64,000 nt of DNA from Macrostomum lignano (GCA_002269645.1 NIVC01000620.1:124001-188000), one strand, 5' to 3'; shown: positions 1 through 64,000, counted from the stretch's first letter. Numbers and translations: made by a program. The notes: generated by a model not told the origin, from the sequence alone.

Positions 1-249
1 ATGACAGGAATTTTCCAGGCGAGTGGGGAGGGTAAATTCAAAATGATTTTAATCCAGTGAGCAGGGCGGGCTATTACCTGATAGAGTGACACTCCGGAAA
101 AAAACTGTCCGAAATATGGCTTTCGATATAATAGTTATAACAATTGATTATACCTTCCCAATACGGCTAGATGTGCAACTGACAGCTCAGCCGCAGCTAT
201 TGCGCGGCGCACCTGACGGCTGCGTACGGCTGTTCAGTCCAAGGATCCA

Positions 250-450
250 AGGACTGAGGGGGGGAGGGTTGCCGCACACTCAATTTCCCCAGCTAATGCT
301 GGCATCCATTTTACAGCTGGGTGAACTGAAGCAATGCAGAGTTAAGTGTCTTGCTCAAGGATACAAATTGTTCCAGTGAGATCAGGAATCAAACCCCCTA
401 CCTTCAAGTAGTGAGTCCGACGCTCCAGCCACTAACTAAGCTACAACCCC
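250..450 (-). mobile_element. tRNA-derived SINE with a MetaSINE/V-like central domain
   Basis: Minus strand reads TAGCTTAGTTAG (A-box-like) ... GGTTTGATTCC (B-box-like), then CCTTGAGCAAGACACTTAAC...CAGTTCACCCAGCTGTAAAATGG. This resembles the conserved core of metazoan SINE superfamilies (recalled consensus, not searched). Confidence 0.7.
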
Positions 451-621
451 TACCCTATGATACAACATGGCTTCAGAGGATCAGCAATAAGATGTTATAA
501 TTGCCGCATTATAATTGAACAAATAGCAATTATCCGTTTATTTGGCCAGCGATGACAATTTAAAGTCGCCACAGGGGAAATGGCGGAATTCATTCTGGTG
601 TAGACAGGTGAGGACAGATCT

Positions 622-623
<2 letters not shown>

Positions 624-682
<59 letters not shown>
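624..682. repeat. (GA)n microsatellite
   Basis: Near-perfect GA dinucleotide run. Confidence 0.98.
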
Positions 683-683
<1 letters not shown>

Positions 684-2029
684 CTGTTGCAGCTGCCCGG
701 GCCTTAATGACTGGTCTTACCTACACGCTATGAGAAACTGGGGGGAGGCTTAGCTTTCTGCTTTTTTATAGCCCCAATGAAAGCAACTGCATGAAATTTC
801 ACAGAAGCTAGTATACGAAATACGTGTACAATAGTGAGAAGGGAATCAGAAATCGTCTAACAAATAATAAAGTTGTTGGTGCTGTATTAACTCAAGTTAC
901 TAATGAAGTACAAAGTAAAGTAAAGTAAGTAAAAAGTAAAAAGTAAAAAGGTGCACAAAGTAAAAAGGTGCAAAATTAAAGTTACTTTTTAAAGACACTT
1001 GGGCAACGAACCCTGGTTCGATTCCCACCGTGAGGGGCCGCATTCATTTGGCGCTTGTGTGCACAAAATTTGGCCCAGTGAGTTTGCGATTCACAGACTG
1101 TAAAATTTTCTCTTCGCACTTCAATGAAATAGAGCTCATAGTTAAACAAAAAATTTTCCTGTTGACAAATCCTTTGTTTTCAACGTTTTAACTAATTATG
1201 AAGCAATAAATGGTTACAGTTAAATAAATAGAATTTTCCGTCCTCTAATGAAGACACCAAAAAACTGGCTTGAACTCATAAATTTTACTGACACTGTTAA
1301 TCTTAGAGCAAAAACGGAAGTAGCTTACAAGCGCAACCTTGATGTCATTGTACATTATATTAATGACATCATGACGTCACCTAAAGATATGAAATATAGT
1401 TTTCCGTTTTTCACGTCAATAGACAAATACCACCAATACTCATGATGCTCCACCTTAGTGGTCGCAGCGTAAGGTCTATAATTAGGGTAGGGTCAGGCAT
1501 TGGCTAATTGTAGCCGGGAGCTTTAGGTGCTCGTCGCAAAGAAACTATATTTTATTGGCTGAAATACGAGCATAGATATTTAAAGGCAAAAATAAGATAG
1601 AAAAATATTACTTTAACTACTGAATGAGTTACAACGTTTACCGCAAAACACTCAGCGCTAGTATATACGAGGAGTCAACTACTAGCACAAAAAGCTTACG
1701 ACAATGTCGCTAATTTGTTTCTGGCAAGTAATCAAGTACAGAAATAGAAGTTAAGTTCTCCTTGATCAAAAAAGAGCCATTTTTGACTTATCAATCTGAC
1801 TGTCACTGCGAAATGAACGATGCATCCTATTCAGACCGCAAACACACATTACAGTGTACCATCGCACCCATTGTTGAAAAGTATCCAGGAACACAATTAC
1901 CCCCCAAAAGTTTTTATTCTTAGACAAAAATTGCAGCCCTCCCGTGAGAAACTGCCGATAGCAGCATCACAGTGATGGAGCACACAGTGTGCAGATTCTC
2001 ACCGTCATCAACGAACAGCATGCGATCCC

Positions 2030-2275
2030 TGACAGAAATTCAAGGCCTGGCGCCCGCCTTGTCGATGGCGGTCACAAAGAGCTTCAGCTGGACTTCTTGG
2101 ACTGTCCGAAAATCACTGGCTTGCCATCAGGTCGCTCGGCGAGGATGAACAGCTTGTCAGAGTCTCCAGCGATGCAGCGCAGCTCCTGCACGTCCTCTTG
2201 CAAGTCGGAGACGCCGACTCGAGACTGCTCGACGCCCCGCATGTCGGCGATGATCAGCTGTCGATTTTTCAGGCT
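2030..2275 (-). pseudogene. Coding-like exon fragment, paralogous to 3285-3410
   Basis: Minus frame QLIIADMRGVEQSRVGVSDLQEDVQELRCIAGDSDKLFILA aligns with QLIIVDMCGVKQSRVGFFDLEDDV*MLRCIAGDSDKLFILA at 3.3-3.4 kb. Confidence 0.45.
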
Positions 2276-3196
2276 CTTTTTTCAGGCTTCATACAGGCTT
2301 CATATAAGCCGAACGCTAGCTTATTCGGATTCTAAACTGTACAATATTCGACAAGAATGTACTTTGCTGCTATGAGCCAACTAAATGGAATCGCCAAGCT
2401 GCAGACGGTTTTCAGTACAATTCGTGTGATACTCGAAGCCAAAGTCGCTATTCTACTACGCGTTCACAGTCCAGGCAATAAATAGCTTAAAAGTAGGTTT
2501 TTTCCGCTTCGTCAAACTACCAAGGAGGGAATTGAAGTTGAGCAGTTGAGGTTTGCCCACTGTCGAGGCTTGATCAGCGTCATCAGACGTCATTTGCCAC
2601 CTGGTGCCACCTGTTGAAGGTCTAGAAGCTCGTGCCTGGGTGAAGGCCAGGTTGAAGATTCACAAAGTCAGAGCTGATACAGACAAATTTCATCAACGTG
2701 CCTCGGAGGCTTGGCAAGGCTGCATGCACTGAGGCGCAATGCTGATTGGCGTATTGAGGTGAGCTGAATGCACTAGCACTCATTAGGAAACTCAGACATT
2801 CTGTCAGAATTGTTGAATATCTCGACGGTCCTGAGAGCTGGCGACTTGATTCTTGTTCGAGAAAGTGCGCAACAAAAAGTTAACCAGTGTTTTTGAATTT
2901 CGTGTGCCTGCGTTGCTCCCTTCTGGCGCAGAAAAAAAGCGCAGAGACACACAAATCCACTCGTAAATGATAACTGAAACGCTAATTCTTAAGACAGATA
3001 AAATTTTGTCCAGGAAGAGCTGATCCTGTCTCACGCCCGCAACTTTTTCGCTGTCAATTCTTTTATCTACGAGTATAGCCAAGCTTGGACAAGTAGTCAC
3101 AGATAGTTGAATAAAAAATGTTGCTTTTTACGCGCATACTACCGTACAGAGAGTAGTTTTGCTGAACATCGATGACTGAAGCATCTGGGGTATTTT

Positions 3197-3590
3197 CTAT
3201 GCCGGCTTGCATTTGCCTTTCCGGAATGGAACTTTGACTGCAGCACCGAAGTAGGGCGTTCCAAAGCCGCTACTGACTTGCGAGAATAAACAGCTTGTCA
3301 GAGTCTCCGGCGATACAGCGCAGCATCTATACGTCATCTTCCAGGTCAAAGAAACCGACTCGGGACTGCTTGACTCCGCACATGTCAACGATGATCAGCT
3401 GTAGATCTTCAGCGATGATTTTGAGCTGCCGGGTACCTTGCCGACCTCTTGAGAGTCGAATGAAACCACAGCGATTTTTTCTCGCTGGAAGAATGATCCA
3501 CGGTGACAAGAATGGATTTGGGAGGCAGTTGGAGTTTTTCAGACTCTTCAGTAGCTGCCTGAGATGCTTCAGCGACTTCAGTAACATTTC
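3197..3590 (-). pseudogene. Disrupted duplicate of the 2030-2275 exon
   Basis: Same peptide as the 2.1-2.3 kb segment, with an in-frame TAG at 3327-3329 and a further TAG downstream. Confidence 0.45.
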
Positions 3591-4304
3591 AGTAATATTT
3601 TTCAGGTGGTCACTCTCTGTCTCACGCTGTCACTCTCACTGTCACTCTCACTGTCACTCTCTGACACTGTCACTTCTCCTATTCTGGCATTCACTGTCAC
3701 TCTCTGACTCTGTCTCTGTCTCTCTGCCAATTGAATCCACAGTTATTTACCGGAAACAGTCAATGTCTATCAGGAAACAGGCGTCGGATTGCAGCTCATG
3801 GTTATCAAAGTGCCGTTAAGAATTTCCCCAACGTAAAACTGTGCAGTTATGCACCCCTTGATGCCCTGACATAATTAAAAAAAATAATCGAAGATTAATC
3901 GAAGCGCTTACATGCAAAGCTATATGATAACTCTCTTTCTTTACTTCGCTTTACTTCAACAATAACTTCTCTTTCTAAAGCAAGTATGACTTCAAATCTC
4001 GTTCTTATTGTGCTACACACAGAATTCTGACTGGACGGGCGAAGTATTTCCTGAGCCAGTGAAAATTCTCATTCGATTGTTTAAAGTTGCTTCTGACCAA
4101 TAGTGCTGCGGGAATCAATGCATATTAAGAGGACAAGCAAGCAGCCTGGCTTGAAAAAATAACAACCAAACCTACCTTATACTCCAGATGTACTGGACCA
4201 TGTCAGGCAGCAACCTACTAGCAGGTTAGTGCTAACAGTATTCTCAACTACTGTATTGCTGAAATAAAATTCCGATATTTCACCCTCCTCATTCGCTCCT
4301 GCAG

Positions 4305-5296
4305 GCTCACAGCTGATTTCCAAAGCCATTATTGTTCTCACGACAATGATAGCAGCGACCTCCGGAACCATGTGGAGGCTGGCGGACGTGCAGTGCGCTC
4401 CCGAGAGCGCCAGCGCCGCGGCCGCCTTCCTCCGGTTCGTGGCGACCAGGGAGACTCACTGCGTCATGACGGCCTCCGAGAAGGCGCCCACAGGAGCTCT
4501 GGTGGCCCAGTTCGACAAGCTCTCCCGAACCTGCTCCGTGTTCGATTTCCAATCCGTGTGCCGAGCTCTGATCTCCGGACAGTCGGCCAGCTGCGCCGTG
4601 TTTTACCGATTTCCAATCAATCATCGATCGATGAACGCCAAGCTCAACAACGTGTGGCTGGCAGACGGCGTGAGCAGACTGGAGAACCTGGTGTGCCAGG
4701 CTGACCGGGACACGAACCGGCTGCATCCGGTGGGCGTTGTGTGGAGCAGCGACGGCGCCGTGTTCGACGGAGTGAGCGCCTTCGCCCAGTTAAACAAGAC
4801 CGACATAAGCTTCACCACTGGCCTCACCTGGCTGCTCAGGATCAAACGGCAGCCCAGACAGCAGCCATACTTTGAGTTCAACGACTGCAGCACCTTGGGA
4901 CAGGCCGTGGTGTACTCTGCTCACTTTTGGGAGTATTCTGCTCCAAGACAAGCCTTCGTTCGACTGGGTGACGTCACCGGAACTCTGCTGCAAAGTCACC
5001 AGACACTTGTAGACACCCTGTCTGCTGGAGCTGACGACTGGGTGAATATCGGGTTCACAACTACCGCCTCTGGCGACTCGATGGACATGTTCTTGGGAAA
5101 TTCTTTCTTGTCCAGAGCGAGCATTAGTAAACTAAACGTAGCGAGCATTTCTATCAGCAACATGTGCATGCTCTTCGGGATGCGAGTGAGCGCTCCAAAC
5201 TACATGTTCCATGGGACCCTGCGAGCTCTGGCCCTCGCCAGTGCCCAAATGTCCGAGACCGAGATTCGCGATTTTTTCGACCTACTGAGCGAATGA
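4305..5296 (+). CDS. Large exon of a probable secreted protein with a C-terminal LamG/concanavalin-A-like (pentraxin-like) domain
   Basis: 316-aa GC-rich ORF. The open frame extends upstream through QLISKAIIVLTTMIAATSG (signal-peptide-like), next to acceptor-like CTGCAG (4299-4304) and CACAG (to 4312). The C-terminus DWVNIGFTT...MDMFLG...FHGTLRALALASAQMSETEIRDF matches the W-x-H-V-x-x-T / L-Y-V-N-G / F-x-G-x-I ... L-S-x-x-E-I pattern of Laminin_G_3. Confidence 0.65.
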
Positions 5297-8200
5297 AATT
5301 ACTTCAATGGTTTCGATCGTTCCCCGGTATTCTGCTAATTACTGTAGCGTCGGCCGCCTAAGCTGAAAATTTCTACTTTTTAGCACTTTTTAGACCATTT
5401 CTATTCCTATATGACTGAATACGCGGCTCGTACTATTCCTTTGGTCCGATTTCTTCTGAAAATTAATTTATTTTTATGAACTATTATAATATATTATTCG
5501 ACCAGAAATACAAAATTGCAAACCTTTTACCCAGTTAATCTTTTAGTCTGTGATTTGTAATAATCAAGTATTAAAAAACAGGAACTAGCAGTTGTACATG
5601 TACATTCACGAACAAATAGGTCAGGTGCAGCTCGTGACATCTTTTTAATCGATTTTCGTGCGGGATGCGCATCCAAGACACTTGCTGAAATGAGCACCCG
5701 AATCAAGGGCTTTTCAGGAGTTATTCAAACAATCAATCATTAGAATAATTATACGCTCGTAAAAGTCTGGTATAATTACCTCTATAAAAAGCTATGGGCT
5801 AACTGATTAGGTTTAGAGTGTGTCGGATCTAGAAGTCGTCGAGCTCTGACTAAGGCCACGAGGCCATGACGCAGGCAGGAGAGCACTGAGTCTTATTAAA
5901 TTGACATGCATGAAAGGATCGGAAAATATACTGATAGACTGATAGGAAACGTATGATTTAGCGCAAGCATACAGAATTAACTATTTTAAACGTCATACGG
6001 ACAGGGATGCTCCAGCGCTGGATGAGGGTTTAGGGGTGCTTCCACGATGCAAAAACCTGAGCGGTGGCAAACTGGTCAAAAGTAACTGGTAGAGCTTATA
6101 AGATGCATTCCAAATCCGCTTATTGAAATCTACAGCGCATCAGTGCCCTGTATTTGTTACTCTGAGCTTCTACATGTGCGTTTTGAGTTCCCGTCAAAGT
6201 CACGATATAACACAAGGACCCAGTTTCTAAGTTCTTCATCTTCGACAGCTGCTCTGATCTGCTCAGTTATAAGCCCACCCGAATGAGCTGCAAACCAATG
6301 TCTTATATTGACCCTTGTCACTGTATTGACCGAGAAAGTCTGTTTTGCAATTTTCCGCAGTTAAACATTCATTTTCCTGACGGATTAGTATTTACAAAGT
6401 CTTTCGTTGCTGTTTCACATTAGGGCCAAAGCAAAAAGGAATAAAAATTTCGTATTAGCCATGGTATCATGGCTGCATAGGGCAGAAAAGTCTCCATTGA
6501 GGGATGAAAGGATGATGAAGGAGATCTGGTTCTCCAACCTCTCTCCTGTTCCCTTTTCCTGGTTTCGTAAGCATTTTTGCTGCTTTTTACAGTAGTCATT
6601 TATTTTGCCATGTTAGAGTTAATTAAATTTGATTTGGAGTCGTGCACAGTAGAATTGATACTTCCACGTCTAGAGCACCAACCCCAACCATAAGCTCAAT
6701 CAATACCAAAATAAATAAATTTATCGATGAGATATTTTGATTAGTGTTTTTTGTTTTGCGATCTCATGAATATATTAAGCAGCTCGGCAAAACACAGCAA
6801 TTTTGTGTGTCACTGAGCGATCTCCCAGCTACGCTCCAGGTCAACATTGTTAAATCCCATTCAGTGAAAATCCACTCAGCACATCCCTCTCAGCATTATT
6901 TCAAGTCAAGTACCATTTCCTGATCATTAGCATCATTCCCTCGAAATATCTCAAGTGGCACTCAAAAAGATCATTAATGCAAGATTGTGTTCACAAAACG
7001 ACAAAATCGTTGTTTTCATAAGCTCAAAATTTCACATTTTTAATAGCAGAATCTTTCACGATTTATCGATTTCTAAATTACATGGCTTGAAACTCCTGCG
7101 CCTGTCTCATGGTGGGGACCCTAAGGGTCAAATGGGGCAGGACAACTCAGTAGTAACGAGTCTGACTCGCGCCGTGACTCCAGCTGGTTCATTTGCCAGA
7201 CGTTGTCCTGCGATTCACAGCCAACAGGGCACAGAGAGTGGCCAGTGTTGTGTATGCGGCTTGTACGCTGGTTAGGGTTCTTGCGTTCTGATTGGCTGGG
7301 GGGTTTGTCTGTCTGCCAGACCGGCCTAGGCCGGGTGGGTGTTTGATGTCTGCTGAATCATGCTGGTTAGTAGTTTAACTATATAATATAAGTGCGCACC
7401 GGCCTTTCAAGCCTTTGTGACTTTTCCTACCCTGCAATCGCTTCTCGTATCTTATTCATTTGGCCACGCTGCCTCAAAGTACAACAGCCAGCTTCCTAGC
7501 TCTGTTTTGTGTCCCAATTTTACCCATATTGACTGGCGCAGCCTCAATGCCGACGCCATTCGCGGGTCCGATAATCTGACGGCGATGCCGGGGGGGGTGG
7601 TTAGCCACTGCGATCGTATTTGTATAGATGTGCTGCACAGCTGCATAGAAGAAAATATCGTGGATCTTAAAAAAAATAAATTTTTTCAGGTATAATTATG
7701 ACGACACAGCAAAAAATGTTGTTCAAGCATTATGGATCAGAAAACAACTTGTACCTGTTAATATAGCTAATGCATCAGAAAGTTGGACGGATCTGAAAAA
7801 AAGTTGTTCAAGCATAATGGATCAGCAAATAAGTTGTATCCGCAAATAAATATAGTCTGCAAAGGAAGAGGCGACAGGAAAATCTGATTGCTGAATTAGA
7901 TTTTAGATTTGCACCTTACGCAATTTCCCTCAAATTGGCTGTTTTTTCATGTGATTAAAAAATCTCACACCGCAGATTTTACCACTAAAATGATGGGATA
8001 TAAAAAGTGACTGAAAACTATAAATTATTATCAGCATAGAGACATCCCACCACTTCGGCTATGGATGATGCGGTTGATGATGAGGCAGATCTGGCACTCT
8101 AGCCTCCCTCTGCTCCGTTTTTCCTAGTCTCGCAGGCATTTTTGCTGCTAGCTTGTCTACTTTACCACAGTAGAGTAGCTTAAAGTTGAGTTGAAGTACA

Positions 8201-8512
8201 ACAGCATTAATGCTTTGACTTCTAGAACACCAACCCCAATGCCAAGCACTCGTACAACCATAGACTATCAGTGCTAAATTAAAATTATCTGATAAAAATT
8301 GTCCAACCACGGTTGTCTTCCGACTTTTGAGCTCTAGATGAAGACCTGGCGCTATTAGATCCGTACTAGCAATCTTCGCCCCCCGATGGGGGACATCTGG
8401 ATAGAATCTCTGTTCTCTACAAGTAACAAAAAGACAGCCAAAAAATCCTTCACAAAGACAACAGACAAACTGCTCAAATGAAGTGCATTGCAAAAAGAAA
8501 TCATCCCAAGAC

Positions 8513-9625
8513 CGCAAGCATCCCCCAGATAGCAAGCATCCCCAAGATAGCAAGCATCCCCCAGATAGCAAGCATCCCCCAGATTGCAAGCATCCCCAAG
8601 ATAGCAAGCATCCCCCAGATAGCAAGCGTCTTCAAGATAGCAAGCATCCCCCAGATTGCAAGCATCCCCCCAGATAGCAAGCATCCCCCAGATAGCAAGC
8701 ATCCCCCAGATAGCAAGCATCCTCAGATAGCAAGCATCCCCCAGATAGCAAGCATCCCCCAGATTGCAAGCATCCCCCAGATAGCAAGCATCCCCCAGAT
8801 AGCAAGCATCCCCAGATAGCAAGCATCCCCCAGATAGCAAGCATCCCCCAGATTGCAAGCATCCCCCAGATTGCAAGCATCCCCCGGATAGCAAGCATCC
8901 CCCAGATAACAAGCATCCCCCAGATAGCAAGCATCCCCCAGATAGCAAGCATCCCCCAGATAGCAAGCATCCCCAAGATAGCAAGCATCCCTCAGATAGC
9001 AAGCATCCCCCAGATAGCAAGCATCCCCCAGATAGCAAGCATCCCCAGATAGCAAGCATCCCCCAGATAGCAAGCATCCCTCAGATAGCAAGCATCCCCC
9101 AGATAGCAAGCATCCCCCAGATAGCAAGCATCCCCAAGATAGCAAGCATCCCCCAGATAGCAAGCATCCCCCAGATAGCAAGCATCCCCCAGATAGCAAG
9201 CATCCCCAAGATAGCAAGCATCCCTCAGATAGCAAGCATCCCTCAGATAGCAAGCATCCCCCAGATAGCAAGCATCCCCAAGATAGCAAGCATCCCTCAG
9301 ATAGCAAGCATCCCCCAGATAGCCAGCATCCCCCATATAGCAAGCATCCCCCAGATAGCAAGCATCCCCCAGATAGCAAGCATCCCCCAGATAGCAAGCA
9401 TCCCCCAGATTGCAAGCATCCCCCGGATAGCAAGCATCCCCCAGATAGCAAGCATCCCCAAGATAGCAAGCATCCCTCAGATAGCAAGCATCCCCAAGAT
9501 AGCAAGCATCCCTCAGATAGCAAGCATCCCCCAGATAGCAAGCATCCCCAAGATAGCAAGCATCCCTCAGATAGCAAGCATCCCCAAGATAGATAGCATC
9601 CCCAAATAGCAAGCATCCACCAGAC
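8513..9625. repeat. 18-19-bp minisatellite (GCAAGCATCCCCCAGATA)n
   Basis: Directly adjacent tandem units. All ORFs called here are repeat translations. Confidence 0.97.
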
Positions 9626-9779
9626 AATAAGTAGCTAGTGCGACAATTTCCTTAGCATTATAGCGGCTCCTTTAAAATTCGCTTACTTTTACGTTTGAAA
9701 TTGTGTATCTTTTATGTTATACATTGTGGCTCTTTCTTGTTCTACGCTCGTACATGGTAACTCTTTTATGTTTGATACA

Positions 9780-11260
9780 GTGGCTTTTCAATGTCTGACA
9801 TGGTGGCTCTTCTATGTTTGACATGGGGGCTCTTCTATTTTAGACATGAGGCTCTTCTATGTTTGACATGGGGGCTTATCTATGTTTGACAAAGTGGCTT
9901 TTTAATGTTTGACATGGTGGCTCTTAAATGTTTGACATGGTGGCTCTTAAATGTTTGACATGGTGGCTCTTTTATGTTCGACATGGTGGCTCTTTTATGT
10001 TCGACATGGTGGCTCTTAAATGTTTGACATGGTGGCTCTTAAATGTTTGACATGGTGGCTCTTTTATGTTTGACATGGTGGCTCTTTAATGTTCGACATG
10101 GAGTCATGCATATGTTTGACATGGTAGCTCTTGAATGTTCAACATGGAGTCATGTATATGTTTGACATGGTGGCTCTTAAATGTTCGACATGGTGGCTCT
10201 TTAATGTTTGACATGGAGTCATGTATATGCTTGACATGGTGGCTCTTGAATGTTCGACATAGAGTCATGTATATGTTTGCCATGGTGGCTCTTTAATGTT
10301 AGACATGGTGGCTCTTTAATGTCTAACATGGAGTCACGTATATATTTTACATGGAGTCACGTATATGTTTCACATGGTGGCTATTTTATGTTTGACATGG
10401 TGGTTCTTAACTGTTCGACATGGTGGCTCTTTAATGTTTGACATGGTGGCACTTTCATGTTTGACCTGGTGGCTCTTTAATGTTTTACATGGTGGCTCTT
10501 TAATATTTGACATGGTGGCTCTTTTATGTTCGACATGGTGGCTCTTCAATGTTTGACATGGAGTCATGTATATGTTTGACATGGTGGCTCTTTAATGTTT
10601 TACATAGTGGCACTTTAATGTTTGACCTGGTGGGTCTTTAATGTTTGACATGGTACCTCTTTTATGTTCGACATGGTGGCTCTTTAATGTTCTACATGGT
10701 GGCTCTTTTATGTTCGACATGGTGGCTCTTTAATGTTTGACATGGTGGCTCTTTAATTTTCGAAATGGTGGCTCTTTAATGTTTGACATGGTGGCTCTTT
10801 AATTTTCGAAATGTTGGCTGTTTTATGTTCGACATGGTGGCTCTTTAATGTTCTTAATGGTGGCTCTTTAATGTTCTTAATGGTGGCTCTTTAATGTTCT
10901 TAATGGTGGCTCTTTAATGTTTGACATGTTAACTCTTTTATGTTTGATATGGTGGCTCTTTTATGTTCGACATGGTGGCTCTTTAATGTTCGACATGGTG
11001 GCTCTTTTAGGTTTGAAATGGTGGCTCTTTAATGTTTGACATTGTGGCTTTTTAATGTTCGACATGGTGGCTCTTTTAGGGTTGAAATGGTGGCTCTTTA
11101 ATGTTTGCTATGGTGGCTTTTTAATGTTCGACATGGTGGCTCTTTAATGTTCTTAATGGTGTCTGTTTTATGTTTGACATGGTGGCTCTTCAATGTTTCG
11201 ACATGGTGGGTCTTTAATGTTTGACATGGTGGCTCTTGTATGTTTGACATTGCGCTTCTT
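9780..11260. repeat. ~21-bp minisatellite (TTTAATGTTTGACATGGTGGCTC-like)n
   Basis: Tandem units built on the GACATGGTGGCTC core, with an alternate GACATGGAGTCATG unit. Confidence 0.95.
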
Positions 11261-11309
11261 TTATGTTTAGCAGTTTTTTGTTTTTAAGGTGTTTTAATAA
11301 AAAAAATCA

Positions 11310-11376
11310 TTTTGCGCTACCAAGATTCGAACCCAGGTCGCTACATTAGCAGTCCAGTCTGTTCGCATCTAGGCTA
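11310..11376 (-). other. Degenerate tRNA-like (pol III B-box) segment inside Helitron A
   Basis: Minus strand GGACTGCTAAT...CTGGGTTCGAATCTTGG resembles a Ser(GCT) anticodon arm plus T-arm. No intact acceptor stem. Confidence 0.45.
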
Positions 11377-12260
11377 TCTTTTTTCAATTGGAGCACATGA
11401 ACTGTGGCCCTTATAATTCAATACTTATAGCAAGTCGGTTAGAGTAAAAATTTATGACAGAATCAATTTCTAAGTGAGCCAGTATCAGTCTTAATTTAAG
11501 TAAGCAATATGGTTACGCAATTTCAATCAAGTCTTGTGTGCGTTTCTGTGGCACTATTTTCACCTTGTTGTGATGCAATCTTTATCAGAATTGAAATTCA
11601 GCCAGTCAGTTTTTTCTCTAGCATTCTTACAATGCATTTCAAGTCGAAAATTTTGCTTGACCTTTGCAAAAAAGCTTGTTTTTTGAATATTTAATCCCTT
11701 TAGCATTGAGCAATTTCTTAGCCAAGATGCATGTACCGTCCCAGGAAAATTTCTGATCGAATGGTGCAAGTTTGAAGAAAATCGGTTGAGCCAATTTTTC
11801 TGAAATCTATCGCATACCTACCCACATACATACATACAGACAACTCATTTTTAGTATATAGGATTAGTTCGTGGGCCCGCTGCGGCCCAGGCTCGATTCC
11901 AAATGCAGTCACATTAACAGTAGAATTATCAAGAGGGGGAATTCCCCCCTGACAATTTTTTACTGCGCCGAAACAGAGCAACGCGGGCACACGAAATTCA
12001 AGAACACGGGCTGAATTTTGTTGCGCACCTTCTCAAACAAGAATCAAGTCGCCAGCCCTCCGGACCGTCAAGATATTCGACGATTCTGCCAGAAGGTCGG
12101 ATTTTTCCCATAAGCGCTAGTGTATTCAGTACACCCCTGTGCGCCAATCAGCACTGCGCCTCAGTGCGGCCTTGCCAAGCCTCCAAATTTCATCAGCTCG
12201 TCGAGCACATGTGTCTGCATCAGCTCTGACTTCGTTGGTCACACTGACTTTCATTCAGAC

Positions 12261-13085
12261 GGAGCTTCTGGACCTTCAACAGGTGGCACCAGGTGACTAC
12301 GGAAACGCTGTTTCGAAATTCTCTAGTTCCGCCGATCATGCCTTGACAGTGGGCAAGCCTCAATTGCTGGACATTCTCAGCTAGTTTCTCGAGCATTCCG
12401 TCATCACCGGACGCCGTCAGCACCTTCAAAAGGTGGCACCATGTGACTATGGACATCTTGCTGCAACTATGTCAGCTTTTTCTTATCAAGCTTCAATAAT
12501 GGGCCAACCTCAACCTCAACTGCTAGGTATCCTCAACTAGTTTCTCAAGCATTCGGTCGTCATTCAGCCGTCATCGGAACCCTCAGGAAGGCGAAACCTT
12601 GACTATGGATACCCAAAATTTTTAAATAATTTTAGTAACTTTTCAGACAGAAAACTTAGAGATTTAGTATATTGTGACTTGATCTTCACTTCACAAAAAA
12701 TAGATATAATTTATTTCTTCGCGAATCTTCGGTTCAATTTACAGTTTAGTTAACAAATTACGTCATCAAGTTTACGTAATCATGTCGGGTGATGATAGAC
12801 TGTTTGAGAGTCTAGCTGAGAATGACCAGGAGTTAAAGTTTGCCCATTATTGATGCTTGGTCAGCGAAATAAAAACAATCGCAACGGCGTGTCCATAGTC
12901 GCCTGGTGTGATCTATTTGAGGTGCCAACGGCGTCGGGGTGATGACGGAATGCTCGAGAAACTAGCTGAGAATGTCTAGCAATTGAGGCTTGCCCACTGT
13001 CAAGGCATGATCGGCGGAACTAGAGAATTTCGGAACAGCGTTCCCGTAGTCACCTGGTGCCACCTGTTGAAGGTCTAGAAGCTCC
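12261..13085. repeat. Long inverted repeat (core arms 12261-12424 and 12921-13085) made of ~150-bp subunits
   Basis: The reverse complement of 12921-13085 matches 12261-12424 with only a handful of substitutions. More diverged subunits lie inward. A third partial copy is at 2538-2631. Confidence 0.9.
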
Positions 13086-13088
13086 ACC

Positions 13089-13345
13089 TGAACTCCGTTG
13101 AACTCGACTCCTCGAATCGCCAGCGTTGCCGCTGCCGCCGCCGCCGCCGCCGCCGCCGCCGCTGACCACCACTCGCGCGTCGGCCACGGTGAAGATGGCA
13201 AAATCGGTGAAATTCTGCCCATTGTTCAGGTCCGGTTTCGACGCGCTGTTGTTGCCAACGCTCCTAGAGCTGGCGTCGCCGTCGCTTCGGGCCGTTGTTG
13301 ACGTTTCATCGTCGGCCTGTTGCTCGAAGCCGATGACATCGATCT
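13089..13345 (-). CDS. Probable internal exon with a poly-Gly tract (host gene unknown)
   Basis: Acceptor-like CTCGCAG|ATC, open frame [14 protein letters not shown]...[18 protein letters not shown], and a (GGC)n tract. The donor is uncertain because it overlaps the inverted-repeat boundary. Confidence 0.4.
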
Positions 13346-13574
13346 GCGAGCGACATAGGAGTTGAGGGGCGGGGTTTGAGTGGGAATTCACTAATAGTAA
13401 AATATCTATTTTGGCTGGGAACAATATTAGTAAATAGAAGCTAAATATTACTAACCCAAATAGCCGTAAACCCAACCTAAATAACCCCACGAACAACCCT
13501 AAAAACTGGACACCCCTACCTGTTAGATACTGTGTTCTGACCCTAAGCAGCCTCCGATCGAATTAAATTAACGC

Positions 13575-13730
13575 CTGAGATTTATGGATTCTAATGATAG
13601 ATTTATGGATTCTAATGGTATATTTATGGATTCCAATGGTATATTTACGGATTCCAATGGTATATATGGATTCTAATGGTATATTTATGGATTCCAATGG
13701 TAGATTTATCTATTCTAATGGTATATTTGT
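13575..13730. repeat. ~21-bp tandem repeat (ATTTATGGATTCCAATGGTAT)n
   Basis: About seven adjacent units. Confidence 0.85.
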
Positions 13731-14339
13731 GGATACGGAGGTTTTTCGGCAAAGTATCCGAGCTATGGATACGGATGTGGTTACGGGAACACATATTTCC
13801 CATATCTAGTTCCCGTATCTAGTAATAACACTCAACTGAGACATGAAAGACCATTGGAGCTGTTTCAAAGTGAGGGGAATTCTTAAATCCATGGAATTAG
13901 GACTCAAGCATCAACATAGTTTGTCAATGCCACATGCACGTTGTGGCTGGGTGGTGGGGGCTAAAGTTAAGATGAATGTTTTATCAGTTTCAAAGAGCTC
14001 GTAAGTCCATGCAAGGATTTGGAGACTTGAGCAACAGAGAGTTTCGATGCCAAATGCACGTTGTGGCTGGGTGGTGGGGGCTAATGTTAAGATGAATGTT
14101 TTTACTTTTCAATGCAGGGGTTAGAGCTCTTAAGTCCCTGGGGTTGGGGACTTAAACAACAGAGTTTTGACACCACGACAGCACATTGGGGTTGGGGATA
14201 AAGTTAAGATAAATCACTTTCAAAGGGAGCTCTTAAGTCCCTGGGTTGGGGACTGGGATGGGGTTGGGATCGTGGGGCTAAATTTGAGATGAATGTGAGA
14301 GGAGCTCTTAAGTCCCTAGAATGTTGCTGTTGCTGAGAA

Positions 14340-14642
14340 GAGAATCTTGCTGTTCGCCCTTGGCCTCGCCTGCGCGATCCCAGCAGCATGAGCAGCAGCA
14401 CTTCGAGTAGCAGCTCAGGGCAGAGGGCCTCCGACCAGATGACGTGGCCAGCCAGTCGAAGTTATCGCCCGCGCAGCAGGTCAGAAGGCTGCATCAGGCA
14501 TGCCCTTGTGTAGAGCGCGGCATTGGTCTGATCTCGCTACCTGGACTGCTGCGCACTCTGAACGCCGCACGCAGCATGGCCGTAAGCGCAGCGTTCAGCT
14601 GCCTCTCCAAGGCTTCCGTCAGGGTCCAGGTCTTGGCATTGG
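14340..14642 (-). pseudogene. 3' fragment of an RTE/RTEX-like LINE ORF (5'-truncated, frameshifted)
   Basis: NAKTWTLTEALERQLNAALTAMLRAAF, then in a shifted frame TNAALY...LLRGR*LRLAGHVI...GSRRRGQGRT. This is the typical post-RT C-terminus of RTE-group LINEs. Confidence 0.75.
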
Positions 14643-15117
14643 ACAACAGTTACGGAAGATTTACGAAGTTACGGATACGGATATGGATACGAATGTTACG
14701 GAGGTTACGGGAAAAATTTCGAGATACGGCTACGGATATGGATATGGGAAAAAATTGGTCCCGGTGGAACTCTATTGAGCACTGTATCTCGTAGAGACTC
14801 AGTCAGGACCAGCACTGCAGCACTACTACTAAGGAATCTTCAGTCAATGCGAACGGGGCTTTACAAGTTAAGGAAGCAAAATTCAACCCCAAAATCAAGG
14901 CAAGACAACTAGACGAGCAATCCGTGGTTTTACAGGTACATGTATGCACTATGCACTATGCATCAATGCTTTGTACTCATTCTTGTTTAGTGGCTCAGCA
15001 ACAGGATCGGCTTTTTTCTATTGTTAAATCAGTCGATCTAATATACGAGAAAGCCAGAGGACGCCAGGCTCTGTGCGACTCACTTTTTAAATCATCAATT
15101 AGCTCCTTAAATATACA

Positions 15118-16298
15118 CAGGGGCGTCGCCATGGATTTTATGGTGGGGGAAAATCACATGTACATGTACATGACTAAATTCCTACATGTCCATTATTTTC
15201 AGAATCGGTGTTTTCAGCACTCATTTTAGCGCCGCAGGCACTCATTTTAGCGCCGCAGGCACTCATTTTAGCGCCGCAGGCACTCATTTTAGCGCCGCAG
15301 GCACTCATTTTAGCGCCGCAGGCACTCATTTTAGCGCCGCAGGCACACTCATTTTAGCGCCGCAGGCTCTCATTTTAGCGCCGCAGGTGCTCATTTTAGC
15401 GCCGCAGGCACTCATTTTAGCGCCGCAGGCACACTCATTTTAGCGCCGCAGGCACTCATTTTAGCGCCGCAGGCACTCATTTTAGCGCCGCAGGCACACT
15501 CATTTTAGCGCCGCAGGCACTCATTTTAGCGCCGCAGGCTCTCATTTTAGCGCCGCAGGTGCTCATTTTAGCGCCGCAGGCACTCATTTTAGCGCCGCAG
15601 GCACACTCATTTTAGCGCCGCAGGAACTCATTTTAGCGCCGCAGGCTCTCATTTTAGCGCCGCAGGAACTCATTTTAGCGCCGCAGGCACACTCATTTTA
15701 GCGCCGCAGGAACTCATTTTAGCGCCGCAGGCTCTCATTTTAGCGCCGCAGGTGCTCATTTTAGCGCCGCAGGCACTCATTTTAGCGCCGCAGGCACTCA
15801 TTTTAGCGCCGCAGGCACTCATTTTAGCGCCGCAGGCACTCATTTTAGCGCCGCAGGCACACTCATTTTAGCGCCGCAGGAACTCATTTTAGCGCCGCAG
15901 GCTCTCATTTTAGCGCCGCAGGTGCTCATTTTAGCGCCGCAGGCACTCATTTTAGCGCCGCAGGCACACTCATTTTAGCGCCGCAGGAACTCATTTTAGC
16001 GCCGCAGGCTCTCATTTTAGCGCCGCAGGCACTCATTTTAGCGCCGCAGGCACACTCATTTTAGCGCCGCAGAAACTCATTTTAGCGCCGCAGGTACTCA
16101 TTTTAGCGCCGCAGGTGCTCATTTTAGCGCCGCAGGTGCTGTTATGTCGCACTGTAGCAAAGTTATTGCATGATTTCCTTAACGGGTCACAAGGCGCATG
16201 GGGGTGGGGGACATCTGGGGAGGGGGACATGCCAATGCTTTTGTCCCTCCACCCCACCTTGGACATGTCGACCCCCCCCCCTGTTGGCGACGCCCCTG
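15118..16298. mobile_element. hAT-like MITE expanded by an internal 21-23-bp minisatellite
   Basis: Perfect 14-bp TIR CAGGGGCGTCGCCA / TGGCGACGCCCCTG, 8-bp TSD AATATACA/CATATACA, and an array (GGCACTCATTTTAGCGCCGCA)n at about 15209-16137. Confidence 0.85.
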
Positions 16299-19200
16299 CA
16301 TATACATGTAAATAGGGAATCCTGGGGTTCCCAGAGAGGGTTGCGGCTGGGGAATGACACATCTCTCTCAATTCTTATGAAATCCCAGCCTGTATTTTTG
16401 CACGTGGACACTGGACAGTCCAGTCAGTCAGTCACATCTCAATCTGGCAATGTTGAAAAACAAATATGTTTCACTGTAAACTGTGTGTCCACCATGCCAA
16501 TGCAGAGTGCCATCAGCTAACGCAAAGTTGTTAGCTGGTTATATTATATATTATTAAGGCAAATTTCAATGTACACACTTACCATATTTATGCATTCGCT
16601 ATCATTTGAAATTAAAGTACACACGGTTTTAACAATGCTGATATCTCAATTCCCCGAGGAGAGGTGTAGCTGAAGATGTGACTTGGTACGTTAGTTAGAT
16701 TTCTGACAGATTCTGCGATTTTTAATGGATATGGAAGCTTTTAGAAGATGTCAGTAACTTAGTAACAATTTAAAGTAAAAGATAAAAAAATGAATCATAA
16801 GGATCTTAAGGATGATAGAAACTCAGAATAATAATATTTATAAGTATTTCTAAGCTTGCTATGATGATGGCCAAAATAGGCTATAAATTTCAAAATGACA
16901 AGTATACGCTGAGGTAAATAGTGAAGTAAATGGAAATTTTTTAAACGGCCCTTTTCAGGGCCACGACACAAGATCTAACTTTGGGGACCCCAGGAAATTA
17001 ATTTTATTTCATTTTAATTAAGAAGCGTCAACTTATAGCTGTTTTAGCATGTATTTTTGACTTTTCATGCGCCTGAATTGCTCTGTTCTGGCAGAGCCAA
17101 GTAAGTAGTAAATAGTTAAAACGGCCCTTTTCAGGCTAACCACACAACGTACCTCTTGCGTGGTGACACGGGGAATTCTTTTTAATTAATGTTTCAATCA
17201 ACGCGTTAAACTCCTTTTTAATTTTTTTAATTTTTAAAGGACTATTACTGCTTCTGGAAGCATTTTTATTTAGAACTTGCTGCCAAATTAATTTATTTAT
17301 CTAAGATTTGCGCGCAGCAAAAAGGGCGCCAACAGCCAATGGGCGCAAACACCAAGGACGCCATCGAAGGTGGCGCTAGCACCAAGGGTTCTAGCTCCGG
17401 TTCTGGAAGAGCAAATTAAATAGTTAACCTGGTTTAAGCATTTTGGAAAACAGTTAAATAGAATTGCTGATTTTTCGCGCCATACCATGGCAGACAGCAG
17501 CATGACATCCACAATTTTATTTTGTAAATTCCACCTTGAATTTTCTGATTTTCAAGGATTCAGCTTGATTTTTTGTCAAACGCCAGCTGTACCAGAGTTA
17601 AAAAAATTTCAAATTTTCAAATTTCAAAAAATAAAAAACCAAAAGTTGATTGGAGCGTAAAAACTATATATGGAGCTTGAGCCTGAGTAAACCGTAGCCA
17701 GTGTCTTTATAGACTGTGTCATCTTGGGACTGCAGAGTGCAAACACAATGTTGTTAACTGCAGGTACATATTATTAGGCCATAAATTTCAATTTACCATT
17801 TATGCGTTGTCATTGTCATCTGAAATTAAGTACAAGCAGTTTTAATTCAAAATGTTGCTTTTTAGGCTGCCACAAATGGCGAATGGCGATAAGGCACCCG
17901 GGAAATTCATTGTATTTACGTTTTTGTCGAAGACGTTAAAACTCTTAATTTATCATTCACTACTACTGCTGTTTAGAACATATTAATTAACTAATGTTAC
18001 GTACTATTATCAAGGGTCGCCACTTGCCAGCCACCAGCGGGTGTCATTGGGAGAGCCAGTGCCGAGGTGCGCAACACAAGGTTTATTTTAGTCCGTGTTC
18101 TTGAATTCATGTGCCGTTGCTTCGTTTCGTTCGGCAAAGTAAACATAAAATATTTGAAACGGCCCTTTTCAGGGCAACCGCACAGACTCCTAACTTTGGC
18201 GACACGAAAAGTAAGGATATTCAATTAAAAATCCTTTACGAAAAAAGATTGGTACTACGACTACGAACTTGTTATCAGGATTTGTCAGTACGTAAAAAAA
18301 TTATCGATTTTTCATTTTGTTAGCCTAAAACTTGGAAAGTAAGCTGAATAAAAATAATTTGTCTATGCGAAAATTTGCAGAGTAACACAACGCATTTTTA
18401 CTGTAAGTAGCCAGTAACGTAAGTGACATGGTATGTCAATTGGCAATAAGATGTATTTTTGCCTCGTCCAATAAAAATTGTCCGCACTAGTTTTCAAAAT
18501 TATTGATTAGTCGAGTTTTTGTGCTTTGGAAATTCAACTCCATTGAAATTGGTTTTGTAATCGGTCGGAGCGAAGGGTGTTAATAAAAAAGGCGGTCGTG
18601 TGGCTGTGTTTGTCTTTTTAATTAAATATATTCGAAACTTCAATAAGAATTCAGCCTGGAGAACGGACGTTGCGATGCCGAGTTAAGATTAGAAATTAAA
18701 CAAGCTAATAACATGCGAGTCCAGTTAAAATGGACTTATTTTAGGAGTTAAAGCCTTGGACTTGGACGGTGAGTTTGATTTCTGACTGTCTGTGCCATTT
18801 CTATATGGTATGGAAGCTTTTTACGCGAAGGCATTTCATTCTTTTACAGTAGATACAGTATAAAATAATTGATATGATGTATACAGCATGAATTTTAGGG
18901 ACTTCTTGAACTTACCTTGAATTAAGGTATAGTGTATAGTATAGGTATAGTAGTGTTCCGCCTTAAAAGGGGGTCCATCTGCCATAGCCATAGCTGTAAC
19001 CAAAACTACAGCTTATTCCAATTCTCCATATTCTGTAGCCATAGGGACTCCAATATAACAATATTCCTATAGCTGTAGCCATAGTTCTGACAAAAATTCT
19101 CTGATATAAAATACTTTGAATCAGGAAGATAAAAACCTAGTACTTATTACTGCAAGGGTCATTTGAAGGACTGCAAAGAATTTTTTTGCAATACAAATCA

Positions 19201-19369
19201 GCAAACTAGCAGTGTTAAACATAAGAGTTGTTATGGACTTCTTCAAGTTTATGTTGATAAAATAGTTTCAATTTTGATAGGATCATAATTTTGTCTCTAT
19301 AAGGGTTTTTGATGGTGCTGATTTCAAATTTGAGCTCCATTTTTAGGTAGCTTTAACCCAATTATATGT

Positions 19370-19830
19370 AGCTTAAAACCAACCACCGGGGCATGGGGAA
19401 TGGGGGGTTTTAGGGTGGGGAGATTCTTCATGGGTTTGATTTTATCAACATAAACTTGAAAAGAAGCATGGAGACCTATTTAAGATTGTGTTGATTTATT
19501 CCAATCCTAATGGGGGGGGGTCGTAGCTTAAAACCAACCACCGGGGCATGGGGAATGGGGGGTTTTAGGGTGGGGAGATTCTTCATAGGGTTTGATTTTA
19601 TCAACATAAACTTGAAAAAAGGCATGGAGACCTATTCAAGATTGTGTTAATTTATTCCAATCCTAATGGGGGGGTCGCAGCTTAAAACCAACCACCGGGG
19701 CATGGGGAATGAGGGGTTTTAGGGTGGGGAGATTCTTCATGGGGTTTGATTTTATCAACATAAACTTGAATAGAGACATGGAGACCTATTCAAGATTGTG
19801 TTGATGAATTCCGACGTATTACAACAAATA
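19370..19830. repeat. Three ~155-bp tandem repeats; inverted homolog at ~24850-25240
   Basis: TAGCTTAAAACCAACCACCGGGGCATGGGGAATG...GGGTGGGGAGATTCTTCAT occurs three times. The reverse complement of 25080-25230 matches 19300-19470. Confidence 0.85.
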
Positions 19831-20108
19831 GCATATAAGAAAAAGATTTGAATGAAACACTCACATTTATTAAATGCATCTTCTATGTTGATCCTCAATT
19901 GACAAATTAGACAAACGGACATTGGGGTTCAATAAATAGCTTAGTATATAGATAACTTATACTCTAAAATACAATAAATAGTAACATATTTTGGCAACAG
20001 CAACACTCAATTTCAGTAGGCAATTTAAAGCTGAATTTTACATTAACTATTATTAACTGATTGCCAACTGAACCTATGCTGAGTACGACAGGATTGGATT
20101 AGAACTTA

Positions 20109-21239
20109 CTAATCCTTGAAGGAATAGTAGTGTTGAATCCAATATAGAAGAGACCCCATAACACTCTTTTTGTGCAGCCGTCAAAATTGGAACTCATTCA
20201 GATAAGATTCAAACAGTTCCTCAGATGTCTTATGCATACGCTTGTACTTCTTTTTACAGTGACCCCACATGGATTCCACTGATTGCGTATGCACATCACG
20301 ATCAGCAGGAGAGACAAAGTTAAGTGAGTGGTTCACAGTCCGATGATTTGACAACCTATTATAAGCTTGCCATTCATCTGACATAATGATTGTGCCAGGC
20401 TCCACTCGCTCTTCTATTATGGGTAAAAGAGTCGCTGCAGAACGATCTTTTACCGGTATTAGAAAGATATGAGTAGAACCACGTTCAACCATGCCAAACA
20501 CCCACTTCTGCTCTCGCTGACGGCCTTTGTTGTACTTACGTTTGAAGTACAGGGACTCGTCAATTTCCACTATTTTATTTGGACCGCCTAACTTGAAGGG
20601 ATGGTCTTCAAGATATTTGGTACAAATGTCACGGCAGAAATTGAACCAGTCCACTAGCGTTTCTTGGGACACCTTAGTCTCTGCTGCAATAAAATCAAAG
20701 TCACCAATATCAGCAGCCCACCAAAAGATAATATGAAGGCACTGAAACAAACTAAGATGAGACCGCTCAAAAAACGATTTCGTGCGAATTGAGGTATTGG
20801 TTCGGCAACTCTTGCAATACCATGTTGATTTGTCCACCACACTTGATCTTTTGACTAATCCCATTGGACCCGAGCATGACGAGCACAGCATGGTATTGGC
20901 GATTAGTCCGATTCTAGTCAAGAATTGCAGAACCTCAGTCTCACTTTCGTGAAATTGAGTAATGAATGCGGTGTGTGTCGGATTATAATCTAGAACATAC
21001 CGAGCTTCGTCAATATTTACATTGAACATTTTAGTAGATGCTGCCGGTTGCCTACGACGCTTACCAGAAGCTTGTTTGACAACATCTTTGGGTTTCGTAG
21101 AAGCTTTGGAGTCCGCATTATTGGCCGCACAAGCTCCCCCTGGTACAGCCTTCTCGGTCAGCACCACGAGCAGCTTGATTGTCCATAAGTTGGTTCCATT
21201 GCTCCTCGAACCCTTGGACGTCTTCCTCAAACAAGTCAT
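20109..21239 (-). mobile_element. Merlin (IS1595/ISXO2-like) DDE transposase with a premature stop near the C-terminus
   Basis: N-terminal CxxC...WYCxxC zinc finger, then VEIDES, KWVFGMVERG, IMSDEWQAY, TVNHS, HTQSVESMW and YLNEF motifs. TGA at 20181-83 is followed by 23 more sense codons to a TAG at 20109-11. A candidate 5' terminus GGTACAGTTTGCCACGTCAC ends at 21560. Confidence 0.92.
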
Positions 21240-22075
21240 CTGAATCAGACGACACGAGAAACGAGAGAATCCACCAAAGAGTCAACATAATTATATCAGA
21301 CCTTGGTTGAAGTCTAAAACTAGATCTCGAATGAATTTGCTTACCGAAATCAAGTGCTGCTACTGCCTTAATACACTAGAATGAGTAATATAGTCTTGTA
21401 CGGTTACTGGCTGGGAGTTGACAGGTGCAAAGGTGCAAAGTGCAATTGTTGGAAGGTAGCTTTGGCTAGGTGCAAGTGAAAGTGCGCAAGTGCAAAAAAT
21501 CGAGCCGGTCGTGACGTGGCAGTTTTTAAAAAAACGAACAGTGACGTGGCAAACTGTACCTGCATTAAAACTAAATTGAAAAAACTATTATTGGGGAACT
21601 TAACAGACAATTGTGTATAAATTTGTAGAAATTAACATTTATCTTTCATTGGCCTAATAAACTTCGAGCACATGCGCTACTAATTTAGAAGTCCAATGGA
21701 TACAATTTTGAATATGTATTCCTAGAAACTTTTTGTCACCGATCTTCATTAAGAGAATAGGAATTGAGTAAATTATCATCCTATCAACCGTACAGGTAAC
21801 TTTCTACACTTTTTTTGCATTTTTGTAATTTTGGGTGCCCCATAAGTCTCCACCGCAAGTTTCAGAAAAATCGAAAAATCGGAAGTATTTTATCAACATA
21901 AACTTGAAGAAGTCCATTGTTACTAATATTGCAAAAACATGTATAAAAGCAAAAGAAACATTAAGCAAGCATTTGTTGGCCATATTTGTTTTTTTGCAAT
22001 GTAAAAGATAATGATTCCAAATTAGGCCTATAAAATGTGACTCAACTAAGTGACTCAAATCCCCCACTTTGTAGC

Positions 22076-22628
22076 CCATAGTCAGGAAGGTGGCATGTGT
22101 ATGCCGGAATGAAATTCGGGCAGGGCTATCTATGTACGCCAAATGTTACCATATGTACGCCGAATATACCGTAATGCACGCCGAATATAGGCCCTACCGT
22201 AATGTACCCATGTACGCCTATTAGTTAATTGTTTTTCAGCTTATTAGGACGCTGAATGAAGTAAAAACCTTCCATTGCAACGAATATTTGACAAGTTTGG
22301 TTGTTGTACTATACCAACAAGTTTAGTCTTTTTTAATTTGTTTAACTGAATATGTTAAAATTAAAATTACCATTTTAAATTACTGTAAAGTTTTGGCAGA
22401 GATTTGAATAAAAATATATGGTAGACATAATAGAGAATTAGCACTGCCTCATATGCCAACCTTATATCCCATATCATGCCACATATTTGCGGCGTACATG
22501 GCATGTGCTGAATGTACGCCAACTGTTGCAAGGCAGACCAAATGTACGCCAAATGTATGCCGAATATCTTTGGCTATGCCTATGCATGCCGGAATTTTCG
22601 ACGAAAAAGGCCACCTTCCTGACTATAG
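22076..22628. mobile_element. Non-autonomous DNA transposon (553 bp), 8-bp TSD
   Basis: TIR CCATAGTCAGGAAGGTGGC / GCCACCTTCCTGACTATAG, exact TSD TTTGTAGC (22068-75, 22629-36), and subterminal TGTACGCC repeats. Confidence 0.85.
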
Positions 22629-23194
22629 TTTGTAGCACAGACAAGTTGTCAACTCCAACTTCTTGTCTAGCATTCATTGCCATTCAATGCTAAAAATTTA
22701 TAATTTGTGTCTCATCTAGCTGTTTTCTTTATTGTTTGTTAAAATGTTTGTAAAAATTTCTAGGAAAATAATTAAATATGCAAAATAAAAGATTGTTCAA
22801 ACTAGCACCTAGTGAACTTTTTTCTACAGTAAAGTATAGTGTATTTGTAAATAATATAATATATTTACATTTCTAATTAATTAGGTAAAAGACCAACAAA
22901 ACTTCATATTAATTAAAGTTAAAATTTGCTAGTGTTTTTTATACTCTATTAGGTATAATTTATAAGTTCATATACCTATATAGATACCGACAGACCATTT
23001 TAGTATATGGATTTATAAGTTTTAAATCTATGATATAACTTACTAAAGTATCTTAGTTTTATTCTACCTGTTTCCAATATTTTTTCATTAAAAATTTCTA
23101 ACTAAAGCTATATGAGTTTATAGATTGTGATAGCAACTACCATATTTCCATAGTTGTAGTTATAAGAGCAGCTATAGACTTCTTGAACTTTAGG

Positions 23195-24244
23195 CAGTGA
23201 TGGGCACTGCTAAATATTTTTGTAGCGTTGCTATATAGCATTTCCGCTACCAAATTTAAAAAAAAAGTTTGTGCCACTATGTAGCAGCCGCTATTTTAGT
23301 TTCAAAATTAGCAAATTTAGTGCCACTAAATATAAATTTGGCTAAAATTCAAAATTTCCTAAAAACAAAAAAAGATTCATTTTTACAATTTCTTTTGTTT
23401 AGTTTAAGCAGTGTAAATATTGGGAAGATTTTACTTTATATTTATTAAAATAAAACGCAAATTAGTCAAAAATTCGTCAAATTGAAAAAAGTAATTTGTT
23501 GTACTTATACTGCACAAAGCCAAAGGATAAGGTAAGGTAACTGGTACAGTTAACACTAACACTAACAGACAGTAGTACCGTAGTAAGTTTATTAACTTTA
23601 CTTAGTAAGTTGCCATTGCCAGTCGCCAAGTTGGTCACCGTCGCCAGTTGGTAGTCAATGTTGGTTATTGATGTGACTATTTAAATTCTACTATTGGAAT
23701 TGATTGAATTGCTGATTTACAAAATTGTATTGTAATTATGGCACTCGCAATTGAATCAATTGAATAAATTAAATAATAAAATGAACATTTAAAGATTTAT
23801 TTAGGAGATAAAATAATTATTTAGACAAAAAACCAACAGCAAAAACAATAGCAGCAAAAATGAGACAAGTAACAAAAACAAAAAAGAAAAGTTAGACTTA
23901 TCACTCATCAGTCATCAGTCATCACTATCGTCTATTAGGCATTAGCATCAGTCTATGATCTATCTATAAGTCCTATGACTATGAGTATGACTGATTATCA
24001 ATTTATTTTATTTCTATCCCTATCAGTATCAGTATGACAGTATCAGTGAGTATAGTATACATGACTTGATTGTAAATTTGAAATACTGTCGTTATGTTAC
24101 ATACATTAAAAAAGATTCAAAAAATTAAAATCAATAAAGCAAAATTGTTTAGAAGACTAAAAACCCTAAAAAACAATGTAAAAAAAAAATTGTTGCCTAA
24201 AATTTAGCGAATTTCAAATTTAGCACCCGCTATGCTCATCACTG
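23195..24244. mobile_element. Non-autonomous hAT element (1050 bp)
   Basis: TIR CAGTGATGGGCA / TGCTCATCACTG, exact 8-bp TSD ACTTTAGG (23187-94, 24245-52), and subterminal TAGC/GCTA motifs. Confidence 0.9.
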
Positions 24245-27045
24245 ACTTTAGGTATATAAAATATTTCCAATCTTCCAATTTTTCTGAAACTTTTGCCAGA
24301 GTTTTAAAAGGCTATCTATAATGATAAAAAAGCAAAAAAATGCAAAAAATTATCTTCAGACAGTAAGAGCTAGATTTGTTTAATCTCCTATCTAACTAGC
24401 AGTAATTTATTACAAGTAGTTTTGGAGATCCATGTGTTTAAAAATTGAACTTTTTTAGAATCATAACTTTCTACTATAAATATTTTGCAAAATTTGATGA
24501 ATTCATTCTAAAAAAATTTGGAGGGTTCAAATTTTATCTTTGTTCAAAAGAATGTCTATTCTAATTTTTCTTCACTTGAAGTGTTATAGTGCAGCAAGAA
24601 TGCTATGTCAGTTTACTGTTTTTAAAAAATGCTAACTCATGGTTTGCCATCTGCCCCTCACCACCTACTTTTTAATTCACTGTCGTTCTTTGTTGATTAC
24701 TACTAGCCATATATTCTTTACTTGTCCACCTATAGTAATTTATACTAATTTGCATTTTCTCCATTTTTAAGGTAACTACAGCTGCTAATATCAATTAGTT
24801 TTGATAGGATAATAATTTTTTCTCCATGGTTGTGTTTTTGATAAATAGTTAAATTTTAAATTTAGGCTTTCTTTCAATTTTCCCCTTGGACCCCCTCTTA
24901 GTCTCTTAGACCTCCATGCCTCTATTGAAGTTTACGTACATAAAATCAATTCCCATGAAGATTCTCCACCCTAAAATCCAACATTCCTCATGTCCTAGTT
25001 GTTGACAGTTGTCAGCCCCCCCGAGACCCCCCCTAAATCTTTGAATTTTTCTACCTAATCTTCAATAGACCCCTATACCTCCATTGAAGTTTAGGTATAT
25101 AAAATCAATCCCCATAAAGATTCTCCCCACCCTACAACCCCCCATTCCCCATGTCCCAGTGGGTTGGCTTTAAGCTACAAAAATGAAGCTCAAGTTTGAA
25201 ATCAGCACCATAAAAAACCCTCAAGAAGTCTGCAGCTATTTATAGGTGAATCTATAGTGTAAATCTGCTGCTTGCTGGAATCTAAAACAATAATAATAAA
25301 CGAACTTTTTAGGCAACTTAAAGCATTGCCAAGTAATATGTATTGGCTCAGATAATAATTGCTATTAATGAACAAAAATAGTGGACAAAATAAGTTTGTG
25401 AAATAAAAATAAATAGAAAATAAAAAAATTAGAGCTGCCTCTTTCACCTCATTATAAAATTTATGATTTCTTATAGGAATTTGTTTGCATTTTAATGATA
25501 TATTTCTTTTAGTGAGCACCAAGAGCTAGGCTAAACTTTTTTTGCTAAATATAAATTTATAATCATTTTTGCATAAGAAATTAAATTGCAATTTAAAAAT
25601 CATGTACAAGCCGGAATTTTGCTATGTATATGTATATGTAGGTTTCTTGACTTTGTCTACGATCCCCACCATAAAATCTATGGTGACTCTCCTGCACTAA
25701 AATGATCGTACATGGCAGATACAGATATACATGTACTCCGTTGCCAAGTGGCACATTCATTCAATCAAAACTGTAATCTAGTCGCTAGAAAGACTGGCTG
25801 ACTGCTGCCAATGACTGGAAATGAAGTGCGTAAGCTGTGTACAAAGTCTCGCGGTTGAAATCATAATGTTAAGGCAGAAAATGGGATTTTCCAATTTTAC
25901 CCTGTCATATAATTTACCTACAAAAGACAAGGTCAATTCTTGACACAGTAAAATGTATTTTATTTAGTATGCAATTTTAGAGCTTTCAAGAAAAGCACTC
26001 TATTGTAATCTACAGATAAGAATTGTCCAATTTAATGACCATCTGTCACGATGTTGGCGTAGCGGCTAACTATGGCTATGACCCTTAAAAGGGCCGTTTT
26101 GACGAGAGGTGCAGTGAGTCGTAGTCCCAAAATAAGTTGAAGTCAACTCTTGCAAAGCGGATTGTGTAGCGGAGCACTTGGCGATAAAGGCAGGAACTGC
26201 CGTAGTTGTTTTTATTGTTAAGATCAATATTAGGCTTGGTTATTAATGTCAATACACAAACTATAGCTTTCTGGCACTGGCGGCTGCAACAATGATTTGG
26301 ATATAATTTGGAGATGAAGTCAAGTGGCAGACGAATGATGCAATGGCGACGTAACGTGATGATCAATGGCGATAAGCACAGTGGAGGCAGTGAGTAGCAG
26401 TGGCGAGATTGGCGTCAGCCGTGGCGTGAGATAAGGAGGCTCGAGGCAGCCAGATAGAGAGAAGGAAAACAAGGCTAGACAAGGCTAGACACGCCAGACA
26501 GGGCGGCGAACAAGAACACAAAAACAAGAACGCAAGGACAGACAAGAACAAGAACAAGTGAGGAGTGCCCGCCGCCAGGCGGGGGGTTAATAAAGGATCG
26601 CAGAGGGGGGTTAGCGCGAAGCACGAGCGGTTCTCATTGGCTGGCTAAATAACTTAAAATTATCGATCGTGCCAGTTTTCTACGGTCGCGTGAGAGGATA
26701 GCAAAATACGCAGTGAATTAGCGATAAGTACAAGTTCATTGGGCACTACTACGAGTAAGCGTTAAAATAAACGATTGGAGAAATTGTAGATGAGTTACAG
26801 TCCAACGGCCCTTTTCGGGACCACTTTAAACTGACAACGTCACACCATCTAAAATTTTTATTTTTGTCGCTGGAAATCTTGGCAACTTGAATTACCTACC
26901 ACAAGGGAGGTATATTCAGATCCCTGGTAAAATTCACAATTTACCCTTCACGTTATTTTACTATGCATATATAGGGTAAAACCATGTGGGAGGTAAAGTC
27001 TGGAAACTCCTATTTTCCAGCTTGCATTGAGAATTGCATTGAGAA

Positions 27046-27339
27046 TTGCATGCTAGCTATCTGGGGGATGCTTGCTATCTGGGGGATGCTTGCTATCTAG
27101 GGTTGCGTGCTATCTGGGGGATGCTTGCAGTCTGGGGGATGCTTGCTATCTGGGGGATGCTTGCTATTTGGGGATCGATGCTTGAATGCTTTCTGGGGAT
27201 GCTTGCTGTCTTAGGATGTTTTGTTTTTAGAGGAAATGTATGTTGTTTTTATGAAGGCTTTATTTTACTGTCTATTTGTTACTTGTAAAGAACAAATATT
27301 CTATCCAGATGTCCCCCATTGGGGGGCGATGATTGCTAG
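27046..27339 (+). mobile_element. 3' fragment of the Helitron A family (short 18-bp array, hairpin, CTAG)
   Basis: Homologous to the reverse complement of ~8366-8600. Ends GTCCCCCATTGGGGGGCGATGATTGCTAG|T. Confidence 0.8.
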
Positions 27340-28048
27340 TTTATTGCTAAAATCGTAAATCATAGTACAAGCCAGTACAGGCACTGCACACGCAGGTGTG
27401 AAAGCCTAGATAAATAGAACAGATCGCAGATTTAATAATACTGTATTATAGCGATTAGCGTTAACCTGAAAGTCAAAGACTGGACTGGCGCCTCTAGACT
27501 CAGGGCGTCAACCTCTAGTCGAGAAATATCATTTCCAACATTGCCCACCAATGACCTAAATTTCGACCTTAGGAAATTTTCGACTTGATATTGCTCTTAG
27601 ACAAGTTAGGTAGCCGCTCAGAGCCCAAGTTGGCTCCCAAAAGAAAATCTCGGGGGACTCAACTGGAATCTATACTCCACAAATGCAGATTCTCGCATAT
27701 GACAGGATCGCATGACCAGACTCACCTAGGCTCCTGAGCGTGATGAGAGACGATGATACTCCGCTCACACTGTGATAGTACAACCCAGTACAGGCAACCA
27801 GTACAGTATAGTGCAACCCAGTCAAGTGGAAAATGGCAAGACAGTTTTAGCAAGAATAAAAACAGAAAAACAGTGACGAACGTGAGCATGTGTATATTTT
27901 CTTTCCCTCCTCCTTTTTCATCCGGGCTGGGGACCGGCAATGCGGAGTTAAAAGAGTTGACTAAACGCAAGAATCACGAATTTGGTGGCCCTGAAAAAGG
28001 GCCGTTTTAACGTTCAGAAGGGATCACGTTTTTACGGCAGCCCCAAAG

Positions 28049-31000
28049 CGTAACGATGGGGCTGCACGTGACTGTCAAGCTGCTGCTGAGCTGCTCGCTG
28101 ACATCCGCTGCTGGCATTGCTGGGCTTCTGGACTCGGAGTCTGAGGGCATGGCTAATTTGAGATGTGCCAAGAGATCGATCTGAATCTTATAAGTCTTAT
28201 AAGATTAATGTAATATAAGAACTGCCAAATGCGTGAGCATATATATTTATAGTAAGGTGTGTTAAGCAGACAGACTTAAATCTGCGTCCCACGCCGTAAC
28301 GATGGGGCTGCACGTGACTGTCAAGCTGCTGCTGAGCTGCTCGCTGACATCGTCCGCTGCTGGCATTGCTGGGCTTCTGGACTCGGAGTCTGAAAGCATG
28401 GCTAATTTGAGATGTGCCAAGAGATCGATCTGAATCTTATAAGTCTTATAAGATTAATGTAATATAAGAACTGCCAAATGCGTGAGCATATATATTTATA
28501 GTAAGGTGTGTTAAGCAGACAGACTTAAATCTGCGTCCCACGCCGTAACGATGGGGCTGCACGTGACTGTCAAGCTGCTGCTGAGCTGCTCGCTGACATC
28601 CGCTGCTGGCATTGCTGGGCTTCTGGACTCGGAGTCTGAGGGCATGGCTAATTTGAGATGTGCCAAGAGATCGATCTGAATCTTATAAGTCTTATAAGAT
28701 TAATGTAATATAAGAACTGCCAAATGCGTGAGCATATATATTTATAGTAAGGTGTGTTAAGCAGACAGACTTAACTCTGCGTCCCACGCCGTAACGATGG
28801 GGCTGCACGTGACTGTCAAGCTGCTGCTGAGCTGTTGTTGTTGTTGTTGTTAGTTGGCCCAAACGCGCCCAGGATCCATGCAGAACCTGGCCAGCGCGAC
28901 CAAACCATCAGGGTAATCGGACAAGTTGCTGAGGGAGAGCGGAGCTCCAATGAAGCGACGGCGGGCGGCCTCGAGAGCAGGGCACGCTGTCCAGTGCTCA
29001 AGGGTGTCTGGTTCGAGGAAGCACCTTTGGCACGTCGGATCCACCGTGGGGTCCATGAGGGCGCGGAAGGCTCCGAAGAGGCTGGAGTGGCCGGAGCGCA
29101 GCCGGGCAAGAAGGACAGCGTCTTTGCGGTTAGTAATAAGCCGACGTTCCTTTTCGGCGTCGGCGGAGGCATAGGTGAGACGAGATCTCGCGTGGGTGAC
29201 CGGCTTGTCAACCAGAGTGCGGCGGATCACCGAGGCGGCAGTGGGAAAACTGATGCTGGGGCGCGGTGCTTCATCGGCGTTGGCGGCAGCGGAGTTAGCA
29301 GCGCGGTCCGCGAGTTCATTGCCCGGAATGCCGACATGACCCGGGACCCACAGGAGAGCGCGGCAGTTGTGCGGGAAGCGGAGGGAAGAGGCCAGGCGGC
29401 TGAAGGGACGCTGAAGGGCGCGCAGAAGAGACTGACTGTCAGAGCAGATGATGGCAGGGCGCGTGGGGTGCGAGCGGAGGTAGTCGAGGGCTAGGACCAG
29501 AGCGCGGAGTTCCTCTTCAAAGGAGCTGGTGTAGCGGCTGCCAGCGGACGTGCGGGCTTCCACGGTCGTCGGGACTGCCGGGTCTCCGATGGTGACCACA
29601 GCGGCCGCCCCGCCAGCCTCGGAGCCGCCGGCCGCCGAACCATCGCAGTAAATGACGAGCTCAGCCGGGTGAGACCGGATGACGTCGAGAGCGGCAAGAC
29701 AGCGCTCCAACGGGGCGTGGTGGCCGGAGGCAAAGGATTGTCAGCTAGGATCGCCGGAAGATGTTGGTCCAGCCAGGGGCATGGGAAGGCCGGTGTGAGC
29801 GGCAGACGCGGCGTGAGATCAATGCCAAGGCCATTGGCAAGCTGAGCCGAGCGGAGTCTCCAGCTACTGCGGGCGAGCCGGTGTTGCACGGTGCCCGAGA
29901 GGGCGATGGCGCGAGGATGGTCGTTGGGCAGCCTGAGCGCGCGTTCCCTGGCGATGAGGCAAAGGCGGTCGCTGGTGTTCCTGTAGCTGCCGATGCCGGC
30001 CTCCAGGTGCACAGCGTCAAGCGGCGCCGAGCGGTGCAAGCCCGTGACGATTCTGAGGGCCTGGTTTTGCGCGCGCTCAAGGCGCTCGAAGGAGGTGCTG
30101 GAAAGCCAAGGTTGCCAAGCCGGGGCCGCGTAGTTAAGAAGGCTCTGCTGCATAGCCAGGTAGACGCCGCGAAGGCGCTCCTTGCGCCAACCCCAGTCCC
30201 GAGCCGCGAGGCAGGACAGCATGCGGCAGCGGGACAGGACTCTGCTGCAGATGTCGTTGACGTGCGCGTTAAAGCTGAGCGTACGGTCCAGGGTAATGCC
30301 TAGGAGTCTAGGAGTGCTGCAGTGCCGAACTTGGGAATGCCCGATGAAGAGCGAGGGGCTCCAGCTCGCTTCGCTGGGGTCGGTAGAAAAGAAGGCGATT
30401 TCACTCTTGTCAGCGTTGAGCACCATCTTGTTGGAGGAGCTCCAGGCGGTAACAGCGTTGAGGGCGGCCTGAAGGCGGGAGGCGGCCGTGAGCTTGTTGC
30501 GGTGCCTGCATCTGAGAGAGATGTCGTCAGCGTATAACGTGATGCCAACATCCTCAGGGATAACGGAGACGACAGGGTCAATGAAAAGCGTAAATAGCAG
30601 CGGTCCCAAGACGGATCCCTGCGGAAGGCCTTGGCGCATCGGCTTGGACTTGCTGAGGGACCCGTTGAAGGAAACCCGAGCGCGGCGGTCGCTGAGGAAG
30701 GACGAAATCCAGCGAATGTAAGCAAGCGGGACACCTTTATCAGCGAGGATGGTGATAAGCTTCTCGCGCCACACTTTGTCGAACGCCTTAGAGTAGTCCA
30801 GGAGGGCGAGGATGGTCCTTTCGGCCGGTTTGAGTTGGAAGCCGTCGCTAATGTCCTGCACAACTCTGAGTAACAGGTCCTCGCACGAGTACATCGCACG
30901 GAAGCCAGCCTGGGCCGGCGAGATCCAGCCACGAGAGTTGGCGAGGTGTCTCAGTCTGGTGTCGATGATTCGCTCCAGAAGTTTAACGGCACAGGAGGTG

Positions 31001-33491
31001 AGGCTCACTGGGCGGAAACTGGAGATCTCTCTGGCCGACTTGCCGGCTTTAAGAAGCGGGATGATAATGGCGCAACGCCAGATGTGGCCCAGGGATCCGG
31101 TGTGCAGCGACATGTTGAAGATAAACAGCAACTCTAAGAGGGCTGCGTCCCCCAGGTGTTGCAACATGCGCGGGGAAATGTCGTCCGGGCCGGCGGCGCC
31201 GTTAGTCTTCTGATGAGCAATCGCTCCGCGAAGCTCCTCCATGGTGATGGGTGGGGTCTCCGCGGTAGCCGGCGGATTCCCATAGGAGTCGAGCGCCTCC
31301 TGGCGCGGTCATGGGGGGTGCCTCTTCGCGGCGACCCGGACGTAGCGCCAAACCCTCTTTCCATAGGTCACCTCACTATCACCTGGCTGCTGAGCTGCTC
31401 GCTGACATCCGCTGCTGGCATTGCTGGGCTTCTGGACTCGGAGTCTGAGGGCATGGCTAATTTGAGATGTGCCAAGAGATCGATCTGAATCTTATAAGTC
31501 TTATAAGATTAATGTAATATAAGAACTGCCAAATGCGTGAGCATATATATTTATAGTAAGGTGTGTTAAGCAGACAGACTTAACTCTGCGTCCCACGCCG
31601 TAACGATGGGGCTGCACGTGACTGTCAAGCTGCTGCTGAGCTGCTCGCTGACATCCGCTGCTGGCATTGCTGGGCTTCTGGACTCGGAGTCTGAGGGCAT
31701 AGCTGATTTGAGATGTGCCAAGAGATCGATCTGAATCTTATAAGTCTTATAAGATTAATGTAATATAAGAACTGCCAAATGCGTGAGCATATATATTTAT
31801 AGTAAGGTGTGTTAAGCAGACAGACTTAACTCTGCGTCCCACGCCGTAACGATGGGGCTGCACGTGACTGTCAAGCTGCTGCTGTGCTGCTCGCTGACAT
31901 CGTCCGCTGCTGGCATTGCTGGGCTTCTGGACTCGGAGTCTGAGGGCATAGCTGATTTGAGATGTGCCAAGAGATCGATCTGAATCTTATAAGTCTTATA
32001 AGATTAGTGTAATATAAGAACTGCCAAATGCGTGGGCATATATATGTATAGTAAGGTGTGTTAAGCAGACAGACTTAACTCTGCGTCCCACGCCGTAACG
32101 ATGGGGCTGCACGTGACTGTCAAGCTGCTGCTGAGCTGCTCGCTGACATCCGCTGCTGGCATTGCTGGGCTTCTGGACTCGGAGTCTGAGGGCATGGCTA
32201 ATTTGAGATGTGCCAAGAGATCGATCTGAATCTTATAAGTCTTATAAGATTAGTGTAATATAAGAACTGCCAAATGCGTGGGCATATATATTTATAGTAA
32301 GGTGTGTTAAGCAGACAGACTTAACTCTGCGTCCCACGCCGTAACGATGGGGCTGCACGTGACTGTCAAGCTGCTGCTGTGCTGCTCGCTGACATCCGCT
32401 GCTGGCATTGCTGGGCTTCTGGACTCGGAGTCTGAGGGCATAGCTGATTTGAGATGTGCCAAGAGATCGATCTGAATCTTATAAGTCTTATAAGATTAAT
32501 GTAATATAAGAACTGCCAAATGCGTGAGCATATATATTTATAGTAAGGTGTGTTAAGCAGACAGACTTAACTCTGCGTCCCACGCCGTAACGATGGGGCT
32601 GCACGTGACTGTCAAGCTGCTGCTGTGCTGCTCGCTGACATCGTCCGCTGCTGGCATTGCTGGGCTTCTGGACTCGGAGTCTGAGGGCATGGCTGATTTG
32701 AGATGTGCCAAGAGATCGATCTGAATCTTATAAGTCTTATAAGATTAGTGTAATATAAGAACTGCCAAATGCGTGGGCATATATATGTATAGTAAGGTGT
32801 GTTAAGCAGACAGACTTAACTCTGCGTCCCACGCCGTAACGATGGGGCTGCACGTGACTGTCAAGCTGCTGCTGAGCTGCTCGCTGACATCCGCTGCTGG
32901 CATTGCTGGGCTTCTGGACTCGGAGTCTGAGGGCATAGCTGATTTGAGATGTGCCAAGAGATCGATCTGAATCTTATAAGTCTTATAAGATTAATGTAAT
33001 ATAAGAACTGCCAAATGCGTGAGCATATATATTTATAGTAAGGTGTGTTAAGCAGACAGACTTAACTCTGCGTCCCACGCCGTAACGATGGGGCTGCACG
33101 TGACTGTCAAGCTGCTGCTGTGCTGCTCGCTGACATCGTCCGCTGCTGGCATTGCTGGGCTTCTGGACTCGGAGTCTGAGGGCATAGCTGATTTGAGATG
33201 TGCCAAGAGATCGATCTGAATCTTATAAGTCTTATAAGATTAGTGTAATATAAGAACTGCCAAATGCGTGGGCATATATATGTATAGTAAGGTGTGTTAA
33301 GCAGACAGACTTAACTCTGCGTCCCACGCCGTAACGATGGGGCTGCACGTGACTGTCGAGCTGCTGCTGCTGTGCTGCTCGCTGACATCGTCCGCTGCTG
33401 GCATTGCTGGGCATCTGGACTCGGAGTCTGAGGGCATGGCTGATTTGAGATGTGCCAAGAGATCGATCTGAATCTTATAAGTCTTATAAGA
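28049..33491. repeat. 246/249-bp tandem satellite (12 unit starts), split by a LINE insertion
   Basis: Unit starts (CGTAACGATGGGG) at 28049, 28295, 28544, 28790, 31599, 31845, 32094, 32340, 32586, 32835, 33081 and 33330. Confidence 0.97.
28835..31385 (-). mobile_element. 5'-truncated I-group (I/Nimb/Ingi-like) LINE: RT + RNase H + CCHC, (AAC)n tail
   Basis: RT motifs GPDDIS, FRPVSLTS, QAGFR, LDYSKAFD, GLPQGSVLGP and YADD. RNase H motifs IYCDGS, EEELRAL, SDSQS and WVPGHVGIPGNELAD. C-terminal CQRC...H...C. One frameshift near 29710-29745. 12-bp TSD GCTGCTGAGCTG (28823-34, 31386-97). No endonuclease domain. Confidence 0.95.
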
Positions 33492-34222
33492 TAAGACCAG
33501 AGTGGCGAAGAGAATAGAATAGAAAAACATGTTTTTGAACATGTCATTTTAAAACAAAAAATGCAATTATCGGATGTTAAAGACTGTTTTAATTAGTTTT
33601 GATTGACTTCATATTTTAGGAATTTCAGTTTTCTGCTGTTGGGAAGAGAAATAAGGGCCATCCAATTTGAAATTGAAACCTTTGCTAAATAAGAACCACA
33701 TTTGTACATTTAAATATTCTGAAATATTTCAGCACCTTAATATCCCATCGCGATTCCAAATCCCCATTCCCAGAGAGTTGAGGAATCAGACAGACGTATG
33801 GGAGCGTATATAAGGTTCTGCCAACTGTGTGTACTAAGTATAGATTTTTACATATAGATATTTCAGATATAGATAACATTAAGTTTTTTCAGACTGCCAT
33901 GCAGCTTATTCAATAATATACAAACAAAAATCATAAGGCTCATGAAGTCATGCTTAGACTACTGTTTGTTTAAAAAAACTAGTCAAAATTTCTTGAATTT
34001 CACCTTGAACTTTATCTACAATGTAAAAATAAGCAAAAATTATCATCTTTAGCATGTTAATTTTGCAGCATTTATAAAGCTTTTAATCATAACATAAGTT
34101 TAACTTATTAATTTCATTTATAATATATATGCTATAATTCATGTATAGCTAACTTGCATAAAAATCCAAACTTTCTACTTTCTGAGCTGGCTGACACATT
34201 CACTTGTACCATCAAGCTGAAC

Positions 34223-34507
34223 CAGGGGCAGGGGTAGATTTAGGGGGGGGGGGCAAGGCGCCCCCCCCAAAATAGCTTGACCGAACATATCCCCCCCCCC
34301 AAAAAACCTAAACGTGTGGCCTCTAAATGTGCTTTTTTGCCCCTTATATGCATTTTTTGCGCCCCTAAGCTTGATTCTTCGCCCCTACATGCATTTTTTG
34401 CACTTCATAGCTTAAAAATTGGCGCCCCTTACACTCGTGTTGGCACCCCAAACTTGGACTGCCTTTCCACCCCCCCTCCCCCAAATGAAACTCTGGATCC
34501 GCCACTG
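34223..34507. mobile_element. hAT-like MITE (285 bp)
   Basis: CAGGGG...GATCCGCCACTG ends and exact 8-bp TSD AGCTGAAC. Confidence 0.85.
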
Positions 34508-36689
34508 AGCTGAACCCTAAGCATAAAACCCCCTCCTTGGAATTCAGCATCTGTGCTTGAATTGATGTGCTTGAAAGTGTCACAATGTTTATTTCATATC
34601 TTCAATTTCAAAATGACTTTCAAGTCAAGACATTTATATTAATATTAGTTTCCAATTCTAATTGCATAGCTGTACTACATCTATGACTATGTAGCTTAGC
34701 TAGCAAATTTTTACTTGGGCCTATAAGAATAAGTAGAATATAATGCCTAATGGGTATTCTATAAGGCTAATAAGACATAAGAGTATAGAGGGTTTTAGGA
34801 TAACAACATTCAGACAAGCAGAATTATTATAGGTAGCTAATCTTAAGTCATTTATATTTTAAAAGGACTGCCCCTATTCCAATTAATTGCATTTGCAGTT
34901 GTACTATTACTATGTAGCTTAACTAGTGGCTACTAGCTTGCCTGCATGGTAGCTGGCAATGGCAATTGGCTGGGACTAGGGCCTTTTCTTTATATCTGCA
35001 AATTAGCATGAAGAAACCTACATTAAAAATTATTGTTGTTTAATAATATTTAACCCCATATACTGATATACATACACCATGTACACTTAGTCTAAATGTT
35101 ATTTGAATTTTCATTGTTTTATGGCAATTGTTATTTGTCCGATGACTGGACGAATAGCGACATGGTTATTCATCCGGTTACCAGACAAATAGCCATTTTG
35201 TTATTCGTCCAGTTAAATATATATTACTAGTACTATCTACTTGTAGGGAATATGTCTGGTTTTTAACAGCTTCTTACTCGTATCTTGAATAATATATTGT
35301 TATACTAGTGTCCAGTCAAGTTGCTAATATAAGTTTTTCTTCTTTAAAGTATTTGTTAAGTAATTAATATTCTGCATTTTTAGAACCTTTTTTCGTATCT
35401 CAGTTAATATTTTGTTTATACTGATAGCTATTAGAAAATGTTAATAAACATTTACAAAATTAAAATACAAAATTGTAAATTAAGCATTGCCATCATTATA
35501 AATGGCAATGGCAATGATGTCTATAAGATGTTCTAGTTATAGTTAGGCTTCTATAATCATATGAATACAGTTACTGCCATTTACATTGTGACAGCTAGAG
35601 AACTAGTTTTAATGCTAGAACTAGTTATTACCAGTGGCTGTGTCATATTTAACAGGTTATAACTGTTATAATATAGCTCATATGATTAAATACTTATAGC
35701 CAGTTATAGGCCTAGTCATGCAGCTCAGCAGCTGCAAGCAAAGAGCTGCAAAGATGGTTATGGCTAGAGTTCCAGCACCAGAACTAGTCCCTAACAGCTG
35801 TGTAACTGACACTGCTGGATCTTATATCTAGGGTAATAATATAGCCATAAGAAAACTGGCTACTGGCTTTGCTGCCAGAACTCTAGCTAGTGTAGTAGGC
35901 CGGTCTACCACTGGGGCTTCGGCAACAGTTGGCGACGCGCGGAACGCCTTCATCCGGCGGACGATTCTTTGACGTCATTTCGGCTCCCCCGGTTGAACTG
36001 TCTTCTCCCCCCGTTGTTCCCACCTCCGGTCCATCGGTTGCCCCTTCCCTTGGTCCCGCTTTGTTTTGCCGATTTCCACCCGGGTTTGTCCACTTTTCCC
36101 ACCGGTGTTCCCCCCTGTGTCCCCCCTGGTGTCCCCCTGATTGTTTTTTTGCGTTCTTTTGGTATTTAATCTTTGGCGTAGCTTTAGTTTGTCAACCTCC
36201 CCTTTTCTTCTTTTCTTCTTGGTTGTTTTTCGTAGGAAACACAGGTAACACAAAAAACAACACAGAAAACAACAGGAAACACAAGGGGGAAGTAGCCGAG
36301 TGAACCGAGCGTTGCCGCGTCTGGAGTCCAAGCGGGCCAAAAACACCGGTTTAAATAGACGCCAACTGGACTACAGTTTGTTATAATGGAACACGTCGAT
36401 TCTGATTGGCTGAGCCGTTTTGTTAGAATGAGCGCCGAATTTTCCCATTGGCTGAGCTAGTTGCCACCCAAAATCATGTGACCGGGAGATCCTATCAGTT
36501 CCCACAGGGTCATAAAAAGATGACAGGTGCGGCCGTAAATCAATCAAAATCGCAACAAAATGATTTATGACTTTTCGCGTAGGATTGACAGAATGAAAAA
36601 CAGAATAAATGAAAAAATATACATTAGAAAGCTCTTATTAAATAGAAAGTGAAGATAATGAAGAGAAATCGCTAATCCCAAAGTACTTT

Positions 36690-36915
36690 TAGCTGTCAAA
36701 GCTGTAACACGCTTGAGTGAACCCGAACAATAGGATCTGACCTCATAAATCTGATGGCCTGTCAAAAATGATGAGAATAAAGCTACTATTCGCATCCCCT
36801 CAGACCATCTGGCGCCAGCATCAACACTGAGTGAGGCGCAGGTGGCTGTCAGACCAGCTTCGAAAGCGATAATTTATGACCCAAAAGCTGCGCCTATGTT
36901 ATTATGACTACTAGT
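36690..36915. repeat. ~226-bp dispersed repeat, copy 1 (copy 2 at 49299-49525)
   Basis: Near-identical direct repeat of 49299-49525. Confidence 0.95.
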
Positions 36916-37225
36916 GAATGAAGACGCTGTCGTCTTCAAAGGTGGGACGATGGTTTATTGGCTTATTATCTTTTATGGCTATGACGTATGAAGAACTAAG
37001 AAGCTTAGTAGGCTATGATTATAATTTAATTTAAACAAAGTTCATGCATAACTGTGTAACTGTGTAGTCTTATAATAAGCAGTGATCCGTTGATACACCT
37101 TAATAAGGGTAAATACTTTTCATTAACACTACCGACCTGCCGTTAAGTGTTTATAAACAATTAACTAATTTGCATTAATAATTTTGGCGTCATAACGGAA
37201 TTTAATATTTTCAATATAGCACTGC

Positions 37226-38060
37226 CTATTGCACAAGGCACCTACCCCCAGCTCCAGCCCCAGCCCTAGTCCCAGAATCACCATGAGCAGAAGCAGCAGC
37301 AGCAAACGTCGAGACGGCAGGAGCAGACGCAGCTGGAGTAGTTGCCGCACGTGCAGCTGCCGCACGTGCTGCTGCCACACGGGCAATCGCCGCATGTGCT
37401 GCTGCCGCACGGGCAGTGGCCGAACGAGCAGCCGCTGCACGTGCAGTATCAGCTGCAGCAGTAGCAGCTGCAGCAGGAGCAGCTGTAACAGAGGCCTAAA
37501 TTAAATTAAATATTAATTTAATTATCATTTTCAGTTAGTCACAAATTTTGTGTGCTTAAAATTAAAACGCAAGCTTTTGCAGCTATAACGTCTTTAAAGG
37601 ATTTAGTAATTAATGAGAGTAATCAAATACATTTGCACATGGACTTACGGTGCGCCGCATTAATTTACATTTTTGGGCAAAGTGCCCGAGAACTTTACAT
37701 CGATAGCATCCTACAAATTTATAATTAGGAAAAAAGGTTGCTTGCGTTAACTAAGATAATGTAGAAATATGCAATAATTTTAACAACAAATTTATGTTTT
37801 AGACTGCTAAAATTGAAAATTTAGTGTAAGCTTTACTCACGATAACTTCTGTCGCCACCACCGCGGGGGCCACCGCCGCTATTGCCGCCACCGCCGCGGG
37901 GGCCACCGCCGCCATGGCCGCCACCGCCGCGGGGGCCACCACCGCCGCCACCGTCGCCATGGCCGCCACCGTCGCCACCGCTGCCATGGCCGCCACCGCC
38001 GCCATGGCCGCCACCGGCAGGGCCGCCATCGCGGCCGAAATAAAAGTAAAAATTTGACAT
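37226..38060 (-). CDS. Three-exon Gly-rich / CCHC zinc-knuckle / Ala-rich protein (~183 aa) ending in CLVQ*
   Basis: Exons 38060-37841, 37710-37649 and 37495-37226 have GT-AG introns (GTGAGT, GTAAGT donors) with matching phases 1 and 0. The spliced frame reads MSNFYFYFGRDGG...(GGGH/GPRG)n...SYR CYRCKVLGHFAQKC KLMRRT ASVTAAPAAAA...GAGAGGRCLVQ*. Confidence 0.8.
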
Positions 38061-39734
38061 CTGAAAGCAGAAAATACTAACCAAATGACTAATCATCATC
38101 ATTCAGTTATACTAAAAATAAAACTATCTACTAATCGATGTATCTATCTATACGAATTTTGGCTTAACTTGACAATGTGTGAACCGATTTTCTTCAAACA
38201 TGCACTATTAGATCAGAAAATTTTTCGTGAGAGTAAATTTATCGTGGCTAAGAAATTGGTCAATGCTAAAACGATAAAAAGCTAAAAAGAAAAACTACTT
38301 TTCTGCAAAGGTCAAGTAGCCCTTTCCACGACAAATGCATTGCAAGAATTATATAAAATTCTCACTGAATTCTGATTCTGACAAACATTGAATCATACTA
38401 AGCATTTTATCCATATAGGTGTCTAAAAAGTATAAAAAAACATTTCACACACAAAAATCTCAAAAGACCGAGACCTAGTAAAACTAGGTCTTGTATAATC
38501 TAGCATAACGAATTTTGAAGGAATAATATATAAGTTTTATTCGTTTATGTGGTCTACTTAGTTAATTAAATTAGTGAATCGAAAAATTATTTAACTTGCT
38601 TTTACTTTACAATACCTAAATTGTCAAAGTGTGTATATAGTCGAATAGTGGTAATAAAATTCAATCAAAAGTCATTAATTACACTTGCGTCGTTCCAATT
38701 CTGTTGCCAAAACTAAGAGACAAGAGTTTTAACATGATATTCCACAGAACATAAGAATTATTATAGACTCTTGACTTCTAAAGAACGGCTTAACACCCGC
38801 AGGCTCGTGAAGCCATTGGATACGACTTTGCAGTAAATCAGATGATCACGTTGCATGCCTGGATAAGGCAGGGCAACTTTGCGGGATAAGTCCATAATTA
38901 GACACAGTTGTAATCATAAATCAAAGATTGGTTCATAAAGCAGCTATTTAAAATATTTTTTTCAAATAAAAGACTGTCTAAAACTCAAAGCGTCGTGCAT
39001 CGAATAGCTAGCTAATCGGTAGAAGAGGATGTTTTATCCATCTTAAATATTTCAAAAGTAAAATAGCTTTCGTTGGAAAGGCTAAATATTATTTCTTAAA
39101 TCAATATCAAGGCAATGCCAAACGATGCCGCTCACACTTTGACGGACCTTTACTGCAAATTTTGCGGGCGATGTTACGTGCAGCCAATTCACCACTAGAT
39201 TAATATCGATTGCACGCTTAAAGCGAATGGGCAGCACACTTTTCTGCATGCTGAATACAACAGTATACAGTGCTGCTGCGCAAGTGCAACCACCTACACA
39301 GTAGACCGCCAATGAACTCATTCTAATGAGCCACGGCAATTTGTTTCCTACCTAGGCCATAGGCCGTCGCAATATTGCAGTGCCTGCTATGCACAAACTA
39401 AGGCCGACATAAAAGTTCTGGTATTTAAACCATAAATCGATTGCCCACCTTCTAATGTGAACGAGTAGCACACAATAAGGTGCTACCCGAAGGCAACCAC
39501 GTGCGTAGCAAGCCGCCATAGTACTCATACCTAATGAGTCTAGGCAAAGAGTCGAGAGTCGTATCACCGCAGTACTGCATTGCCTACTGTGCACTAATAT
39601 AAACTTTATGAAATTCGATCGCCCACCTTCTAAGGCGCATGAGTGACACGCATCTTGCAACTGGATAACGTTTGAATAGTGTCACATTATCCGTAGGCAA
39701 AACGCAATAGAGTTGTATCACACAATTGCACATA

Positions 39735-40490
39735 AGCTTGCCGAAGTTTGCTTGCAGGAACTTTGATTGCCGAACTTTGCTTGCAGGAAATTTGCTTGCG
39801 AAGTTTGCCAGCCAAAGTTTTGCGGAACCTTAAAGAAACCTATTTTCGAGCTCTTGTGTTTCTAATTTTCATTTTCTAAGATTCGTGGAAGTCGCCTATA
39901 GTGTTATGATTTTGTATGAGGATATGGTGGATTATTAATTACATTTTATATACTAAAATATTATTAGTATATGCATTATTATACATTAGCATCACTGCAA
40001 TTATCATACCTGCTCAATCGTGCTGAAATCAGGAACTACAAAGATTTATACTGTTACCGATCCCTATCTACCTATACTAAATCGCTAAGCATTCTATATA
40101 CTATATTCTTAGAATGAAACTCTATAAGCCTAGTTTGAAAGCTTAGTGTCAAGTCAGTTTACGTCGACCCTGATAAGAATCCACTTGCAAAGCAATCAAA
40201 ACAAGCAAGCAAACAAGAAAATAATTCTGCAAGTTAACACCTTGCGATTGTGTGATTGCAAATTTCTAGAAAGCAGACATCAAAATTTCGCAAGCAAAGT
40301 TGGGCAAGCAAAATTCCTGCAAGCAAAGCTCGGCAAGCAAACTTCGGCAGGCAAAGTTCCTGCAAGCAAATTTCCTGCAAGCAAATTTCCTGTAAGCGAA
40401 ATTCCACAAGCAAACTTCGGCAAGCAAAATTTGGCAAGCAAAATTCCTGCAAGCAAAGTTCGGCAAGCAAACTTCCCGCAAGCAAACGTC
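39735..40490. repeat. Inverted clusters of ~10/20-bp GCAAGCAAA repeats (foldback/MITE-like relic)
   Basis: TTTGCTTGC units at 39735-39810 and GCAAGCAAA units at ~40185-40490. Confidence 0.7.
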
Positions 40491-40675
40491 GTACTCCCAT
40501 ATATATAACCCCTAGATTATGGCCGGTTCCGAAATCTCATCCCTAGTTTATCGCTTAATGCCGAAGCACCATTTAACATAGTTAGGAAATTTTAAAATTG
40601 TAAAATTGCAAGGAAAACAAAAAACATAACATACGAGTATTAGTAAGCAAAATGCATAACGCAGATAGTGTTGCG

Positions 40676-41218
40676 TTACCCCTGCTTATCCTGCTGCTGC
40701 TGCTGCTGTCCCGGTTGCTCCTGTCTTGGCTGGCCGTGTTGCTGCTGCGGTTCGGGATTTTTTTTCTTTTTATGCCAACAATTTTTGGCAATATGCCCTA
40801 CCTTTTTACAGACAAAGCATCTTTCTGCAATACAGAAATGATTGTTTGTAATTATTTATGCTATTTATATACATACGTGTATGTAAATATACATTTATAT
40901 TGATACAAACTTACTTTGCACCGAACCCATCCCGCCTCCTCTGCCATCTGCTCCACCACCTCCGCCCCCGCCTCCGCCTCGGCCGCCGCCTCCGCCTCCT
41001 CCTACTCTGTCGCCTCCTCCGCGTCGGCCGCCACCTCCGCCTTGCCCGCCTCCGCCTTGCCCGACTCCGCCTTGCCCGACTCCGCCTTGCTCGACTCCGC
41101 CTCGCCCGCCACCGCCTCGTCCGCCACCGCCTCGCCCGCCACCGCCTCGCCAGCCACCGCCTCGCCCGCCTTCGCCTCGCCCGCCTCCCTGCTCATTAAA
41201 ATAGAGTTTGACGATCAT
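40676..41218 (-). CDS. Two-exon RGG-rich / CCHC zinc-knuckle / Gln-rich protein (~150 aa)
   Basis: Exons 41218-40915 and 40824-40676, separated by a 90-bp GTAAGT...TTGCAG intron (phase 1). The spliced frame reads MIVKLYFNEQGGGRG...(RGGGG)n...GSVQK RCFVCKKVGHIAKNCW HKKKKNPEPQQQ...QQQQQQDKQG*. Confidence 0.82.
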
Positions 41219-42084
41219 CTGAAAGAAGAAAGTTATGCAACTAATATTAGCTGTGTGAGTGTCTGTCTCTAATGTGTCGTCTGTACATAGACTGCACTGA
41301 TCGTATAAAATCTCAATAGGCTAGTCACGAGCATTACTTTGAGTTGGTATTTGACTACTTTATCAACTTTTATAAATTAAATGGAACGAATTCAAAATTA
41401 GATTAAAATGAAAATAGTATTTTTTTAGAAACGGAATAAAAAGGTACTCAAAACGGAGAGTAGCACAGCTTAGCTGCTAATGTAAGTAGAATACACTCTG
41501 ACAGGAGTGACAATATGGCAATTTAATTACGTTAAATTACAAAACTGTTTAGGCAAATTTGTTAACCTTTGTTAAGATTTGTAAAAATCCTAATTATACT
41601 CCGGTTGCGCTAACGCTATTGGAAAATATTAATGTTTTAACGCTCCTCAACTAATAAACCTCATGACTGGGCCTAGTGAAGACTGAAAGAGAGAGAGAGA
41701 GAGAGAGGAGAGGAGAGAGAAGGAAGGAGCCAAAGAGTTTTAGTGGCGAATGGAATTTAAATTTGTTTTGCTTTCATGGATTTAAAGGACAAGGAGCCTG
41801 CCATGTCGGCCATCAGTTAAGCGTAGACTTTAACCTTTGGCATAGGGCTAATACGCATTTGGCCAAAATCATATCCAGAGGGAGGTGATATTTATTTTCC
41901 GATTGGTACTGAACCTTGGACAAAACAGATACAGGCAGTAGATATAAGAGAGAGAAGACTGAGGGGAGAAAGGAAAGAAGTAGAGAGTAGGGGTCACTGC
42001 ATAAACAGTTTTTGTCAAATGGAGCTTTAATTAATTCTTACTGCTTTTATGGATATTATAGATTAAATAGACGTACATATGGTT

Positions 42085-42300
42085 CATAGATAGATACATA
42101 GATGGATAGATGGACAGAAAAAGTGACAAACATACAATCTGAAAGACGGATAAACAGATGAACAGAAAGATAGACAGTTAAACGGATGAACAGACAGAAA
42201 GACAGACAGACAGACAAACCGACAGACAGACAAACAGAGAGACAGAGAGACAAACAGACTGTTGAAGAGATGAACATACGATCAGACAGACTTAGACAAA
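42085..42300. repeat. Degenerate (GACA/GATA)n simple repeat
   Basis: Runs of ACAG/ATAG. Confidence 0.85.
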
Positions 42301-42785
42301 CACTCTGGAAAAACATACAAGTGTGTACACTAAATGTGAAAAATTGTCTAATATAAGAAGATGCTAACTGGTTAAAAAAATAGGGTATTGAACAGAGAGT
42401 GAGAGAAAGACTTTTGCAGAAAAAATGCTAAGCATAACACTAAATAAATGCACAATTTCACTTGCAGTTTGGACAACACAATATAGTTTGACTTCAATTT
42501 ACTATAAAAAGCAAAAAGGACGTATCAATGGAATTTGAACAGTATTAAAGTATCTGATTGTAGGGAAAGTTTTCGGAATTTTTAAACCATTTCAATACAA
42601 CTTTTTTCTTGAATTTTCTAGAACTTTTTCATGAGTATAAATACGGTCTTACTTATTCCCAGTCCGAGTCCCATTCCCAGTCTACCATCAAGACCTCCAG
42701 GGTGTAGGATTGGTAGCTCGTACAAGCGCTACAAGAATGGACAACTGTTTTGTTTTGTTTTGTTTTGAAAGCTAAAAGCTAAACT

Positions 42786-43030
42786 CAAGTGCTGGGTGTC
42801 GCACAAACTGGCAGCCCGTGACCTGGATATCTGGCCATTCTCACTGCTGCTGACGCTGGGTTAGGAGGTTCTTCTCCACCCATATCACAGTCCAGATCTT
42901 GTGCCTACCGACTACCACCTTTTGCCGCGCTCAGCCAGTCCATGGCTGCCCACAGCCTCAAAGATGAGGAGGACTTGGAGAAGCATCTGCGTGACTTATT
43001 CGACTCTCACAACTCCGAGTGGTACCGCTG
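42786..43030 (+). pseudogene. Internally deleted mariner transposase relic
   Basis: KCWVSHKL (WVPHEL motif) is joined after about 16 codons to LG*EVLLHPYHSPDLVPTDYHL (YSPDLAPxD motif), followed by a frameshifted tail ...EEDLEKHLRDLFDS. The catalytic core is missing. Confidence 0.8.
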
Positions 43031-43879
43031 ATGGAAATTACATTGAGTAGTAATAAATTAATAAAAATAATATTAAGTTAGAATGAAGTGACTCGATATT
43101 CCTAAGGACTTTTACTACAATCATCAGATAAGCATCGTTTTTAGAAACAGGTTTTCAACTTTATGTCTCGCTGTAGCGATCGCATGCATGCCAGTCGTTG
43201 AGTACCCGTCGTTGAAAGTTTGACACCAGACCGCCCAGCAGGCGAATAAACAACTGGCACTGCGTACCACCTTGGTTGCTGTCGGTGAACATCTTGCATG
43301 TCAGGTACGCTGCAGTTGTGAATGACTTAGTTGCAACGCCCTGGCTCATGTTACATGTATATGTCAAATTGGATTACAACTTTTATCATTTAAATAAAAA
43401 ACAAATAGAGGGCGTCATACAGTCATGACAATGGTGAATAATACAAATGAAACCTTACCTGATTTGCGGTGCTTCTCGTCTTTCTAAATGTTTCGCAACT
43501 ACACGAATGGAGTACTGATGATATGGATGCGAAAGAAGCATTTTATGTACAAACAATAGAAAGAAGTGGAAAAATAAATTGTCAAAAATCTTGAAATGTT
43601 AACAATTTTGAGCTGTGGAAAAAATTCACAGACGGAACGAGAAGAATAACGAATGCATAAAAATACGCCTTAATGAATGAAATAACGCATACAATAATAT
43701 TATAGAATTATATTCATATACAGTATGTCAGTGAACCTAATCATCCCTTCACCCAATTTCAACCGGACCATATTTCATTCTAGATAGCTCGTATTGCCCC
43801 GTCTTTTCGCAATAAACCCACAGTTGCTTTAGAAGCAGCCAGCATCCGCAATTCCCAAATAATTATTTGGCCAAGAAGC

Positions 43880-44806
43880 CAAGATCCCCTCTAATCACCA
43901 AACGTATTTACGAAGCCAGGATCTCCTCTGATCAGCAGAGTATTTGAAAAGCCAAAATCCCTTCTAATCATCACAGTAATTGAGAAGCCACATTCCCATC
44001 TAATCACCACAGTATTTGAGAGCCCTTATAATCACCCAAAGTATTTGAGACCCCAAGATCCCCTCTAATCACTCAAAGTATTTGAGAGCCCAAGATCCCC
44101 TCTAATCACTCAAAGTATTTGAGAGCCCAAGATCCCTTCTAATCATCCAAAGTATTTACGAAGCCAAGATCTCCTCTGATCACCAGAGTATTTGAAAAGC
44201 CCAATCCTCTCTAATCATCACAGAATTCGAGAGCCCAAAAACCGTCTAATCACCACAGTATTTATGAAGCCAAGATCCCTTCTAATCACCCAAAGTATTC
44301 GAGAGCCCAAAAACCGTCTAAACACCACAGTATTTACGAAGCCCAAGATCCCTTCTAATCACCCAAAGTATTTGAGAGCCCAAGATCCCGTCTAAACAGC
44401 ACAGTATTTGAGAGCCCAAAAACCGTCTAAACACCACAGTATTTGAGAGCCCAAGATCCCGTCTAAACACCACAGTATTTGAGAGCCTAAGATCCCGTCT
44501 AAACACCACAGTATTTGAGAGCCCAAGATCCCGTCTAAACACTACAGTATTTGAGAGCCCAAGATCCCGTCTAAACACCACAGTATTTGAGAGCCTAAGA
44601 TCCCGTCTAAACACCACAGTATTTGAGAGCCCAAGATCCCGTCTAAACACCACAGTATTTGAGAGCCCAAGATCCCGTCTAAACACTACAGTATTTGAGA
44701 GCCCAAGATCCCGTCTAAACACCACAGTATTTGAGAGCCCAAGATCCCATCTAAACACTACAGTATTTGAGAGCCCAAGATCCCGTCTAAACACCAAAGT
44801 ATTTGA
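43880..44806. repeat. 36-bp minisatellite (AGTATTTGAGAGCCCAAGATCCCGTCTAAACACCAC)n
   Basis: Homogeneous from about 44370 to 44806 and degenerate upstream. Confidence 0.95.
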
Positions 44807-46616
44807 GAAACTATCTCCTCTAGTCCCGAAATTACGTAAGAAGCCAATGTAGTAGACGAAATTTAAAATCAATCTAAGACAAAAAATCAAAATACAAAGT
44901 AACAAAACACTTGCTTTTTCAGCACTAATACGATTCTGACAGGTCATTCGCACACTTTGTGCTATAATTTATCAGGTTGCACCTTTAAAATGCACCTTCT
45001 CGTTTCACCTTGTCAGACGTGTTTGCGTGTCAGCCCTGCAGCGTATCATTTAAGGTTTGCTGTTGTAAACCCGTGCCCTTTGCAGTTTAAGGTGTTTATT
45101 TAATTTGAATGTTCCTACACTTAAAATGCACTTTTAAGGCGAAACCGGATATAACGCTAACTATAAAGGTCCTATTCATATGACTTTAATTTGTTACTCT
45201 ACTGGGAAATAATTATCAGTAGATTCTTAATAAATAATTCTGAATGTAACTCCGACCGTTAAATATGTCGATTGAACCAATTTAGTTTACACATGGCTTA
45301 GTAGCGGATGTAGGATTTTTATTCGATAGGGATGAACAGGGCGCCTATTTATAAAGTACAATTTGGTGCCGAACACGTTCTAAAGTGCTTCCAAATCAAG
45401 GAATATTTGGTGGGGGGCTGTCAGGCACTTAAGGGCGCTATGAATCTTACTCAAATCGTGTATTGAGCTATTATTCAGTTTTTCCCACCAAAATTTCTTC
45501 CTAAAAAATCCTGCTAAATGACACTCACATAAACAATTAGAACAACCTTTAAAACTGCATGGCACTCCTCTGACTGGTTTTGTCGTTTCAACAAGCTTCT
45601 TTTTTAATTTATCAGGCATTTTGGTATAAACATTTTAGACTATACTCTCACAACAGAAAAGGAAACTACTAACATACTTATAAACTGTTGTTAAGGACGT
45701 TATAGTCTTTGAATAATTGCAATTATTGAGAGATTATTGAGCAACTACTAGAACTGTGAGTATTTTTATACTTTTCGTAATTAATGTCTTACTAACGAAA
45801 AAATAAGATCTCTTTTGTTTGTATATTTTCTTGCTCAATAATTCTTTATATGCTACATTTTAACTGGCTTAGCTACCACGATAACACCTATGCATACATA
45901 TTTAAGAAGCTTATTCAACAGACACCGAATAGTCACGCAACAGCACGAGACTTATCTAACCAACAGGCATAAGTACCCGCCAGAATTATCTGCGTAACTC
46001 AGGCCGAAAATTTATTAGACTGACACTCAATCACAATTCATATATTATCCTTGTGACCCAACAGCAAACTATTGACAGCACTTTGGCATAACTCGTCAAT
46101 AGTCTACCCTGGCACACGTGTCAGCCCCACGCTTCACAGAGTGAAAGCCTTGCGCGCTGCTTTACTTATCCATTTTATACAATATTTAAAAAATAATTTA
46201 AAAGAAATACCCGTAAATCAAACCTCTTTTTCAAATATTAAAATGAATTTAAATTCATTAAATAAACTATTCAACTTTTTGACTGATAAACTGAGCAAGG
46301 TGGCTAATAACACTGTATGGTTAATTAAAAAGTGATTTAAAACGACTTAAGACGACTTGAAATGCTTCTTTTGCTTTATACTTCCCAATCCCAATCTAAC
46401 GAAATTAAATCTGTCCTATATAGCTATTCAAAACCTAGGAGAAACGGCTATTTAAGAACAAAACACTGTACTACACTTAACACACACAAAAGCAACGCGC
46501 AAGACTCATTAAGACCGCAAACACCGTTTTTTCTCAGAGCCATTGTTTGCTCTATATTATATAGATTCGTGCACATTTGCAGTTAAAAAATGCCAAATGC
46601 TGCTGGCTCATTTCTC

Positions 46617-49298
46617 TCACAAATCTAATAATCGCTTCTGTTCATTTACCTGTGCTACAATACCGCCTGTAGAAAATAGGCGCTGAAATCTAACGAAATC
46701 GCAACAGGTAACAAACAGATCAGACAAAGCACGAACTCTACTCACGGCAGTGTAGTACAGACCTGCTGGCGGCGACTTGCGGCCCTTGCCCAGCTGTACA
46801 AACGCCTTGTCAATCGTTAGGCCTTGCGACTTGTGAATAGTGATTGCCCAGGTTAGCCTCAGCGGAAACTGATGTCTCGACAAGCTGGCGCCTCGCTGAA
46901 GCCACTGGCTTGATACTGGTAGAATTGGCACAACAGAAACTGTCGGTGCACACTCGCTGCTACTACTATTACCATCTTCTCTAGGCAGCCGCGTGGCTTG
47001 CATTGCCGGGCCATTGTAGCGCTCGAATTCAACCCAAACGCAATCGGGCAAATCATTTGGCGGCTTCTTTCCATTTGCATAGCAGATGCCACGAACCGTA
47101 CCAACCGAGCCATTCACCAGGCCATTTTGCACAGATAGATTCCGAGTCAAGATCACACGTGCTCCAATCGCCAGAAATAGTCGCCTGGCTAGGCCTGTCT
47201 CCGATTTCTGCTTGCTACTATTAGCATTGTTGCCAGTCAGCGGTTGCCTTCCAGTACAAGTTGCATTGATTATCCGCACTGGATTGTTGTCATCGACAAT
47301 TTTTCGCAGCTCTTCACAGTTTGCATTAGACACATCTTCATTTGTGTGGTACAATAGCGTGCATTTGCCATCAACATCTAGCGGTAGCATGTCTGCGGCT
47401 GCTACTTGACACTTGTCCATTACAGTCTTCCAAATGGCTTCGGTTACTTTGCCTTCGCGAAGAGACTAGAATGCTGGCAAACACTGGGCCCGTTCTATAA
47501 AGCCATCGTAAGATAAGATCGTTCTTAGCTCTATCTCCGCAGTGTAAAAGTTCCAACGTACGATCGAACTTACGCTACGACAGCTTTATAGTACGACCCC
47601 TGTGTCATTTGCTTGACGCACCTGCTTGTTTAGATAAACAACCTTTTGAAACTCTGATACACTTGATAGCCAATCGGTGTCAAATTATCTTTAGCATTCT
47701 TGTTAAACATATACAGCTGTTTTTCTTAAACGGGAGGCAGCTGAAACACATCGCCAACCAAAATGATTGATCGGCCGCCGAAATATCCTTCAAGCGTGTC
47801 TCGCTTCTCCTCAGGAAACAGTTTGCACAGACGGTTGTGCACCTTTGCCAGTGTCCTTTGGCCAACCATGCTAAACTCGTCAATGATTATGTAGCGCACA
47901 TTTGACCATACCGATTGTATGTCTGACAATGCCTTGCTGCTGCCCGAAGTCGTTGAACCGTCAGCATTAGTAGTACAGGCCGTAGTCGAAAACTTTACGT
48001 TCAACTTTAACGCTGAATGCAGTGTCTCGCCAGCAATGTTGAACGCAGCCACACCAGTCGGTGTCATACTTTGCACTTGCCCTCGCCAATCAATTTTCGT
48101 AGTGCAGCAATCAGAAAACTCTTGCCTGTTCCAGCGCTGCCATACAAAATTACTCGCAGTGGTGAAGGCATCTTTGACGACTCTCCTGCACTGCTAGTAG
48201 TGTTGTCACTATCAGCCAGCCGTTCAAGCTTGCATGCGATTCCCTTTGCTTGCTCTTCGGTTCGCCAACAGCTCCACAGTAGTACCTGCTGCCGATAGTA
48301 TTGTTCGCGCCGTTTATCGTCGCTTTCTGTTGAACGAAAAAACGGACTCACAATTAAAACTGCTTCCTTGCCGGCTAGTCGCTTCTTGTAGACAGCAACT
48401 TGTTCACCACCGCGTCTTTGTTGACGCATCGGGGGAATATAGTCCGAAAAGAGTCGATACATTGTCTCATTCTCCAATTGTGCCGGCCGATTCGCGTAAT
48501 TTTCAATGCTATTCTTGCAAACGCCTCGACTCTCAATCGCTCTAGTCTCGCCAGTTTGAACGTAGACAAACTCTCGCGACGCCTTGTACATCGGTGTCTG
48601 CAATACCAGATGCATAGCCTCTTGTGCTGAATAGTCGCGCGCTCCAACTTGCATCATCAAGTGCTGCTGAACAATGCGACTTGCAGTATTTGTTCGGCTA
48701 TACTTGTCCTGCTGCTGATTATTATCATTTTCTGCTGCATTATCAATGTCCACTGACTCCTGCTGCTGTTCCATAGAAAGATAGCGACGATTCAACTCTT
48801 GCAACTGCTCCGATTCCTTCTCTCCTTTGCTTGCATACTTGATAAAATAGCGAATCAAATCTTTGGCCGAAGAAATCATCTGAATGTCTAGGTTAGCTCT
48901 CCACATGCACAGTACTTGAGGATTGTACATGCCAATAAATTTGTCGTTGCGCTGCGTCTGAACCTTCCAGTTTAAACTCGACAGCCTCTTAGCGACAGTC
49001 GTTGTCTGCAAATCTCGCGGATATTTGTATCGACACTTCATAGAGCCGTTCTTTTCCTTTCGTAGGCACCGATTACTGCAATTTGAGTGCCTTTTGTTGT
49101 TGTGAAGAAGTGCTTGCAAATCAGCTTTATCGTCAATGATTTCGGACGGCTTCAATCGAGCCGGCTGCTCTCCTACTCCGCCAGAGGAAATTTCGCGACC
49201 GCTATCTGATTCGTCCATGCACGTGTTCCAACTGCAAATGTACTTGTCCAGAAAAGCAACCAAATCTTCTGCTTGCAAGGATTCCGAAGGACTCTGCA
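46617..49298 (-). pseudogene. Helitron/Helentron Rep-helicase (HUH Rep C-terminal half + PIF1 SF1B helicase), frameshifted and 5'-truncated
   Basis: Rep part: H-x2-C-x3-C...CRYKYP, RN...YNP...WRANLDIQ, YFIKYASKGE, RDYSAQEA. Helicase motifs: GSAGTGKS, PTGVAA, IIIDEFSM, FGGRSIILVGDVFQLPPV, RQ, GARVILTRN...GLVNG, RHQFPL...AITIHKSQG, YTAVSRV. Breaks near 48070, 47726, 47650 and 47455. Confidence 0.93.
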
Positions 49299-49525
49299 TA
49301 GCTGTCAAAGCTGTCACACGCTTGAGTGAACCCGAAAAATAGGCTCTGACCTCATAAATCTGATGGCCTGTCAAAAATGATGAGAATAAAGCTACTATTC
49401 GCATCCCCTCAGACCATCTGGCGCCAGCCTCAACACTGAGTGAGGCGCAGGTGGCTGTCAGACCAGCTTCGAAAGCGATGATTTATGACCCAAAAAGCTG
49501 CGCCTATGTAATTATTACTACTGGT
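49299..49525. repeat. ~226-bp dispersed repeat, copy 2; supplies the false N-terminus of the 446-aa ORF
   Basis: Matches 36690-36915, where the same MRIVALFSSFLTGHQIYEVR translation occurs. Confidence 0.95.
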
Positions 49526-49730
49526 ATGACCAAACCATATATCTAGTATAGATTCTATGTTACTTCGCAGAAAACGGATAAAAATGCCCCTAGCCTACTG
49601 TTAGTAAGCAAGTAAGTTCATGGCCCATGTGCTAGCACGGGATTTGGAAAAAAGGGCGTCCTCATCATTATATTATTATATTAGAATGCCCGAAGAAACT
49701 TCACCAGCGATTATACCAGAGAGGTAAGCT

Positions 49731-49734
49731 ATCC

Positions 49735-49786
<52 letters not shown>
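49731..49786. repeat. (ATCT)n microsatellite
   Basis: Perfect tetranucleotide run. Confidence 0.97.
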
Positions 49787-49984
49787 GGTTCTGGGGGTAA
49801 GAATCGTGAGATTCTTGGATAAGAATCATGCTCAAAACGATTCTCTTTATTTCAAAGTTGCTGCGATTTTTTATTACCTATGCGATTTTTGCGAGCCAAG
49901 AGTCGGTGGCAACACTGCTCTTTACATATGCAACGAGCTTTGAGGGAAACATCTTTTAGAGACACATTTCGATGACCAGCAGAT

Positions 49985-50146
49985 CAGGCGCGTAGCCAGA
50001 ATTCACGTCAGTGGGGGGGGGGGAACAAAGACAATATACATAAATTCATCTGCAATGTTAGCGATGGAAGCAATGAAAAGGCAATGAAAAAATTGCCCTC
50101 TCCAGGGGGGACATGTCCCCAGTGTCTTCCCTTGGCTACGCCCCTG
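49985..50146. mobile_element. hAT-like MITE (~160 bp)
   Basis: CAGGCGCGTAGCCA / TGGCTACGCCCCTG TIRs. The flanks share AGCAGA (imperfect TSD). Confidence 0.7.
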
Positions 50147-50541
50147 AGCAGAAATATATCAATTATAATATACATACATACAGTCAGACTTAGAGATCCT
50201 GTAATTGTTTTGGAGGCTGATTTCTGTTAAAAATACACTGCAGACAGGAGAATATGTTTTAAGCACAAAATATATTACCCAAAGCATTTGACTCTGGAGG
50301 ATGAAGATTACCATTATTTTAATTTAGCGTGCAAAACATGTTACTCTGCTGTATTTTATATAGTAATAGTTGCGCGTTATTATGTTTCATCTTCCTAGTT
50401 TCATTTTGTACTCTATAAATTTATTTTATTGTAGTGTCACTTTTTTATACTTTATATTCTGCTACTAATACTAATGTCACTAGAGAGTATGTACAACTTT
50501 TGGCGTGTAAAAATCTAATAAATAAATAAATATAGATTATA

Positions 50542-53500
50542 CTAGCAATCAGCGCCCCCGTTGGGGAGCCAAAAATTCAGTACAAGTTGTTTTATTAAAC
50601 TACATGTAGCGTCTTCTTGCATTTTACCCCAGCAGTCCCTTGTAAGCCTTGACATGTCAGCAATTCCCCCCACAAGTCTTAACATATCAACTCCCCCTTG
50701 ACATTTCAGCGATGCCCCCATAAGCCTTGAAATCTTAAAAAATCTGTCTACTTTCTAACCCTAGCGTAACCCTAACCCAAACCCTAAAGTATTGACATTT
50801 CAATTCTCTTATTCTCTCTAAGAGTCATTATAGCACTACTACATCATTATAGCGATTCCCTGCAAGCCTCGACATCGTAGGGATTCCCAAATGAATCTCT
50901 TAACTTCGACATGAAGCTTCTTTTATTTTTTACATTACGCTTTATCTATCAGCGATCCGTCCCGTGAGGAGCCAACAAATAATGTAATAAAACGTTTTCA
51001 ATAAACTACATGTAGCTTCTGACTTTATCCTTGACATCTCAGCAATTCCCCCAGTAAGCCTTGACACCTCAGCAATTCCCCCAGAAAGACTTCACCTCTT
51101 AGCAATTCCCCCAGTAAGCCTTGAAATATCAGCAATTTCCCCAGTAAGCCTTGAGATCTCAGCAATTCCCCCAGTAAGCCTTGAGATCCCAGTAAGCCTT
51201 TAGATCTCAGCAATTCCCCCAGTAAGCCTTTAGATCTCAGCAATTCCCCAATAAGCCTTGAGATCTCAAAAATTCTCCCAGTAAGTCTTGAGATCTCAGC
51301 AATTCCCCCAGTAAGCCTTGACATCTCAGGAATAACCCCATTAAGCCTCGACATCGCAGCAATTAAACTCGAGCCTCGACACAATTCTCTCAGCGCAGTA
51401 ATTAGCCTTGACGTCCCAACAACCCAACTCCCCTCTCCCAAGAATTCAGCAATCCCCTTATAAGCCTTGATAACTCAGCTATTCCCTGATGAGCTTAGAT
51501 ATCTTAGCAAGTATTTAATTGATGGTTGACAGCGGTTAATCTATGATTAAACCAAAACTGATCCAAAGCCTCTAACCCTAACCCATAAGTGAATCTTGGC
51601 ATGTTAGCAATTTCCACCATGAGCCTTGAGCCTCGGCATTAAACTAACTTCCTCACAAGCTTTGTAATCTAAATTTCACCGAAAGCCTTGACCTGTCAGC
51701 AACTCCCCGTAGATCATTAGTGATTGACACGACTATCGCTCTATAATTGAACCCTAAGCCTAACCCTTAACCTGCAGCCTAATTTCAGCAATTCCCCAAT
51801 GAGCTTTGGAAATGTTGGCAATTTCCCCATGAGCCTGAAAATTGAGTGACTAACCTTTTGATATCTTGGCACTTGCATTTCAACAATTAATTTCTGCAAT
51901 TTCACAAATGAACCTTGAAATCAAAGCAATTCTCCCCAGAATGACAATTATAGCAATTCCCCTTGCGCCTTGAGATCTTAAAAATCCTCCCATGAGTATT
52001 GATATATCATTGCAATTTGCCATACATGCATTATGCTCGTAGCAATAGTCTTAGCAGTCTTAACAGTCTTAGCAATTCCCAATCAGACTTTTACGTTCGA
52101 CAGGGCGCTTCTTTAATGATTGACATAATTTATGATTTATGATCGTTTTTTCTTGCCTTTGCGTTTTCTTCTCTTCAAAAGAAGTTTTTAATAAAAAACC
52201 AATATTTCACTATAGCTTTCTGCAGTTTAGCAATGGTTCATCAGCAGTTTAGCAATGCAGTTTAGCAATGCTTCACCAGCAGTTTCACAATGCAGTTTAA
52301 CAATGCTTCACCAGCAGTTTCACAATGCAGTTTAGCAATGCTTCACCAGCAGTTTAGCATCGCTTCACCAGCAGTTTAGCAATGCTTCACCAGCAGTTTA
52401 GCAATGCTTCACCAGCAGTTTAGCAATGCAGTTTAGCAATGCTTTACCAGCAGTTTAGCAATGCAGTTTAGCAATGCTTCACCAGCAGTTTAGCAATGCT
52501 TTACCAACAGTTTAGCAATGCAGTTTAGCAATGCTATACCAGCAGTTTAGCAATGCAGTTTAGCAATGCTTCACCAGCAGTTTGACAATGCAGTTTAGCA
52601 ATGCTTCACCAGCAGTTTGACAATGCAGTTTAGCAATGCTTCACCAGTAGTTTCACAATGCAGTTTAGCAATGCTTCACCAGCAGTTTAGCAATGCAGTT
52701 TAGCAATACTTCACCAGCAGTTTAGCAATGCAGTTTAGCAATGCTTCACCAGTAGTTTAGTAATCGTTTACCAGCACTGTTTTGCACATTGCAATAATCT
52801 TTGCTTATGGCTATATTGCTTCTGGATAATCGAAACCATTTAAAGTGTTTCTGCAACTTGCAGGTTAAATTTAATTCCCTTACATATTTATTATTTTATT
52901 ATATGCGTCAGATTAGCACTGCTCTCCCCGATTAGCGCTGCTCACCCAGATTAGCAATACCCTTTGCAAATTAGCACTTACAGCAGATAAGCGCTGCTCT
53001 TGAAGCTTAGCGTAGCCCCAGCAAAAGTATATACAAATAAAATGTTAAAAATTTGCATGAATCCCCATAGGAAACAATGATTATTGTCACAAAGATAAAT
53101 TCGCTGCTTCAATGTAGATTCAAACTGCCGACCTTCTACTAAAAGCCTTATACTATTCTAAAGTTTAGTAACTTCTCACTTTGAAGTTCACCCCCCCCCC
53201 CCCCCCAGAAATCGGCAGTTATCCCCACAACAACCTGAAATTAGCTATCACTTCTAATCCCGCAAGCAGACTGCAGTCATACTCTTAGCAGTCTGCAGGT
53301 ACGAGTATCCACTTTGCTGTCTACAGCTTTCATTAACATCGGCAAACTACAATAATTCACTCAGCAGTCCGCAGTTACTCGTATCCCCTCAACAACTTGC
53401 TCTGCTATACACTCATAAGTCTGGAGGAATACCTCAGCAGTTTTTTTCAATTTTTCCCATTGCAGTCTGCATGAATGAGTCTTCTCAGCAATGATTCTTT

Positions 53501-54953
53501 CAGTAATCTGATAATTTGCTCAGCATATAGTACGGCTCACTAATCAATTTTCGATACATATCGGCAGTCTTTTGCGCAGCTCAGCATTTAGCAGTACCTT
53601 CAGCTGTTTAGCTATTTAGCAGTATCGTCTGCAATTCGGGAGCAGTAATACACGAATCAGTTTTTTACAAATCAAATTTTAAAATGCACTGGCTGAAATC
53701 AAATCAAATTCAAATTGAAAAATCAAGTTTGTTTAGCAACTTGTGCTGAAAAGCAAAAATAATTCATTGAGTGTGGCTTACTAATTAATCAAAAATGATT
53801 TAATTGGTTGAGGCGCAAGCTATAAATGTACTAATTTATTTAATTTTAATTATCGGCCGGCGAGGCCGACTCGAACCTTGGACCTTACGCCTAGCCTAAA
53901 CCTATTCCTAGTGCCTACATTGCGGCTATTCCGCCTACTGATTGGAGGGCGCAAAAATGCAAAAATTTTTGTGCACACGGACGCAAAAATGCTTCGTGTG
54001 CACAGGTTTGGTGCTGGCAGAGCCATTGCACAGTTAAGAGAAAACTATAAATAGTAACTTTCTATGCAGTCCGCCATTCAGCCAGGGTCAGAAGAATGTA
54101 CACACGCAGCCACTGAGCATTATTTTAACTTCAATGCTTGGCACACTGCCTGCACCTAAAAAGCTTAGAGTCAGTTTATAGCGAGAATATGCAGTACGCA
54201 GTTGTGGCGCAATCAAAATTAGATTTGGAATTCAGCCAGTCAAGAATTCAACCTTGCTTGGCCTTCCATTAAAAGCATAGGGAAAACTCGATTTTCGAAT
54301 ATAAAATGCCTTGAACATTGAAGCAGATTAAAGAAATTCTAACTGTCTTTTGTCCAGATAACTATAAATCTTTTGGCGAAAACGCGATCAAAATGGTCAA
54401 GAATTGCCGTCTGTAGAGCGATAGCTAATTGAGCTGTCTGCCAGCATCGAGAGTACTTTTTATATTCACCCATTTAATGGTTGCGCAATTTAAATAGAGT
54501 TGTTATCTCGCCAGTGGGGCCCAGTGAGTTTTATGATCAGTTGCTCTGGCGCAATCATTAAAATTGGCTGTGAATTCTCTCGCTGCGAGCAGTTTGATAA
54601 AAAATACATTGAATTTGCCCATTTAAAACCGTTTTTCGAATATTTAATCCCTTTAGCATTGAAGCAGATACAAGAAATTTTAACTGTCTTCTTTCCAGAC
54701 AATTTTGAATCTTTTGGCGAAAACGCGATCAAAATTGGTCAAGAATTGCAGTCTCTAGAGCGTTTTACACGGACAAACAAATATTAGAGATTTAAGTATA
54801 TTTGGATGTCTTCTTTCCAGACAATTTTGAATCTTTTGGCGAAAACGCGATCAAAATTGGTCAAGAATTGCAGTCTCTAGAGCGTTTTACACGGACAAAC
54901 AAACAAATATTAGAGATTTAGTATATAAATGGATGCATGGATGGATGGATGGA
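50542..54953 (-). mobile_element. Non-autonomous Helitron B (4.4 kb) with minisatellites, tRNA-like segments and a duplicated 5' block
   Basis: 3' hairpin GCTCCCC-AAC-GGGGGCGC then CTAG|T (50542-45); 5' end TCCATCC...TATATACTAAATCTC at 54953. It shares blocks with Helitron A (GAAATTCAGCCAGTCA; GAATATTTAATCCCTTTAGCATTGA). It holds a 30-bp array at ~51020-51400, a 13/22-bp array at ~52225-52770, and a B-box-like GGTTCGAGTC near 53870. Confidence 0.72.
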
Positions 54954-55387
54954 CTAGCAATTTAAAGCCCCCGTCTTCGGGGGGCATACAGCAATGTGAT
55001 GTAACCCCCTTAAAATACTTAAGAACATAACGGTAATATACGAGTAATAGAGTGTAATAGAAAGACCATAATAATATTATTGAGCCATTGCTTTTCCGTA
55101 TCAGTCACTGGCCCAGATGCAGTGAGACGGGTTCTTCAACCGAGTAGATAGTTTTTGCCATAGACGCAACTCAAATTTTGAGCTGGGACTTTCAAAAAGG
55201 TTTCAATTCAATATATAGTATTTCAATAATTGCAACGTTTATTTAATTCGCATAGCTCGTATATTTTTGAGACGTTAATTCTACAAGGTGACATGTACGA
55301 GCGTATCTAAGCCTAGTAAAGATTACTTGCTAGTGATTCACAATAATAAAATGACTTACTTAGTATCAAACTCTAACGACTCTTGTA

Positions 55388-55802
55388 CGAGGGGTGATCA
55401 AAAAGTTCTGCAACCTCGACTCCTGCTGCACCATGACAATGCGGCACCGCACAGACCGGCCTCAACCATGGCGTACCTGGAGCAGCAGGGGGTTCAGCTG
55501 CTGCCCCATCCATCCTACTCTCTAGACCTAGCACTCTGCGACTTTTGGCTGTTCCCGAGGATCAAACCCGTCATTTTTGGGAGGCTGTTTTCACGCATAC
55601 CCTGCCCAAGCGGTACGTTCAGCTCTACAGGGTATACCAACTCCAGAGTACCATGACTGCTTTCAGACATGGTGCACACGCATGCAACGGTGCAAAGATG
55701 GTGGTGGAAAGTACTTTGAGGGAATGTGACACTGATTAGACGCCTCGGCTGCTGTAACACTGAGTTGTGAGGTCACTTGCAGAACCTTTTGATCACCCCT
55801 CG
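55388..55802 (+). mobile_element. Internally deleted mariner element (415 bp) retaining both TIRs
   Basis: TIR CGAGGGGTGATCAAAAAGTTCTGCAA / TTGCAGAACCTTTTGATCACCCCTCG, with TA on the left (TT on the right). Internal LLHHDNAAPH...LPHPSYSLDLALCDFWLFP motifs are of the DD34D type. Confidence 0.92.
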
Positions 55803-56123
55803 TTCTTAACCTTACCCTAACCTCATCTGAACAGAATTTGGAAATTTCTGCAGAAGCATCTGCCCATCCCTTACTTCAATATTGTTATATTTTATAACGT
55901 ACGCAAATAGGAATTCATGCTTGAGCTCCTCAATTGTCTGAAGATAACTGTGACGGGTCAGCAAATTGTGTTGAAATCGGTAGGCCCGGCTGAGTGAACA
56001 CTGCGCGCCAGTCACGAGTGAAGGTTATCTTCGGAATAAATTTAATTTAAAGAGTTTTAATCAATTATTAGTTGACAGTAGCTCGTAAGATATAAGATAT
56101 AACATTTGATATGGAAAACATAC

Positions 56124-58409
56124 TTCTTTGTCTCCACAGCGCACTCGAATTTTATTTATGTTCTCGTAGCCTGCAAACAATCGGTCGGAGCACTGCAACA
56201 AAATTTCATCATGTGCAGATTGGCTCGCATGCTCTGTTGCTTGGGCCACACGGACTGACTCGAAGAGTTGCTGGCTGGACACCGCCTCTTCAAACCATTC
56301 TGTCAGATCGGAATCGTTGGCAAGATGGTAGCGAATTTCAGCATCAGAACAGTTCAGCACAACGACTTGGCCGTACTCTTGGACCTGGGCCCCTTGAATT
56401 TCCAGGGTGTTGCCCACGGCCCAGTTATTCACTCGAGTTGGACTTTTTGCCCAGAATGTGCAGGACACGGAGGATGCCGAGTCATCGACCAGCATTACTT
56501 TGGCCAGGTTGACGGGAGGCCCATTTTTTCTCTGGACTTCCTTCGACGGTTCGATGTTTTTTATCACACCTCGGATGTCAACTTTTCTGTTTAAGTAGGG
56601 CAAAAGTGCACCAGTTATGGATTACAAAATCTTGGTCTTCTGTCAAACCCCTGGATTATCGGGATTAGGAATTCCCGGCCAAAGATAATGCCGGGATTAT
56701 CCATCCCGGTAAATCCAGAGTTATTCGTAATCCTGAGATCCCAAAAATTCATCTCGATCCTGGGACTAATCCTTGGATTCTGGAGTAGAATATGATCGCA
56801 GTAGAGATTTATCAATTCCCAACTACATTAAGCCAGAAATCAATAGCAAATGATTTCATGAGCTAGCTGTACTTGTTGAATTGTAACTTTCTAGGTTTCT
56901 TGTGTAATCTGCATATTGGTTTTTATTTTTTATTTTGTATAGCTACATGCTGCCGCAACAAGTCCAATCAATATTTCTTATTTCAATATTTCAGTATTTC
57001 TGTGCATGTGTGTGACTGATCGATTTTTGAAAAAAAACTGCTAAACCGATTTCGTTAGAACTTGCACTGTTCGATCAGAAATAATAGCGTGGGAAAATGG
57101 TTTCAGTTTACGAATGATATGAGTTTGTGCTAAATCAAAGAAAAATAGAGAATAAGAGGATAAGACTGACAGGTCTGACAAGAAAAAAAATTTCCAGGAA
57201 AGGAGAAAGAAGAAAGAGAGTGTTAGGTTTTGGCCGAAGAATGATTACAAATTCAAAGACAACTTTTATGAGCAGCCCTTGGCTTGCTACTTTCTATAAT
57301 GTTCGCTCGCTCTATAAGCGAGGAGTTTGGAACCTTTTTATTTTATACCACTTACGAGCATAGCTTTTGCTTCTCGATGTCGTGGTCTGTATCAAACGGA
57401 ACGAGTTTGTAACCATAGACACAGCCACAAAGTAAATTCATTTATAGCTAAGAGCTCGATAGCTCACAGAGAGGAAAGAGAGAAGAGAGGAGAGATGAGA
57501 AAGAAGAGAAAGAGGAGAGGACACAAAGCAGTAGGATTTTGCTATAGTGTTAAACGGAAATGTTAGTCAAATACTCTTGCTCATAACCGTACTGCAGCTC
57601 AGAATTAGGAACAGATAGTCAAGAGCATTTAGTAGAGATGGAATATTCGTTATTCGGATTTGGTACTCGAAAAATAATATGAATCCGAATATTCGGTATT
57701 TAGATTTGGTATTCGTGTTCGGAAACATATTGGATTCGTTCTATCTCTAGAATTTAGGCACATTATTGGTTTTAAATCCCGAAAAATCCCGGGATTCATA
57801 GATTTTTATCACGGATGCCGGAATCCCCAATACCGATAATTTGTGATCCTGGGACTATCGATCCGGGTAAATCCCGACAACCCCGACATTGATCCTAGTC
57901 CCGGGATTGCAAACCCTAGCACCGGTAAAGACTGTATCTAATAATTTAAAAATTATGAAAACCTTGAAATATTTTTAAGCACTTACTTCTTCATGGCAAC
58001 GGCAGAAAGGTCGCCGATTTTTTATACACCGCGGGTGGCCGATTGACGATCTCTTGGGTCGCTAGGAGGGTCGCATTATTGTCTACTGACAGAGTTATTT
58101 CAAGGCCATTGTCGGTGCAGTTGTAGGTCTGATTTGCAGGCTTCACCCAACCCCCAGACACTCTTACAGTGCTTGAGTCTTGGCACATGTCGTGGTGATT
58201 TTTAAGTCGCGACCGAAAACGCTCACTCGAATCTCATTCTGGCCATCAGCCAAAACAAATGAAAATACTTGGCCGTTTCCCTTGGCGCTAGTATAGTTCT
58301 TGAGCTGCGTCACTCGGGACACCAGGCCGATTATAGAACCGTCCATTAGGCCAGGCACAAAAGCTGCGATGCTCAGTTTGCTCTTAGCAGTTGTAGTATC
58401 TGTTGCCAT
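56124..58409 (-). CDS. Spliced RPA1/RPA70-like protein (two OB folds) with two homopolymer frameshifts
   Basis: Exon 58409-57987 resembles DBD-A (YTSAKGNGQVFSFVLADGQNEIRVSVF...VKPANQTY...LEITL). Exon 56586-56124 resembles DBD-B (VDIRGVI...VMLVDDSASSVSCTFW...GAQVQEY...LTEWF). The GTAAGT donor and AAACAG acceptor match in phase 2. The frame needs +1 A in A-runs near 58203 and 58021. Confidence 0.8.
56616..57918. mobile_element. hAT-like ATCCCGGGA-rich MITE filling the RPA intron
   Basis: Right TIR GATTGCAAACCCTA, degenerate left TIR TATGGATTACAA, and TSD GCACCAGT/GCACCGGT. Confidence 0.55.
57633..57749. mobile_element. Small hAT-like MITE (117 bp) nested in the above
   Basis: TAGAGATGGAA / TTCTATCTCTA TIRs and TSD GCATTTAG/GAATTTAG. 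Confidence 0.75.
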
Positions 58410-59477
58410 TGTTACAAAGAGAACAGAAAATGCTGGAAAAATAGCAGTTTAAAAATGAAATAAAAAAGGTTGGGAGACGGTTTGAGTTGCAGTTAGACAA
58501 ACTTTGAGATCATCCGAATAAAATATCTTTTATTTTATTAGCTGCACCAGACAGCTAGAGTACCTGTAATTAGGCTGGGGTGGGGCACCGGCTGAAATTT
58601 GATAACAGATCAATTAAGTTTGAAAGCTAAACATTTCTACCTGGCCATGATTTAATTTAATAATTGCTCAATTAAATTTAAAAGCCAATTTTTTCTACTT
58701 AGTCATGATTGAATTTAATAACTGATCGATTAAGTTGGGCAATCTTTACGTTTTTACCTGGCCGTAGTTAGCTCTGAAACCCACCGGCTTAAGAAGTAGC
58801 GGCAGGTCGCCTCATTGTAAAGCTGATTAATATAGCTCAGTATTCAATTCCCTCGCAGCTCACCTTTTCAACTTAAATCTGATACGTGCTGCACCTGCTG
58901 GATCAAAGTCATTAAAGACTAATTAAAGTAATTACCAAATCGAACAAAAAATACCGGCCCACCGGCTCCATTATGCGCTCGTGCGCCCCTATAAAAGATC
59001 GCAATGAGGCAAGCCAAGAGGCAAGAGCTCTGAGATTACGCTCGTATTTGTTGTCTTCGTCATTAATACTTGCATCAGCTAAGCAACAGCACCGGCCCGC
59101 AAATACGAGTATGAAGATAGTGAACAACTACACAAAAATAGAGCTACATGGCCTAAATGTTTTGTGCTGAATAAATAATTACTCTATTATTGCAACAGAA
59201 GAAATATTCTTATTGCAGTTCTTAAAACGAAATATTGCGGTTGCCGTTCGGCCAATATGCACAAACTAAGTCGCCCTGCTCGTGCTTTCCGGCCGGATTG
59301 TTGCCGCCACCGTCAGAGGCTGCGGCGTCGTTAAGCGGACGGCGGCGCTTTGTTTGAGCCGATGTCTCGCGCCTGTGGCAACCTAAATTGGGCGGAAGGT
59401 TTTGACGGCTTTTATGTTTTCTTTCTAGGATCAATATAATAATTTAGTAATTTTCGTAATTTTTCAATTCTAATTAC

Positions 59478-60170
59478 CTTGCCAGTCGACGCTTCAATTG
59501 CCTTCATGAGCACGTCGTTGCCCGCCCTTCGGTAGCGGTCTGTATGCACTTAATATGCATCAAGTGCTAATTTAGGAGTATGCTACAGACGGTCAGCCAT
59601 CAACTGTTTATCAGCGCCAGCCAAGAGCTTGAATAAAAGATATAAATGAAAGTTACTAAATTTATAAGCAATGGAAATTTATAATTTTGCATTTAGGATA
59701 ACAAAGATTAGATATTCTGTCAGTGCAGATAATTTTTATATAACTAAATATCCATAGAATAAGAACTATACGTACGAGTCCCTGGCTTGTCGATTGTAAA
59801 TTAGCTAGGTCACAATAATAAGAAGGAAGGAAATTGCTGAATCACAGTGATAAGAAGTAAGAATTAGCACACAAAAGAATTATTTCTAGCAATACTCGCT
59901 TTTGTTTCAATGAACACTCGAAAGCTTGTACATCTTACGTTATGTAACAGCTCGCTGAACCGAGTCCTATGTTCACGAAACATTCCTTCAAAGCTGACAT
60001 ACTTGAACTTAATGAATGGACTTATGTAAAAGATCCCTAAGTCGCCAATAAAACGTCACTTTAATCCCAACGCTGATTTCAAATGTAAGGGGTGTAAGAT
60101 TATATGAAGCTGACGGCCTGAATCCCACCGTCGCTACCAAATGTAAAAGCTCTCGAATTATATACACTTC
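59478..60170 (-). pseudogene. Possible decayed, intron-containing tyrosine recombinase (Crypton/DIRS-type)
   Basis: Three motifs in the expected order: LVATVGFRPSASYNLT (box I-like R), CTSFRVFIET (HxxR-like position) and ADRL*HTPKLALDAY* (H...Y box II-like). The last lies on a 150-nt phase-0 exon (59627-59478) with two stops. Confidence 0.4.
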
Positions 60171-61199
60171 AAGGAGTTAAATTTTAATCTAGTTTTAACT
60201 TTCCTACTAACGAGTAGTCTCTCGCCGATAAAAAAATCTAGCGCTAAGCCGAAATGGGCTAATCGTCTCGCGCGCCCTATAATTTCCTTGTGCTATATGT
60301 CTCGCGGTAGCTCTAGGTTTCCACTGGGGTCTTTGTCTCGCTAGACTCCTAGATTTCCGCTGAGCTCTCTGTCTCGCTAGGTCTTTGTCTGACTGCAGAC
60401 TAGCGTCACCTGGACTTTAATAGGTAAGGACTCAGCGTTTGGAGTTGATTAACTCGGCTAAACGTTCGGGAACTCTTAACGGGGCGGATTGACTGGTGAT
60501 CGCTGACAATGATCCCAAATAACTTTGACTAACGGTAGTTCGCCAGAGATCTGGCTAGTAGTCATTGGAAGACATTTCAGGCAATCTATGAGTAGCGGCG
60601 ATAGTTAGGGCCTAAGGCTATACTGCTTATATTGCACCAGCCGAAGAGCGGTACCCAGAGATGGTCTGATAGAGTGCGACCGATAATTTCTTGATAAATT
60701 GCGTTTCCTACCAAATCGGTAATTAATCCCATAGCTAAAATGTCAATCACGAAAGGTAGTTCGCTGCCACCAGTCGAAGCTATGATTAAATTGACTGAGA
60801 CAAACCGCTCTCAAAAAAGGTTTGATTAATTAAAACTGAATGACTTAAATTGTAACTTCGAAGTAATAAGTTGACAAATTTAATTATTGAACTGGTAAAT
60901 TAACTAGCACACAAGCAGAAAAATATTGATAAAAACTTAGTTGAACACTAAAAAATTTACATAAATATATGCTCGGCCTCCTGTGTCCTTACCAACACAG
61001 TCTGTTAGAGCTAATTAATAATTGCGTCTACGGCTCGACTATTTTCAATAAGTAGGAGCTTCGATAACACTAGGACTCAGTTGAGTATCTATAACTAATT
61101 AACTCACGAAGTCACTAGACAGTACAGGCTGGGCTTACACAAGCCAATGTCAACTCAGACTTGGAGCACACAGTCCGGCCAAAGAGAGGCAAGGGCCAA

Positions 61200-61238
61200 C
61201 GCGCGCGGAGTTTCAAACTGGTGCGCGCGGTATTTATA
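61200..61238 (-). promoter_or_regulatory. TATA box adjacent to a GC-rich palindrome
   Basis: Minus-strand TATAAATA at 61238-61231 next to the hairpin CGCGCGC-GG-AGTTT-C-AAACT-GGT-GCGCGCG. Confidence 0.3.
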
Positions 61239-62086
61239 CCCGCAATGTCAGTGCATTCAAACAAATAATTGACACTGTCGCGCAGTTACTGTACGTTACT
61301 AGTCAGCGCATGTGCATAAGTTTTCAGTGAATTAATTCGCATGTTTAGTAATTTCTTATTCTTCATTAGTAATTTCATAGTTAATGCGTAATCCAAGGAG
61401 CTTTACCACAACTCCCTTGGACTAATAAAAAACTCTAAAAAGATTTTTGAACTTGTTAGCAAAATATGAAAAATATTGTTTTAGTTTTGCTGGTTTTATT
61501 GACACGATTAAACAAATAAGCGATTTAGGGTGACTCCTTAGCAGCAAGAAAACGACATCAGATACAATCAGTTTAGCGTTATACGCCACGCCGAGCAATG
61601 CGTCTTCAGATGTAGAACGGCGGTCGCAGCATTTCTGTCAGACCCCATCCGGTCCACCCACATACGATCTGCGCGAGTGCGCTAGGCTGCGCACTCGCCT
61701 GGCCGTCACACGCTCGTTGAGCCGGGACGGCGACATGACTGCCTGCAGGAGGTTCTCCCGCACTTTAGCTAAGATGCGAGGGTAGCTACTAATAGTAATA
61801 CATACGAGTTAATATTTCCTTAGCCCTATATCAACTGGCTTCCCTTACTTAATTTTTTTGAAGAAGTTATATGCGTGAGTAAAATTAAACATAGTATTAT
61901 AAGTAGCATATTATTGAGCAAAAAGAGGTAAGCACGGGTGAGCAAAGATAAATATAGTATACGTGAGCAAAAATAGACATGGCAATGGTGAGCAAAATAA
62001 GCATAGGCATAGATGAACAATGGTGAACAAAATAAATATAGGCATAAGCATAGATGAGCAATGGTGTCAATTAATTATATTTATAG

Positions 62087-62941
62087 TCAGTTCATCCCAA
62101 ACTCGATTGGCAAGTTGTTTTGTACTGGCCAACCGATGAGTACCGCAGTCCTGCAGACCTCGTGTCGGAGCTGCATCTGCTGGTGCGCCCATCCGGACTG
62201 CATGACATGATGGACTGGAGGGCGTACATGACCGCCATACGCCATCGAGTCCTGCTGAGCCGGCCGCTGATTGGTGTATACCGCCGGCGGGGTCTCAGGT
62301 GCTGGTGGCTGTCGCAGTGTAGACACCTGCTGACGGTTTAGTGGTGGCACATCGGCTGATGATGGCGGCAGAGATGACCTATGCCTGGTCGGGGTCGTCT
62401 ATTCACGCTGCTGATTCGACTGCGGCGGTTTAAGCCGGATGAGCTTTGACCGTTTTGCGGGCACATACTGCGTAGTCGCAGAACCAACCGGGTATCGGCG
62501 GGTCAATGTCGTCTCTGGGACGACTGGCTTTTCTGCCTGTCGCTTTAGTAAGGCTTGCCGAGCTTCGGGGTCGTGCGGCACTGGTAGCTTTTTAATGACT
62601 ATTGACTTCAATACTGGCTTAGCACTTTTCTGGGTGTCTACCACCTCTTTCTGTTGAACTCGAAACGCCTAATAGTTCTTCTTTAGGGTGTTCACCACCT
62701 TCTGGGTGTGTACCACCTCTTCCTCTTTCTGCTGGGTGTTCACCACATCTTCCTCTTTCTGCTGGGTGTTCACCACCTCTTCCTCTTTCTGCTGGGTGTT
62801 CACCACCTCTTCCTCTTTCTGTTGGGTGTTCACCACCTCTCCCTCTTTCTGCCGGGTGTTCACCACCTCTTCCTTATCTTGGCATACATCTGTAAAATTA
62901 GCTAGCAGCTCGTCAAAAGCTATCGCGTCAAATTCTTCCAT
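62087..62941 (-). pseudogene. Single ~284-codon frame broken by two TAG stops; contains a 10-aa repeat (EEEVVNTQQK)n
   Basis: The three listed ORFs (62941-62669, 62644-62399, 62350-62087) share one frame and are separated only by single TAGs. A 30-bp tandem repeat lies at ~62700-62880. Confidence 0.65.
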
Positions 62942-63105
62942 GATTATTTCCTAGCTAACTTCTAGCTCTAAATCTAGCTCTGAATTCTATCCTGACTCCC
63001 TTCTGTCTCAAGTGTCCTTTTTATGTAGTCTTGCTCCCCCCGCTAAGAATTATTTAAACAAACTGAAAAATGAAGGCCAACAGAAACATAAAAGTAAATT
63101 ATTAT

Positions 63106-63144
63106 AGCCAACGCGTTTCGACACAAGCGGTCATCTTCAGGGCT
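63106..63144 (-). ncRNA. Minimal type I hammerhead-like motif typical of Penelope-like element pLTRs
   Basis: AGCC-CUGAAGA-U-GAC(CGCUUGU)GUC-GAAA-CGCG-UU-GGCU: 4-bp stem I, CUGANGA core with one extra U, stem II, GAAA, palindromic mini stem III, and a GUU cleavage triplet. Confidence 0.7.
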
Positions 63145-63448
63145 TGCACTCATGGTTCACAATTCCGTATATTTAAATAAATAAAGACAATCAAAGACTG
63201 TACAGGGCAATAGACGAATGGGTTCAGTCCAGTCAATAATTGTACATTAAGAGACAAAAATAAATTGTGTCCATTACTCTGCCGCGTTCAGTGGCTTGCC
63301 GGTGTACGATGTGCGGAGTAATGGGGTTTAAACTGTGAGGGGGGAGGCTGCATGCCTATTTATGCCGCCGCGCGGCCTTTGCACTCTCGCCACTCTTTGC
63401 GCTCAATTTTCTAACTAGCTATTTTTTAAGCAGGCTAGCTATTGAAAT

Positions 63449-63963
63449 ATGTGTGAACCGCAAGAACCGCTGAATCATTATACAGCCAAAGAGCTCGGTG
63501 GCCTTTTATTCAATTATGGGTGCAAACAACAAGGCAAAAAGAGTGAGCTCATTCAGCGCCTACGCCAAGCCATGCAGCAAAGCACACACAGCCGGAGATC
63601 TGAACGGAGACGCCAGGCTAAGGACGAAGAGGACGCCCTCTCTGCAGCGCTGGGTGCAGCCCGGATCAGCGACGGATCTGACGAGACTGCGCGGGGCCCC
63701 CGTCCCAGTCGGATGGCGACCGGAGAAAGCGGCTTCAGCACGAGGTGGAAGAGCTGGAATGTCGGGTCCTCGAGAACCGCAAGGCTCAGCTGCAGCGACA
63801 GCTAGGTGGGCTCGAGGCATCGGGATCATCGCTGTCTCAGCCAGGTGAGCGCCAGTCTGCGACTGATGTTTTGCGTGAATGTGCTGAAACGCTAGGCCAA
63901 TCGGTAGGGACTGGGCAGACGAGTGCCAATGGCAGTGCTATCCCGACAGGATCAGGCCAGTAG
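63449..63963 (+). pseudogene. SAP-domain + coiled-coil ORF (gag/ORF1-like), frameshifted
   Basis: LNHYTAKELGGLLFNYGCKQQGKKSELIQRLRQAM fits the SAP motif. After a frameshift (~63680-63720) the frame reads RKRLQHEVEELECRVLENRKAQLQRQL. It ends at TAG TAG. Confidence 0.65.
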
Positions 63964-64000
63964 TAGTATGTTATAAGGGGCTGCGCCACACTTATTGCTC

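Follow-up and report, generated by a model that had tools for sequence, protein, structure and literature searches.

Helitron-like remains with an RPA-like gene in a probable mosaic of repeat-rich flatworm DNA

The interval 37226-63144 of the window (the whole 64,000-nt stretch of DNA that was analysed) carries a low-complexity repeat ORF, an RPA-like gene, a Rep/PIF1 helicase (RepHel) relic and two zinc-knuckle genes, all on the minus strand, among which lie a MITE-like insertion, a pair of mariner relics and several arrays of satellite repeats (Table 1). A sequence-only reading of this DNA had described a co-oriented minus-strand array running from a hammerhead through the repeat ORF, a putative tyrosine recombinase, the RPA-like gene and the RepHel to the zinc-knuckle genes. 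The five genes and their common strand are real; neither the hammerhead nor the recombinase was found. The co-orientation is itself unremarkable, the repeat ORF, the genes of Helitron origin and the two tandem zinc-knuckle genes counting as ~3 independent units that would share a strand by chance with a probability of ~0.25.

Table 1. Features of the interval and its immediate surroundings, with positions counted from the first nucleotide of the window
Feature	Position	Strand	Remarks
CUGAAGA...GAAA string	63116-63140	-	read as hammerhead; not a ribozyme
Low-complexity repeat ORF	62090-62950	-	single 287-codon frame, two in-frame TAG
Proposed tyrosine recombinase interval	58440-62089	-	no detectable protein domain
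RPA-like gene	58409-55930	-	RPA70 DBD-A + DBD-B
RPA-like exon 1 (DBD-A)	57987-58409	-	L002 alignment; tblastn with M. lignano P0212 aa 1-133
Nested MITE-like insertion, ~1.25 kb, imperfect inverted ends	56640-57890		inside RPA-like intron, absent from L002
RPA-like exon 2 (DBD-B), intact	56124-56586	-	Pfam REPA_OB_2; L002 alignment
Probable third exon of RPA-like gene (short C-terminal tail)	55930-56046	-	similarity to L002
Mariner deletion derivative	55387-55803	+	27-nt inverted ends
Satellite arrays between RPA-like gene and RepHel	51029-52764		30/60-nt unit 51029-51510; 35-nt unit 52221-52764
224-bp interspersed repeat, copy B	49299-49522	-	abuts truncated 5' edge of Rep frame
Rep/PIF1 helicase relic	46620-49298	-	Pfam PIF1 2.7e-13, Pif1_2B 2.6e-7
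36-nt satellite downstream of helicase	43874-44809		tandem repeat
Second mariner transposase relic	~42865-43060	+	'HPYHSPDLVPTDYHL' by reading; no Pfam match
Zinc-knuckle gene A	40676-41218	-	zf-CCHC
Zinc-knuckle gene B	37649-38060	-	zf-CCHC
224-bp repeat, copy A	36690-36912	-	96.4% identical to copy B

The RepHel relic retains the two-tyrosine motif (YxxKYxxK) of Rep, 'IRYFIKYASKGE', which aligns with 'VIEYCSKYATKSE' of P0002, and a PIF1-type helicase fused downstream of it; together with the Pfam matches to PIF1 and Pif1_2B, this bears out the proposal that rolling-circle (Helitron-type) material is present. Frameshifts near 48070 and 47500, together with in-frame stops near 47727 and 47630, disrupt the helicase. 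Homologues begin with an HUH motif, 'RGSPHVHG', whose counterpart is missing from the window: searches with homologue proteins upstream of 49300 revealed the HUH/DUF6570 half of Rep in no frame, and the copy is 5'-truncated. Its nearest homologues (P0001, P0003 and P0005; 30-35% identity) adjoin Helitron_like_N and DUF6570, the latter in L001, L004 and L005, and the best relative in the protein database was at most 47% identical. By these alignments, the nearest relatives of the RepHel appear to be DUF6570-bearing Helitron-like elements of the HLE2 type, DUF6570 having been reported to be specific to HLE2 (HELIANO survey, PMC11417382). From the family, we infer that in a live element the HUH-Rep domain would nick one strand at the element end and be bound to it through its tyrosines, that the PIF1 helicase would then peel this strand off 5' to 3', that the single strand would probably be coated by an RPA70-like protein comprising the DNA-binding domains DBD-A and DBD-B, and that the circle would reinsert without target duplication. 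The present copy cannot transpose by the Helitron route: its Rep has lost the HUH half, and frameshifts and stops interrupt its helicase.

In the RPA-like gene, Pfam REPA_OB_2 was matched at 56064-56621 on the minus strand (E=2.7e-11), and tRNA_anti-codon and REPA_OB_2 are the Pfam families of the RPA-like protein. The reading frame begins at DBD-A, yielding RPA70 DBD-A and DBD-B without an N-terminal domain, as expected of a Helitron-borne RPA-like protein, and an intact relative matched DBD-A/B of human RPA70 (PDB 1JMC) with E=9e-16 over both domains. Compared to the related locus L002, exons 1 and 2 were 83% and 85% identical in nucleotide sequence, with dN/dS values of 0.18 and 0.25, respectively, and the intron (57986-56587) was found in L002 as the same GT..AG intron of ~85 nt without the insert; the family has thus evolved under purifying selection with its intron conserved. 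Compared with L002, exon 1 has lost a single nucleotide at two places, near 58203 and near 58020; given their position in A runs, these deletions could be assembly errors. The segment taken as a third exon, probably correctly, was 78% identical to L002 2452-2627, and the tail of P0212 is alike by eye.

The RPA-like family is small and multicopy, with 55 matches among 1.84 billion representatives and two paralogues within one sample; no relatives were found in JGI metagenome contigs. Closest to the protein of the window were M. lignano RPA-like proteins next to HLE1-type helicases, at 38-53% identity over aligned segments. In the M. lignano contig L006, whose domains (STPR, OTU, Helitron_like_N, PIF1) are of the HLE1 type, the RPA-like gene lies 3 kb from the helicase and convergent with it (downstream, opposite strand); in L008, also from M. 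lignano, it lies ~0.3 kb downstream of the helicase C-terminus on the same strand; and in the window it lies upstream of an HLE2-like helicase on the same strand. RPA-like genes were thus found beside helicase remains at all three long loci examined, in agreement with the earlier suggestion that the gene accompanies Helitron material. The sequence-only reading had asked whether the RPA, recombinase, RepHel and CCHC modules recur together: RPA beside helicases does, in an order and orientation that vary by locus, and the zinc-knuckle genes do not (0/7 related loci).

The combination of RPA and RepHel is a described Helitron/Helentron architecture (PMC11417382, PMC4067079), to which the present pair may be assigned since an RPA-like gene also stands beside RepHel in M. 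lignano contigs. The HELIANO survey reports an enrichment of RPA on the upstream side of RepHel in HLE2 and on its downstream side in HLE1 (PMC11417382). Like HLE2 (Helentron/Helitron2), the window has a Rep tyrosine motif with a PIF1 helicase, nearest homologues marked by DUF6570, tandem-repeat arrays inside the region and, upstream on the same strand, an RPA-like gene restricted to DBD-A and DBD-B, the make-up of the 358-aa RPA of mite Helentrons (PMC4067079). Unlike HLE2, it is devoid of the HUH/DUF6570 half and of an endonuclease or OTU domain, its helicase is broken, 6.7 kb separate the RPA-like gene from the RepHel, and 12-16-nt inverted ends, a 3' stem-loop and a T-T target could not be demonstrated; its RPA gene moreover has introns, in contrast to the intron-less mite ORF. 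With the canonical Helitrons (HLE1; plants, L006, L008), the window shares the closest RPA-like proteins, but its RPA gene stands upstream of the helicase relic and not downstream, the relic has no BLAST similarity to the L006 RepHel, and no hairpin + CTRR end was found.

Termini shared by the modules, which the earlier reading had proposed to define, could not be delineated. The search for terminal inverted repeats between the region upstream of the RPA-like gene and that downstream of the helicase yielded a single 14-nt pair with a mismatch, which we estimate to be at about chance level, and neither hairpin + CTRR ends nor a convincing stem-loop were found; of the HLE2 end signs (12-16-nt inverted repeats, 3' stem-loop, T-T insertion), this single decayed copy thus offers only the chance-level pair. 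As no termini were found, the extent of any element is undefined. The RPA-like gene and the RepHel relic may share an origin, with roughly even odds between a single HLE2-type element (RPA upstream of RepHel) and two adjacent Helitron relics. The one-element reading is weakened by a mismatch of types: the closest RPA relatives occur in HLE1-type contexts, whereas the helicase relic resembles HLE2. BLAST detects no similarity between the RPA-like gene of the window and that of L004, an HLE2 relative. It is possible, if rather unlikely, that the RPA-like gene is a semi-independent module moving between unrelated Helitron lineages in macrostomid flatworms, which would imply that, inside a single genome, rolling-circle elements have repeatedly exchanged or captured a functional accessory gene.

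The repeat ORF and the zinc-knuckle genes are present on the minus strand as had been described. The former is interrupted by TAG codons at 62671 and 62401, leaving a first open segment at 62950-62672, and holds a 30-nt tandem unit repeated 5.8 times at 62702-62874; no credible Pfam family was found in it. Similarity to the N-terminal STPR-type repeats of Helitron transposases (L001, L006) was considered and rejected, there being no Pfam STPR and no BLAST match, as was an alternative genetic code for the two TAG codons, since the standard code leaves the other long ORFs (RT, ISXO2-like) uninterrupted and frameshifts affect the helicase as well. Zinc-knuckle gene A consists of a Gly/Arg-rich exon (41218-40915), a phase-1 GT-AG intron and a CCHC exon (40824-40676), and gene B of at least a Gly-rich exon (38060-37841), a phase-1 intron that precedes the knuckle at the corresponding place and a CCHC exon (37710-37649). 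The C-x2-C-x4-H-x4-C motif reads 'CFVCKKVGHIAKNC' and 'CYRCKVLGHFAQKC', and the Pfam zf-CCHC matches of 2.5e-4 and 8.1e-5 jointly amount to 9e-7. The two genes are spliced paralogues with a common intron position and phase. Our sample comprised a single genome window and a small number of related loci; at the seven of these that were compared for module recurrence, there was no match to the zinc-knuckle genes, to the repeat ORF or to the 224-bp repeat.

Both mariner relics lie on the plus strand, and their earlier description as later insertions holds. The arms of the deletion derivative (55387-55413 and 55777-55803) are 27 nt long and 96% complementary, and a transposase C-terminal motif, 'HDNAAPH...HPSYSLDLALCDFWLF', can be read in it, the short remnant not being scored by Pfam. 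In the 224-bp repeat, neither inverted ends nor a target duplication were seen; its identification as an RNA gene or SINE head was rejected for want of an Rfam family.

The string read as a hammerhead is not one. Rfam gave no match to a hammerhead covariance model at gathering score over the window and none at E<=10 over 36000-64000. The core CTGANGA..GAAA occurs 7 times in the window versus 4.6+-2.2 in shuffled sequences and is thus no commoner than chance, the local fold is weaker than that of shuffles (z=+1.77), and by direct reading a U follows CUGAAGA where the G-C pair opening helix II is expected. Matches to the Rfam families isrG and Afu_254 at 37.3-37.5 kb were discarded, as they fall on a GC-rich 15-nt repeat, on both strands and far below gathering score. 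The tyrosine recombinase fared no better: Pfam profiles, which very divergent types such as those of Cryptons may escape, matched no family at E<=1 in any of the three minus-strand reading frames of 58440-62110, and no recombinase in the ORFs 62090-62668 and 61641-61808 or in the other minus-strand or the plus-strand ORFs of the interval. A recombinase catalytic domain (R-H-R-Y) thus appears to be missing from either strand.

We read the interval, with a probability of about 0.8, as a mosaic and not as a single element. The repeats that the window shares with M. lignano place this repeat-rich DNA in that flatworm or in one closely related to it. The RPA-like gene and the RepHel relic are the remains of Helitron-like rolling-circle transposons. 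The MITE, the mariner relics and the satellite arrays would be later additions that stretched the distances between genes, the zinc-knuckle genes a paralogous spliced pair of cellular type unrelated to the Helitron remains, and the repeat ORF a low-complexity frame of its own, interrupted by two stops. As it stands, the interval is ordinary repeat-rich flatworm genome.

Part of this mosaic could be assigned differently if the RPA-like gene were a domesticated or lineage-specific host gene lying 6.7 kb from an unrelated Helitron fragment. Its dN/dS of ~0.2, its conserved intron with flanks alignable to L002, the annotated gene models in M. lignano, the ordinary host genes within 10 kb in L008 and a 74% identical RPA relative from SRR24204725, set against no RepHel relative above 47% in the protein database, would suit such a gene, but it lacks the N-terminal domain F, domain C was not detected, it is multicopy and remote from cellular RPA70 (the 1JMC match above), and helicase remains accompany it at every long locus; we consider this assignment improbable. 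Less probable still is a 12.6-kb Helitron chimera with a direct 224-bp repeat at each boundary (minus strand, 49522 to 36690), in which the repeat would be a terminator-like end whose bypass, the accepted Helitron capture route (PMC6431247), brought in the truncated RepHel along with a satellite and the zinc-knuckle pair as cargo. The copies are 96% identical, lie in the same orientation, start and end at the same points and have no target duplication, and one abuts the Rep truncation point exactly; yet the repeat has no terminal hairpin + CTRR or inverted ends and is unmatched in related loci, a short interspersed repeat occurring twice in 64 kb of DNA so rich in repeats is nothing unusual, and the zinc-knuckle genes look complete and spliceable, not like fragments. 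A giant ~26-kb rolling-circle or composite element carrying every module from hammerhead to zinc-knuckle genes, as the sequence-only reading had envisaged from the common strand of all recognisable genes in 37.2-62.9 kb and as Helitrons reaching tens of kb by capture might allow (PMC6431247), is already largely refuted and hardly credible: it is unsupported because two of its six modules (hammerhead and tyrosine recombinase) do not exist, and against it also stand the missing shared termini, the zinc-knuckle genes and repeat ORF recurring at no related locus, the ease with which ~3 units share a strand, and whole-gene Helitron capture being described as exceptionally rare (PMC6431247). The alternative of neighbours sharing a strand by chance, which the sequence-only reading had itself named, is closer to the evidence.

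Likeness to Terminons/Penelope-like elements (PMC6431247) is confined to a superficial one, the long co-oriented multi-ORF array; unlike these, the interval has no reverse transcriptase (36-64 kb), GIY-YIG domain or hammerhead. With Cryptons or other tyrosine-recombinase elements there is no demonstrated likeness, no recombinase domain having been found on either strand by Pfam. A hammerhead/recombinase/Rep super-element is thereby removed as a false lead. A limited literature search found no Helitron descriptions in this flatworm group, to which the mosaic contributes a dead Helitron-like copy not described before, together with a family of RPA-like accessory genes; the occurrence of this family beside three kinds of Helitron helicase, in three arrangements, bears on how rolling-circle transposons acquire and exchange accessory genes. 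The only RT in the window is of non-LTR type, at 29.5-31.3 kb, its database matches being only 51-54% identical. Nucleotide-level repeats are common to the window and the M. lignano contig L006.

We found no support for the proposal, made in the sequence-only reading, that 37226-63144 holds the minus-strand remnant of a single giant rolling-circle or composite element running from a hammerhead through a repeat ORF, a tyrosine recombinase, an RPA gene and a RepHel (Rep plus PIF1 helicase) transposase to zinc-knuckle genes, although the observations behind it were partly confirmed. Two of the six modules were absent, the termini were not found, and recurrence was only partial. Across seven related loci, RepHel and RPA were the only components to recur, apart from a non-LTR reverse transcriptase (RT) in locus L005 that matched the RT of the window, which lies outside the interval; neither the zinc-knuckle genes nor the repeat ORF had a counterpart in these loci. 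The search for shared termini yielded a single 14-nt inverted pair with one mismatch, which we estimate to be at chance level, and no hairpin plus CTRR ends or convincing stem-loop. Whole-gene capture by Helitrons is, besides, described as exceptionally rare (PMC6431247). The genes of the interval do lie on the minus strand, but with the Helitron genes counted as one unit, the zinc-knuckle genes (a tandem pair) as another and the repeat ORF as a third, only some three units are independent, and the probability that these share a strand by chance is ~0.25; their co-orientation thus does not exceed chance. Two mariner relics are indeed on the plus strand, opposite to the array.

The hammerhead was negative by Rfam, pattern frequency and fold alike. 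No Rfam hammerhead match was obtained at the gathering score in the whole window, or at E<=10 within 36000-64000. The string CUGAAGA-N14-GAAA at 63140-63116 was one of seven such strings in the window, compared to 4.6±2.2 in shuffled sequence; the surrounding 121 nt folded more weakly than shuffles (z=+1.77), and direct reading places a U after CUGAAGA, where helix II would be expected to start with its conserved G-C pair. A tyrosine recombinase was not detected by Pfam on either strand: 58440-62110 returned zero families in all three minus frames at E<=1, other minus-strand ORFs yielded zf-CCHC alone, and plus-strand ORFs matched no family. The repeat ORF, in contrast to these two modules, exists but is unremarkable, with 287 codons in one frame, a 30-nt unit repeated 5.8 times, two in-frame TAG codons and no credible Pfam family. 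Divergent from it across a 500-bp GC-rich spacer is a plus-strand ORF that extends past the window end and may be the start of a further gene or element.

The RPA-like gene is genuine, its exon 2 matching REPA_OB_2 (Pfam, 2.7e-11). Its intact relative aligns with the DNA-binding domains DBD-A and DBD-B of human RPA70 (PDB 1JMC, E=9e-16), the N-terminus beginning directly with DBD-A. Identity between the window and L002, a genomic Logan contig, is 81-85% over the exons and 72-78% over ~0.5 kb of flanks, with a dN/dS of 0.18 in exon 1 and of 0.25 in exon 2. The intron occupies the same position in both, measuring ~85 nt in L002 and harboring in the window a ~1.25-kb nested insert with imperfect inverted ends. 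Exon 1 of the window copy carries two frameshifting 1-nt deletions (58203 and 58020), reflecting either a recent pseudogene or assembly errors; because both deletions fall in A runs, the usual site of long-read assembly errors, the pseudogene call is provisional.

The Rep-helicase likewise exists, but is dead: the tyrosine motif and PIF1 domains are present, together with frame shifts near 48070 and 47500 and stop codons near 47727 and 47630. Its alignment to relatives starts just past their HUH motif, and the region upstream shows no HUH or DUF6570 trace, being occupied instead by a 224-bp repeat. The top database relatives are just 30-35% identical to the relic, and three of them adjoin DUF6570 and Helitron_like_N. 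In the HELIANO survey, DUF6570 is specific to the HLE2 (Helentron/Helitron2) group, and RPA is enriched on the upstream side of RepHel in HLE2 but on its downstream side in HLE1, the canonical Helitrons (PMC11417382). Mite Helentrons encode a 358-aa RPA comprising DBD-A and DBD-B alone (PMC4067079). The HLE2 layout is matched here, where an A+B RPA-like gene precedes an HLE2-like RepHel on the same strand, and the Helitron-with-RPA core is of a kind already known.

Whether this core derives from one element or from two adjacent Helitron relics is about even, since the nearest RPA relatives reside in HLE1-type contexts whereas the helicase relic is HLE2-like, and since the RPA-like gene present in L004, an HLE2 relative, shows no BLAST similarity to that of the window. 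An end-bypass chimera bounded by the two 224-bp direct repeats, which are 96% identical, share start and end points, show no target duplication and enclose the RepHel relic and both zinc-knuckle genes along with a satellite and a mariner relic, is conceivable in that one copy adjoins the 5' truncation point of Rep exactly, but is very improbable given that the repeat is devoid of Helitron-end features and inverted ends, and matches no Rfam family and none of the seven related loci.

An exhaustive profile search of 1.84 billion representatives showed the RPA-like family to be small, with 55 proteins at E<=1e-3, the closest members being short A+B proteins. Two of these are annotated M. lignano genes and a second paralogue is present in the sample of L002; the family is therefore multicopy. 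In each of the three long loci examined (the window and the M. lignano loci L006, contig NIVC01004209.1, and L008), an RPA-like gene adjoins a Helitron helicase, and the arrangement differs among the three. The helicase of the L006 Helitron is truncated by a satellite, and the RPA-like gene of L008 begins ~0.3 kb past the PIF1 C-terminal ORF, on the same strand. The association of this family with several Helitron lineages in Macrostomum is the sole thread that we consider worth following up. Ordinary host genes (HMG box, HLH) are located within 10 kb of the L008 pair.

Coordinates of features in the window and in two M. lignano loci
Locus	Feature	Position	Strand	Details
Window	Repeats common to window and L006	8365-9624, 9857-11190, 11292-11867, 15217-16136, 27047-27361, 38174-38395, 50541-50787		nt identity 76-91%
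Window	ISXO2-like (IS1595-type) DDE transposase	20184-21281	-	366-aa open frame plus zinc ribbon; Pfam 1e-24
Window	Non-LTR element within satellite array	28049-33492	-	RT ORF 605 aa, 29494-31308; RNase H 28853-29740
Window	224-bp direct repeats	49522-49299, 36912-36690
Window	GC-rich 15-nt tandem repeat	37343-37485
Window	RepHel relic	49298-46620	-
Window	RPA-like gene	58409-55930	-
Window	Repeat ORF	62950-62090	-
Window	ORF at window end	63446-63960	+	weak SAP-like motif, then coiled-coil-like stretch in a different frame
L006	Helitron	14720-19531	-	STPR repeats, OTU protease, zinc-finger region, Helitron_like_N (158 bits), PIF1
L006	Annotated RPA-like gene	10001-11648	+	convergent with Helitron, 3 kb apart
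L008	PIF1 C-terminal ORF, then annotated RPA-like gene	9041-10908	+	Pif1_2B 2.4e-17

Both zinc-knuckle genes were borne out. Each has an exon rich in Gly and a CCHC exon, which a predicted GT-AG intron of phase 1, falling right in front of the knuckle, separates and which splice in frame; the common position and phase of the intron identify them as paralogues of cellular type. The 15-nt tandem repeat gave spurious sub-threshold Rfam matches to isrG and Afu_254 on both strands and contains a Cys-rich pseudo-ORF; it may have been taken for part of a zinc-knuckle gene.

The window as a whole is eukaryotic DNA that is rich in repeats and has short GT-AG introns. It shares satellites and interspersed repeats with L006, a contig of the M. 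lignano assembly GCA_002269645.1 (prefix NIVC01), and can therefore be assigned to this flatworm or to a near relative of it; window 8365-8611 is 91% identical to L006 6417-6664, and window 11505-11867 is 89% identical to L006 20452-20801. The non-LTR element is embedded in a ~247-bp satellite array (28049-28834 and 31386-33492) whose copies are 94-100% identical, and the top database relatives of its RT are just 51-54% identical.
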